Below, piece by piece: positions 1-64,000 of a DNA stretch of 64,000 nt. The DNA is from Dendrobates tinctorius (lineage: Eukaryota), in contig NW_027361684.1 in the NCBI RefSeq assembly GCF_039654945.1, positions 87,420,001 to 87,484,000 of the forward strand, read 5' to 3'. Under the pieces are notes generated by a model. It made no database searches. It saw nothing but the letters and a program-made list of their open reading frames with translations, and was not told the DNA's origin. How positions within the stretch are numbered: position 1 is the stretch's first letter; each line of letters begins with the position of its first letter. A program made the position numbers and the translations under genes.

Positions 1-413
1 ATGTCTACAGTTTCCAAACTAGGTGAGCCACCTATAGCTTTGAGTTGCTTTATAAAAGTTTTCTCTTTGCTTTTTTTTTTTAGTAAGGACGTCATGAGCT
101 TACTGCTTCTGTTGCCATGGAGATAAAACCTCTGTCGACTTCTCAAATATATCTTGGCTGGCTGAATATTTAAAAGATTCCTCAACTCCTGTCTAAGTTT
201 TGCTAAGTATAAAAGGAAAAAGATAGCTAGCTCACCAAAAATGAGATTATATGCGGATCAGTCACAAACGTAAAGCTGGACCTTTTTTCCACTTTGTTCT
301 AAGTTTTGCTAACTCCTCCTGGATTTTGTTCGCCTGAGACCGCTTATGAATTTTTTCAAAAGAGTTGATCTGGTGAAGAATTGAGTCAATTTTAATTTAT
401 CTTTCTTTTTTCA

Positions 414-746
414 GGTACGAGCCCAGCGACACAAATTCGCCTCTCATGACGGCTTTATGTGCTTCCCACACGTTAGCCGTCAGTGGGCCCAAGGAGGAGT
501 TTTCCCTAAAAAAGGTAAAAAAAAAGGTGTACGCTGGTTTCCAAGGTAAACAGCGGGATCCAGGAGCCACGACTCCTGGATACCCGATGTTTACATTAGA
601 AACCAGCGTCCACCGTCACTGGCCCTGATCGCTGGAGGGGCTGTCTTGTGACAGCTCAATAGCGATCAGCCTAACGATGTCCCAGCGATCCCATCATGTC
701 GGATCGTTGGTGGGATCGCTGGGACATCGTTATGTGTAACGGGGCC
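414..746. mobile_element. Truncated MITE (Harbinger-like) at a deletion in L1 ORF2
   Basis: Internal palindrome aacgatgtcccagcgatccca...tgggatcgctgggacatcgtt; right end tgtgtaacggggcc|tta; sequence unrelated to L1. Confidence 0.55.
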
Positions 747-749
747 TTA

Positions 750-1275
750 AGATGTAATTTTCTTAGGGCTTTTTGTGGGAGAGAAGATTTCCCCGTTGAA
801 GTGTCTATTAGTAAGTTCAGTGAAATGTTAAGATCTCCCCCCACTATCAGAAGACCCTCGGAGAGCAAACGTAAAGTGCTCAATACCTTGCACAACCAGC
901 TAATTTGATTGGTATTTGGGGCATATAAATTGCATAATGTGATTTTTGTGTTGGCTAAAAGGCCTTTAAGCATTATATATCTCCCCTCTGGGTCAGACAG
1001 GGTGTCTTTCAGCTTAAAGGGTATATCTTTCCGAAATGCTATGCTCACTCCTTTTGTTGCTTTGGTACCTGTACTATGGTACCATATTGGGAAGCGAGTC
1101 CTAGTAACATCAGGGACCCGACCACTTTTAATGTGAGTTTCTTGTAAGAATAGAATACCAGAATTCTTTGAATGTAAAAACCTTAATATTTGACCACATT
1201 TACTTGGCGACCCCATGCCCTTTACATTATAGGAAGCCACAACTACTGTGGCTGACTTGGAATTGTTAGCTATGT
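750..1275 (-). pseudogene. L1 ORF2 N-terminal AP endonuclease fragment
   Basis: ORF 671..1477 contains VASYNVKGMGSP, ILFLQETH, CNLYAPN, IVGGDLN. It is truncated at the MITE; decayed ORF2 resumes below 413. Confidence 0.9.
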
Positions 1276-1599
1276 CCCAAATACGAGTAATAAGAAAACA
1301 GGTTCTATGCGTGCACCTCATCAGCATATTAACCAAAACAACAAAAATAACTACACAACGTAAGTATACATATAAATGACCTGTCCGCAGTAGAGGTGGG
1401 GGGTCGCAACATCCTCCCATGGCGGACAAGTTGGTTCGTCCCATGACTACAGGCGGCAACCTGTGTAAAGAAAACATTGTAAATTAGGCTTTTTTTTTTT
1501 TGTGCTAACATGCTTAAGCATAAGGTAAATTATGACCAGTCAACTTAGAGATGGCCACAACTGTAGGGTGCCAGGATCCCAGGGGAGGATTAGAGTGGT

Positions 1600-2148
1600 A
1601 AGCCAAGATCTCAGGGAGGTTGCTTCTTCTTTACAGTAGATCTGGCCTGTTTAGGTGATGTAAGTTTCTTTACTGGGGTCCATTCCCCCTGGTCTCTCGG
1701 GAAAGGTGGTAGAAGCGTTGGAGCTTGAAGATCTAAATCCAAGGGCAACCAGGAAGGTACATGCACCTCCGGGATGTTGAAGGATTCCCAAACCTTTGGA
1801 AGATCATCTGTATGTCACCTGCTTTCCTCCGCTGTGTATCGCCAGGCCAAACGGAAATAGCCACCTGTATAGTATTTTGTTCGGTCGAAGGACATCCAGA
1901 AGGGGCTTTAGAATTCTGCGCTTGGCCAGAGTCGATGGGGTCAGATCCTGGTACAATTGTACGGGTACTCCCTCATAGGATATAGCTCTATTGTCCCGGG
2001 AAGCAAACAGAATTGCGGAGGTGTAAATGTAACTTAGTAGGCCACAGATAACATCCCTTGGCGGATCTGAAGGCTTTTGTTTTTGGCCTAAGTGAACGAT
2101 GGACTCGTTCAATGACTATTTGTTCACATCTTTCCTGTGGTAGTAGTA
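1600..2148 (-). pseudogene. L1 ORF1 C-terminal half (frameshifted)
   Basis: LLPQERCEQIVIERVHRSL / PSDPPRDVICGLL...VQLYQDLTPSTLAKRR...YRWLFPFGL. Joins the 8015-8562 part across the TSD. Confidence 0.85.
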
Positions 2149-2651
2149 AATGAGAATTGTGGTATACATGATGTGTATAGGGCCAAAAAAAAGCCACAAT
2201 GGATCACATGGCGGATAGAATACGCCAATACACATATACATAAAGGACAATTGATAAAGACAACTGCAATCACAATGCAAATGTACAAAAACGAAAGGCC
2301 AGCAGTCAAAATGTCTTAAAATTATAATATTTTATTAGTAATTAAGTAATATAGTAAGACATAGGTACATGGAAAAGGGGGAGGGGGACAAAAACCCGCA
2401 AATGGCTGAAAAAAGGCCTAGCATGGCATCCCCATCTCCCAGGAATACAATCCCATGTGGTCGTACCACAAGACAACAATTATAGTAGTCATATAATTCA
2501 GTAATTGTAATATATATCTGCGTATCAAGCCGAGATTCAGAGAGCTTACTATAAATAGAGGTATCTAGAAACGATATTCATAATATCTAGACCTACAAGG
2601 GATCTGTAGTATTACCTGGACAGAGTGGGGTTAAACCATGCAGCGGCCGGA

Positions 2652-2694
2652 CCCCGACGCGCGTTTCGGAGCGTGCTGCTCCTTCCTCAGGGGG
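2652..2694 (-). ncRNA. Minimal type I hammerhead ribozyme, intact (left pLTR)
   Basis: Minus strand CCCC-CUGAGGA-A-GGAGC(agcac)GCUCC-GAAA-CGCGCG-UC^GGGG; palindromic stem III ACGCGCGU. Confidence 0.9.
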
Positions 2695-3800
2695 CGTGAC
2701 CGGCAGCGTCAGCGTATGACGTTTATATCATGCCAGAACAAAGACTATTGGATGCGCCGCCTAACTGACATGACCGAGGCAGCGCCCCCTCCCGGCGAAC
2801 CGGAAACACGCGGGCCCCACGTGATCCGGGACGTCAGAGAGAGGGAGCAGCCATCGGGCCGACCAGTAGGCAACTGCGCATGACAGGAAGTGCAAAATCC
2901 GCCATTTTGGAAAAGGGATTATAGAAGGAAATAAGAACGGGAAAACTAAACGAACATATGATAAAGCATAATTATAAAACAAAAATCAAAAGACACATGT
3001 ATAGAAATGTTCATAATCAAAACTCAGATTAGTCCCCATAACGTGGAGGGAAAGACACTTAACATCTAGGTCGGTGTGTGACAATGAGAAGGACCATGTA
3101 GCAACCTCATGAAACACTATATAATAGTGCCAGTAAGACAATTTAGACGTAATAGTGCCCAAAATGTGTACCAAATATAGTGTACCTGAATAATTATTTA
3201 ATAATATATATGTGTATAATAGATCGACATAGATCAAAAGGGCACCATAAGGTTAAAAAATTAATATATGTGGGAACCCTACTGAAGGATATATAGAGAA
3301 AATAGGGGCATACCACAATAAACTCACATATGGCACAATATTGTCCCAAGCGAGCATGTCCACACTGGCACATATATAGTACAACACGCACGCCGCCACA
3401 TGCACATACATGGGATATACACATCTGGACATAATAGATGTCCCAAAAGGGACCCAACTGAAAAAAGCAATAGTTATATGAACACAAATATAATCACGAC
3501 AAATTGACCAAAAAATATAACATAAAAGATTCCAATATAAATGTCCATGTGGCGAACTGCGTCAGCCACCAGGATGAACAAGTGTCTTCACACGAAAGAA
3601 TCTTCATTAGTTCTACTCCATCCATTTTAACATCTTGCTATTGAAGACTTCCTCCAAAAATAGCATAGTGGACAATCCAATAGTGAATGAAATATGTCTA
3701 AATATTAAAGAAAAAAAAAAAAAAGGTTAAAACCAATAAAATAGAAAAATAGGAAAGCTAAAAAGCCACAGTGATAAATCAAATGTTCAGCAAGCGGGAA

Positions 3801-4849
3801 CTATAGAAATGGGGCGAAGGATATGTTCGCATTCAGACCGTTTGGTTGCATAGTGCCCAGTCTCCATATCCACCGGGTTTCAAGTTGAGCTAGGCGGCCA
3901 GATAATTTACCACCCCTTATGTTTATTTTAAGAGAATCAATACCCCTAACTCTAAGTGATGCAGAGATACACTGATGAAACTCCTTAAAATGTCTAGGCA
4001 ATGTTTTTAGAAGGGAGTCATCGGTGCAAGACAGAGCAGCCTGTATACCTAGTACATGTTCCCTTGTACGGACTTTCAGCTGCCTTGTGGTCATGCCCAC
4101 ATAAATTAGTCCACAAGGACACGTAGCATGGTATATCACGTATCGAGAGGTGCATGATATCCGACACTTGATCTTAAATGTTTTTGTACCATCATGGTTA
4201 ACAAACGAATTACACTGTTCAATGTTTGGACAAGCCACACACCTCCCACATGGCGAACAACCATGCCCAGTTGAAAACGCATCCAAGAAGGTGGGCATCG
4301 GACGATGGACATAGTGACTAGTCACAAGTTTATCTCGTAAATTGCTAGCCCGCCTAAATGTAATGGAGGGAAACTTGGGAATGATTTTAGCTAAGATAGG
4401 ATCAGCCTGTAAAATCGGCCACGCCTTCCTCAATGCCGTGCGGACCATCCCATGAGACGGATGAAACGAGGTAATAAACCTCACAGTGTTCTCATTTTTG
4501 CGTGTCTTAACTGATGTATTCCTGTAGAGAAGGTCATTTCGAGTCGAGTATCTCGCGCGTTGGTAGGCTTTCTTGACACAGCGTTTACTGTATCCGCGTG
4601 ACAAGAAACGTGCTTGTAACTCTTTAGCTCTCGTATGGAAGTCACTATCTGAAGAGCAAATTCGACGTAACCGCAAGAACTGCCCCACAGGAATGGCCTT
4701 AATGAGATGATCCGGATGGCAAGAGGAGGCGTGGAGGAGAGAGTTAGTGGCTGTATCCTTGCGGTAAATATCTGTTTGAATGACCCCATCCACATCTCTC
4801 CTGATAGAGACATCAAGAAAGTTAATTTTAGATGGATCCCATGTCAAGG
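3801..4849 (-). pseudogene. Inverted duplicate of the RT thumb + GIY-YIG region
   Basis: ORF 3801..4877 matches the C-terminal part of 4832..6487 except three residues (I/N, A/E, A/T). Confidence 0.95.
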
Positions 4850-6487
4850 CCATCCAGGTGTCCACCCGGCAGACCAATAGTATCGGGGAGGGGAAACTTT
4901 CTCGAAAATGTTAACAAATGGATCGACCATCTTCTTCAGCCGCTGGTTACTAGTTTACCCTCTTTCCTCAAAGACACGGGTGATCTCTTACGTAAGGTCG
5001 ACGGACTATGTTTGGAGAGTGATACTCTTCTGGCTTCAGTGGATGTTGAGTCTCTATATACAAGCATTAGACACCTGGATGGCCTGCGGGCAGTCCAATT
5101 CTTTCTCAGTACATCCACGATCCCGTTGGGTCTCAGAGACCTCATCCTGGAGCTATTAGAGTTCACTCTCACGCACAACTTTTTTGTGTTCAAGGGGTCG
5201 TTTTACCTGCAGCTCCAGGGGACTGCCATGGGGGCGGCCTTTGCGCCATCCTATGCCAACCTCTTCCTGGGGCTGTGGGAGAGGGACCTCTTCTTGTCTG
5301 ATGGACAGGGGTCGATTGACCGTGTTCCATTTTGGGCACGCTATATCAACGACATCTTGTTTCTCTGGCAGGGTAGTTCCGTCGACCTTATGGAATTCGT
5401 GTCTGTTCTGAACCTCAATAATTTTAACATCAAACTTACCTTGACATGGGATCCATCTAAAATTAACTTTCTTGATGTCTCTATCAGGAGAGATGTGGAT
5501 GGGGTCATTCAAACAGATATTTACCGCAAGGATACAGCCACTAACTCTCTCCTCCACGCCTCCTCTTGCCATCCGGATCATCTCATTAAGGCCATTCCTG
5601 TGGGGCAGTTCTTGCGGTTACGTCGAATTTGCTCTTCAGATAGTGACTTCCATACGAGAGCTAAAGAGTTACAAGCACGTTTCTTGTCACGCGGATACAG
5701 TAAACGCTGTGTCAAGAAAGCCTACCAACGCGCGAGATACTCGACTCGAAATGACCTTCTCTACAGGAATACATCAGTTAAGACACGCAAAAATGAGAAC
5801 ACTGTGAGGTTTATTACCTCGTTTCATCCGTCTCATGGGATGGTCCGCACGGCATTGAGGAAGGCGTGGCCGATTTTACAGGCTGATCCTATCTTAGCTA
5901 AAATCATTCCCAAGTTTCCCTCCATTACATTTAGGCGGGCTAGCAATTTACGAGATAAACTTGTGACTAGTCACTATGTCCATCGTCCGATGCCCACCTT
6001 CTTGGATGCGTTTTCAACTGGGCATGGTTGTTCGCCATGTGGGAGGTGTGTGGCTTGTCCAAACATTGAACAGTGTAATTCGTTTGTTAACCATGATGGT
6101 ACAAAAACATTTAAGATCAAGTGTCGGATATCATGCACCTCTCGATACGTGATATACCATGCTACGTGTCCTTGTGGACTAATTTATGTGGGCATGACCA
6201 CAAGGCAGCTGAAAGTCCGTACAAGGGAACATGTACTAGGTATACAGGCTGCTCTGTCTTGCACCGATGACTCCCTTCTAAAAACATTGCCTAGACATTT
6301 TAAGGAGTTTCATCAGTGTAACTCTGCATCACTTAGAGTTAGGGGTATTGATTCTCTTAAAATAAACATAAGGGGTGGTAAATTATCTGGCCGCCTAGCT
6401 CAACTTGAAACCCGGTGGATATGGAGACTGGGCACTATGCAACCAAACGGTCTGAATGAGAACATATCCTTCACCCCATTTCTATAG
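4850..6487 (+). pseudogene. 5'-truncated Penelope-like RT + Cys-rich linker + GIY-YIG endonuclease; catalytic YIDD mutated to YIND
   Basis: PPGRPIVSG, DVESLYTSI, QGTAMGAAFAPSYANLF, RYINDI, NFLDV, YRKDT, CSPCGRCVAC linker, VIYHATCPCGLIYVGMTTR...REH, E..W...PNGLN. Confidence 0.95.
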
Positions 6488-7379
6488 TTCCCGCTTGCTG
6501 AACATTTGATTTATCACTGTGGCTTTTTAGCTTTCCTATTTTTCTATTTTATTGGTTTTAACCTTTTTTTTTTTTTTTTCTTTAATATTTAGACATATTT
6601 CATTCACTATTGGATTGTCCACTATGCTATTTTTGGAGGAAGTCTTCAATAGCAAGATGTTAAAATGGATGGAGTAGAACTAATGAAGATTCTTTCGTGT
6701 GAAGACACTTGTTCATCCTGGTGGCTGACGCAGTTCGCCACATGGACATTTATATTGGAATCTTTTATGTTATATTTTTTGGTCAATTTGTCGTGATTAT
6801 ATTTGTGTTCATATAACTATTGCTTTTTTCAGTTGGGTCCCTTTTGGGACATCTATTATGTCCAGATGTGTATATCCCATGTATGTGCATGTGGCGGCGT
6901 GCGTGTTGTACTATATATGTGCCAGTGTGGACATGCTCGCTTGGGACAATATTGTGCCATATGTGAGTTTATTGTGGTATGCCCCTATTTTCTCTATATA
7001 TCCTTCAGTAGGGTTCCCACATATATTAATTTTTTAACCTTATGGTGCCCTTTTGATCTATGTCGATCTATTATACACATATATATTATTAAATAATTAT
7101 TCAGGTACACTATATTTGGTACACATTTTGGGCACTATTACGTCTAAATTGTCTTACTGGCACTATTATATAGTGTTTCATGAGGTTGCTACATGGTCCT
7201 TCTCATTGTCACACACCGACCTAGATGTTAAGTGTCTTTCCCTCCACGTTATGGGGACTAATCTGAGTTTTGATTATGAACATTTCTATACATGTGTCTT
7301 TTGATTTTTGTTTTATAATTATGCTTTATCATATGTTCGTTTAGTTTTCCCGTTCTTATTTCCTTCTATAATCCCTTTT

Positions 7380-7595
7380 CCAAAATGGCGGATTTTGCAC
7401 TTCCTGTCATGCGCAGTTGCCTACTGGTCGGCCCGATGGCTGCTCCCTCTCTCTGACGTCCCGGATCACGTGGGGCCCGCGTGTTTCCGGTTCGCCGGGA
7501 GGGGGCGCTGCCTCGGTCATGTCAGTTAGGCGGCGCATCCAATAGTCTTTGTTCTGGCATGATATAAACGTCATACGCTGACGCTGCCGGTCACG
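7380..7595 (+). promoter_or_regulatory. Putative pLTR Pol II promoter (mirror copy at ~2695-2910, minus)
   Basis: CpG-rich block with AAAATGGCGG (YY1-like), ACTTCCTG (ETS), TGACGTC, CACGTG, CCAAT and TATAAA (7563-7568) about 30 nt upstream of the HHR. Confidence 0.6.
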
Positions 7596-7638
7596 CCCCC
7601 TGAGGAAGGAGCAGCACGCTCCGAAACGCGCGTCAGGG
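7596..7638 (+). ncRNA. Minimal type I hammerhead ribozyme (right pLTR), mismatch at first stem I pair
   Basis: CCCC-CTGAGGA-A-GGAGC(agcac)GCTCC-GAAA-CGCGCG-TC^AGGG; G>A at 7635 relative to the left copy. Confidence 0.88.
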
Positions 7639-8014
7639 TCCGGCCGCTGCATGGTTTAACCCCACTCTGTCCAGGTAATACTACAGATCCCTTGTAGGTC
7701 TAGATATTATGAATATCGTTTCTAGATACCTCTATTTATAGTAAGCTCTCTGAATCTCGGCTTGATACGCAGATATATATTACAATTACTGAATTATATG
7801 ACTACTATAATTGTTGTCTTGTGGTACGACCACATGGGATTGTATTCCTGGGAGATGGGGATGCCATGCTAGGCCTTTTTTCAGCCATTTGCGGGTTTTT
7901 GTCCCCCTCCCCCTTTTCCATGTACCTATGTCTTACTATATTACTTAATTACTAATAAAATATTATAATTTTAAGACATTTTGACTGCTGGCCTTTCGTT
8001 TTTGTACATTTGCA

Positions 8015-8562
8015 CTGTGGTAGTAGTAGTACAAATATTTCTATGGTTGCTTTTTCAAGTGTTTCAGTGAAGACGCTTTCTGGTACCCCTTTTATTCTGA
8101 TATTTTTCCCACGACTCCGGTTTTCCTGATCTTCCAGGGCAAGAAAGGTATTATTCAGCTGGGTTCTGTTGTAGTCCAAATGATCTTTTGTGATATTAGA
8201 GTGGTTTATAAGTGAGGATTGAACAGACTCCAAGGACTCCACTCTATTGCCGATTAGCTGTATGTCTGCCCTCATACCAGATATTTCAGTAATCAAAGGC
8301 TTCATTGCTTGCGCCAAAGATTTTTTAAGAAAGGACTTTGAGATCCTGCTCGATTCTGGTTGTTTAGATCACTGCCCGAAGCATCATCACTCCACTCCGA
8401 ATCCTCCATACGCTCCTCAGTTGTAATATGCAGTCGAGGATTTTTCAGTGTGGCCCGGGTAGATGAGGTTTTATTTTTTAAGAATTTATCCATCTCATTT
8501 TGTTTGACTTGATGTATTGCTGAAGCCAGAATTTTTTCTCGCTCTTTATGAGATTTAACCAT
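8015..8562 (-). pseudogene. L1 ORF1 N-terminal half (frameshifted)
   Basis: MVKSHKE... then a coiled-coil region and LEDQENRSRGKNIRIKGVPE. Confidence 0.85.
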
Positions 8563-8711
8563 TATTTCTGTGTATAGCGCTCTTTCTATGGGTCACCGTA
8601 TGTGCATGGGGGTGGTGTTTAGATCCACATTATAAAGACAGTGGTAATCACCCTGCTTCTAGAGGCCTAGTAACAAGAAAAGAGACTTAATAGCCTAGGC
8701 CTAGTAACAAG

Positions 8712-9035
8712 AAAAGAGACTTAATAGCTGTCTACAAATATCCAAAGGGCTGTAACATTGTAGAAGGATCAACTTTATTCTCATTTGCACAAGGAAAGAC
8801 TAGAAGCAATGGGATGAAACTGAATGGGAGGAGACACAGATTAGATATTAGAAAAAATTTGTTGACAGTTAGAGTGATCAATGAGTGGAACAGGCTGCCA
8901 TGAGAAGTGGTGAGTTCTCCTTCAATGGAAGTCTTCAAACAGAGGCTGGACAGACATCTGACTGGGATGATTTCGCGAATCCTGCTTTGACCAGATGGCC
9001 CAGGAGGTCCCTTCCAACTCTACGATTCTATGATT
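8712..9035 (+). mobile_element. CR1 LINE 3' fragment inside the L1 5'UTR
   Basis: RDLIAVYKY...VINEWNRLP...FKQRLDRHL and the CR1 tail ggtcccttccaactctacgattctatgatt. Confidence 0.85.
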
Positions 9036-9750
9036 AAAATCAAAGGAGACAACCTCTGTTATATGTATGCTGGAATAAGGAGCTCCAAGAATCAAGGCTC
9101 CTGTGTTTCTGTTATCCAGTGAGCTGGGGAGTGGTGGGTGAAGAGCAAACAAGCGACACCAGGAAGGCTAGCAAGATCCAGCTAACCAACAGTTAATTTT
9201 AAGCGCTTCTTCCAGGGACTCCTGTAGTAGATAATATGGTGCCTTCTGCACTCTGTGGGGGCCCTGGACAGTGGGGAGGGAAAAAGCAGGGTTCCGTTGT
9301 TTTCTCGTTTCCGAGTGCTCCCCTTACAGCAAACTGACGTCCACAATGGCGCACAGGGCCCAGTCTCTCTGCCCTGCACCCGGATGCAGCCCACTGGTCT
9401 CAGGACAAGCGCCCCCCCCCCGCAAGCAGCACCGTGAGGCTCTCCAGCGCCAGGCGAGACCGCCGCGTCGGGTGAGTATCGCTCTCTTTGTATCAGCGGG
9501 CAGTCTGCGTGTCTTCGTCTCAGCGTGCCAGGGCAGGCTGCCCATGCTGCAAGATGGCGCGCTGTCAGGGCCCAGTGTCTCCCTCGGCACTAGTTCCGTC
9601 GCTGGCTGCCCCCAGACTCCCCTCCTGCGTATCTGTACCTTGTCTCTGCGATTTTAGATGCCCACTGGAATCAAAATATAACGTCCAGATATAAAAGAAA
9701 TGTCTCTTTAGTAGCCTGGGAGCGGGAGCTGAGCCAATATGCGTCCTCCC

Positions 9751-12251
9751 TGTTAGTGATCCAGGCCACTCCCCAAAAGTGTGATTACTTTTGTTTGGTT
9801 GTGATGCCATTTTCATCGTGATTTTAGTAAACTGGTGTGACGAGGTCAGCTTACGCTGAGTCGATTTCTTTAGAGTGGTCCATCTGGGTCGTGGCACCCA
9901 CCCACCTAGGGCGAGCTGACCTTGTGAGGAACCACCCCCTATACAGGGAGTGTCAGGGGCAAGACCAAGGGGGTGAGCCACCACGACTGCTGGAACCAGA
10001 CGGCTGGCTCAAGTAGACACTAGGTACGAGTGTCTTACGACAAAGGACGTGCAGGAAACAAGACAAGACAATACATGAATTCAAGGTATCTTCATTAAGG
10101 CAAATTCAGGATAACATTAAGTGCAAAACGTGATAACAGGCAAACACAGCAAGGTGCGTGCGTGGCACGCCCAGGTCCATGGCATGGTACATGCCAGAAG
10201 GTAAGCCCGGTTACCGGCAAGGACACGATGGCATCGGACTCCGGACAGCTGGCAAAGATCAGGGCATCAGGCTGCGGACACCAGCTCCGGACATCAGACC
10301 GCAGTCCTCATGCTTACGGTCTCTGGCAGTGATGGCAGGTTCCGAGAATCCAGCAGGCAAACCAGGGTACAGGCAAGGAGGCATGACAGATCTCCAGACA
10401 TGGTGCGTGTTAGGGAACATGCCGAGGTCCAAGGCAAGATTCCAGGCAGGGTGCGTGCTAGGGGCACACCAGGGTCCAGGGCAAGGTGCATGTGTAGGGG
10501 ACACGCCAGGTTCAACGTGCAAAGTATGGTGCGTGTGTATGGGACATGCCAGGGTTCAAAGTTCAACATACGAGACAGGGTGCGTGTGTAGAGACACGCC
10601 AGGGTTCAGAGTCCAAGGCAAGGTCCTGCGCGTGCTGAGGGACACGCCAGAGTCAGGGTACAAGGCAGAGTCCTGCGCGTGCAGAGGGGCACGCCAGGGT
10701 ATAGGCTAGGACCTGTGCGTGCTAGAGGGCACGACAGGGTACATGGCAAGACCTGCGCGCACTTTTACAGAAGCACGGGGAGGTATGCCACGGGGCAGGC
10801 GAGGGCCTGCGCGTGCTAATAGAGGAGCACGCAAACACAGTGCAGAGAGAGTATGGGTGCAAGGAAGCACAGAGAGCATGGCTGGGGCACTGGCTAGCTG
10901 GTTGGGCTGCAGCACAGAGAGGCGGGCACGACTCCAGCAAACCCAGCTGGAGCATAACAGGTGACACAGCTGTCACTGGTCGACGAGCACGGCTGAGGCA
11001 CAAGCAGGCAGGCACGGCTAGGGCGGGCACAGCTGAGGCACAAACAGGAGGCTAGGAAGGCCAGGCGCATGCAAAGAGCACACGAAGAAACAAGGCAAGG
11101 CAAGAACCAAGGCAAAGCTAGACTAGGTACGGAACAAGGACGGGAACGTAGGCAGAAGCACAGAGTGGGGTCAGAGAGAGAAAAGGGCTAGCAGCGGAGC
11201 GTAGGCGGAAGCCCAGACCCGGGTCAAGGGAGAACCTTGAGACTAGCCATGAAATGTGCTAGAGAGCACGATAGGACTGAGTCTTGCAGCGGAGCGTAGG
11301 CCGAAGCCCAGAGCCGGGTAAAGGCAGAACCTTGAGACTAGACATGGAATGTGCAAGAGAAGCACCATAGGTCAGAGAGCAGAGGAATGGTGCGTGTGCC
11401 AGGAGGCACAACAGAGCACCCTAGGTCAGAACAAGGAAGACCAGGCAGAAACAGGAAAGCGGAAGCAGTGCAAGGAAAGCACAGCATAGACAAAACATGG
11501 CAAAGCAGGCAAAGGCAGAGAACACAGGAAGGACTACAAGTCCAAGCATGACAGAGACAAAACATGGCACAAAGGACAACACAAGACAAGGCACGGAACA
11601 AGAGGCAGAGTACAAGCACAGAGCGTGTGCAGAGACGCACTACAGCGCAGAGTGCAGGGGCACACAATGCAGAGAGCGACCGAGCAGACCAAGCAGCCAT
11701 GCTCTGAAGCAACACAATACCCAGGCCCCGACCATAGGAAAGGGCGGTCTGATATAGGGCATTAGCACCTGCACTTCCGAGTCAGGACCAGGGGAGCACT
11801 TCCGGTTCAGATCCTCCGGGATCATAGAGAGCGTTGCTAGATCAGACTGGGCTGGACCATAGAGAAGGTCACATGATCAGGGGCTCTACAAACACTGAGA
11901 GGTTAGCTGGGTCAGGCAGTGCTGGAACATAGGAAAGGTCACATGATCAGGGGCTCCAGGAATACAGAGAGGATTGCAGAATCAGATCAGAGACGGATGG
12001 TTACCTAGCAACAGCGTGCAGCCATGAGGTAAGGCACGCGTGCACACTGCTCCAGGCATCTTGCAGCACAACAGTCATGAGGTGTGTGTGCACACTGCTT
12101 CCAGGGATCTTGCAGCATGACACATATCGGGCATGAGAATTCAGTGCACGTGCAAACTGCTCCAGGGGTCATGCGGCACAACAGACATGGCGGGCATGAC
12201 AGGCATAACGGACATGGCGGGCATGACAACTGGAAGCAAATGGTTGTCATC
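9751..12251 (-). mobile_element. Long LTR-like remnant with internal degenerate tandem repeats
   Basis: Starts with TG (tgttagtgatcc); repeated gtgcgtgt...cacgccaggg units; no retroviral ORF; other end not found. Confidence 0.45.
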
Positions 12252-12253
12252 TA

Positions 12254-13884
12254 CAGTTAGGTCCATATATATTTGGACAGAGACAACATTTTTCTAATTT
12301 TGGTTCTAGACATTACCACAATGAATTTTAAACAAAACAATTCAGATGCAGTTGAAGTTCAGACTTTCAGCTTTCATTTGAGGGTATCCACATTAAAATT
12401 GGATGAAGGGTTTAGGAGGTTCAGCTCCTTAACATGTGCCACGCTGTTTTTAAAGGGACCAAAAGTAATTGGACAATTGACTCCAAGGCTATTTCATGGA
12501 CAGGTGAATCCCTTGTTTATGTCATTCTCAATTAAGCAGATAAAAGGCCTGGAGTTGATTGGAGGTGCGGTGCTTGCATTTGGAAGGTTTTGCTGTGAAG
12601 GAAACAATCGGTCAAAGGAGCTCTCCATGCAGGTGAAACAAGCCATCCTTAAGCTGCAAGAACAGAAAAAACCCTTCCGAGAAATTGCTACAACATTAGT
12701 AGTGGCAAAATCTACATTTTGGTACATCCTGAGAAAGAAAGCAAGCACTGGTGAACTCATCAATGCAAAAAGACCTTGGTGCCCACGGAAGACAACAGTG
12801 GTGGATGATCGCAGAATAATCTCCATGGTGAAGAGAAACCCCTTCACAACAGCCAACCAGGTGAACAACACTCTCCAGGAGGTAGGCGTATCAATATCCA
12901 AATCATCATAAAGAGAAGACTGCATGAATGTAAATACAGAGGGTTCACTGCACGGTGCAAGCCACTCATAAGCATTAAGAATAAAAAGGCTAGACTGGAC
13001 TTTGCTAAAAAACATCTAAAAAAGCCATCACAGTTCTGGAAGAACATTCTTTGGACAGATGAAACCAAGATCAACCTCTACCAGAATGATGGAAAGAGAA
13101 AAGTATGGCGAAGGCGTGGTACAGCTCATGATCCAAAGCATACCACATCATCTGTAAAACGGTGTGATGGCTTGGGCATGCATGGCTGCCAGTGGCACTG
13201 GGTCACTAGTGTTTATTGATGATGTGACACAGGACAGAAGCAGCCGAATGAATTCTGAGGTATTCAGAGCCATACTGTGTGCTCAGATGCAGCCAAACGC
13301 AGCTAAACTGATTGGTCGTCGTTTCATACTACAGATGGACAATGACCCAAAACATAAAGCCAAAGCAACCCAGGAATTTATTAAAGCAAAGAAGTGGAAT
13401 AGTCTTGAATGGCCAAGTCAGTCACCTGATCTCAACCCAATTGAGCATGCATTTCACTTGTTAAAGACTAAACTTCAGACAGAAAGGCCCACAAACAAAC
13501 AGCAACTGAAAACCACCACAGTGAAGGCCTGGCAGAGCATCAAAAAGGAGGAAACACAGCATCTGGTAATGTCCATGAGTTCAAGACTTCAGGCAGTCAT
13601 TGCCATCAAAGGGTTTTCAACCAAGTACTAGAAATGAATATTTTATTTACAATTATTTAATCTGTCCAATTACTTTTGGTCCCTTTAAAAGCAGGGTGGC
13701 ACATGTTAAGGAGCTGAAACTCCTAAACCCTTCATACAATTTTAATGTGGATACCCTCAAATGAAAGCTGAAAGTCTGAACTTCAACTGCATCTGCATTG
13801 TTTTGTTTAAAATTCATTGTGGTAATGTCTAGAACCAAAATTAGAAAAATGTTGTCTCTGTCCAAATATATATGGACATAACTG
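12254..13884 (+). mobile_element. Full-length Tc1 (IR/DR type) transposon with frameshifted transposase
   Basis: TA TSDs (12252-53, 13885-86); ~225-bp TIRs starting cagttaggtccatatatatttggacag; WTDET, MDNDPKH, SPDLNPIE. Confidence 0.95.
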
Positions 13885-14136
13885 TATAAGGATGAAAATT
13901 GTGTTTCACGGTGTTTTATCCATTTATGTGTTAGTTTTCAACATTTTTTGGGCCAAATGTTTTGCATCTTTTGCATTGGGTAGTCTTGTTTTTGCGTGTT
14001 TTTAGGTCAAAACATGACAAAAACAAGGCCAAATTTATCACCAGATGTCTGGAAGCTTATTATTCTGATAGTGAAGTCAGACAAAAACCAAAAATAGGTA
14101 GCTATGGAACTCAACTGTTCTCAAAGTCAAGTATCA

Positions 14137-15461
14137 TCTACTATATAATTGTCTAATTCTGTCTGTCTGTCTGTCATGGAAATCCCACCTCGCTGATTGG
14201 TCACGACCTAACTGCCTCGACCAATCAGCGACAGTTGCTTAGTCGTCGTGGCAACACGGCCGCATTGCTTATTGTACAGGCACATTACAGTCGTTATAGG
14301 CATCACTGCTGCGTTGCTCATTACACAGGCACAGTCCTGTACATATTCTGGAGTACAATACATTAGGTAACAGCAGAACAGTGACTGCAGCTCTGGGTGT
14401 AACTTGCGTACAATACATTAGGTGACAGCAGAAAAGTGAATTCAGCTCTGGGTGTAACTTGCGTACAATACATTAGGTGACAGCAGAAAAGTGAATGCAG
14501 CTCTGGGTGTAACTGGAGTACAATACATTAGGTAAGATCTAAACAGTGACTGCAGCTCTGGCTGTAACAGGAGTATAATACATTAGGTAAGCGCAGAACC
14601 GTGACTGCAGATCTGGGTGTAACTGGACTACAATACATTAGGTAAAAGCAGAACAGTGACTGCAGCTCTGGGAGTAACTGGAGTACAATACATTAGATAA
14701 CAGCAGAACAGTGACTGCAGATCTGGGTGTAACTGGAGTACACTACATTAGGTAACAGCAGAACGGTGACTGCAGCTCTGGGTGTAACTGGAGCACAATA
14801 CATTTGGTAAGATCTGAACAGTGACTGCAGCTCTGGCTGTAACAGGAGTATATTACATTAGGTAAGAGCAGAACGGTGACTGCAGCTCTGGGTGTAACTG
14901 GACTACAATACATTAGGTAAAAGCAGAACAGTGACTGCAGCTCTGGGATTAACTGGAGTACAATATATTAGGTAACAGCAGAACAGTGACAGCAGCTCTG
15001 GGTGTAACTGGAGTAGAATACATTAGGTAACAGCAGAACAGTGACTGCAGCTCTAGCTGTAACTGGAGTACAATACATTAGGTAACAGCAGAACAGTGAC
15101 AGCAGCTCCGGGTGTAACAGGAGTATAATACACTAGATGGTGGCCTGATTCTATCGCATCGGGTATTCTAGAGTCTCTGTTAAAATAAAAAATAGTTATA
15201 TACTCACCTTCCGATGACCCCCGGACTATGTCCCGCCTCTCACCACGCTCCCGGCATCTTCCGGTCCCAGTAATGCTTAGCGAGAAGGGCCGGAGATGCG
15301 ACGTCATCAGCGGTGTTTCGCGCTAAGCATTACTGGGACCGGAAGATGCCGGGAGAGTGGTGAGAGAGTCTGGGGGCCGTCGGGAGGTGAGTATATCACT
15401 ATTTTTTATTTTAACTGAGACTCTAACTTACCCGATGCAATAGAATCGGGCCACCATCTAG
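14137..15461 (+). mobile_element. Non-autonomous Helitron containing a 55-bp minisatellite and an inverted duplicate of its 3' end
   Basis: a|TCtactatataa 5' end; hairpin cccgatgcaatagaatcggg followed by CTAG|t at the 3' end. Confidence 0.75.
14345..15132. repeat. 55-bp minisatellite, about 14 copies
   Basis: Unit aactggagtacaatacattaggtaacagcagaacagtgactgcagctctgggtgt. Confidence 0.95.
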
Positions 15462-15469
15462 TGTATAAT

Positions 15470-16330
15470 AAAGAAGGAAAAGAAGGTTATAGAACAGCTG
15501 ACAAACCTAGAAGTGGACGTGCAAGGAAAACTTCCTCCCAAGTTGATCACATGATTAAGAAAAAGTCAGTATCTAATGTTCATAAAAGTGCTGTACATAT
15601 TTTCCACAAAATGGACAAAGAGTATGGGGTCAAAGTGTGGGGCGACGGCTAAGAGCAGTAGGGTTGAATGCACGAGTTCCGGTCAAGAAGCCTTTCATCT
15701 CTGCAAAGAACTGGAAGGTCCGACTTGAGTTTGCCAGAGAACACAGCCAATAGAAAGAGTCAGTTTGGTCTAAGGTGTTGTGGTGGGATGAATCCAAGTG
15801 CAGTCTGTTAGATAGTGATGGCAAGAACTATATATACCACCCAATTGGAAAACATAATGATGTAAGGTACCAAACGCATACAGTGAAACATGATGGTGGC
15901 AATGTCATGGTTTGGGGCTGCTTTTCTGCATCTGCCATTGGCCCGCTGCATAGAATTGAGGGAAATATGAATGCTTTCTTTTACAGTACAAGCATATACT
16001 GGTGAATGTAATGCTGCCACGTGGTAAAACCAAAGTAGGTAGGGGCTCGAATTTCCAGCAAGACAATGATCCTAAGCACACATCCAATTTAGTCAAAAAT
16101 TGGTTAGCAAAGAAAAATGTTCACCTGTTGCAATGGCCAAACCAATCACCTGATTTAAACTCTATAGAGCACCTCTGGGATGAGTTGGGCGATGAGTTGT
16201 GGCCCCGTCCGTGTGGTGGAGTAATTAACAAAAGACGTCATGCTACAAAAAAAATAAGAAATGGCATTGTAAACAATTAATTACACTCTATGTTGTGATC
16301 AATAAATAGTATATGCAAAACTTTTGCCAG
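15470..16330 (+). mobile_element. Degenerate Tc1 transposase fragment
   Basis: [48 protein letters not shown] in shifting frames. Confidence 0.85.
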
Positions 16331-17511
16331 TCAGTTTTCTTTAATTAAATGTCCATACTTATATTTGAAAGCAACTTAATGCACTTTCAGTTCATCACCA
16401 GGAAAATGGTATCAAAACAACCAGACAGAAGTAATCACACTTTTAAGAAAAAAAAACAAAAACCGTTGGTCGCTACTGTACTATTGGAAAGATGAAAGGA
16501 GGCATATAAGCACAAGAGCGGTTAAGGGGAAGGTAGGATACTGGGGGCTGGTTGTGACATGGTATACGTTCATAATTAAGCAGTTCCTCTACATAATGGC
16601 ACATACAGTGTTTGAAAATCCTGCAGATAGATTTACAACTTTAAAATTTACTTGCTATTAAAAATCCTTCCCTTTCTCGAAAGGGAGAGGTTTCCAGCCA
16701 ACGCTCTGCGGTCTACCAGCGGGAACTAGTCCCCTAAACAAGGAGCACAGTGCTTACCAGTTTTTTCCAATAGAACTTGTATGGGCTGCTCTGAATGTGA
16801 TCAGCCAATAAGAGTCACTGAATCTATGACAACACCCCATGATGTCATAGAAATCATCCACTGTAAAGACACTTTTATCATTGGCTACGCCTATTCAGGG
16901 TGCAGCTTCTGACTCTAAATTTAAATTACCAATTGACCTGCCATATTTTCTAAAGTCTTAAAAGGAACCATTATAACGTCATCACATTACTACTATGATC
17001 AATTACTTGCACTAACCCTACCGGGAAACCAACTCCTGTTCCTGTCAACCACCCTGATCATACCCACAGTGTCCTTACCTATACCACCTGTATGAAACAT
17101 TCTTCATCTCAAGTGCAGCTGGCATTATTTACCATCTCGTCCCCGCAGTCACTTTCCAAATGCCCCCTATGTCACTCTATGCCCATTCTATTCCCTTTTC
17201 TCTCTCAGCAACAAAACCTAAGACATTTTATTAATATCCTGTCAATTTTTTTACCCTTCTACCACTAGCATTTCCCCCATTCTCACCAATTGCAGCATCA
17301 CACGGTCACTCTCTGATGATGACGGCTGCTGTACAATGAAGTGACTGTGATCGGCCAATCGAAGGTATTTTTATAATGTCACATTTGACTGTTTCACGAC
17401 GAATTGGCAAGAACAGACTTCACTGAGAACTACTGCTTGGAGCCTAAGACTGCATGGCACGGTATGGGATAATGAATATGGGAGAATCCTTCCCTATATT
17501 GTCTGTTTATT

Positions 17512-18370
17512 GCACTATAACCTGGCGCTGCCGCCCGATTTTGGTAGATAGTAAAAAGAAGCTAAGTTTGCAGCAAAAGGTGGAATATAACCACACATAT
17601 ATAGATATACCCGAATCAGAATGTGGTGAGAGAAGCAATAGGTATAGATATTTCTAAAATATAGCATTTAATAGGTAGGTTAAAACTAATTATGTAAAAG
17701 ACAAGGAGAAATCAATGACATTTCTCATAATAGGTCTCATGCTGAGAGAGAGTAGATTTCTCAACAAGAGGTGGACTGGGCAAGCAATATTCAATTAATG
17801 AATGTAAATGACCAGGTGTATGGAGTGTAGGCCTCTAGTATATTTTTTGAAAACCTGGTCAAGTACAATCACCCTCCTCCCTGCCCACAATATCAAAGTT
17901 TTGAGCTGAACACGAATGGGAACCTTAGGTCAACCCTCATGCCTCATTCATTTAGGTTGAAACACAGTGAATAATATGAGTTAGGGGGCGAACAAGATAT
18001 CCCAAAATTAGCCAATGTTAAGGGAATTAGGTAAAATACACTTGACAATGGCCACATAATGTCCTAATTAAATTTTTGATAAAATGCCCATGGTGGTGGG
18101 TAAGAATTTATAAAAGAGAAAAAGGAACATCCTCAACCATTCAGGAGTTGATCATCAGTGGACCGATTTCTAGATAATCCCAGATCCATCCTGTGTAGAT
18201 GTCCAGGGAAAGGTACCAGGTGGGAAACACGTGGGGCATTTAGGGCCCTCACAATATGGCTAGTTGTGGACTGCCCTTGTCAGGGCAGGTACTAAAGGGG
18301 TATTAGATTATTGTAGCCATCATAGGGCGCTATAGGGGTAGCGCCCAGTACCTTTCCCTGGACATCTGCA
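17512..18370 (-). mobile_element. Possible Penelope-like pLTR remnant with a short 5' inversion; no HHR retained
   Basis: Inverted pair tgtagatgtccagggaaaggtac (~18194-18216) and gtacctttccctggacatctgca (~18348-18370); composition resembles the other pLTRs; no clean TSD. Confidence 0.35.
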
Positions 18371-18997
18371 GTTTTTATTGTGAAATCTGGTGACAGATCT
18401 GCATTAAGATTTTTACATCTAATGTAATCCTTGAACTTGGTATGTCATGACAATCTGCTGCAAGATCACACAAGGTAGGACAATATGTAAATATAGTGAT
18501 TAATGCAAATCTCAGAAATCTCTAGAATACACTTTGTCTGGCATGACTCCAAGCTAAACATCCTCTGAAAACTATGTCTGTGCACAGTCCTGGAGGAAAC
18601 AACCCCCCTCATCATCATCAATGCAGCCATTAATAAATCTATTCCTGCAGACCCCACAAATCGCTTGCATTTCATAACTAGCTAAGTCTATGTAGCAGTA
18701 GGTAGAAGGGGCTTCATTCAGCTCATTGGCCTGAGTTTGATCAATGCAAAAACAGCTGTGGCCGAGGAGCCTTATAGTACATTTGTGTAGGGAATGTGCT
18801 GTGTCCAATAAGGGATTGCTGTACGCCCCCCTTTTTCCTGGCTGAGTTTCAGTTCTCCAAGGAAAAAAAAAAACTTGCGGTATCTTGCTTCTTGCCTGAA
18901 GCTTAAAGACTGTGTAGAATTCTTTCCCCTCTGTCTGTGTCTTTATGCTTCCTTTCCCACTTAATCTGCGTCTGCAGGAGGACTTGTTTGGAAAGTC

Positions 18998-19064
18998 ATG
19001 GGTTCCTCTTTGTACATACTTTGGCTGTTCACTCTGAATTTGTACCTGGCAAGTGGATATGAAG
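18998..19064 (+). CDS. Candidate first coding exon of a secreted or membrane protein (signal peptide MGSSLYILWLFTLNLYLASGYE)
   Basis: gtcATGG context; hydrophobic core ending in small residues (ASG); 67 nt ending at a phase-1 donor GAAG|gtaggg; non-repetitive surroundings; possible acceptor tctgcag at 18977. Confidence 0.55.
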
Positions 19065-19498
19065 GTAGGGCTACCGGGATGATGTCTACTTTATTCCATC
19101 TTGGGGTGATTTCTAAATAATGCTCAGTAGACCCAGCTTCTTTGCTATATTTGCTGGTAGACCTTTACAGCTGTTAACGTATAGGACTAAGCTGGTGTCA
19201 AAGTCCAATATTAGATGCAAGCTTTTTCACTTTTTGTTCTCTTTTTCATAAATTTGTACGAAACCCCTGATCATTGCATTCTTCACGTTAGGTTTACTTA
19301 GTAGTAGTCCTGTTAGTTTTGTGTCTGTGTGTAATGGTCAGGCATAGTTTTGTGTCTGTTTGTAATGGTCAAGCATTCCTTCATTGCTGTGTTAGCAACT
19401 AATGTGTTAATTTTTGACAGTTAACTCATTTAATCACAGTCTGAGACTTGTTGTGACTCTTCAGTTTCTAAACTGGTCATGGTAAAATGATTCTATCA

Positions 19499-19669
19499 GG
19501 CTATGTGCACACGTAGTGTTAGGTCCTGTGGATTTTTCTGCGCGGATTTGGAAAAATCCACAGGTAAAATCTCAGGTCAAAAGTCCTGCGGTTTAGCCCT
19601 GCGGTTTCACACCTCTACAATGGAGAAGGTGTGAAACCGCAGCAGAATCCGCACCATGTGCACATGGCC
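19499..19669. mobile_element. Harbinger-type MITE
   Basis: TIR ggctatgtgcacac / tgtgcacatggcc; related copy at 48894. Confidence 0.7.
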
Positions 19670-21149
19670 TTAGACTTTAATGGCATATTGAGAGTTGCAG
19701 CTGAATATTACTTGAAAACATACCAAGCCATATATTGCAAAAATCATGAAATTTTGCTCCAAAATTGCAAACAGAACAACAAGAAACTATGAAAGAACAA
19801 GAACCAGACTTCATTTTGGTATGTTTCATCGCTCGTTCTGATATTATGATGTTATCTGCCTTTTTTTTTTGCACAGGACTGCAGGTAAACCTAAGTTCAC
19901 AGCCACGGTGTTGCATGCTACATAAAGCACTAATGCTATTTCCATGGAGCTACTATACTTTCTACGGATTTGTACAAGGCACATTGCAGTTTAGTGTCCC
20001 CCTTATGCTGTGCCTCATTTGTGTATGTCATATGGTATACAAATGGAACTGTGCAGCTACACAATAAACTAAAGCCATATGCTTTATAGTTGACTGTGGG
20101 AAATAAGCCATAATTGCTTAATAATAGTTGTCAATCCTCAGACTTTATTAGGAAAGATACAGTTACAGAAATAAAATCATTGATTCTTGCCATAAAGTGA
20201 CTTTTCCACTTACAAGGAAGAAATCTTGCATTTTTATTCTATAAATAGTGACATTTTAGACACTTTTTACAACGTATTACAGTATACTTGTCAAAGCTGT
20301 TATTGTTGAATTTCCAATAACCATAATTATAAATAGATGTCAGTAAACTAGTAGGTAATAAAGTGTCTACCATTAAAGGGAACCTGTCATGCTGAGCATG
20401 TCGGTTTAGAAGTCCAGTGGGCGGTCCTAATCAGTGAGCTGTCTCTTTCTGCAGAGGTATCTGTCAATCATTGGTTAAGGCTAGACTCCTAAACCCAGAA
20501 AGAGAAGGGATCTACAAAAATAAAATAGTGATACTTTTCCCACAATCCTATATTTAGTCTATATATTATGATTGCTTATGTGCTTAGCTCCAAAATATTC
20601 CATATCCTCCTGATTTATCAAAGCTTTTACAGCAAAAAAAAAGCATAAACGCTTAGAAAATTCACAAAAGTTTGACGGACTTTGGAGTTGCACCAAAATT
20701 TTGCTGCTTTTGATGTTTTCAGGCCGGTTTCTCCCAGCTTTGCTGAAATTGGCAGAGCTGAGGCAGGACGGAGGGCAGGGCGTGATCATGACGTTACAGC
20801 TCGTCTAATTCATGATGAGCAGTGTGAAATCTAATTAATAAAATCTCACTCCAGTACATGACTGGAGTAAGATTTCTGGCATAGCGCACAGAAGTGCATG
20901 CCACTCATCAGAAGCTTCATGAGAATCAGGAGCGTCTGACTCCACCAAGCACTACAAGAAAATCTCCAGTCTTGATAAATCAGAGCCAATGTCTCTACTG
21001 AGGCTCACAATCTAAATTCCCAATTAATATGTCTTTGAAATGTGGGAAGAAAACCAGAATAGATGAAACCTGTGCAGTCATGGAGCAAATATATGGTACA
21101 ATATCACTGAAGATGTTGTTCCTGTTGGGATTTGACTGATTCCTCTTAA

Positions 21150-21397
21150 AGGGGTTGTCTGGGGCTGTAACACTGATAGCCTATCCGTAGGATAGGTCAT
21201 CAATGTCTGGTGGGAATATGACGCTCGGCACCTCCGCCGATCAACTGTTCCCGGTGTCAGCTCTGCACTTGAGCAGTTTCCGCCGTCACGGGGAACAGAT
21301 GATCGTCCAAAGTGCTGAGTGTCGCGCTCCCATTGATTAGACATTGATGTCCTATCCTAAGGATAGGCAATCAACGTTACAGCCCCAGACAACCTGT
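21150..21397. mobile_element. TTAA-type palindromic MITE
   Basis: ttaa|aggggttgtctggggctgtaac ... gttacagccccagacaacc. Confidence 0.7.
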
Positions 21398-23342
21398 TTA
21401 TTTTTATTACTAATAATCTTCATGTATTTAAAAAGTAATGTTTTGCATTGTAGACTGCCATTCCCTAGCTATAGCCCCCGTTTTCAGAAATGAGCTTTGA
21501 CTGATATATTTTCTGTTAACTTTTGTTCTGGATATAATCAAAGTAAATCATATCATAAGATATCATGAGCTCCAGTTTATATGCACTGTGACCAGAATGG
21601 TTTCAATATTCTTTTGGCACATGGAGCACATTAACACAATATTTTATTTTAGCCTAAACATAAATTTGGCAATCCATTTCACTATGGAAATTTACTTTTG
21701 GAACAGTTATTATTTATTTATAAACTTCCAAAATCTTTTGTGGAACAGTGAGAATGTGGAGAGAAAAAATACACTTTTGCTCCCTTGATGGCATCTAAGG
21801 AATGCCTGCTAAATTATTGGTAAAACGATCTACAGCATACTGTATACGACAGTCATCTGCTGCACTGGGGTGAAAGGCAGGGGGCAAAGCAAGATTTAGC
21901 TGACTATACTATTGCGTTACTTACCTTGTATTATAACATTAGAGTAACAGTAGTTTAACTCCTTGATGACAAATGACGTATATATACGTCATATGTCATG
22001 TCCTGTCCACCCGTGGCTGTTAACCAGTTAAAACGCGCTATCCATTTCTGACAGCAGGCTTTAACAATCGCCAGCCGGAAGCACATCACTAATCCCGCCT
22101 GTCACGTGATCGGAGGGCCCAGATGGGTTGTCATGACAGCCGTGCCTGTCATTACGATACTCTTGTGCAGGCCGGTCGTGATTTCTTCTAAGTGGACTAT
22201 TGATGACAGTAAAAAGTAAAAAAAAACACAAAAGATCAAATTACACACCCCATTTGCCCCATTGAAAATAAAACAGTAAAAATAGTACACATATTTGGTA
22301 TCGTTGTGTTCATAAAAGTCCAATCTATCAAAATATAAAACAAATTGATAAGATTGGCAAACAGCGCAACGAGAAAAAAGATCAAAATGCCATAATTATA
22401 CTTTCTTGGCTGCCACAATATTCCAATAATATGAAACAAGAGGCGGTCAAAACATCTTATCTAATCCAAAATGGTATCGGTAAAAACATCAGCTCAGGGT
22501 CCAAAACATAAACCATCACCCAGCCCCAGATCGCGAAAAATGGAAATGTTACGGGTCTTGGAAAATGGCGTCGAACGCACAATCTTTTTTTCATACAAAT
22601 TTCAGAATTTGTTTTCACCACTTAAATAAACTATACAGTTGTGTTAATAAATGTTTGCCCCCTTCCTAACTTCCTTTTCTTTTCCATGTATGTCATACTT
22701 AAATGTTTTAGATCACCAAATGAATGTAAATATAAGACAAAAATAACACAAGTAAACACAAAATGCAATTTTTAAGTGAAGGTCTTTATTACTAAGGGAA
22801 AAAGAAATCCAAACCTACAGGAACCTGTGTGAAAAAGTGATTGCCCCTAAACCTAATAACTGGTTGGGCCACCCTTAGCAGTAAGAACTGCAATCAAGTG
22901 TTTGCATTAACTGGCAATGAGTCTTATACAACGCTCTAAAGGAATTTTGACCCACTCATCTTTGCAGAATTGTTGTTTTTCAGCCACTTTGGAGGCTTTC
23001 TGAGCATGAACCACCTTTCTAAGGTCATGCCACAACATCTCAATTGGATTAAGGCCAGGACTTTGACTAGGCCACTCCAAAGTCTTAATTTAGTTTTTTT
23101 TAAGCCATTCAGAGGTGGACTTGCTTGTTTGTTTTGGTTCATTGTCCTGCTGCATAACCTAAATGTGCTTCAGCTTGAGGTCACGAACAGATGACTGGAC
23201 ATTCTCGTTCAGGATTTTTTGTTAGCCGAATTCATGGTTACCACAGAAAGTCTTTCAGATCCTGATGCAGCAAAACAGAGTCATGAACTCTGACCTTAAC
23301 TGAGGCAAGTGAGGCCTGCAGTTCTTTGAATATTGTTGTGGG

Positions 23343-26300
23343 TGTCATGATCCAGCATGGATCTGATAGATTAAATGGATAAGGCTACTTTCACACTTGC
23401 TTTTTTTTTGCAGTGCTTTTTTCCTGCAAAAAAATGCATGGAAAAAACGCATGCATACAAATGCTGCATTTTTTTCAAGCATTTTTATGCGCATGCATGA
23501 AAAAAACGCAGTGTTTTTATGCATTTGTACCGCGTTTGCGTTTTTTTCCAACATTAGTTGGCCTCACCAAAAAAATCAAGATAGGGTTAGGATTAACACT
23601 AACCCAAACCATGACTTTACTAACCCTAACCCTTAACCAAACCATACTAACCCTAACCCTTAACCAAACCATACTAACCCTAACCCTTAACCAAACTCTA
23701 CTAACTCTAACCCAAACCCTAACCCTAAACCCTAACCCTTAACCAAACCATACTAACCCAAACCCTAAACCCCCTTAACTAACCATAACTCTAACCCAAA
23801 CCCCTAATTTCCATTGTCTAACCAACGGTCAACAAAAAAACGCATGCGCAGAAAAAGCATACATGAGCATGCCAATGCACACGTATGCGCACCCATAGAC
23901 TTACAATGGGTGTCTTGCTGTAAAAAAATGCATTGCGCGCGCATGCGGTTTTTTGAGGCAAGTCGGACGCCCAAAAAATGCAACAGGATGCATTTTGTGC
24001 GCCTGAGCGCACATCACAAAAAAACGCATGTGCGTAAAAACGCATACAAATGCATGTGTATGCGCACATAAGTACATCCCATGCAAAATATAGGGAAAAA
24101 AGCGCATGCTTTTTTTAGCGCTAAAGTACAGCGCAAAAAAATGCAAGTGTGAAACCAGCCTAAGTTAACTTTTTTCCCTTTGGCTAGGTGCCAAAGTGAT
24201 GTGATTGCCCCCGGTGGCCATTAGAATTATTACACGTGGTGTCGTTCATTCTAAGTTGCCCCGGTGGTGGTGAGTGGTAGTGCACTTTAGTTTCTTTGGT
24301 TTAGTGCACGTAATTATAAATCAGGTGTGAGGCTCTATAAAAGAGAGCCAGGTGTGTTCAATCACTGTTGGTGATATTGTGTTCGTCATTTGGGAAGCAA
24401 GCCTGGGTGAGTAAGGAGCTGAACATGAGTCCTGCGCAGCCCAGCCAGAGGGTACAAGAGGCAGCTAGTTGGGCTGCAAGAAGGGCTGGCATGGCATGAT
24501 GGAGTCACAGTTTATGGTGTTTGCAGGAAGTGCTTGCATGGCTTGGTGGAGTGACGACTATGGAGAGAGTTGCACTCAGCATGCGGGACTTGGTTGCTGA
24601 GAACTGGACTCTTCAAGCATGCTTGACTTTTTGGGCAGGCGCTGAACTCATCTTTGGGACTCTGTTACTGGACAGCTGCAACTGGTGGTGGACTCTGCTC
24701 CAAGGCTGCACTATGGTGAAGGATCCAGTGTTGGTGATGGATCCGGGTGGAGGATAAGATGCACGCAGGTGGTGGGCTCTGTTGCTAGGAGCGTACGCAA
24801 CAGAGCAAAGCTAAGTGGTGTTTCCCCTGTATTGTCTTCTTTCCTTGTGTGTGTTTAGTGCAGTGGTGGGATTAGTTTCCGCACTGACCAATTCCCTAAT
24901 GAGGGTTTAGGTCAGGGCGAGCTAGGGTTAAAAGGTATCCTGTGCGTCGCCCGGTGTGGAACCAGCATAGGGAACGATAGGAGTGCAGGGACTCTTGCTC
25001 AGGGGAGTACAGGAGGTCTCCACGTCCCTATTCCCTATCGCAGGGCCCACCATTGTTAATGTTACCCAGGTTCAACTTTTTTATTAAAATTTGCCTTACT
25101 GGAGGTGGGGTTTCCAGATTTACGTGTAATTCCTAAATTTGCCTGTTGGAGGCGGCGTATCCAGCTGCACGTCTTATTATTTAAATTCGCTCCACTTGAG
25201 GCGGTGTATCCAGGGTCACGTGCGTCATATGGGTTCGCCTTGCGGTACTCGCTGCGTCCAGACACACGTGATCGTGACATTATCACCAACCCAACTTTTT
25301 TTTTCTGGTGAGCTTTGGCCATGTGGAGACCGCTGAGTAATTGCTGCCAGGCCTCACTGAGGTGAGTGGGGAGCGGCAAGGTGTGTTGGAGCCGCTGCAG
25401 CAGCAATTATCAGGGTCTGGGGCCTCTGCTCAGGCAACCAGGAAATCAAAATGGCGGCTTTGGCAAATTGCGGGTCTGGCAAAAGCCCCCTTGAGTCGCT
25501 GCTGGTGAGCGGGACTTGTTCATACAGGTGGATGTAACCAGACAGGTGGGTGGAGTTGGTGATCCCCATGGTGCTGTCTGGGGTTCCCCGAGGTGAAGGG
25601 GTACGTCCCTGTAGTGAGCAGACTGGTGATAGTCCCCGGGGCTCATGCCAAATCTTCAATACCACCGAAGAAGCCGCCCCCTGCTGGTCGTGTGGAGGAA
25701 GGCGACCAGCGAGTGTATTTTTCCTCCATGTCCTTGCGGCTTTGGTAAAAGCCCCTTAGAGTCGCTGCTGGGGAGCGGGACTTGTTCATACAGGCGGACG
25801 TAACCAGACAGGTGGGTGGAGTTGGTGATCCCCATGGTGCTGTCTGGGGTTCCCCGAGGTGAAGGGGTATGTCCCTGTAGTGAGCAGACTGGTGATAGTC
25901 CGCTGGGCTCACGCCAAATCTATACCACCGAAGAGGCCGCCCCCTCCTGGTCGTGTGGAGGAAGGTGACCAGTGAGTGTATAATTCCTCCATATTCCTGT
26001 CCCCTTCTTCTCCAGGTGTGTGCAGCAGGTGCGCTGCGGGGGAGTAGGGACAAATCTCAACCCTCGCCATTAACCAACCCTGGGAGGGTAGACCTCATGG
26101 TGAAAGGGTTGGAGGGTGGTGTCCCTTGGTGAATAGCGGGGGTGTGAGTGTGGTGACAGCAGGGGGATGCCTCTGTTGTCGTGTCCAGAAGGAGTTCACC
26201 AAATATATGACAACCGAATGTGTGCAATAAACGTTCAGGTCCGGACCTGTGTGTGAACGAGCGTGTATGGGTGGCCACCAAAAAAAAAACCATTGGAAGT

Positions 26301-27697
26301 GTGTTGCGAAGTGTTACCTGCGCATACTAAACATACACATGCATAAACTCGTTCCCCAGGTCTTCGCTGTGGAGATGAGTGGTGCCTCCAGAACACATAT
26401 TGCCAATACCAGCGGTGCGTTTGTCATTAACCTGAAGTGTCAGGTAGTGGTGGGGTGAACTCAGGATCTGGGCGTCCCCGCTGTTGGTGTTTCCCTAATG
26501 GGGAGTGGTCTTGAGGGTCCAGAGGCCTTTCATTAAGGAAGGGGTACTGTCATGATCCAGCGTGGATCTGACAGATTAAATGGATAAGTGAACTTTTTTT
26601 CCTTTGGCTAGGTGCCACAGTGATGTGATTGCCCCCGGTGGCCATTAGAATTATTACACGTGGTGTCGTTCATTCTAAGTTGCCCCGGTGGTGGTGAGTG
26701 GTAGTGCACTTTAGTTTCTTTGGTTTAGTGCACGTAATTATAAATCAGGTGTGAGGCTTTATAAAAGAGAGCCAGGTGTGTTCAATCACTGTTGGTGATA
26801 TTGTGTTCGCCATTTGGGAAGCAAGCCTGGGTGAGGAAGGAGCTGAACATGAGTCCTGTGCAGCCCAGCCAGAGGGGACGAGAGGCAGCTAGGTGGTCTG
26901 CAAGAAGGGCTGGCATGGCGTGGTGGAGTCACAGTTTATGGTGTTTGCAGGAAGTGCTTGCATGGCTTGGTGGAGTGACGACTATGGAGAAAGTTGCACT
27001 CAGCATGCGGGACTTGGTTGCTGAGAGCTGGACTCAAGCATGCTTGACATTTTGGGCAGGAGCTGAACTCATCTTTGGGACTCTGTTACTGGACAGCTGC
27101 AACTGGTGGTGGAATCTGCTCCAAGGCTGCACTATGGTGAAGGATCCAGTGTTGGTGATGGATCCGGGTGGAGAAGATGCACGCATGTGGTGGGCTCTGT
27201 TGCTAGGAACGTACGCAACAGAGCAAAGCTAAGTGGTGTTTCCCCTGTATTGTCTTCTTTCCTTGTGTGTGTTTAGTGCAGTGGTGGGATTAGTTTCCGC
27301 ACCGACCAATTCGCTAGTGAGGGTTTAGGTCAGGGCGAGCTAGGGTTAAAAGGTATCCTGTGCGTCGCCTGGTGCGGAACCGGCATAGGGAATGTTAGGA
27401 ATGCAGGAACTCTGGCTCAGGGGAGTACAGGAGGTCTCCACATCCCTATTCCCTATCGCAGGGCCCACCATTGTTAATGTTACCCAGGTTCCCCTTTATT
27501 ATTTAAATTTGCCTCACTGGAGGCGGGGTTTCCAGATTTACGTGTAATACCTAAATTTGCCTGTTGGAGGTGGCGTATCCAGCTGCACGTCTTATTATTT
27601 AAATTCGCACAACTGGAGGCGGTGTATCCAGGGTCACATGAGTCATATGGGTTCGCCTTGTGGTACTCACTGCGTCCAGACACACGTGATCGTGACA
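23343..27697 (+). mobile_element. Non-autonomous LTR retroelement (LTRs 23343-25279 and 26548-27697)
   Basis: TG...CA LTRs; 5-bp TSD gtggg; PBS-position ttatcaccaacc; PPT aaggaagggg; 1.27-kb non-coding interior. Confidence 0.92.
23383..24160. mobile_element. Harbinger-type MITE with telomere-like (TAACCC)n core, inside the 5' LTR
   Basis: TAA TSD confirmed by the empty site in the 3' LTR; TIR ggctactttcacacttgc / gcaagtgtgaaaccagcc. Confidence 0.9.
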
Positions 27698-28172
27698 GTG
27701 GGATCTTTTGTGACCTCTTGGATGAGTCGTTACTGCACTCTTGAGGTAATATTGGTCAGTCGGCCACTCCTGGAAAAATTCACCACCGTTCCATGTTTTC
27801 CCCATTTGTGGACAATGGCTCTCACTGTGGTTCTCTGAAGTACTAAAGTTTGGGAAATGGCTTGATAACTTTTTTCCAGACTGATCGATTTCAATTACTT
27901 TATTTCTCATTTGTTCTAGAATTTCTTTGGAATGCGGCATGATGTCTAACTTTTGAGGATCTTTTGGTCTTTTTCACTTTGTCAGGCAGGACCTATTTAA
28001 GTGATTTCTTGTTTCAGAACAGGTGTGTCAGTAATCATGCCTGTGTTTGGCTAAGGAATTTGAACTCCGCTTCCCAAAGATGTGATTTGTTAATTTATGT
28101 TTTAAGGGGGTAGTGGTTGGCAATAACTTTCTCACACAGGGCCCTGTAGGTTTGTATTTATTTTTCCCTTAA

Positions 28173-29347
28173 CCCCTGAACTCCCGGAGCTTTTTTCAGT
28201 TTTGCGTTTTTGTTTTTCGCTCCCCTTCTTCCCAGAGCCATAAACTTTTTTATTTTTCTGTCAATATGGCCATATGAGTTCTTATATTTTGCGGGGCGAG
28301 TTGTACTTTTGAATGACTTCATTGGTTTTAGCATGTCATGTACTCAAAAACAGAAGAAAAATTCCAAGTGCGGTCAAATTGCAAAAAAAGTGCAATCCCA
28401 AACTGTTTTTTGTTTGGCTTTTTTGCTCAGTTCACTAAATGCTAAAACTGACCTGCTATTATGATTCTCCAGATCATTACGAGTTCATAGACACCAAACA
28501 TGTCTAGGTTGGGTTTTTTTTATCAAAGTGGTGAAAAAAATTCCAAAGTTTGCTAAAAAAAAAAAAAATTTGGAGCCATGTTCCAATACCCATAGCGTCT
28601 CCATTTTTCGTGATATGGGGTTGGGTGGGGGTTTTTTTTTCGTGTGCCGAGCTGACGTTTTTAAGGATAACATTTATGTGCAGATACAATCTTTTGATTG
28701 CCCGTTATTGCATTTTAATGCAATGTCGTGGCGGCCAAAAAAAGTAATTTTGGCATTTTGATTTTTTTCCCGCTACGCCGTTTAGCAATCGGGTTAATCC
28801 TTTTTTTATTGATAGATCGGGTGATTCTGAATGCAGCGATACCTAATATGTGTATGTGTATTTTTTTTTTTTATTGTTTTATTGTGAATGGGGCGAAAGG
28901 GGGGGTGATTTAAACTTTTATATTTTTCAATTTTTTTCATAATTTTTAAAACATTTTTTCTTAATTTTGGCATGTTTCAATAGCTTCATGGGAGGCTAGA
29001 AGCATCCACAACTCAATCGGCTCTAATACATATAGACGATGAGCACTGAGTGGCGCTCATAGCAATGACTCATCAACAACCATAGAGACGGGGGTCAGCG
29101 AAGCGCTCATTTCTGGTCCGGCAGCCAGAAGTGCCGGTTAAATCCCGCTGTCAGCGTTTGACAGCGGGATTTAACTAGTTAATAGGCGCAGGTGGATTGC
29201 GATTCCACCCACGCCTATTGCGGGCATATGTCAGCTGTTGAAAACAGCTGACATGTCCAGGTTTTGATGCGGGCTCACCATATGAGCCCTCATCAAAGCG
29301 GGGAATCTGCCACTGGACGTGCTATAGTGTCCAATGGCAGAAAGGGG
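28173..29347. mobile_element. TTAA-flanked non-autonomous element (piggyBac-like CCCC/GGGG ends)
   Basis: ttaa|cccct ... agggg|ttaa inside the Tc1 TIR. Confidence 0.75.
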
Positions 29348-29351
29348 TTAA

Positions 29352-30259
29352 TGTTGTGAATTCGCTTTCTGGCCCACATCTGGTTACTAGTGAAGGTAGT
29401 GGAGCTGGTTGTATTGATAGAGGGGTCACGAGTTCTCTTCCCGGGCTCCCTCTGGTGGTTACTGGAGGTAATGGAGCTCATCTAATTAACAGAGGCCTGC
29501 CACCTAAGAATGAGGAGGATGACTGGAGATCTGGAGTTTCTGACTGGATTTAAGACAGCCGACTCCCTCTATCCCTGCTGGTGATTTTTCCTGCCTCCTG
29601 AGGTCTTAGTTTCCAGCTCAGTCCCTGCATGCTCAGCTAAGTGTTCTTTTGCTATTGTTGACATTTGATTTGGTTTTGTCTATTTCAGTTTTGTGTGGTC
29701 AGCCAGCCCCGGCTGGGGCTGTGCTGAATTTCCATCCTTATGTTACTGTTTGTGCCATTTTATTTTTGTCCCTTATTAGATTGGCCTCTTTTTGCTCTGC
29801 TTTCAGAATATACCAGAGTGCTGATATAGTGGGCGAAGTCTAGTGACTTCAGTATTTTTCTATCAGACGTGTTGGGCATTTTTTGCAGGGTTTTTTTGCA
29901 TGATTGCAGAGTCTTTCCTTTCCTGTCCTGTCTGGTTAGTGTGGGCCCCATCGTTTGCTCAGTCTATTTTCCTACCTGCGTTTGTGTTTTCATCTTGTCT
30001 CACCGACAATATATGCTTGGGGGCTATCTATTCCTTTGGGGTCTGCTCTGGGGCAGTTTAGATTTCCCCTTTCTTGCTTTAGGCTTATTTAGTTCTCCGG
30101 CTGTGTCGAGGCGTCTCGGATCATCATAGGTACGCTGCACGGCTACTGCTAGTTGTGTGGATAGGATCAGGGGTCTGCAATCCGCTTAGTTACCAACCTC
30201 TCTGGTTTTCTGTTGCTTAGCTTGGTCTTGCTTTCCTCCTCGGTGACTCAATCATAACA
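29352..30259 (+). mobile_element. Solo LTR
   Basis: tgttgtga...tcataaca; Tc1 TIR resumes afterwards; TSD imperfect. Confidence 0.7.
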
Positions 30260-31069
30260 GATTAATGAGAAAAACCTTAATTTAAAAACTTCATTTTGTA
30301 TCTACTTGTGTTATATTTGTATCTACTTGTGTTATATTTGTCTAATATTTAAATTTGGTGATTTGAAACATTTTAAGTGTGTCAAACATGCAAAAGAATA
30401 GGAAATAGGAAGGGAGCAGACAATTTTTCACACAACTGTACATGATTGGTATCTGCGTATCATACTGACCCGGCGAATCATAGTGCCAGCTCAGTTTTAC
30501 CATATAGTGAACATGGTAAATAAGAAAAAAATAAATACAAAACATTGTGGAATTGCACTTTTTTGGAATTTCACAATACTTGGAATTTTTTCCCGGTTTC
30601 CAGTATACTATGTGGTAAAATCAATGGTGTCATTCAAGAGTACAACTCATCCTGCAAAAAAACAAGCTCTCATATGACCGTATTGACAGAAATATAAAAA
30701 TGTTATGGCTCTTGGAAGAAAGGGAGGAAAAAACAAAAATGGAAAATAGCCCTGGGGTGAAGGGGTTTAACAGAGACATTATACATTTCCTCTGTGTGGT
30801 GCAAAGAAGATAATTTGTAGCACTTAACATCTCAAACAGTAAGCAACATGAATTGCAGCTAGGCTGCATGATTATATTTTTCACAGAAATGTTCCGGCAT
30901 TTCAGAGAAGATATATTTTGAAGAGTCGGCCATAGAGTATAGCTGGACACTCCACTAGTCCTGTACTGCCCGTCAGCTGGATTTTGTGGATATCTTGACA
31001 GATATTAGTGGAAATTGTTGGCATAATTTACTTGTTTATTTTTTTTCTTAGATACATTATATCAACATA

Positions 31070-31900
31070 TTGGGATGCACTTCTTAATTAAATCAGGTTT
31101 TTCATTCAGTCTCATTGCCATAGGCGTATAAAATCCAGCCACTAGACATCATGTCTGCCTTTCAAACATTTGTGAAAGATTTGATTGCTCTAAAGAGCGC
31201 TCTGAATTCCAGCTTCGGTATTAGAATGCCGCCATTGCAACAAATCAGTTTGTTAAATTTCTTACAACCTTAGATCTTTCACCATCAACTGCGAGTGGCA
31301 TTTTTTAAAAGTTGAAGCGTTTTGGAACCATAACTCAGCCATGAACTAATAGACCAGCAGAGTTAGAGAGAAGGTCACAGAAGGCCAATGCTGTTTTCAC
31401 GCAATAACTACAGATCATCAAACATCCTCTGGCATTATCATCAGCACAAAAGCTGTGTGCTGGGAGCCTCATGGCTTGAGTTTCCATGGTCAAATCGCTG
31501 CATACAATCCTTATAACACCAAGCGTTGTATAAAAGTGGGTAAAGCACACAACTGTTGGACTGTGGAGCTTTTGAATTGTATTCTTTGAAGTGACAAATC
31601 ACGCTTCTCTAGCTGGTAGTATGATGGAAGATCTGGGTTTGGCAAATATTTGGTGGAGGAAAGATTGGGGCTATTTTTAGGGGTTGGTCTATTCCCCTTC
31701 CAGTGAAGGGCAGTCTTAAAGCTTAAGTATACCAAGACATTTTTGACAATTATATGCTTCTAACTTTGTGTCAACAGTTTGGAGAAAGTCCTTGAATGTT
31801 AACTATTGCACCAAACAAGATCCATATAGATATTGTTGGGTGACTTTGGTGTGTAAGAACCGGACGAGTTTGCAAAGAGCTATGACCTCAACTGTATCCA
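31070..31900 (+). mobile_element. Highly degenerate Tc1-like transposase remnant
   Basis: Decayed WNCILWSD-SRFS-like and PDLN-like coding segments. Confidence 0.55.
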
Positions 31901-32280
31901 AGGCGATAGAGTGGTGGGAAAACTAGGGAATTGCCCAGGGTTCACACCCAAAAATGCCCCCAGCGAGACCCTATATAGCTGCAGGTTTGATGGGCCAGTC
32001 GGTTTGTGGTTGCCTACTTCTACAAACTAGAAACTGCACTGATAATGACAGTCCCATGTTGTATAACATGCAATAATAGTGTGTAGAATCGGGTGTGTAA
32101 TATATAGTGTATATGTGTAGCATGCGGTGTATAGAGCTCTTCTTTTTGGAGGACTTTTTGATTTGGCTAATATTTGTTATTGAATCTTACTTTTTTTCTA
32201 GAAAAGAGCTAATGTGCATATTTTTTCCCCATAGAACATTGCCTGTAAACATGTCTCCATACAATGATGCATCTCTTTAA

Positions 32281-32769
32281 AAGGAATCTGTGAAGTGAAA
32301 AAGCGCTATTGACCTGCAGATATGAGGTTAATCTCGAGTTAAAAGCATTCTGAAGTTGTGCAGCTGCAGTACTAAAGGTTCCACTGCCAGGAGAAAATGA
32401 ACTTGATTCATCCCTGCAGCATCAGGCTTTTGGTCACAGAAGTACAGCCGGCGCAGTTTCAGTCACCGCTCAATATATAGTAAGCGAGGGCTGTAACCAC
32501 GCCCTGGCAGTGACTGACAGCCGAGACAGCAGTGCATCAGTACAGAGCTGGCTGTCACTGAGGGGGGCGTGGTTACATTATGTCCTGAGCGGTAACTGAA
32601 GCCGTGTCTCTATGACTGAAAGCCGGTAGCTGCTGGGACGAATAAAGTTCATTTCCTCGCTGCAGCGCAACTCTCAATGCAGGGGCCGCACAGCTTCAGA
32701 GTGCTATAAACCTGCACATTAACCCAATATCTGCAAGTTAATAATTATTTTTCACATGACAGGTTCCCT
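32281..32769. mobile_element. TTAA (T2/Kolobok-type) palindromic MITE
   Basis: aggaatctgtgaagtgaaaaa ... ttttcacatgacaggttccct. Confidence 0.7.
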
Positions 32770-34033
32770 TTGATGAAGATCAAGATCCATTCTGTACTTT
32801 CTTGAAATAAAGATTTTCAGAACATCCCAGTAAAGTAGTTCAGGCTAATCAAGACGCACTAGGACACAACAGCTTGCATACTGTAAATGTGGGAAGTTTT
32901 CTAGACTAGGCATCGAAATAATTCTCAAATAATGGGAAGTGATGGTGATAAATAAGGGTGAAGAGCAATATATTACTGATGGACACTGCATAATAATAGA
33001 GCAATTACATCTGTATTCGATTAAATGTATTAAACCACATCGTAACTAATCATAGAAGAATTCTGTTTTTCACTTCTGGGACTATTTGTAAAATAATGGT
33101 GCCTTGAACAATTAGATATAGAATATTAAAATAGGTTGGTTTTGCTGAATTCCTGCATGTTACTGCGCTTACTAAGTATTCATTAATTCCCAAAAAGATC
33201 ACTGTGGCTTCCATCCCATCACTTAGAAATAGCTAAGCACAGTAGTAATAGCTTGCCAAGTTGATTTATTTGTTTTGGCTGCTGAGAAAACCCCTGGCTG
33301 TAATTTTTGGCTTGAGGTTATGTTGGAAGTTGTTGTTAAAGAGAAAGAAGGAATTTCCAATTTGTACTCGGTAGCAGACTATATACACATGCTAAGAACG
33401 GAAATACTAAGCATTGCAAAGTAATAACATTGGGATAATGATCTAATCATTGCCTATAGTGTGACTGCCATAGGAGTATATAGTATGTATAAAATGTGTA
33501 TTATAGAGATATTCCACTTCCTCTAAGTAAAAATGTGTGAAAGAATAAAACATAGATCTTCCCAGCGCCATCATCAGTTGGAATAGAAACAGCTGAACAG
33601 TTTGCCACACGGAGCATCAGGACATAGTAAACAGAGGTGATCAACAATAAGAAAAGAGAGAATGTTGTTCAACACCGAAGTGATACCTACTTTTGTACAG
33701 TATATACTGATGCAGGTGACCAAAAAATACTGTAATAGCTGAAAAAAAATGAAAATTTACAGTGATTAAGGCAAAATGGGAGTAGGCTCACCCTTAGATT
33801 CCCAGATCCTGGTTAATAGACAGCTAGATTAGGAATGGACTCTTGAGATGTAAACAGAATACCTTGGTTCAAAGAGGTTGTCCACTTTCTGATAAAATTT
33901 ATTTTATGACATAAATTGTATCTTTATTTGTTGCTAGTCATAATTCTTGTACTTTGTTTAAAGGTCCGATGGTGCCCATGTAGTCATTGGATAACATCCT
34001 CTCCATGTCCATAGGAAAGATGATGGTACAGGC

Positions 34034-35375
34034 TGTCACGATCCATTTTTGGATCTGTGTCAGTTTGGGCTGCTCACATTTAAACTTTTTTCCTTTCTGG
34101 CCATTGGGGGTTAATGTCAGTTTTTCCCCTTGGTGGCCACTGGTGTTACTACATGTTTTTCCCCCCCTGGTGGCCACTGGTGTTACTACATGTTTAGTTT
34201 GTCTGCTGGTGGTGACCACTCCCACCTTCCTATATAAGGTCACCTGAGGCATCAGCTGATGTTGGTGATACACTTCCTTTTGGATACCAACCGTGGTCAA
34301 GACAGGAGCTGGCTGAGAGCAGTGGTGCTTCTGCTGATTGCTGATCTGGTGCCTTACTCTGCTGCTCGGTGCATTGCAGCAGAGAAAGCTAAGTGTTGTT
34401 TGTCTTACCTTGTCTGTTATCTTTCCTTGGTGTTATATTAGTGCAGTGGTGGGACCAGTGTCCGCACTTACCAATTCTCTTTTGAGGCATAGGTGAAGGG
34501 CAAGTGAGGGCTAAAGTATCCTGCTCTGCGACAGGTTGAAAGAACCTGTATAGGGAAGTCAGGGAGATCAGGGCTCATCCTTAGGAGAATGCAGGAGGTG
34601 TCCCTTTCCCTGTTCCCTATAGCAGGGCCCACCGTTGTAATTGTGTCCCCGGTGTTCTCTTGTTTATCTTGTTGTTTGGTGACCGACCGATCGTCGGGTC
34701 GAGTCACGCAGGGCCAGTCTCATATCGTGACATTATCACCAACCATCCCATTTTGTCTGGTGAGCCATGGCCCAAATTCAGGCCTTTACCAAACTGTTTC
34801 AGACCCTCACTGATGAGCTTAGGGTGCTGCATGATGAGGTGGTGCAGCAGCTGCAGCAGATGGTGGGGTTTGGGGCCTTGGCTCAGGTGCAGGCTCAACC
34901 AGAACCCGATATCTCTCCCTGACAGGTTTTCTGGATGGAGAGATACATTTTTGTTTTTTCAGGAGGGGCCTGCAAGTTATACTTCAGGCTCCGTCCTCGT
35001 TCATCAGGGAGTGAGGAACAACGGGTGGGAATCATTATGTCCCTTCTTAAGGGTGATCCCCAATCCTGGGCCCTCTCCCTGCTGGTCGATTCAATCTCTA
35101 CAATCAGTGGACAAGTTTGTTGCGGTATTGGCGCTGGTGTATAGAGATCCTGAGGGCTAAGGTATCCTGCTCGGCAACAGGTTGAAAGAACCTGTATAGG
35201 GACGTCAGGGAGATCAGGGCACATCCTTAGGAGAGTTCAGGTGTCCCTTTCCCTGTTCCCTATAGCAGGGCCCGCCATTGTAATTGTGTCCCCGGTGTTC
35301 CCTTGCTTGTCTTGTTGTTAGGTGACTGACCGATTGTCGGGTCGAGTCACGAAGGGCCAGTCTCATATCGTGACA
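34034..35375 (+). mobile_element. Internally deleted Gypsy-type LTR element: 5' LTR 34034-34732, gag fragment, partial 3' LTR
   Basis: 5-bp TSD caggc; TG..CA ends; gag-like CKLYFRLRPRSSGSEEQRVGIIMSLLKGDPQSWA; same ttatcaccaacc after the LTR as the 23343 element. Confidence 0.9.
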
Positions 35376-35859
35376 CAGGCCGTTTGGATGTGGTATACTT
35401 AAGTAAATTCTTTCCCTGCTGACCCTTGGCTGCATTTACTTCAGCGCAGATACAGGCATAGCTTTCTCCAGCTGTGTTTGCACCTGCTGCTGGCACTGTG
35501 GATTAAGAAGTTAGTTGGGTCACTTGATGGGGCAGGAAGCAAGCGCTGGTCTCAGGCATTCCTTTGGGTTGTTCTCAAACTTCACAGGCTTTGTGTCAAA
35601 TGTTGTAATAGGCAGCAGTAGGACTTAAAATAAAAATCAATTATGGCCTATAACAAATGTCATTAAAAATTGTATATCTAGTAAATCACAAGAAATCCAT
35701 GGTGGCCAGGTTTTCAGGAAATTCTCCACAGTATCTGTGACTACGGCTTGGAACATTTTGTAAAGCGTTGTGTAAGAGACTTTGGACCCTTAGGATCAAT
35801 TTACTAAGCTAAGTGGATCCATTATAAAGTATCAGTAGCCCTCTCTTCCACATGAGGTA

Positions 35860-36663
35860 AAAAAATTTAAAAGAGACACTAGCACCAGACGTAGTATTAT
35901 ATATAATATATTTATAATTTATTTCCTATATAGTAGTGACACATCCAAGAATTTATTTATAAAAACTACCACCAGTGTCTAGTGAAATGGTGATTAAACA
36001 CCTGATATAAATAATAAATCAACCAACCATAGGACTAATCAACCAAAAAATTTTTACCAGACAGGATATACGTAATAGATAGCATTTATTATATTGGTGA
36101 TTTCATATAAAATCAATTTAAAAACAATGTGCACGTTTTGGGACCATTTTCACAAAATTTGTAAAATAATCACAGTGGACCCATTTATATGTACCATAAT
36201 ATGCAATCATCATATATATCTAATAAGTAAAAAAAATTTTATATATAAAAAAAATAAGCAAATAGTGCATGTGCATAAATAAATCCCGTGCAAAAATGTA
36301 ACAATGATAATTTCATTATTTCACTGCCACATAAAGTGCAGTGTGCAAAATGCCAATCATGTGCAAAAAACCACAAAATTGATTAAATCCTGTGCCAAAA
36401 TATAAAAATGATAATTTCATTAATTCACTGCCATATAAAGTGCAGTGTGCATAATAACAATCATGTGCTGACATGTCATGTGCAACCACCACAATGATTA
36501 AGTGTATTAAAAAAGACAATATAGAGGAATGCAATAATTAAGTCCTGTACCTTTAAGGGTCACCACGTCCCTTTAATGCGCACCCCGACGCACGTTTCGG
36601 AAGATTTTCCTTCATCAGGAAGGAAAATTGGTTGATTAGTCCTATGGTTGGTTGATTTATTAT
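35860..36663 (-). mobile_element. Short non-coding Penelope-like pLTR insertion with an HHR and a ~38-bp 5' inversion
   Basis: 14-bp TSD ttccacatgaggta (35846-59, 36664-77); 36626-36663 is the reverse complement of ~36010-36047. Confidence 0.8.
36583..36622 (-). ncRNA. Minimal type I hammerhead ribozyme
   Basis: CUUC-CUGAUGA-A-GGAA(aauc)UUCC-GAAA-CGUGCG-UC^GGGG, followed by AUUAAA. Confidence 0.82.
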
Positions 36664-36770
36664 TTCCACATGAGGTAGCATGGCTGAAGAGAAATCGTTA
36701 GGTTGAGTGATAGACTTGTGATGATGAGCTCCTACATAAAGTGTAAGCAGCACAGAGTCAATATAAATTC

Positions 36771-37340
36771 TGTCATGATCAAGGCTGGGTTTTGTATCCT
36801 GTTTCTCTTTTCCAGTCTGATCATGTCAAGGGTTAACTTTTCTCTGCCTCGTTCTGGCGTCAGTTCGGCTATTTCTCTCTACTGCATCCTGCAGGCGGTG
36901 TCAGTTATAGTTTCTGCCTAAGGCGTGTGTAGCTGACTCTGCATACCGTGATCCATCCTGCTGCTTTTGCTGACTGTACCAGTGTCTGTTTATTCCCCTC
37001 TTCCCGTCCTGACTCTGCGTTCTCCTTCTCGTGTTTTGACTCCCTGGTGTTTGACTTGGCTTGGATCCTGACTTGCCGTTTGTCTCATGTTTTTGGCATA
37101 TCTGCTTCTGTCCGATATGACTGATATTGACCCATTTGGCTTGTTTCTGACTCTGTGCTTGTTTATTCCTTTGGTACTACGCTACAGACTAATATCGACC
37201 TGGCTTGCTTTACAATTCCGCTGCCACCTGGTGGTAGCCTCACTGCTGCGCTGCAGGTCTGCTCCTGCTGTATGCAGTCCTCCCTCCACTTTATTGCCAT
37301 CTAGCGGAGCTGCAGCTACCTGCATAGCATCAGCGTGACA
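36771..37340 (+). mobile_element. Solo LTR
   Basis: tgtcatga...cgtgaca; TSD aattc/aatgc (4 of 5 match). Confidence 0.7.
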
Positions 37341-37677
37341 AATGCTATTAGGTCGCAGTGAAGAAGTAGGTTCAAATTCTATAAAAAAAATGTTTTTACA
37401 GCTTGTGAAAAAAAATTGCAGCACGCACTATTGGACTCTGTCCCCTGAATGACAAATTGGTGGATCAAGTTGTGTCAAATGACACAAAAAGGTGCACTGA
37501 GAACAGGCGCTCAGAACTTCCCATCAGTGGAAATTCATTTGCTTCATACGGTGTTATAAATTCCAGTTAATGTTCTCTTTTGTATTCACTTGTTACTCAA
37601 AAACTGCAGAAAAACATCTAAACTGAATGTGTGAATACAGCTCTAAAGAGAATAACCATGATGGCAGGGAAGATTCA

Positions 37678-38082
37678 GAGGGATTGTGTTGATTCAAAGT
37701 AGATTAGTGCATAGTAACAGACTTATAAAATAAGAAACCAGCTTTTACTTATCCTCCACTGGTTTAGTGATGCCTCTTCACTCCTGCTCGTCTTTGTTGA
37801 TCAGCTGCAGCTTTAACATCAAATTTACAACTCTCATAACCACTGTAGATGATCACTAGGCTCAGAAGTTTGTGCTGCCTACTAATGCAGAACCACTGAA
37901 AGCAGTGATTGGTTTGAGCAGTTATGAACTCTGTAGACATAATATCAGTGTGGTCATCAACAAAGACCAGATCAGCAGCTAAAAGGCATCTCTGGATCTC
38001 AGGAGACTGAGTAAAAGCTCTGTTTATTATTTTAAAAGTCTTTTATCCTATGCACAAAAAGATTTGAATCAGAACAACCCCT
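37678..38082. mobile_element. Old TTAA-type MITE
   Basis: agggattgtgttgattcaaa ... tttgaatcagaacaacccct|ttaa. Confidence 0.5.
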
Positions 38083-39589
38083 TTAAGTCAATGTTTCTTA
38101 CACTAGAATGCATTATGAGAAAATTGTGTATTTAATTTAGCTCTAGTTTTAGAAGGAGGAGTAGTTTAAACTAAATAAAACTTAATAGAACCTTGCACAC
38201 ACTGAGTCATGTTACTCAGTACTGTGTACCAAATTACACAGCACTTCTAGACAACAATATGATCCATTATACAGTAAAGCGGAGCAATATACCGTATATC
38301 ATTATATGAAAGTTAATCAGTATATATTCATGGACTTATTTGGGGGGGGGTGAGTGGGGCATTTTCCCCAGGTGCAGCCAGCAGGGAGGTACCATTGAGC
38401 CATCTAATGTGGTGATCCAAGGTGTCACTCAGGTTGCGGCTGCATTTTGCTGCCTAATCATAGTGAGACTTGGGTGATCTCTGAGTTGTCTGTCAAGCTT
38501 CCAGCCAGCTCAGAGAAGGTCTAATACACTGACTTACAGCATTCAATTATACTGAAGTCTTTTAGACTCGAGTACAAATGAAATCCTGACACTTCCGTGT
38601 CAGGGTGAGGTCAGCTGTGCGATCATGTCATTTGATAATGCTGCTGACGTCACTCACAGATGCTGCAGTGGCACAAAGAAAGTTGGTAGGTAAGTTATGT
38701 GTGATGAAACAGTATGAGGAGCATGAGAAATGGGTGCAGAAACAGTATGGAGAGGGGAGAAGTCTGAGGAGACAGTATGGTGAGCGGGGGAATGTTTGAG
38801 GAAACAGTATGAGGAGTAGAGAGGATATGTAGGTATGGGCAGTGTGGAATCTGTCATGAAACAGTATGAGGAGCGAAGGGTATTGGGTACAGAAATAGTA
38901 TGAGAAGGGGGGAATGTTTGAGGAGACAACTTGGTGAACGGGGAGTAAGGATATGTGTGTGGGGAAACTGAGGAAGCAGTAGAGGAGTGGAGAGGAATGG
39001 GTGCGGAAAAACAGTACAGGGAGTGGAGGATGGGATGAGAGCGGAGAATGTGAAGAAACAGTACAGAGAGCAAGAGGGTAATTATGTGAGGAGATAGTAT
39101 GGTGAGTGGGAGACAGTATGTGGAAGTGTATTCAGGGGCATTATAATCACGCTGCTATTTTTAACGGCACATTGTTGGGATGCGCTCCTAAGGACATTCA
39201 AGGTAAGCTGCCTTCGAGTGGGGGCACCATTGCATTACCTTATAGTGCCAACCTCTGCGGTCAGGCAGGGACAGACCAGGGTTAGAGAAGGACTATTCCT
39301 AGTCTGAACAGGGACCTGTCAGGTTCATGTATTTATCTTCCTGATTTGTACATTACCTGTGTGAATGTGCTTTGGCAGTCATAACAGTACCTGGATGTAA
39401 ATGTTTATTTGTAATGCTGACTACATCTCATCAGTACTGTGGTTCCTGTATGGTCTGCATTCTGATGATGGCTGATAACAAATCCCAGTATCTCTTTACA
39501 ATTGTTAAAAACATACTGAGAGTTGTAGGTTCAGGCAATTCAAATGTATATGGAGCTGTCCTGACATTGCACTTGATGTACCATGTACT

Positions 39590-39950
39590 TATGGTGGTAC
39601 TGGTGATGTATTCATGCACTGATAGTTGTTCTGGTGATTTGTTTATGTATTGATGGTGGGTCAGGTGATGTATTCATGTACTGATGGTGGTTCAGGTGAT
39701 GTGTTCATCTACTGATGGTGGTTCAGGTGATCTATTCATGCACTGATGATTATTCTGGTGATTCATTCATGTACTGATGGGGTTCTGGTGATGTATTTCT
39801 GTACTGATGGGGTTTTTATGCTGTGTTTTTGTACTGATGATGGTTCTGGTGATATGCTTCTGTACTGATGGAAGTTCTACTGATGTAATTCTGTTCTGAT
39901 GTTGGGTTGGATGCTGTATTTCTGTACTGTTGGTGGTTCTGGTGAGGCAT
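39590..39950. repeat. 31-bp minisatellite
   Basis: Unit gtactgatggtggttcaggtgatgtattcat. Confidence 0.85.
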
Positions 39951-40934
39951 TCTTTTGCTGTTATTGATTCTGATCCTGTACACATGTAACAATTCATAAC
40001 ATGTATATGATACATAGCTATGTTGGTAAAATGTTGCACCGTCTTGCAGGATAAGAGCTACTATGTTTTCATATATTTTAGGATCATTAAATTGGTTGTC
40101 CAAGTTTGTGATGAAGACCTGCAGTCACTCTACAACAAGCTGCAATGCACATATCACTTCATTTCTACAATGACAATTTTTTTACCTTGTATTTACGTAG
40201 GGTTCAGATAAGCGTTTAAAAAAATCATTCGATTTTTCTGGATGATTTCAGCTGTACTGTCATGCATGTGCCATATGTTTGTTTTTTACATTTATGTGTA
40301 ATCCATTTTACATCCTCATGGATACGTATAAATCAACAGATTTACATGTACGTAATCAAAAACAATTTTCTAAGTTAATAACGGCACTGTATTCATAAAA
40401 ATCGAATGCCATACAGTTCATTTATACGGGATCAGATTTTTTTTTTTGCACACCCATATATTTGAATAGGCTACTCTCATCTGAAATGTAATCTGTGTGA
40501 AGAAACGGTGCTCTAACCAGCCCTATTTAGTAACATTGGTCAATGTGCTGTTTAATTTTAACTCAGACAGCACATGCCCGTATAATACATTCATATGAAC
40601 AAGCTCTTAGAGTGAAAATGTAAACAGGTTTTTGGTCAATCAAGAAAAATTCAATTTTTTAAGTACTTTTGTAGAGGGTACAGTGATGTCATTGGCACCC
40701 ACAATGGCCCTCAACACCAGGGGCACATGCATCCCAGCTCTATACCTGCGTTAGAACAATTTATATAACATATAAAACTTTCAATTAATTAATCAAAGAA
40801 GATATCTGCACATCTTTATTAAAAGATCGGATAATATCTAAAAATGTACCCCCGTCTCATCCACCTGCAATGTACCCTAGGAACACCTATGCTCCATCCC
40901 TTTGCTATGACATGTACATGAAATTTGCATTTAC

Positions 40935-42330
40935 ATGAGAAAAAGTGATTGCCCTCTAAACCTAATAACAGGATGGGACATCCTTAGTAGCAACAACTGC
41001 AATCAAAGCATTTGCAGTAACTAGCAATGAGTCTTTTACAATGCTCTGGAGGAATTTTGGCCCACTCATCTTTGCAGAATTTATGTAATTCAGCTACATT
41101 GGAGCGTTTGCGAGCATGAAATGATCTTTAAAAGTCATGCCGCAGCATTTCAATTGGATCAAGGTCAGGAATTTTAATAGGCCACTCCCGTCTTAATTTT
41201 GTTTTCTTAAGCCATCCAGAGGTGACCTTGCTGGTGTGTTTTGGATCATCGTCCTGCTGCATAACCCAAGTGTGTCTCCTTCAGAATTTTTGGTAGACAG
41301 CAGAATTTATGGTTTCATGTACCACAGCGAGTCTTCCAGGTCCTGAAGCAGTAAATAGCCCCAGACCATCAAACTACCACCACCATATTTCACTGTTGAT
41401 ATGATGTTCCTTTACTGAAATGATGTGTTACTTCTGCACCAGATGTAGTTGTACACCTTCCAAAAAGTTCAACTTTTGTCTCGTCAGTCCATAGAGTATT
41501 CTCCCAAAAGTATTGGGGATCATCAAGGTGTTTTCTGGCAAAACTGAGATGAGTCTTTATGTTCTTATTGCTTAGCAGTGGTTTTCATCTTAGAACTCTG
41601 CCATGCAGGCCATTTTTGCCCAGTCTCTTTCTTATGGTGGAGTCATGAACACTGACTGTACATGAGGCAAGTGAGGCCTGCAGTTCTTTGGATGTTGTTG
41701 TGGGGTCTTTTGTGACCTCTTGGATGAATCATTGCTGCGCTCTTGGGGGTAATTTTGGTCGGCCAGCCACTCCTGGGAAGGTTCACCACTGTTCCATGTT
41801 TATCTCATTTGTGGACAATGGCTCTCACTGTGGTTCACTGGAGTCTCGAAGCTTTAGAAATGGCTTTACAACATTTTCCAAACTGATAGATCTCAATTAC
41901 TTTGTTTCTCATTTGTTCCAGAATTTCTTTAGATCGCGGCATTTTGTCTAGCTTTTGAAGATCTTTTGGTCTACTTCACTTTGTCAGGCAGGTCTATTTA
42001 ATTGATTTCTTGATTGAGAACAGATGTGGCAGTAATCAGGCCTGAGTGTGGCTAGGAAATTTGAACCCAGCTTCCCGAAGATGTGATAAATCACAGTTAA
42101 TTTATGTTTTAAGGGGGTGGGGCAATCACTTTTTCACATAGGGCCCTGCAGGTATGGATTTCTTTTTCACTTAATAATACAGACCTTTATTTAAAAACTG
42201 CATTTTGTGTTTACTTGAGTTATCTTTGTCTAATATTTAAATTTGCTTGGTGATCTGAAACATTTAGGTGTGACAAACATGCAAAAGAATAGGAAATCAA
42301 GGAGGGGGCAAACATTTTTTCACACAACTG
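40935..42330 (-). mobile_element. Degenerate Tc1, one end truncated
   Basis: Ends cacacaactg|ta; homologous to 22636-30438. Confidence 0.85.
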
Positions 42331-42794
42331 TATATGGCACTATAGAGGCAATACTCTTCCTTTAGTTGAACTATGCACATCACGTGCAGCGCTTTCAGTA
42401 TGTAAGTTGGCACTTTTCCCACAATGCAAAAATATACATTCTTTTCCTAGAAGTGTCCTGTAAGTACTGAGTGATCTGTTGTGCTAATTATGCAGCATGG
42501 AACTTTGTAGATGTGAATTATATGTATAAATCTCAGTAAATGAAATAGCCAGCGGGGAGTTCTACAGAGAATGAATTCCATTTTATAGGATTGGAGCATA
42601 ATTAAACATTTGCAACATTCTGTTACTTTGTGCTTTTACTGGCAGCTTTCTATAAGTGTTTAGTATAATGTACATGGGTTATTATGTATTTAAACTATCA
42701 TTCGCACAAATGACAAATGCCCCATAATGTTCTAACAATTAAAACTACAACATACGAGGAATACAATAAAAAAATATATTGCAGCACTGTGTTA

Positions 42795-42984
42795 AATAGA
42801 AAAAACAGATAGCAGCACAAACTTGAGAAGATTTTGGGTGCAATACTTCCTGAGTAATGCGGTTTTCCAACGCAAAATATAAATGGAAAAATATCAGACA
42901 GCACTCCAGTTCAAGGAAAAATTGTGGACTTTAATCCAGCGCCAAGTGGTGCAACGTTTCGACCTCACAGCATGGTCTTTGTCA
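42795..42984 (-). mobile_element. ~190-bp HHR-headed Penelope-like mini-insertion
   Basis: 12-bp TSD agcactgtgtta (42783-94, 42985-96); HHR, ATTAAA, then a T-rich tail. Confidence 0.8.
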
Positions 42985-42989
42985 AGCAC
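42949..42989 (-). ncRNA. Ultra-minimal type I hammerhead ribozyme, U3-A8 core variant
   Basis: GUGC-UUGACAA-A-GACC(augcuguga)GGUC-GAAA-CG-UU^GCAC; loopless palindromic stem III. Confidence 0.85.
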
Positions 42990-43049
42990 TGTGTTAGCTA
43001 GAAATATCTATGAAAATACTTTTATGCCCTAAAAAGACAAAATTATGTA

Positions 43050-43120
43050 AGTAGAAGTGATAACTTTATTAGCTAACCAGAGAAATTATATTTGTAAGTT
43101 TTCAGAGCACACAGGCTCTG
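43050..43120 (-). mobile_element. pLTR remnant carrying the 3' half of an HHR
   Basis: AGAGC(ctgtgt)GCTCT-GAAA-ACTT... then AATAAA; CUGANGA box missing. Confidence 0.5.
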
Positions 43121-43397
43121 CCATTCATGTATGCATGTACATGACTGGGGTGCCAAGGGCCCACCAGTAACCAACTCAGTTTTCAGTTACATGCAAATGT
43201 GACATTATCCTCAATCATAAATTTATATAACAACTAGCTGAAGAGCCCGGCGTCGCCCAGGCATAGTAATTAACTGTGGTTAGGTATAACAAATTATAAT
43301 GATTATATTGCACATAAAAACATTTCACGTCATATATTTAACACTACAGGTTTGTAACACAAATGAACTAAATGATTACCTAAGTATTGATAGGATT

Positions 43398-43695
43398 TTA
43401 TTTTTCAAGAGCCTTTTGATAAACAACATTTTTGGTTTTTCCTTTCGGTGCAAAGATGAACAGATTTTTGGCAGTTCCAACTCTTGAACAGGCCACGTAA
43501 AGTTGACTATGAGAAAAGCATGGAGATTGCAAATCGATCCCTACTACTTTCAAGGACTGTCCCTGAGCCTTGTTAATGGACATTGCAAATGCCAGTCGAA
43601 GTGGAAACAGGAGGCGTTTAAAATCAAAAGGCAAATCAGATGGAATGAGTGAAATTCTTGGAATGAAAATGTCTTCTCCTTTGGCACATCCTGTT
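43398..43695 (-). pseudogene. Helitron PIF1-family helicase C-terminus
   Basis: IFIPRISLIPSDLPFDFKRLLFPLRLAFAMSINKAQGQSL...FSHSQLYVACSRV. Confidence 0.92.
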
Positions 43696-44732
43696 GCTGA
43701 ACTGTGTATCTAATCCTATCCTATGTAATACCATCTGCTGAGCTGTGTATCTAATTCTGTCCTGTGGGATATTGTCTTCTGAGCTGTGTACCTAATCCTA
43801 TTCTGTGTGATACTGTCTCCTGAGCTGTGTATCTAATCCTATCCTGTGTATTACTGACTGCTGAGCTGTGTATCTAATCCTTTCCTGTGTGATACTGTCT
43901 GCTGAGCTGTGTATCTAATCCTATCCTGTGTGATATCCTGTATCCTGTGTGATACAGTCTGCTGAGCTGGGTATCTAATCCTATCCTGTGTGATACAGTC
44001 TGCTGAACCTTGTATCTAATCCTATCCTGAGTGTTATTGTCTGCTGAGCTGTGTATCTAATCCTTTCCTGTGTTATACTGACTGCTGAGCTGTGTATCTA
44101 ATCCTATCCTGTGGGATGCTGTCTTCTGAGCCATGTATCTAAGCCTATCCTGTGTGATACAGTCTGCTGAGCCATGTATCGTATCCTATCCTGTGCAATG
44201 CAGTCTGCTGAGCCGTGTATCTAATCCTATCCTAAGTGATACAGTCTGCTGAGCAATGTATCTAATCCACTCCTGTGTGATACAGTCTGCTGAGCCGTGT
44301 ATCTAATCCTATCCTGTGTGTTACTGTCTGCTGAGCTATGTATCTAATCCTATCCTGTGTGTTACTGTTTGCTGAGCTATGTATCTAATCCTATCCTGTG
44401 TGTTACTGTCTGCTGAGCTGTGTTTCTAATCCTATCCTGTGTGATACTGACTGCTGAACCGTATATCTTATCCTATCCTGTGTGATACAGTCTGCTGAGC
44501 CATGTATCTAATCATATCCTGAGTGATACAGTCTGCTGAGCCGTGTATCTAATCCTATCCTGTGTGATACAGTCTGCTGAGCTGTGTATCTAATCTTCGC
44601 TTGTGTGATACAGTCTACTGAGTTGTGTATCTAATCCTATCCTGTCAATTCTTATGGAACTAATTTTTGGACTTCCATGCACTGCTTGACAAAATACAGG
44701 ATTCCAATTATAGTAGAAGATTAATCATTTAT

Positions 44733-44775
44733 TCCCAACGCGTTTCGAAGTAAGAATTACTTCTTCCTCAGGGGA
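44733..44775 (-). ncRNA. Minimal type I hammerhead ribozyme
   Basis: UCCC-CUGAGGA-A-GAAGUAA(uuc)UUACUUC-GAAA-CGCG-UU^GGGA. Confidence 0.88.
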
Positions 44776-44777
44776 TA

Positions 44778-44818
44778 CCCCTGAGGAAGAAGTAGTTCTT
44801 ACTTCGAAACGCGTTGGG
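44778..44818 (+). ncRNA. Minimal type I hammerhead ribozyme
   Basis: CCC-CTGAGGA-A-GAAGTA(gttct)TACTTC-GAAA-CGCG-TT^GGG. Confidence 0.88.
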
Positions 44819-45493
44819 AATAAATGATTAATCTTCTACTATAATTGTAATCCTGTATTTTGTCAAGCAGCGCATGGAAGTCCAAAAATTAGTTACATAA
44901 GAATCGATATATTAGCGGTCACTTGTCTGGCCATTGGACGTGCAGCAGCTGACTACCAATTGTATATGCCTGATCTCTCCTATAATAGGTGAGTGGATTT
45001 CTTTTATAATTTTAACATTAACCCGGATAAGACACTATTGCGCTTTTTCCTGTTCCTATAGTGTACTATAATCCTATCCTGTGTGATACTGTCTGCTGAG
45101 TCGTGTATCTAATCCTATCCTGTGTGATACTGGGCTCCCCCTGCAGTCTGTGTCAGAGGGTGGTCTGTGTCGGAAAGGTAATAAATTGTGTTATTTCCAG
45201 CTTTACAGAAGGAGAAAACACCATAGAAATGATAAGAATAATTGGCCTAAGTTACCACAACTGTCTACAAGGAAAACTGTTGCTCATAGCAACCAATCAC
45301 AGCTCAACTTTCATCTTTTAAATAGCTCTGGTGAAATGAAAGATGCTTAGTGATTGGTTGATATATGGAGTGGGCGTGGCCGACACACACACACATATAC
45401 ATACACTAATTTTTATATATATAGACTAGCTGAAGAGCCCGGCTCTGCCCGGGCATAGTAACTAACTACGGTTAGTTATAACAAATTATAATG

Positions 45494-45532
<39 letters not shown>

Positions 45533-45574
45533 CTGAGTGTAGAGCCCCTCCCACTCTGCATAGCCACATTCACC

Positions 45575-46310
45575 ATAATATCCCACATCATCCTGTCAGC
45601 CAGAGCCACCAGACTACTACCCCTAATATCCCACATCATCCCATCACAGATGCCAGACTACTCCTCCTAATATCCCACATCATCCCATCAGCCATAGCCA
45701 TCGGACTACTACCACTAATATCCCACATCATCCCGTCAGCCATAGCCACCGGACTATTACCACTAATATCCCGCATCATCCCATCAGCCAGAGCCACCGG
45801 ACTACTCACCCTAATATCCAACATCAACCCGTCAGCCAAAGCAACCGGACTACTACCCCTAATATTCCTCATCATCCCGTCAGAGCCACCCCAACAGGCC
45901 TATACCCCTAATATCCCACATCATCCCGTCAGCCAGGGCCACCAGACAATTACCACTAATATCCCACATCATCCTGTCACAGACGCCAGACTACACCTCC
46001 TAATATCCCACATCATCCCATCAGCCATAGCCACCGGACTACTACCACTAATATCCCACATCATCCCGTCAGCCATAGCCACCGGACTATTACCACTAAT
46101 ATCCCGCATTATCCCATTAGCCAGAGCCACCGGACTACTTCCCCTAATATCCAACACCAACCCGTCAGCCAAAGCAACCTGACTACTACCCCTAATATCC
46201 CACATCATTCCGTCAGCCAGAGCCACAGGACTACTACCCCTAATATCCCACATCATCCCATCAGCCAGAGCTACCGGATTACTACCCCTAATATCCCACA
46301 TCATCCCTTC
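45575..46310. repeat. 48-bp minisatellite
   Basis: Unit taatatcccacatcatcccgtcagccagagccaccggactactacccc. Confidence 0.92.
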
Positions 46311-46935
46311 AGCCTGGGGTCAGAACCAGAGCGCTGAGTGGAATGGTCCTAACTTCCATACTAGGGATCCCTTTAAGAGAGGCCTGGGGTCAGAACCAGA
46401 GCGCTGAGTGGATTTGTCCTGACTTCCATACCAATAATCCCTTTAATAGAAGCCTGGGGTGAGAATTAGAGCGCTGAGGGGTTTACCCTAACTTCCATAC
46501 CGGAGATCCCTTTAAGAGAGGCCTGGGGTCAGTACCAAAGTGCAGAGTGGATTTGCCCTCACTTCCATACCGGGGATCCCTTTAAGAGAGACTGGGTTCA
46601 GAACCAGAACGCTGAGTGGATTTGCCGTGACTTGCATACTAATGATCCCTTTAAGAGAATCCTGGTGTCAGAATCAGAGCATTGAGGGATTTGCCCTAAC
46701 TTCCATACAGGAGATCCCTTTAAGAAAGGCCTGGGGTCAGTACCAAAGCGCAGAGTGGATTTGCCCTAACTTCCATACCAATGATCCCTTTAAGAGACCC
46801 TGGGGTCAGAACCACAGAGCTGAGTGGAACGGTCCTAAGTTCCATACCAGGGATCCCTTTAAGAGAGGCATGGGGTCAAAACCAAAGCCCTGGATGGATT
46901 TGCTCTGACTTCCATACCAATGATCCCTTTAAGAG
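46311..46935. repeat. 70-bp minisatellite, about 9 copies
   Basis: Unit ggcctggggtcagaaccagagcgctgagtggatttgccctaacttccatac...gatccctttaagaga. Confidence 0.92.
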
Positions 46936-48893
46936 GGAAGATGTGCCTACGGGATGGAGGATGTGTGATGGGGATATGTGCAGGGAGGGGGGGATTCATT
47001 TCTGTCATGTGCTCTCTGCTCCTTTCAGGGGGGCAGACAATGGCTGGGAGCTTATGTTCCCAAAGATGCGAGCTTTCTCCCACCATGTCAGTGTCTGCTG
47101 AGTTGTTGTCAAGTGGGAAAACTTGCTCATAGCAACCAATCACAGCTCAGCTACTTTTAACCAGCTCTGGTGAAATGAGAGATGCTTAGTGATTGGTTGC
47201 AAGGAAAACTGTTGCTCATAGCAACCAATCACAGCTCAGCTTCTTTTGAACAGCTCTTGTAAAATGAAATATGCTTCGTGATTGGTTGGTGATACACACA
47301 CATACATACATACATTCACTTTTATATATAGAGATGAACTGGGTAGATTGCAAATGAATAAGATTCCGCCTTTGTCTGCACATAGTGATTCAAGTATATT
47401 GTGCCAATTACTGATCATATAAGAGGGTGGTGGCGCAGTCCTGCATAGGGGCCCACTGGAGTATTCTCCTGTGGGCAATCCAAGACTACATGAATGTTAT
47501 GCTGAAGTGTTATTTATTGCATTATGGCGTACATGTACGGTGTAGGGACTTAGCAGATATGGGAGCTGTGCCTGTGCTGTCCGCAGCAGGAGCCAGCTGT
47601 TACATGCAGCTGGGGGTCCCACTGAAACAGCCAGGATCACAGCTATGTGCAATCCTATCTGATTAACTTCTTTCCAGCCATGGTTGAACTTGCACTGACT
47701 GTGCATGTAAACTTTTGACAGAGAGAGATCGCTCTCTGTCAGTCCATCGGTTACTGTGAGGTGCCGATGAGTTCCCTTGGCCTTGTCATATATAGCTGGG
47801 AGCAGGATGTGATAGACCACCTGTAAAACACTGACAGGCTTAGTATTACACATTAATTGTACAGTGTATTATCAATGTGATCAAAGGATCACATGTTCTA
47901 TGACTCAAGTACTTTTTTTAAAAAAACTTTGTTACAAAAATATAAAAATCCAATTTTCAGCTTTAATAATAAAAAAAAGGTTTATATGTAAAGAAAACCC
48001 CAACAAACAGAAGAAAAACACAATCCAGCAAAAACAACACGTTTGATGTCACCACATTCATAACGACCTTTACTATAGAACGATTTCATTATTTATCTTG
48101 GACAGTGAATGCAGCAAAAAAATAAATAAATTGAAAAACACTGACAAAATTGTTTCTTTTGTTTATCCTGCCTCACCAAAAAATAATAAAAATAAAAAAG
48201 TGATCAAAAAGTTGTTAGTACCACCAAAATACTACAGCTTGTTACAATAAAAGACTCTGCAAAAAAAAGTTAAAAAGTTATAGTTCATCCACCCCCACAA
48301 AAAAATTGTTGGAAAAAGATTTTCTGCTGTAAAAGTAGTAGATCATAAAAAAACATATATACGATATATAATTTGAATATTAGCGTAATTGTATTGAACT
48401 GAATACATTTTCTAGATTTATTCTTTATTCATCCTTGGAACTTAGAATTAGATAGAAAAGCAGTCAGTATGTGCCCAAACTTTAATTGGAAACTATAGTT
48501 TTGTCCTGCAAAAAAAAGGCCTAAAATAGTTCTGTCTACAGAAAAATTGAAGACTTATAGGTCTAATTTTTGTAAAAAAATTTTTGTGCAAGGGATTAAA
48601 AACATAACAAAAAATACAAATTTCACATCATTGTAGTTGTATTTCACTCAGAAAAAAAGATTATAGTCTCATTTCATCAAAGCTTTTATACCATAAAACT
48701 GATATAAAATGCACTGAAAAGCCACAAAATTTAGCAAATGTTGGTGTTTTTACATCAGTTTACCCAGCTCTGTCACAATGGGCAGAGCTGGGGCAGTACA
48801 AGGGTGTGATGCAACAGCTCATCTAATTCATGACAAGCTGTGATGTACCTTATACCAGAAATATTACTTCTGTAACTGACTGGAGCAGCATAA

Positions 48894-49178
48894 GGCTATG
48901 TGCACACATAGATTTAGGTCCTGCGGATTTTTCCACGCGGATTTGGAAAAATCTGCAGGTAAATTCTCAGGTCAAAAGACCTGCGGTTTACCTGCGGATT
49001 AGCCTGCGGTTTAGCCCGCGGAATCCGCACAAAGAATTGACATGCAGCAAGTGCACAGCGTTTTTCAGATTACCATTGAAAACAATGGTACTATACAACA
49101 CACCTAAATCTGCTGCGGACCCGCAGAGCCTGAAACGCTGCCGATCCGCAGTGGAATCCGCACCGTGTGCACATAACC
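48894..49178. mobile_element. Harbinger-type MITE
   Basis: taa|ggctatgtgcacac...gtgtgcacataacc|tta. Confidence 0.75.
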
Positions 49179-49510
49179 TTAGGGGTGAGGGCATGGTGGT
49201 GCACAACAGCTGTCATATGCAATAGATTTATTAAGAGGTATGCTCCTCTTAATGAATCAGGGGTGTATGACTCAACTATAGATGTCCAGGAGCACATGTT
49301 CAGCTCACCTTTCTGCATATAAAGCCCCCAGGCAAGGGAGGTTAAATGAGTAGCTGTAGTTCTTATCCCACTACGTCAAAACTGCAAATTCATAAAATTT
49401 TGTTTCAGTCTATACATGGAGCAATCCCATGTGAGAGAGTGTGTTTTGGATTAAAAATCAGAATTATAGCCATAGTTTACACCACGCTGTATTAGAAAAA
49501 GAAAAGTTTG

Positions 49511-50919
49511 GTCAATGCAAAAGTTTGGACACAATTGGAGCTTTGTGTTCTCAGATACCTTTGACTAAGATTTCAGACCTTAATTAGCCTGTTAGGGTTA
49601 TAGTTTGTTCACCATCATTGTTAGGATAGTGATGCAAATTTCCCATCTTTATAAAAACCCAGCCTTGTTCCAAAAAACAGCAGGGTTTTTCTAAGCAGCT
49701 GCCTAGCATTCTGAAAATGAAAATGGTGGGGGCCCACAAAGCAGGAGAAGGCTATAAACAGTAGCAAAGCTTTTTCAAGTTGTCCTTTCCTCAGTTTGAA
49801 ATGTGATTAAGAAATGGCACTTAAAAGGAACAGTGGAGGTCAAGATAAGGTCTGAAATACCAAACAATATTTCAGTGAGAGCTGCTAGGTTTGCTGGAGA
49901 GCCAAATAAGTACCCTTGCTTGATTTCAAAAGATCTTCAGAAAGATTTAGCAGACTCTGGAGTTGTGATACATTGTTCTACTGTTCAGTGACACCTGTAC
50001 AAATATAGCCTTCATGGAAGAGTAATTAGAAGAATATCTCTCCTGCATCCTCACCATAAAATTCAGCTTGAGAATTATGCAAATGGACAACAAGCTTGAT
50101 ACATATTGGAAACAAGTCCTGTGGACCAATGAGGTTAAAATAGATCTCTTTAGCCACAATGATCAAAGGCATGTGTGGAGAAAAAGGCACAGAATTTCAG
50201 GAAAAGAGCATCTCACCAACCATTAAACATGGGGGTGGAGCAATCATGCTTTGGGGTTGTGTGGCAGCCAATGGCACGGGGAATATTTTAAGGGTAGAGG
50301 GAAGAATGGATTCAATGAAATTTCACCAAAATTAAATTCTTGATTCAAACATAACACCATCTGTAAAAAAGCTGAAGTTGAAAAGAGGATGGTTTCTACA
50401 AATGGATAATGATCCTAAACACACATCAAAATACACATTAGACTACCTCAAAAGATGCAAGCTGATGGTTTTACAAAGGTCCTCACAGTGCCCTAATCTG
50501 AACATCATTAAAAATCTGTGGCTAGACCCCAGAATAGCAGTGCATGCAAGACGACCCAGGAATCTCAAAGAACTAGAAGAATTCTCCAAGGGAAGAAAGG
50601 ATGAAAATTCCTTAAATAAGAATTGAAAGACTCTTGGCTGGTTACAAAAAGCGTTTACAAGCTGTGATACTTTCAAAAGGTGGTGCTACTAGGTACTAAA
50701 CATGCAGGGTGCCCAAACTTTTGCACTGGGCCTATTTTCCTCTTTGTAATTTTTAAAATGTAAAAGATGAAAACATATATATATTTTTGCCTAAAATATA
50801 AAGGAAATGTGTCATCTTCAACTTTAGGCCTTTTAGAGATCATTTCATCTTCAACTTGCTTAACGCTTCACAATAACAGTAATTTTGATCAGGGGTGCAG
50901 AAACTTTTGCATGACCCTG
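49511..50919 (+). mobile_element. Degenerate Tc1 transposon
   Basis: AHKAGEGYK, VLWTNE, TIKHGGGAIMLWGC, QMDNDPKH, PNLNIIKNLW; IR/DR motifs gggtgcccaaacttttgca. Confidence 0.85.
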
Positions 50920-50967
50920 AAGATAACGTAGTTATGGAATGATAGGGAATTTTTACAGCTAGTATAA

Positions 50968-51416
50968 GGGTATGTGCATACGTTGCGGATTTTGTTGCAG
51001 ATCCGCAGCGGTTTTTGCCGGTCGGATTTGCATCAAATTCGCAGTGTAGTGCACAGGCAATGTTAGTCTATAGTAAATGAAGAATTTGCTGTGCGCATGC
51101 TGTGGAAAAATCCACGCAGATTTGCAGCTGCTTTTTTTCCGCAGCATGTCAATTTTTTTGCGATTCTGCAGCAGCGGTTTCCAGTCTCTCTCTCTCCCCC
51201 TCTCCCTTTCCCTGTCCCCCTCTCTCTCTCTCCTCCACAACCACGAGAAAATGTACAGATCCAAAATCCGCACAACAAAAACACATTACAATCCGCAGGA
51301 AATCCGCCTCAATTCCGCATGAAATCAGCAAGCGTTTTCACCTGTGGTTTCTGCCAAGAGATGCGGATTTGGTGCAGAAAGTTTCGCAGACTAATCTGCA
51401 ATGTGTGCACATACCC
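50968..51416. mobile_element. Harbinger-type MITE
   Basis: taa|gggtatgtgcatacg...tgtgtgcacataccc|tta. Confidence 0.75.
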
Positions 51417-51493
51417 TTATAGAAAATAGCTTAGTTTATGGTATCAAATAGATAGGGAGTGTCACGTACACACTTCCACTGCGCATGATGTGG

Positions 51494-52373
51494 GTAGAGT
51501 TGAGCCAAACAGGTCAGCCAGATTCATAAGTCGCTGACTTATGGCAAAGTTGGGTTTCGCCGACCGAAAACCGACCACAGAGTGAAGTCGGCCATGCGGT
51601 CGGCCAAACGAGCGCCAAAGTCGGATTTCCCAGAATGCTTGCACATTACTTTTTTCAGCCACTGAGCAAGGACGTACACTGTGGGCAACGAGATGACATG
51701 AGAGAGATTTAAAAAAGCAGTCCGGCATGTAGGTGTGTTTACTGTCCTTTAGAGATGACTGACTTTGCCTTTTTTAGGGTCGAGTCGGGTTTTATGAAAC
51801 CCGAGTTTCTTAAAAGTCGAGTCGAACGAAATCGGCCGACTATCGTGAAAAGTCGAAGGTCCGACTGAAACACGAAACCCAATGCAAGTCAATGGGGAAG
51901 CAAAGTCGGCAGGGAGTGGAGGACAGTAAACACACCTACATGCCGGACCGCTTTTTTAAAGTGCGCGAAAACTCTCTCTCTCTCCCTTCCCCCGGATGCT
52001 GCACATATCATCTCGTTGCCCACAGTGTACGTCCTTTCTCATTGGCTGAAAAAAAAAGTCACATGCAAGCATTCTGTGAAATCCGACTTGGGCGCTTAGG
52101 TCGCCGACCGCATGGACGACCTCACGCTATGGCGAAACCCGACTTTGGTGAAAGTCGGCGCCTTTTGAATCTGACCGACCTGTTTCACTCAACTCTACTG
52201 TCCTCCACTCCCTGCCGACTTTGCTTCCCCATTGACTTGCATTGGGTTTTGTGCTTCAGTCGGACCTTTGACTTTTCCCGATAGTCGCCGATTTCGTTCG
52301 ACTCGACTTTTGAGAAAGTCGGGTTTCATGAAACCCTACTCGACCCTAAACAAGGCAAAGTCGCTCATCCCTA
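51494..52373. mobile_element. Rearranged palindromic MITE with internal inverted duplications
   Basis: 51494-51750 is inverted at ~51920-52197; 51750-51925 is inverted at ~52198-52373. Confidence 0.65.
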
Positions 52374-52434
52374 GATGTGGGTATGCTTGCAAGGGTTAAT
52401 TTATTTCCTCTCTGTCAATCCAGCACTTAACCTC

Positions 52435-53207
52435 TGTTACAGGCTATAAAGTGAACACAAATCACATCCCCAACACAGACTACACAACTCATCAAGTCCC
52501 GCAGTAATAAATCCCCTACTGTCAGGTAATCAAGAAGAGCCACAAACTCTCTGAAAGGTTATGGATTCTTTAGAGCATAGAAGGTCCAGATTTAAAGTTT
52601 TTAAGCTTGAATATAAAAAATACAGTGCTTTCAAGAAAATATATAACAACTAAAAATAAAATGGCATACAATTATGTAAAACAGTTATAAAATAAAAAGT
52701 GAGAAATAGCAGAAAATACCTAGTTGCCCTTCTGCTTCCTTGGGGGGAGGAGAAAATGAAATACAGATCATAACCAGCATAGGTAGGCCCACACATGTGA
52801 ACAACTTTGTTTTGTGCAACCCAGCTTTTATATGATTGATCTTGGTTTGGGGTTTCTAGGATGGCCTGGATTGGACTATTTAAAAATTGCTGTTGGTGAC
52901 TAGACAGTGGGCCAGTTTAGGGACCAGAGCCTTACATTTCAAATATCCTGTGACTCTAGCTACTCCCTCCATACAGTACTTTTGAAATATTCAGCTTGCT
53001 TATGGAATAATAATAATAATAATAATAATAACTATCTGTGTCCCTTTGAAGCTCAGACTTACCAGTGGGGTGTCAGGATTGTCCCCTCTGTAAGAAGACC
53101 CCTTTGTTTTGAGTTCTTGCAATACTGGTAAATCCAGTTTGTCCATTTGGTGTAGGAGCAGTTTGCTGATGGCAGACTCAACTCCATACAAAGACATCTC
53201 CCTTACA
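52435..53207 (-). mobile_element. Possible solo LTR
   Basis: tgttac...cttaca ends; no TSD found. Confidence 0.35.
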
Positions 53208-54334
53208 AAAAGTTAGGAGAAAAATGATTTTACCTTCAGACCACCCCTTTAATAGGATGCCATGTACACTAGATCTGAAAAATGGCTTAACATTGGATGG
53301 GCGCGTCCCTAGATGGGGCGTGACTTCGCACAATACAAGTTTATTGTATGTGCGATATGCATACGGGAGTTTGCATATCGCATATATTACCACCATTCCT
53401 GGCTCAGAAACTGGCAAATCCTCGCAGCACACAGCGTGAGCTCTGGGGAGATTCATAAGTCTGTAGTCACACAGAAGGACTGCAGACTTATCAATTTAGA
53501 CCAGACAACCCCTTTAAAACAATGTCAAAATTATACTGACACTTTTCAAGTTGAGAAAGGTTTGCATAATATACTTGCTAACATACCTCCAAGTGGAATA
53601 AAAATAGTGAATCCTTACATGTTATTTAAGGTGAGCAGTTCATACTTGTGACTCCCTTTGGAAGCTGATATTTTTTGCATGCTGTAACATTAATGTTTTT
53701 TTCCTTTTGGTTATGTGTTATATCCAACTGCTTGTTATTTCAAGTGTTTTTACTTCATTTTTTTCTAGACACGTAGACATTTAGTTACACATTTGTTGCT
53801 GATTGTGTGTGTAATAGAAACAGGGCTGGACTGGGACTAAAATTCAGCCCTGGCATTTGAAGTTACACAGGCCCACTAGTCACATGGTGACTATATAATA
53901 TCTTTGTACACTTGTAGGTTACAAGAAGTGAGAGGAGATTAACACAACTATATAACATGTAGTCAGAGCTGTGCCCAGTATTTCAGCTCAGTCCTATTTA
54001 TTGCTTTTAGGTACAGTACTCCTCCCAAAGCTCTGTCCCCTTTTGTACGCACGGTACCAGAATTCCTGGCAGAACTGCTATCCATTGGGCAACCAGACCC
54101 CCTGGTCATAGCTGCCCCTATCATACCTCCCAACTTTTGAAGAAGGGAAAGAAGGACAAAGACTGCGGCGCGCGCAGCGCGCCGCTGCAAATTTGGGCCA
54201 CGCCCCGGCCACATCCATTTTGCAACTAGACACACCCATGTCCACGCCTAATCGCACCCATTTAGCACTGCTGATCACACTGACTGGTACTGAGGGCACA
54301 GTGGCTGGCATTATGGGCACACTGACTGGCACTA

Positions 54335-54664
54335 AGAAAGAGAGAAAACAGAGAGAGAGAGAAAAAAGAGAGAAAGAAAGGAGAGCGAGAGAGAAAGAAA
54401 GAACAGAGAGAGAAAGAAAGAGGGGAAAGAAAGAAAGAACAGAGAGAGAGAGAAAGAGGGGAAAGAAAGAAAGAAGTAAAGAAAAGAAAGAACAGAGAGA
54501 AAGAAAGAGAGGAAAGAAAGAGGGGAAAGAAAAAAGAAAGATTAGAGAGAGAAAGAAAGAACAGAGAGAGAGAAAGAAAATGAGGGAAAGACAGAACAGA
54601 GAATGAAAAAGAAAGAACAGAGAAAGAAAGAAAAAGAGAGAAAGAAATAAAGAAATAAAGAAAG
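54335..54664. repeat. Purine-only GA/GAAA low-complexity tract
   Basis: Directly visible. Confidence 0.95.
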
Positions 54665-54704
54665 ATTCTATAAAGATACCATAGCAGCCAAGCTCCCATT
54701 GTAG

Positions 54705-54872
54705 TGCCCACCTGAGCCTCTCGGTGCAGGACATATCATGATCCGCTCACATGGCCGGCATCCCCAATTCCAAGGCGATCCTGCTGTCTGCGCTGTTGGA
54801 GGAGGACACGGTGATGGATCTGAAGCATTCCTGGTTCCGTCACAATCTCCTCAAGAAATTATCTAATTTCCG
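54705..54872 (+). pseudogene. Exon-like fragment (168 bp, phase 2-2) inside the hAT-like element
   Basis: gtag|...|gtgagc; AHLSLSVQDIS*SAHMAGIPNSKAILLSALLEEDTVMDLKHSWFRHNLLKKLSNF; GC-rich third codon positions. Confidence 0.55.
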
Positions 54873-54984
54873 GTGAGCTTCCAGCACATCACTTCAGGTG
54901 GATCGTCATGTGTGTGTTTTAAAATGCTCCTTGGGGCTCCGCCATGTACTCATGTGTCCGTGGGAAAAGTCCGCTTTGCATGCT

Positions 54985-55510
54985 TCGTACACACTTGACT
55001 CCGCTCCGTACATCCCGTACACATATGGCTCCACTCCGTACACACACGGCTCCGCTCCATATACCCCATACACACAGTACACACACTGCTCCACTCCGTA
55101 CACCTCGTACACGCGTGGTTCCGCTCCGTACACCTCGTACATGGGCGGCTCCGCTCCGTACACCTCGTACACGGGCGGCTCCGCTCCGTACACCTCATAC
55201 ACGTGGCTTCGCTCCGTACACCTCGTACACGCGCGGCTCCGCTCCGTACACCTCGTACACGCGCGGCTCCGCTCCGTACACCTCGTACACGCGCGGCTCC
55301 ACTCTGTACACCTCGTACACGCGCGGCTCCTCTCCGTACACCTCATACTCGCGTGGCTCCGCTCCGTACACCTCGTACTCGCGCGGCTCTGCTCCGTACA
55401 CCTCGTACTCGCGCGGCTCCGCTCCGTACACCTCGTACTTGCGCGGCTCCGCTCCGTACACCTCGTACTCGCGCGGCTCCGCTCCGTACACCTCGTACTC
55501 GCGCGGCTCC
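54985..55510. repeat. 30-bp CpG-rich minisatellite (second block at 56187-56355)
   Basis: Unit cgtacacctcgtacacgcgcggctccgctc. Confidence 0.95.
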
Positions 55511-57273
55511 TGAGCTGCCCCTTGCCTCTATTAGTGGAGGCCATCTGCATCCTGCTATATGTGCATTTGTCATCACACAAGGTTCTGGTAAGGCCATATC
55601 TTGTGTGAGTGTTTTTGAATTTTTTCTATGTTAGCTGTTTTGATATTAGTGTTAGGGACCTGCAATATCATGAGGAGCCTTGACGTTGGCTTGCAGGCTA
55701 TATCTATTTTGGCCAAAATATTAACCAATACCTCATTTAATGTACTCATTGTATGCATTAATTTTTTTGCACTTACATCATTTTTTGCAGGATGCAGTCT
55801 GGCCTCTTTTTTTGGCTTGGTCTATTTGGGCGTCTGTCACTGTGTGTTGCATATTTTAGTGCTGTAGCAGCCCGCCTGCTAATACTATGGGCGTCATTAA
55901 TAGGTTGCAAGCCAGACACTTTGCATCACACTTATATATGTGTGACTGACGTCCTATGCAAGCCTTATCTATGTGCATTTTTCCTACTAGGCAGCCAACC
56001 CCTTCATGGTTTGTAAGGTGTGGGGTGGCTGATTTTATCAGTAGTTTGCACCTGAGCTGCCCCTTACCTCTATTAGTGGAGGACAGCTGCATCCTGCTAT
56101 ATGTGCATTTGTCATCAGACAAGGTTCTGGTAAGGCCATATCTTGTTGTGAGTTTTTTGAATTTTTTCTATGTTAGCTGTTCTGTTCGTACACCTCATAC
56201 ACACACGGCTCCGCTCCATACACCTCGTACACACACGGCTCCGCTCCGTACACCTCGTACACACACGGCTCCGCTCCGTACACCTCGTACACACACGGCT
56301 CCGCTCCGTACACCTCGTACACACATGGCTCCACTCCGTACACCTCATACACACCCAGGTCTGCTACATCTACCCTGTAAACCCCTCCTGACCCCACACA
56401 TACTTACCTCATCCAGCACCATGACAACAGCACAGCAGAGTCTTGCAGACACCAAGAGGCAAGGCTGAGCGCACAGGACCTGTGATGAGGTCACAGGAGG
56501 GGCAGAGTCAGGGGTCACATGATCAGGGGTCTGGACAAAGGCTCCTGATCATGTGACCCCTGACTCCTCCCCTCCTGTGACCTCATCACAGGTCCTGTGA
56601 ACAGAGAAGAGAGCAGGCATGCGATGCTGTGAGTGGCTGTGGGGGGAGGTCTCATGCTATGGTGAGGATGGGGTGCGTGGGGGGGGGCGTGGCGGCTTAT
56701 CTCCCTGCAGTGCGGGAGGGTTTGAAACTAACCGCCGTGCCCGCAGTGGGCCGGTGGCAGGAGCAACAGCCATGCCAGTGGCTGCATCAGCTGGCAAGCG
56801 GCCAGATGAGCAGGCGCTGCCGCCCGTGGCCCACATGACAGCGGCCCAGTGGGAAAATGCCCGGTTGGTTATATTACCAATCCGGGCCTGAATAGAAAGT
56901 TATACCATGAGAGGAAAAAGAGCCAATGGTGTCTTAGAAAAAGTAATACATTTTTATTTATTAAAAAGATTTTTCATAGTATGCAAATATATAGTTAATA
57001 CACAGATACCAGTTAGAGTGCAGAGAAGGAGACTACCCCCAAGTGCCACAGTACCTCTCAAATAGATTGAAAACCTGGCGCATGATTGCTACCAGAAAAG
57101 TAAGCCAGAGAAAGCAAAAATAGTGTTAAGTAAAGAGGAGATTCCAATAGGAATAGCGCTGAGCGCACCAAGCGTTCAGTAATGTCAAGTGAGGCAGGCG
57201 CTCAGTGAACCATAAAGCAAACTGTTAGGCTTACCAGAGAGGGACTGCGGACACCGGGAGGAGGGTGTGAGGC

Positions 57274-57321
57274 TCCCCGATGCGCGTTTCGCGGCCACGC
57301 AGAGCCGCTTTCTCAAGGGGA
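57274..57321 (-). ncRNA. Minimal type I hammerhead ribozyme, U3-A8 core variant
   Basis: UCCCC-UUGAGAA-A-GCGGC(ucugcgug)GCCGC-GAAA-CGCGCA-UC^GGGGA; the stem III G>A is probably CpG decay. Confidence 0.85.
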
Positions 57322-58085
57322 AGTAAAGAAGGGTCCAAACAGGACCTTCAAATAACCCCGTGAACTTGGTCACATGGTTGTATGTGACCAATGGCGGTGA
57401 ACTGAGCGGCGCATGCACGGTGTGCCAAGGGCGCCCTGCATGCATCAAAGGCGTCACGTGCACAGCATCCACCACAGGGATTAACCCCATGTGTGGCGCA
57501 AGCAACGTAGAGACGTCCCGATGCAGACAGAGCCCCGAGGAAACATCGCCATGTGCACCGTCACCGTCATGTAATGGGGACATATAATAAAAAGTTATGT
57601 ATAAAGGAAAGGAAGAGAGAAAAAAGGGAGGGAGGAAAAGATATATATATATATATATATAAGCTCATATTAAATGCAGCATTAAACACATAAGAATCAG
57701 TGATACATTATGAATAGCAGCAATGCATATATAATGCAAATTACATCATGCAGAGCAATCACAAAATTCAGAGCTAATACAAATGTAGCAATAATTCCAC
57801 AAGAAGAAAATCACAAATGAATTGTCTATGTCCTCCGTACAACAGAATCCGAAGTCCTTTCTTTATGAGTAGTTGGTTCAAGGTCCCACCAGGGCTAGAT
57901 GAATGGAAGTGAAGAAGCATCAACAAATTCACTGGTAATAGAAAAAATAATGAAATAAGAACAAGTTAAAAACCATATAAGCTAAAAACGCACACACTCA
58001 TCCTCCAAAATAGGGGTAGAGTGGTGTAGGTAGGACAAGCAGGAGGAATGTAAAAGACGCCTCAAAAATGGATGAAATATGCTTT

Positions 58086-59823
58086 TTATAAGAATGTAGC
58101 AAAGCTTAGGGATTCATTCAGTCCTTTAGGTGCAACTGTGTCAAGAAGCACAATCCACCTAGCTTCAATTTGGGCGAGAAGTTTTTTGTCATCTTCGCCC
58201 CTGATCCCAAGGTGGAGAGCCTCAATCCCCCTAACACTCAGTAATTTAGCTTCACAATTGTGATAAGCCCTAAAGTGCCGAGGGATCACCTTCAGTTCTC
58301 CAACATCAGTCACTGTTCTGGCTGCGCCAATGTCCCGCACATGCTCCCGGACCGTAACCCGGAGCTCTCTGGTAGTGAGACCAACGTAAATCCTGGGACA
58401 CGGACAGGTAGCATAATATATAACATTGGTAGTCCCACAGGAGATATGCTGTCTGATGGAAAAATCTCTGGAGCCATCCTCCGAGGAGAACGTGGAGCAG
58501 CGCAAGACATTGGCACAAGCCAGACAATGACCGCATGGAAAAGAGCCGACCTGTGGGGTATGCATTCCCAGAAAATTATTAGGAGCCGGAATATAATGGC
58601 TTTTTACTAGGAGATCCCCACGATTTTTAGATCTCCTAGATGTCATACTGGGAAAAGTGCCTAAAGCAGACCCGAGAGTTGGATCAGATTCCAGGATGGG
58701 CAAGTGCTTTTTAAGGATAGTACGCATACTCTCCCACTCATGGTTAAAGGTGGAAATAAACCTTATAGGGCCTTCAGTGTCCACCCTGATACCTCTTTTT
58801 TTGGAGTTCAAAAGGTAGTTACGAGAGGTTTTTCTTGCTCGGTCGAACCCAGTTTTCACACACTTGCGGCTGTAGCCGCGTGCGTGAAATCGATCTTTGA
58901 GGTCCGAGGCCTGTGCCTCAAATCTGATGTCTGTAGAGCAGATTCGTCTCATCCTTAGGAACTGTCCGACCGGGACAGCCCTGATGGTGGCCGGATCATG
59001 TGCTGAGGATGCATGAAGCAACGAATTGACTGATGTTGGTTTTCTGAAGACATCCGTCTGGGTACGCCGGTCGGTGGCGACCTCCAGACGAACGTCCAGA
59101 AAATCAATCGTAGATTCATTGAAAGTATATATAAGTCGTATATTAAAATTATTTTCATTAAGCATCCTCATGAAGTCCTCAAGTCCGTGTAACCCCCCAT
59201 CCCACAACAACAATATGTCATCAATATAGCGATACCAGCACAGAACATGGGAAGCGGCCTGCGGGCCCCCGTTGCCAAAAACGAATCTCTCCCAGGCCCA
59301 CAGGAAGAGATTAGCGTACGAGGGCGCACAGGCCACGCCCATGGCTGTGCCGCGCTTCTGTAAGTAAAAACGTCCTTGAAGACAAAGAAGTTGTGGGTGA
59401 GGATGTAACGCACCAGCTCCATGATCAGCTCACACAGAGGGCTGTCCAGGCTGGAGGCCCCCAAGAAGAGACGAACCACTTCCAGACCCTGGGAATGATC
59501 GATGCAAGTATATAAGCTCTCGACATCAGATGTAACCAAAAGGACATGGGGTCCACAAGGACGCCGTCGACCCGTGACAGGACGTCCGTCGTGTCACGGA
59601 TATAGGAAGGTAGAGTCTCTACCAAGGGTTTGCGATAATAGTCAATAAATTGACATGTAATATCACAAATACCTCCTATACCTGACACGATAGGACGCCC
59701 TGGTGGGTCAAGGGCGTCCTTGTGGATTTTTGGTAGTAAGTAAAATGTTGGGGCTCTGGGGGACCTGACCATAAGGCCATCAAAGACCTTCTTAGTAATT
59801 ATGTTATTATTCACAGCCTTCAT
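58086..59823 (-). pseudogene. Penelope-like RT + GIY-YIG with two frameshifts
   Basis: FYLLPKIHK..PPGRPIVSG / DVESLYTCI / MGVACAPSYANLF, RYIDDI, CGHCLAC, VIYYATCPCPRIYVGLTTR..REH, PKGLN. Confidence 0.95.
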
Positions 59824-60636
59824 CAGAATAGAAAGTTACAATATTATTATATTTGAAGCCTAAAAAATATTTATTTAGTTGGGCAAACATATTTCCTTAC
59901 TACAGTGGTCTCAAATCAGCTGGGTAAATGGGCCACACATAGTAAAAATTTGAATTTGACAGGCCACATAAGATGATGCTTTCAGTGATACCATTTTTGT
60001 TGTATATTACTTTTTGATCATTTTGTACCACTTTTGCCTTTTTTATGTTGTTTATCACATGAGTCATGGTACAAGTTTTCTTTTTTACTTCAGTTTCTAC
60101 ATAAACATCATTTTTTGTGGCAAAACATTCTTATTCTGAATTTCCTTTTAATTTATATTTAGGGAAGAGCGAACTCAACAAAGTGTCAGTTACCGAATCG
60201 TGAACACAAACTTTTTACTGTATGTCTGGTTTCCTGTTCGGGTTTGCCAGTCTAATAAAGCATGTTGAAAGGCTGCAACTCAGTCAATCAAAATGCTTTT
60301 AGACTGTGGGCACTTCCGTAGCCATCACAGCAGTGACTAGTATTGGCATGGCTGTGGTTGGCTGGCGCAGCCCATGACCTGGCCTGTTTAATGGATCACG
60401 AGTGCCGCCACCATTGTGCTCTCACTAGTGTAGGGATAGAACACAGCTGGAGTGAGGGACAGATTGAGACTGTGCACTCTGCATAAAAAATGCTGTGTTT
60501 ATTCTGCACCCCCTAACCATGGTAGTATTGTAATTTAAGCCGCTGTGTTTACTCTGCCAACCCATATGTGAGACCTGTGCTAAAATCCACTATGTGTGCT
60601 CTGCACCTCCTTGGCTGTGGTAGCACTGTCCTTTAA

Positions 60637-61751
60637 AGGGAACCTGTCACCTCCCTGGGCGTTGTTAACTAAAAGAGCAACCTTCAGCAGCACTAAGGCT
60701 GCATTTTGTGAAGGTGGCTCTTCCGTTTCTGACCCCCAGTAACACCGAAATATTAACTTTTATAGCTAGGTCCTCATACCTGTAATGTGTGCCTTAGGTA
60801 TGGTGTGTCCCCTTGAAGCAGTCGCCTCCCCGCCGTCAATCATGTCTCTGTAGTGTCTGGGCCCCGCCTCCCATAGCTGTCCATCATGCCCCTGTGCTGC
60901 CATCTGTGCCCCGCCTCCCATAGCCGTCCATCATGCCCCTGCTCTGCCGTCTGTGCCCTGCCTCCCATAGCCGTCCATCATGCCCCTGCTCTGCCGTCTG
61001 TGCCCTGCCTCCCATAGCCGTCCATTATGCCCCTGCTCTGCCATGCCCCACCTCCCATAGCCGTCCATCATGCACCTGCTCTGCTTCTGTTCCCCGCCTA
61101 CTTCTGTCTCCTATGCCGGTGCCTGCTCTGTGAAAACAGTTCTCGGGCATGCGCAGTGTGCGCTGCCCATGAACTGACATCAGGCTATCACACCTGCATG
61201 TTGTGGAGGCCCCAGATTCCCAGCCCTGCAGTGTGAATACATCATAACACACACACTGCGGGGCAGGATCTGGGGCCTCCACAACATGCAGGCGTGATCG
61301 CCTGATGTCAGTTCACGAGCAGCGCGCACTGCGCATGCCCGAGAACTGTTTTCACAGAGCAGGTGCCGGCATAGGAGACAGAAGGAGGCGGGGAACAGAA
61401 GTAGAGCAGGTGCATGATGGACGGCTATGGGAGGCGGAGCACAGATGGCAGAGCAGGGGCGTGATAGATGGCTATGGGAGGCGGGGCACAGACGACAGAG
61501 CAGGGGCATGATGGACGGCTATGGGAGGCGGGGCCCAGATGCTACTGAGACATGATTGATGGCGGGGAGGCGGCTGCTTCATGGGGACACACCATACCTA
61601 TGGGACGCATTACAGGTTTGAGGACCTATTTATAAAAGTTAATATATCGGCGTTACTGGGGGTCAGAAACGGAAGAACCACATTCACAGAATGCAGCCTT
61701 AGTGCTGGCTCTTTTAGTTAAAAATGCCCAAGGGGGGTTGACAGGTTCCCT
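60637..61751. mobile_element. 1.1-kb fully palindromic TTAA (T2/Kolobok-type) MITE with 46-bp internal repeats
   Basis: ttaa|agggaacctgtca...tgacaggttccct|ttaa; mirror centre near 61240. Confidence 0.88.
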
Positions 61752-62445
61752 TTAAGCCACTGTGTGTACTCTGCACCCTTCCGACTATGTGAGTACTATC
61801 CATAAAGCCGTTGTGTGCATTCTGCACCCAATGCCCGTGGGAGTACTGTCCTTTAAGCCGCTGTGTGTTTTCTAGTAGTCTGAGAAATAAGTAATTGGAA
61901 TCAGCTGTCTCATTGCCATTAGTAGTCCAAAGAAAGAATTTTTCTGGACCACTGTGTGTTTTCTAGTAGTTTTGCAGAGAAATATATCACATCAACCCTG
62001 CCCTAATACTTGATTAGGAACTATAAATGGCAAGACACTTATATTTTTAAGCAAGTTATGTCTCCAAAATGGGTAATCTGTGGGCAATACATGAATGGCA
62101 AAAGGGCAGAGACCAAATGGCCACACCATGGCTCATTGTTTAGCTCATGCCTTGCACCACTGGGTCATTACTTAAAAAATAAAAAGCATCATCATCATGA
62201 GGTTCACATGCCCAAGGACCCCCAAAATTACTGATAGTTTAATCTAACATATTTTGTCCATCTGGCATTATAGGCAATAACAACGCAAGTAAACTAAGCA
62301 AGCAGCAAATTTCTTGTGTCAAAGGTGACGTTGCCCAAAGCATAATGTCATGTCTGGAGTGTTGCACTGAAAACACAAACCAGCAGAGAACATTAGTGCT
62401 GGAGAGTGCTAGATTAGTCTTTATTTTAAAACATAAGAACTTTTA

Positions 62446-62747
62446 GGGCATATTTCCACAGTCATGATTCCTTCAGGATTTACTGCAGATTGGACGCTGT
62501 GTACAGCCGCAGCGTCCAATCTGCAGCGTCCAGATGTTACAGCATAGTGGAGGGGTAATTTTATGAAATCTCATCTCCACTATGCGTTCAAAGACACAGA
62601 TGGCAGACCTGCGCAACCAGACATGCGGCGCGTCTTTATAGAACACATGCGGTATCACGTCACATACAACAGGGGGCAGCGCTTTGGGCCAAGCCGGGTT
62701 TCCGCTGTGTCCAAAGCGCTGCATATCCAGTCCGTGGACACATACCC
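62446..62747. mobile_element. Harbinger-type MITE
   Basis: tta|gggcatatttccac...gtggacacataccc|tca. Confidence 0.6.
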
Positions 62748-62898
62748 TCAATTTTATTTTACATTTTCCACTAGTTGTATCTCATTTTTCACTATAGGAA
62801 ACTCCTATAAGGAATTACTCAGATGAACTACGGTTACTTACGCTATCCAATCTTCTTTTATGTTGTTTCACATATCCTATGGGAAGCCCATCTATTAA

Positions 62899-64000
62899 CC
62901 CCTTTCTGACATCAGACGTACTATCCCGTCCATGGGACCCGGGCCCTTATCCCCATGGACGGGATAGTACGTCTAGCGTGATCAGCTGCGCTCACGGGAG
63001 GAGCGCAGCTGATCGCGGCCGGGTGTCAGCTGATTATCACAGCTGACAGCCAGCATTATGTGTCAGGGGCGGTCACGGACCACCCCCGACACATTAACCC
63101 CTTGCACACCGCGATCAAACACGGTCGCGGTGTACCAGGAGTTAAAGGGAAGCATCGGCAGGGAGGGGCTCCCTCCGTGCTTCCCTGAGCCCCCCACAGC
63201 AGCGCAATGTGCAGCGCTGCTGCGGGGGGCTCCATCCCTGCAGGTCCCCGAATCCAAGATGGCGACGGGGACCTTCGGGGGCCTGCAGGGAGTTGACTTC
63301 CTCAGTGCCTGCAAAGCGCAGGTATGAGGAAGTCTGCATCTATGCCTGTGACAGATCGCTGATCTGCCACAGTGATCTGTGACAGATCAGCAGTCTGTCA
63401 CAAGACAGTGATGTCCCCCCTGGGACAACCTAATAAAGTTAAAAAAAAAAAGTATAAAAATAATTTTAAAAAAATCGCTAAATAAATTAAAAAAAATATA
63501 TATTCCCGAATAAATTCATTTTTTGGAAATAAAAAAAACAATAAAAATAAACATATTTGGTATCGCCGCGTCCGTAACGACCCGCCCTATAAAACTGTTC
63601 CATTAGTTAACCCCTTTAGCGAACCCCTTAAAAAATAAAAAACGAAGCAAAAAATAATGACTTATTATCATACCGCCGAGCAAAAAGTGCAATAACGCGC
63701 GATCAAAAAGACGCATATAAATATCCATGGTACCGCTGAAAACGTCATCTTGTCCCGCAAAAAATGAGTCATCATACAGCCTCATCAGCAAAAAAATTAT
63801 AAAGTTATAGCTCGCAGAATAAAGCGATGCAAAAATAATTATTTTTTATATAAAATTGTTTTCATTGCATAAAAGCGCCAAAACATAAAAAAAGACATAA
63901 ATGAGGTATCACTGTAACCGTACTGACCCGAAGAATAAAACCACCTTATCAATTTTATCGCACGCGGAACGGTGTAAACGCACCCCCCCAAAAGAAATTC
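62899..64000. mobile_element. TTAA-type non-autonomous element running off the window end
   Basis: ttaa|cccctttctgacatcagacgtactatcccgtccatg with internal palindromes; related to the 21960 and 28173 elements. Confidence 0.7.

What the first reader, a model, noticed from the sequence alone, without database searches (positions are those of the whole stretch)
2149..59826. A community of Neptune-type Penelope elements and tiny hammerhead-ribozyme insertions
Seen: seven complete type I HHR motifs (2652, 7596, 36583, 42949, 44733, 44778, 57274) and one half motif (~43100). Their stem sequences differ but the architecture is shared: 3-5 bp stem I, an extra A before stem II, and a tiny palindromic stem III. 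Three lie in pLTRs of RT/GIY-YIG elements; the rest lie in 190-800 bp non-coding insertions with TSDs. Established: Penelope-like elements carry minimal HHRs that cleave as dimers through a palindromic helix III, and non-autonomous HHR retroelements (retrozymes) exist. Inference: about six families were mobile here, and the short inserts are either pLTR-only products or an unannotated non-autonomous HHR class moved by Neptune RT.
Basis: partly seen in the sequence, partly recalled or inferred. Interest (0 to 1): 0.85.

Follow-up and report, generated by a model that had tools for sequence, protein, structure and literature searches.

The report
Penelope retroelements with minimal hammerhead ribozymes
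This frog-genome window holds two Penelope-like jumping genes and three short non-coding copies made by the same machinery, each carrying a tiny hammerhead ribozyme motif; this is real but already well described in amphibians.

Summary
All seven hammerhead (HHR) motifs are at the stated places. A strict descriptor finds 6 where about 0.2 are expected by chance. A covariance model gives E values from 1e-14 to 6e-5, and stems I and II and the 3-8 core pair covary. The "half motif" near 43100 is not supported.

There are five insertions, all with 12-14 bp target-site duplications (TSDs):
- Two are 5'-truncated RT/GIY-YIG Penelope-like elements (PLEs) with a Neptune-type zinc-finger linker. One is a head-to-head pair.
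- Three are non-coding inserts of 805, 190 and 423 bp that begin at the 5' edge of an intact HHR.

Seven coding frog PLE families have a TATA-like box about 35 nt upstream of the HHR. I therefore read the short inserts as retrocopies of short, uncleaved promoter-to-3'-end transcripts, moved by PLE proteins. One short unit shares a 25-nt 3' motif with a coding element and belongs to a high-copy dispersed family.

Little of this is new. Published already are minimal HHRs in pseudo-LTRs (pLTRs), the U3-A8 core, opposed pairs, thousands of solitary motifs in Xenopus, and pLTR-derived non-autonomous "non-LTR retrozymes" (2014, 2020, 2026). This scan has also flagged the same kind on other DNA of this genome. 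The TATA-to-HHR spacing may be a small addition.

The parts
2149..8014 (.). Element A: head-to-head pair of 5'-truncated PLE copies. The minus copy is 4849 to 2149 and the plus copy is 4850 to 8014. The TSD CTGTGGTAGTAGTA lies at 2135-2148 and 8015-8028. The minus copy's 3' end runs about 127 nt further than the plus copy's.
   Evidence: Inverted repeat arms 2260-4849 / 5439-8030, about 100% complementary. TSD and ends. tblastn to frog PLE proteins on both arms.
4832..6487 (+). 551-aa ORF: the C-terminal part of the RT, a CX2CxxC linker and a GIY-YIG endonuclease. The mirror 358-aa ORF lies at 3801-4877(-).
   Evidence: Translation. 617 homologues, best 67% identity to Ranitomeya imitator; relatives carry PF00078, PF01541, PF26215 and PF28514. 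The local Pfam copy gave no hit.
2651..2695 (-). Min-HHR of family A: CUGAGGA core, 5-bp stem II, 8-nt palindromic helix III ACGCGCGU, H17 = C, stem I CCCC/GGGG. It starts 547 nt before that copy's 3' end.
   Evidence: E = 1.3e-14. The predicted dimer has an intermolecular 8-bp helix III, -44.3 kcal/mol against -36.4 for two monomers.
7596..7640 (+). Min-HHR of family A on the plus arm, with a C.A mismatch at pair 1.1-2.1. It starts 419 nt before the 3' end. A TATA-like ATATAAA lies at 7562-7568, 35 to 29 nt upstream of stem I.
   Evidence: (E = 5e-14).
7973..8014 (+). 3'-terminal motif of element A (TAAGACA...TTG...CTTTCGTTTTT), then the 3' junction.
56903..59825 (-). Element B: a single 5'-truncated PLE copy with at least two frameshifts. 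The intact ORF piece is 58086-59342. The TSD GAATAGAAAGTTA lies at 56890-56902 and 59826-59838.
57273..57322 (-). Min-HHR of family B: core UUGAGAA (U3-A8), 5-6 bp stem II, helix III ACGCGCAU with two positions that break the palindrome. It starts 420 nt before the 3' end. An A/T run lies 35 to 30 nt upstream.
   Evidence: (E = 2e-11).
56903..56940 (-). 3'-terminal motif of element B (TAAGACACCATTGGCTCTTTTTCCT), beginning 33 nt before the junction.
35859..36663 (-). Short insert a (805 bp, non-coding). The 13-bp TSD ACCTCATGTGGAA (as read on the minus strand) lies at 35846-35858 and 36664-36676. Its first 36 nt (36663 to 36628) are an inverted copy of internal 36012-36047. The direct copy then starts no more than 5 nt before stem I.
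36583..36622 (-). Min-HHR of insert a: CUGAUGA core, stem II GGAA/UUCC, helix III ACGUGCGU (self-pairs with two G.U), weak stem I.
   Evidence: E = 6e-5; not used to build the model.
42795..42984 (-). Short insert b (190 bp, non-coding). The 12-bp direct repeat TAACACAGTGCT (as read on the minus strand) lies at 42783-42794 and 42985-42996. The upstream copy supplies the stem I 5' strand and U3, so part of it is probably 5'-junction microhomology.
42949..42989 (-). Min-HHR of insert b: core UUGACAA (U3-A8), stem II GACC/GGUC, helix III ACGU, stem I GUGC/GCAC.
   Evidence: Not found by model R1.
44646..45068 (.). Short insert c (423 bp) inside a 41-bp satellite. The 14-bp TSD TAATCCTATCCTGT lies at 44632-44645 and 45069-45082. 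It consists of a 291-nt unit at 44778-45068(+) plus an inverted copy of that unit's first ~130 nt at 44646-44774(-). The two meet head to head at the HHR 5' edges.
   Evidence: (I8: 130-nt arms, 96% complementary). High-copy dispersed family in the source organism.
44778..44818 (+). Min-HHR of unit c: CUGAGGA core, 6-7 bp stem II, helix III ACGCGU, H17 = U. Its mirror copy is at 44733-44775(-).
   Evidence: E = 3.7e-5 and 2e-6; not used to build the model.
45027..45051 (+). 3' motif of unit c (TAAGACACTATTGCGCTTTTTCCT), 22 of 25 positions identical to element B's, about 40 nt before the junction.
   Evidence: z = 5.9. Contig-depth peak at 45014-45049.

Best explanation
The window records five retrotranspositions by Penelope-like element (PLE) machinery of the Neptune type in an anuran genome.

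In these elements a TATA-like box sits about 35 nt upstream of a minimal type I hammerhead. Transcripts are therefore predicted to start at the hammerhead's 5' edge. They run through a few hundred non-coding bases to a 3' motif near which the PLE reverse transcriptase starts copying.

Shown:
- The PLE proteins leave 12-14 bp target duplications.
- Because both target strands can prime, they often build head-to-head inverted copies.
- The templates of the short inserts were uncleaved, because the whole hammerhead is kept.

Inferred:
- Long templates gave the two 5'-truncated coding copies (A and B).
- Short transcripts running from the hammerhead to the 3' end gave the three non-coding inserts. 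These carry no upstream promoter and are probably dead on arrival.
- The hammerheads have a helix III that cannot close as a hairpin but is self-complementary. If they cut at all, they do so as dimers, and cleavage would remove only a roughly 40-nt capped leader.
For: HHR reality:
- The motifs exceed chance and are found by the model.
- Covariation: 96.4% of cells paired against 34-46% in slid controls, 7 of 13 pairs with compensatory changes, and the 3-8 pair as CG:9, UA:2, UG:1.
- The same motif lies at the same place, 419-505 nt before the 3' end, in coding PLEs of Ranitomeya imitator and Dendrobates tinctorius and in both coding copies here. Further HHR-like motifs (E 2.7e-5 to 0.4) lie 3' of the ORF in PLE loci L006 (R. 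imitator), L004 (Ascaphus) and L005 (Rana); their distance to the 3' end was not measured.

PLE identity: plus the CX2CxxC linker defined in PMC8557442.

One machinery:
- TSDs of 14, 13, 13, 12 and 14 bp.
- Inverted partial copies in A, a and c, matching both-strand cleavage and extension and internal initiation by a purified PLE protein (PMC11167929).
- A shared 3' motif in B and c, and more weakly in A, at the same distance from the junction.

Start at the hammerhead:
- Four cDNA 5' ends (a, b, and both arms of c) lie 0-5 nt before stem I.
- 36-37 contigs per DNA run of family c lose similarity at that point, with mixed continuations.
- An A/T-only run starts at -35 to -37 in 6 of 7 coding families and at -48 in the seventh. 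It ends at -26 to -32 in all seven. Joint chance is about 1e-5, but the window was chosen after seeing the data.

Uncleaved templates also fit the finding that HHR mutants do not affect insertion in vitro (PMC11167929).
Against: - No RNA evidence. The start site is only predicted, and the one run guessed to be RNA may contain DNA.
- Other copies of family c appear to share about 5-9 more bases upstream of the hammerhead (loose-end consensus, agreement only 0.5-0.6). The true 5' end may therefore be a few bases further out.
- Drosophila virilis Penelope uses a TATA-less internal promoter (PMC2377424), so a TATA-driven start is not a general PLE rule.
- Several related-locus hammerheads have non-canonical cores (U4 changed in L006, L004 and L003), so activity is doubtful there.
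- The high copy number of family c is hard to reconcile with promoter-less dead-on-arrival copies unless a few source loci are very active.
- No coding parent was identified for any short unit.
Confidence: 0.72

Rival explanations
1. The short units are a self-propagating non-autonomous lineage (non-LTR retrozymes or SINE-like partners of Neptune PLEs). They would have their own ORF-less source loci, possibly tandem arrays giving self-cleaved circular RNAs that the PLE reverse transcriptase copies.
For: - Unit lengths of 190, 291 and 764 nt differ from the 419-505 nt tails measured in four coding families (A, B, L001, L002).
- Beyond the HHR they share nothing with the coding tails, apart from a 25-nt 3' motif between unit c and element B, as SINE-LINE partners do.
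- Family c is high-copy and dispersed.
- Amphibian retrozyme consensus lengths average 316 bp, dispersed monomers occur, and retrozymes group with pLTRs in trees (bioRxiv 10.64898/2026.07.22.740005).
- Another window of this genome was noted to hold ORF-less tandem pLTRs (unchecked).
Against: - All three inserts here are monomers.
- No go-back joint from the unit's 3' end to its hammerhead appeared among the listed contig joints. 39 joints were not shown.
- The units lack the TATA-like box, and their 3' ends would not supply one at the right distance in a tandem.
- The retained intact hammerhead at the 5' end means the template was not a ribozyme-cut monomer.
Confidence: 0.3
2. The short inserts are ordinary random 5' truncations of full-length coding PLEs. 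Their ends at the hammerhead are coincidence or reverse-transcriptase stalling.
For: - Most PLE insertions are 5'-truncated, and solitary min-HHRs were attributed to truncated PLEs (PMC4209133; preprint discussion).
- Both coding copies in the window are truncated.
Against: - Four of seven cDNA 5' ends fall within about 5 nt of the hammerhead's 5' edge. Even if truncation points were uniform over only the last 1 kb, this has a probability near 6e-6 (my calculation).
- A polymerase stalling on structure should stop at the 3' side of the hammerhead, not after copying all of it.
Confidence: 0.08
3. The palindromic structures (2149-8014 and 44646-44907) are assembly fold-back artefacts, and some of the 'hammerheads' are chance matches.
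For: - Near-perfect 2.6-kb inverted arms are a known trouble spot for assemblers (PMC8557442).
- Rfam models give no hit.
Against: - Both palindromes are bounded by clean 14-bp TSDs.
- Both are asymmetric: a 589-nt unique centre and a 127-nt longer end in A, and arms of 129 against 291 nt in c.
- The arms of c have diverged 4-5%.
- Related PLE loci in two other frog assemblies show the same head-to-head layout.
- Chance is excluded.
Confidence: 0.04

Closest known systems
Minimal hammerhead ribozymes of Penelope-like elements (Cervera & de la Pena 2014, PMC4209133; Lunse, Weinberg & Breaker 2016/2017 as cited in PMC6765202)
   Same: [quoted passage not shown] All are seen here.
   Different: Nothing essential. 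This is a different frog genome with different sequence families. The opposed pair in insert c is only 3 nt apart. The TATA-like box about 35 nt upstream is not mentioned in that paper.
Neptune-clade EN+ PLEs with pLTRs, inverted 5'-truncated partners and 'tails' (Arkhipova 2006 as cited in Craig et al. 2021, PMC8557442; Frangieh et al. 2024, PMC11167929)
   Same: RT plus C-terminal GIY-YIG, the CX2-5CxxC linker, head-to-head inverted copies, alternative 3' ends consistent with internal initiation on both target strands, and use of uncleaved RNA as template.
   Different: The window has no direct pLTR pair because all copies are 5'-truncated. The extra 3' extension in element A is about 127 nt rather than the 30-40 bp 'tail'. 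The hammerhead lies about 420-500 nt from the 3' junction, against roughly 100 nt in the Anolis Poseidon element.
Metazoan non-LTR retrozymes (Cervera & de la Pena 2020, PMC7229834; Li, Clavereau & Pollet 2026, bioRxiv 10.64898/2026.07.22.740005)
   Same: Short non-coding AT-rich units with a type I hammerhead that needs dimerisation in amphibians. TSDs are longer than 4 bp. They are proposed to be non-autonomous pLTR derivatives moved by PLEs. Dispersed monomers exist.
   Different: Retrozymes are defined by tandem units with at least two hammerheads and by circular RNAs. The three inserts here are single units that begin at an intact hammerhead, and no tandem joint was seen.
Schistosoma Sm-alpha / Sj-alpha SINE-like elements (as summarised in PMC6765202)
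   Same: A short dispersed retroposon with a promoter-proximal hammerhead near its 5' end.
   Different: Those carry their own promoter followed by a canonical hammerhead. The frog units appear to lack a promoter and carry the minimal variant.
Drosophila virilis Penelope regulatory region (Schostak et al. 2008, PMC2377424)
   Same: The hammerhead lies close to the transcript's 5' end, inside the pLTR.
   Different: Penelope has a TATA-less internal promoter, with the start site 46 nt upstream of a 75-nt intron whose 3' end abuts helix I. The frog elements show a TATA-like box and no intervening intron.

Membership tests
Hammerhead ribozyme, type I, minimal PLE variant | Conserved core CUGANGA ... 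GAAA, or the covarying U3-A8 form | tested here: met
   Five motifs have CUGA[G/U]GA and two have UUGANAA. All have GAAA.
Hammerhead ribozyme, type I, minimal PLE variant | Three helices with open helix I, non-G at position 17, G10.1-C11.1 | tested here: met
   Descriptor hits. Pair counts: helix II 100% paired with 4 of 5 pairs compensatory, G10.1-C11.1 invariant in 12 distinct sequences.
Hammerhead ribozyme, type I, minimal PLE variant | [quoted passage not shown] | tested here: met
   An A in all seven. Helix III fully self-pairing in six of seven (G.U pairs counted); the motif at 57273-57322 self-pairs at only 6 of 8 positions. Features as listed in PMC4209133.
Hammerhead ribozyme, type I, minimal PLE variant | Match to curated Rfam hammerhead models | tested here: not met
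   No hammerhead family at gathering score or at E up to 10. This is expected for a variant whose helix III cannot close as a hairpin.
Hammerhead ribozyme, type I, minimal PLE variant | Self-cleavage at the predicted site | not testable with these tools
   Needs in vitro transcription of monomer and dimer constructs.
Penelope-like elements, EN+ (Neptune clade) | Single ORF with a telomerase-like RT followed by a C-terminal GIY-YIG endonuclease | tested here: met
   ORFs read directly. Full-length frog homologues down to E = 1e-240, and relatives carry PF00078 and PF01541. tblastn maps both elements. The local Pfam scan was blank.
Penelope-like elements, EN+ (Neptune clade) | Additional CX2-5CxxC zinc-finger-like linker between RT and EN (Neptune and Nematis, not Penelope/Poseidon) | tested here: met
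   C-SP-C-GR-C in ORF A and C-GH-C-LA-C in ORF B, just upstream of the GIY-YIG block. Criterion from PMC8557442.
Penelope-like elements, EN+ (Neptune clade) | Phylogenetic placement with named Neptune references | not tested
Penelope-like elements, EN+ (Neptune clade) | pLTR (partial tandem) and/or an inverted 5'-truncated partner | tested here: met
   Inverted partner in element A. There is no direct pLTR in the window, but relatives L001 and L002 have both.
Non-LTR retrozymes | Tandem repeat with at least two consecutive units, each with a complete hammerhead | tested here: not met
   Inserts a, b and c are single units. No go-back joint from 45068 to 44778 among the listed contig joints. 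Criterion from the 2026 preprint.
Non-LTR retrozymes | Expression as linear and circular RNAs of about 170-400 nt | not testable with these tools
   Only contigs of a run guessed to be RNA touch unit c.
Non-LTR retrozymes | Non-coding unit related to a PLE pLTR | tested here: inconclusive
   No coding capacity. Only the hammerhead and a 25-nt 3' motif (B against c) are shared with coding tails.

The most novel reading that the evidence does not exclude
In vertebrate Neptune-type PLEs the hammerhead may be the first structure of the transcript, placed directly at a TATA-driven start site. It may act less as a cutter than as a 5'-terminal dimerisation module. Its palindromic helix III would pair two template RNAs held by a dimeric RT/EN that primes on both target strands. 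The two cDNAs would then meet exactly at the hammerhead edges, as in insert c and at the inverted piece of insert a.
Probability: 0.1. Interest if true: 0.6.

Novelty: new member of a known kind. Interest (0 to 1): 0.22.

Why it matters
As a catalogue entry it matters little. It adds five families from one more frog genome to a phenomenon already documented in amphibians.

Two details could help the open question of what PLE hammerheads are for:
- The short retrocopies keep a complete hammerhead at their very 5' end. This is genomic evidence that uncleaved RNA is the template in vivo, in line with in vitro work on an Anolis element.
- A TATA-like box sits at a fixed distance upstream of the hammerhead in seven divergent frog families. 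This predicts that cleavage would strip only a capped ~40-nt leader, which is directly testable by 5'-end mapping.

Tried and rejected
- Rfam at gathering score and at E up to 10 gave no hammerhead hit, only hairpin-driven microRNA look-alikes at the palindromes 44721-44831 and 56474-56597.
- Pfam on the two PLE ORFs was blank even at E = 10. The PDB sequence search was blank.
- MAFFT misaligned the nine motifs, so the model was built from five well-aligned rows with a hand-written structure.
- BLAST of the short inserts against coding tails in the window and in six frog loci showed nothing beyond the hammerhead.
- I looked for a splice acceptor directly upstream of helix I, as in D. virilis. 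It is not consistently present.
- I considered a Pol III B-box-like reading of stem II plus GAAAC. I rejected it because there is no room for an A box upstream.
- I considered a circular-RNA or tandem template for the exact unit length. There is no tandem joint in the listed contigs, and the loose-end consensus upstream of the hammerhead does not match the unit's 3' end.
- A fuzzy-regex motif scan timed out and was replaced by seeded alignment.
- The motif at 20911(-) found by the first loose regex lacks helices I and III and was dropped. So was the 'half motif' near 43100.
- A look-up of our own findings by sequence was blank, which means nothing.
- The Lunse et al. paper is not held and is cited only through a review.

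Full report
**What is in the sequence.** The window has no N runs. Rfam finds no hammerhead (HHR) at its curated thresholds or at E up to 10. It reports only microRNA-like scores on two palindromes.
- 2651-2695(-) and 7596-7640(+)
- 36583-36622(-)
- 42949-42989(-)
- 44733-44775(-) and 44778-44818(+)
- 57273-57322(-)

Each has a 3-6 bp helix I, the core, one extra A, a helix II that opens with G-C, then GAAA. Helix III is only a 4-8 nt self-complementary stretch, and position 17 is a C or U. Two motifs carry UUGANAA, that is U3-A8 in place of C3-G8. The 'half motif' near 43100 is only a hairpin followed by GAAA, and I do not count it.

**Is it more than chance?**
- An explicit descriptor gives 6 hits in the window. 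It misses the 7596 copy because of one stem I mismatch. First-order Markov resamplings of the window give 0.16 hits, or 0.29 when any Watson-Crick 3-8 pair is allowed.
- A covariance model built from five sequences finds the three families it was not trained on, at E = 2e-6, 3.7e-5 and 6e-5. It misses 42949.
- Fifteen matches from the window and from related frog loci were aligned. 96.4% of pair cells are standard pairs, against 34-46% when partners are slid.
- In that alignment 7 of 13 pairs show compensatory changes, and no shuffle out of 500 reaches the observed covariation. The 3-8 pair occurs as C-G nine times, U-A twice and U-G once. The alignment was fitted to the model, which favours the structure somewhat.
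- Cofolding predicts the textbook double hammerhead for family A, with an 8-bp intermolecular helix III.

**The coding elements.** The ORFs at 4832-6487(+), 3801-4877(-) and 58086-59342(-) show the RT C-terminal motifs, a CX2CxxC linker and a GIY-YIG block with the inserted Cys pair. They have hundreds of full-length relatives in frogs. The closest is 67% identical, from Ranitomeya imitator, so the source is an anuran. Relatives carry RVT_1, GIY-YIG, HTH_animal and DUF8422. The linker is the feature that separates Neptune and Nematis from Penelope/Poseidon (PMC8557442). I did not test the phylogenetic placement.

Element A (2149-8014) is a head-to-head pair of differently 5'-truncated copies. 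The arms are almost identical, the centre has 589 unique nt, the TSD is 14 bp, and one 3' end is about 127 nt longer than the other. Element B (56903-59825, minus strand) is a single 5'-truncated, frameshifted copy with a 13-bp TSD. The window has no direct pLTR pair. In A and B the hammerhead starts 419-420 nt before the 3' junction, or 547 nt in A's longer arm.

**Relatives elsewhere.**
- I fetched six PLE loci from other frog assemblies.
- The R. imitator and Dendrobates tinctorius loci (L001, L002) show the classical layout. This is an inverted 5'-truncated copy, a direct pLTR, a full unit of about 4.9 kb, and a hammerhead in each pLTR about 500 nt before the 3' end.
- The D. tinctorius pair has the U3-A8 core in two 100% identical pLTRs.
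- Another R. imitator locus (L006) and loci from Ascaphus, Rana and Hyla have hammerhead-like motifs 3' of the ORF. Several have non-canonical cores.

**The short inserts.**
- All three are non-coding and are bounded by TSDs of 13, 12 and 14 bp, the same range as A and B.
- Insert c interrupts a 41-bp satellite. It is a 291-nt unit plus an inverted copy of that unit's first ~130 nt. The two meet head to head at the hammerhead edges.
- Insert a starts with a 36-nt inverted copy of an internal piece, followed directly by the hammerhead. The internal site resembles the target sequence, as expected if the second target strand primed there.
- Insert b starts at the hammerhead. Its stem I 5' strand and U3 lie inside the repeated target sequence, probably through junction microhomology.
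- A purified PLE protein cleaves and extends both target strands and initiates internally (PMC11167929). That explains these architectures.
- The short units share nothing with the coding tails beyond the hammerhead, with one exception. A 25-nt motif lies 33-42 nt before the 3' junction and is 22/25 identical between coding element B and unit c. It is partly present in A (z = 5.9).

**Public sequencing runs.**
- Contigs of public runs from the same organism were laid on 44600-45120.
- Unit c belongs to a high-copy, diverged, dispersed family.
- 36-37 contigs per DNA run lose similarity at the hammerhead's 5' edge, with heterogeneous continuations.
- Depth peaks over the shared 3' motif.
- No joint from the unit's 3' end back to its hammerhead is among the listed joints.

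**Why the inserts start at the hammerhead.** Four of the seven cDNA 5' ends in the window lie 0-5 nt before helix I, which random truncation cannot explain. In all seven coding families examined (A, B and five related loci) an A/T-only, TATA-like run sits upstream of the first helix I base. It starts at -35 to -37 (once at -48) and ends at -26 to -32. The joint chance is about 1e-5, but the window was chosen after seeing the data. This predicts a start site 4-6 nt before the hammerhead. I therefore read the short inserts as complete cDNA copies of short transcripts that run from this start to the 3' initiation site. The templates were uncleaved. Because the box lies upstream of the start, the copies lack a promoter.

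I did not find this juxtaposition in the open papers searched. Drosophila virilis Penelope uses a TATA-less internal promoter, with an intron ending at helix I (PMC2377424; PMC4209133).

**Comparison with what is known.**
- Cervera and de la Pena (2014, PMC4209133) already reported most of this. Their paper covers the minimal motif in PLE flanking repeats, the extra nucleotide, the palindromic helix III and the U3-A8 covariation. It also reports opposed pairs 100-700 bp apart, mostly solitary motifs 'probably related to truncated PLEs', and about 9,000 motifs in Xenopus tropicalis.
- Dimer cleavage is summarised in PMC6765202.
- Non-autonomous type I hammerhead retroelements in animals, including amphibians, were described in 2020 (PMC7229834).
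- A 2026 preprint argues that they derive from PLE pLTRs. It reports amphibian unit lengths averaging 316 bp and dispersed monomers.
- By that preprint's own definition (tandem units with at least two hammerheads), the three inserts here are not retrozymes. At most they are monomer derivatives.

**Earlier notes of this scan.** Notes on other windows of the same genome report the same kind of element. They include ORF-less tandem pLTRs and a TATA-like box beside a hammerhead. I used them as leads only.

**Verdict.** What remains open is whether the short families have coding parents, whether transcripts really start at the hammerhead, and whether any of these motifs cleave.

Noticed in passing
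window 7562-7568 (and 29-35 nt upstream of 57322 on the minus strand); L001, L002, L004, L005, L006 upstream of their hammerheads: A TATA-like A/T run lies at a fixed distance upstream of the first helix I base in seven divergent frog PLE families. It starts at -35 to -37 in six and at -48 in the seventh. It predicts a transcription start at the hammerhead's 5' edge, which is where the three short inserts begin.
   Followed up: partly
window 7973-8014(+), 56903-56940(-), 45027-45068(+): A shared 3'-terminal motif (TAAGACA...TTG...CTTTTTCC) lies 33-42 nt before the 3' junction in coding elements A and B and in short unit c. It is a candidate reverse-transcriptase recognition or initiation signal.
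   Followed up: partly
window 2149-2275 versus 8014: The two arms of element A end at different points, about 127 nt apart. This is much longer than the 30-40 bp 'tail' described for PLEs and suggests two initiation sites on the template.
   Followed up: no
L006:3806-3848 and 9503-9545; L004:3139-3179 and 8607-8647; L003:8740-8779: Hammerhead-like motifs in apparently intact PLEs of R. imitator, Ascaphus truei and Hyla sarda have position U4 of the core changed (CAGACGA, CAGUAGA, CGGAAGA), while the helices and GAAA are kept. They may be inactive relics or a tolerated variant.
   Followed up: no
window 671-1477(-) and flanks of 2135-2148 / 8015-8028: Element A is inserted into a LINE-like element. 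A 268-aa ORF upstream carries an Exo_endo_phos endonuclease domain.
   Followed up: no
window 12252-13886: A Tc1/mariner-type DNA transposon remnant, with 224-nt terminal inverted repeats (97% complementary) and ORF pieces matching HTH_Tnp_Tc3_2 and DDE_3.
   Followed up: no
window 43594-44645 and 45069-45132; 14238-15252; 54940-56440: Three satellite arrays with periods of 41, 55 and 30 bp. The 41-bp array is extremely abundant in the source organism's sequencing runs.
   Followed up: no
window 56472-56599: A GC-rich 61-nt-arm perfect-type hairpin scores against several unrelated microRNA models, all below their thresholds. It is probably a foldback or MITE-like repeat rather than a microRNA gene.
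   Followed up: no
window 24161-27466: A direct duplication of about 2.4 kb at 95-98% identity, in the most GC-rich part of the window. Its nature was not examined.
   Followed up: no
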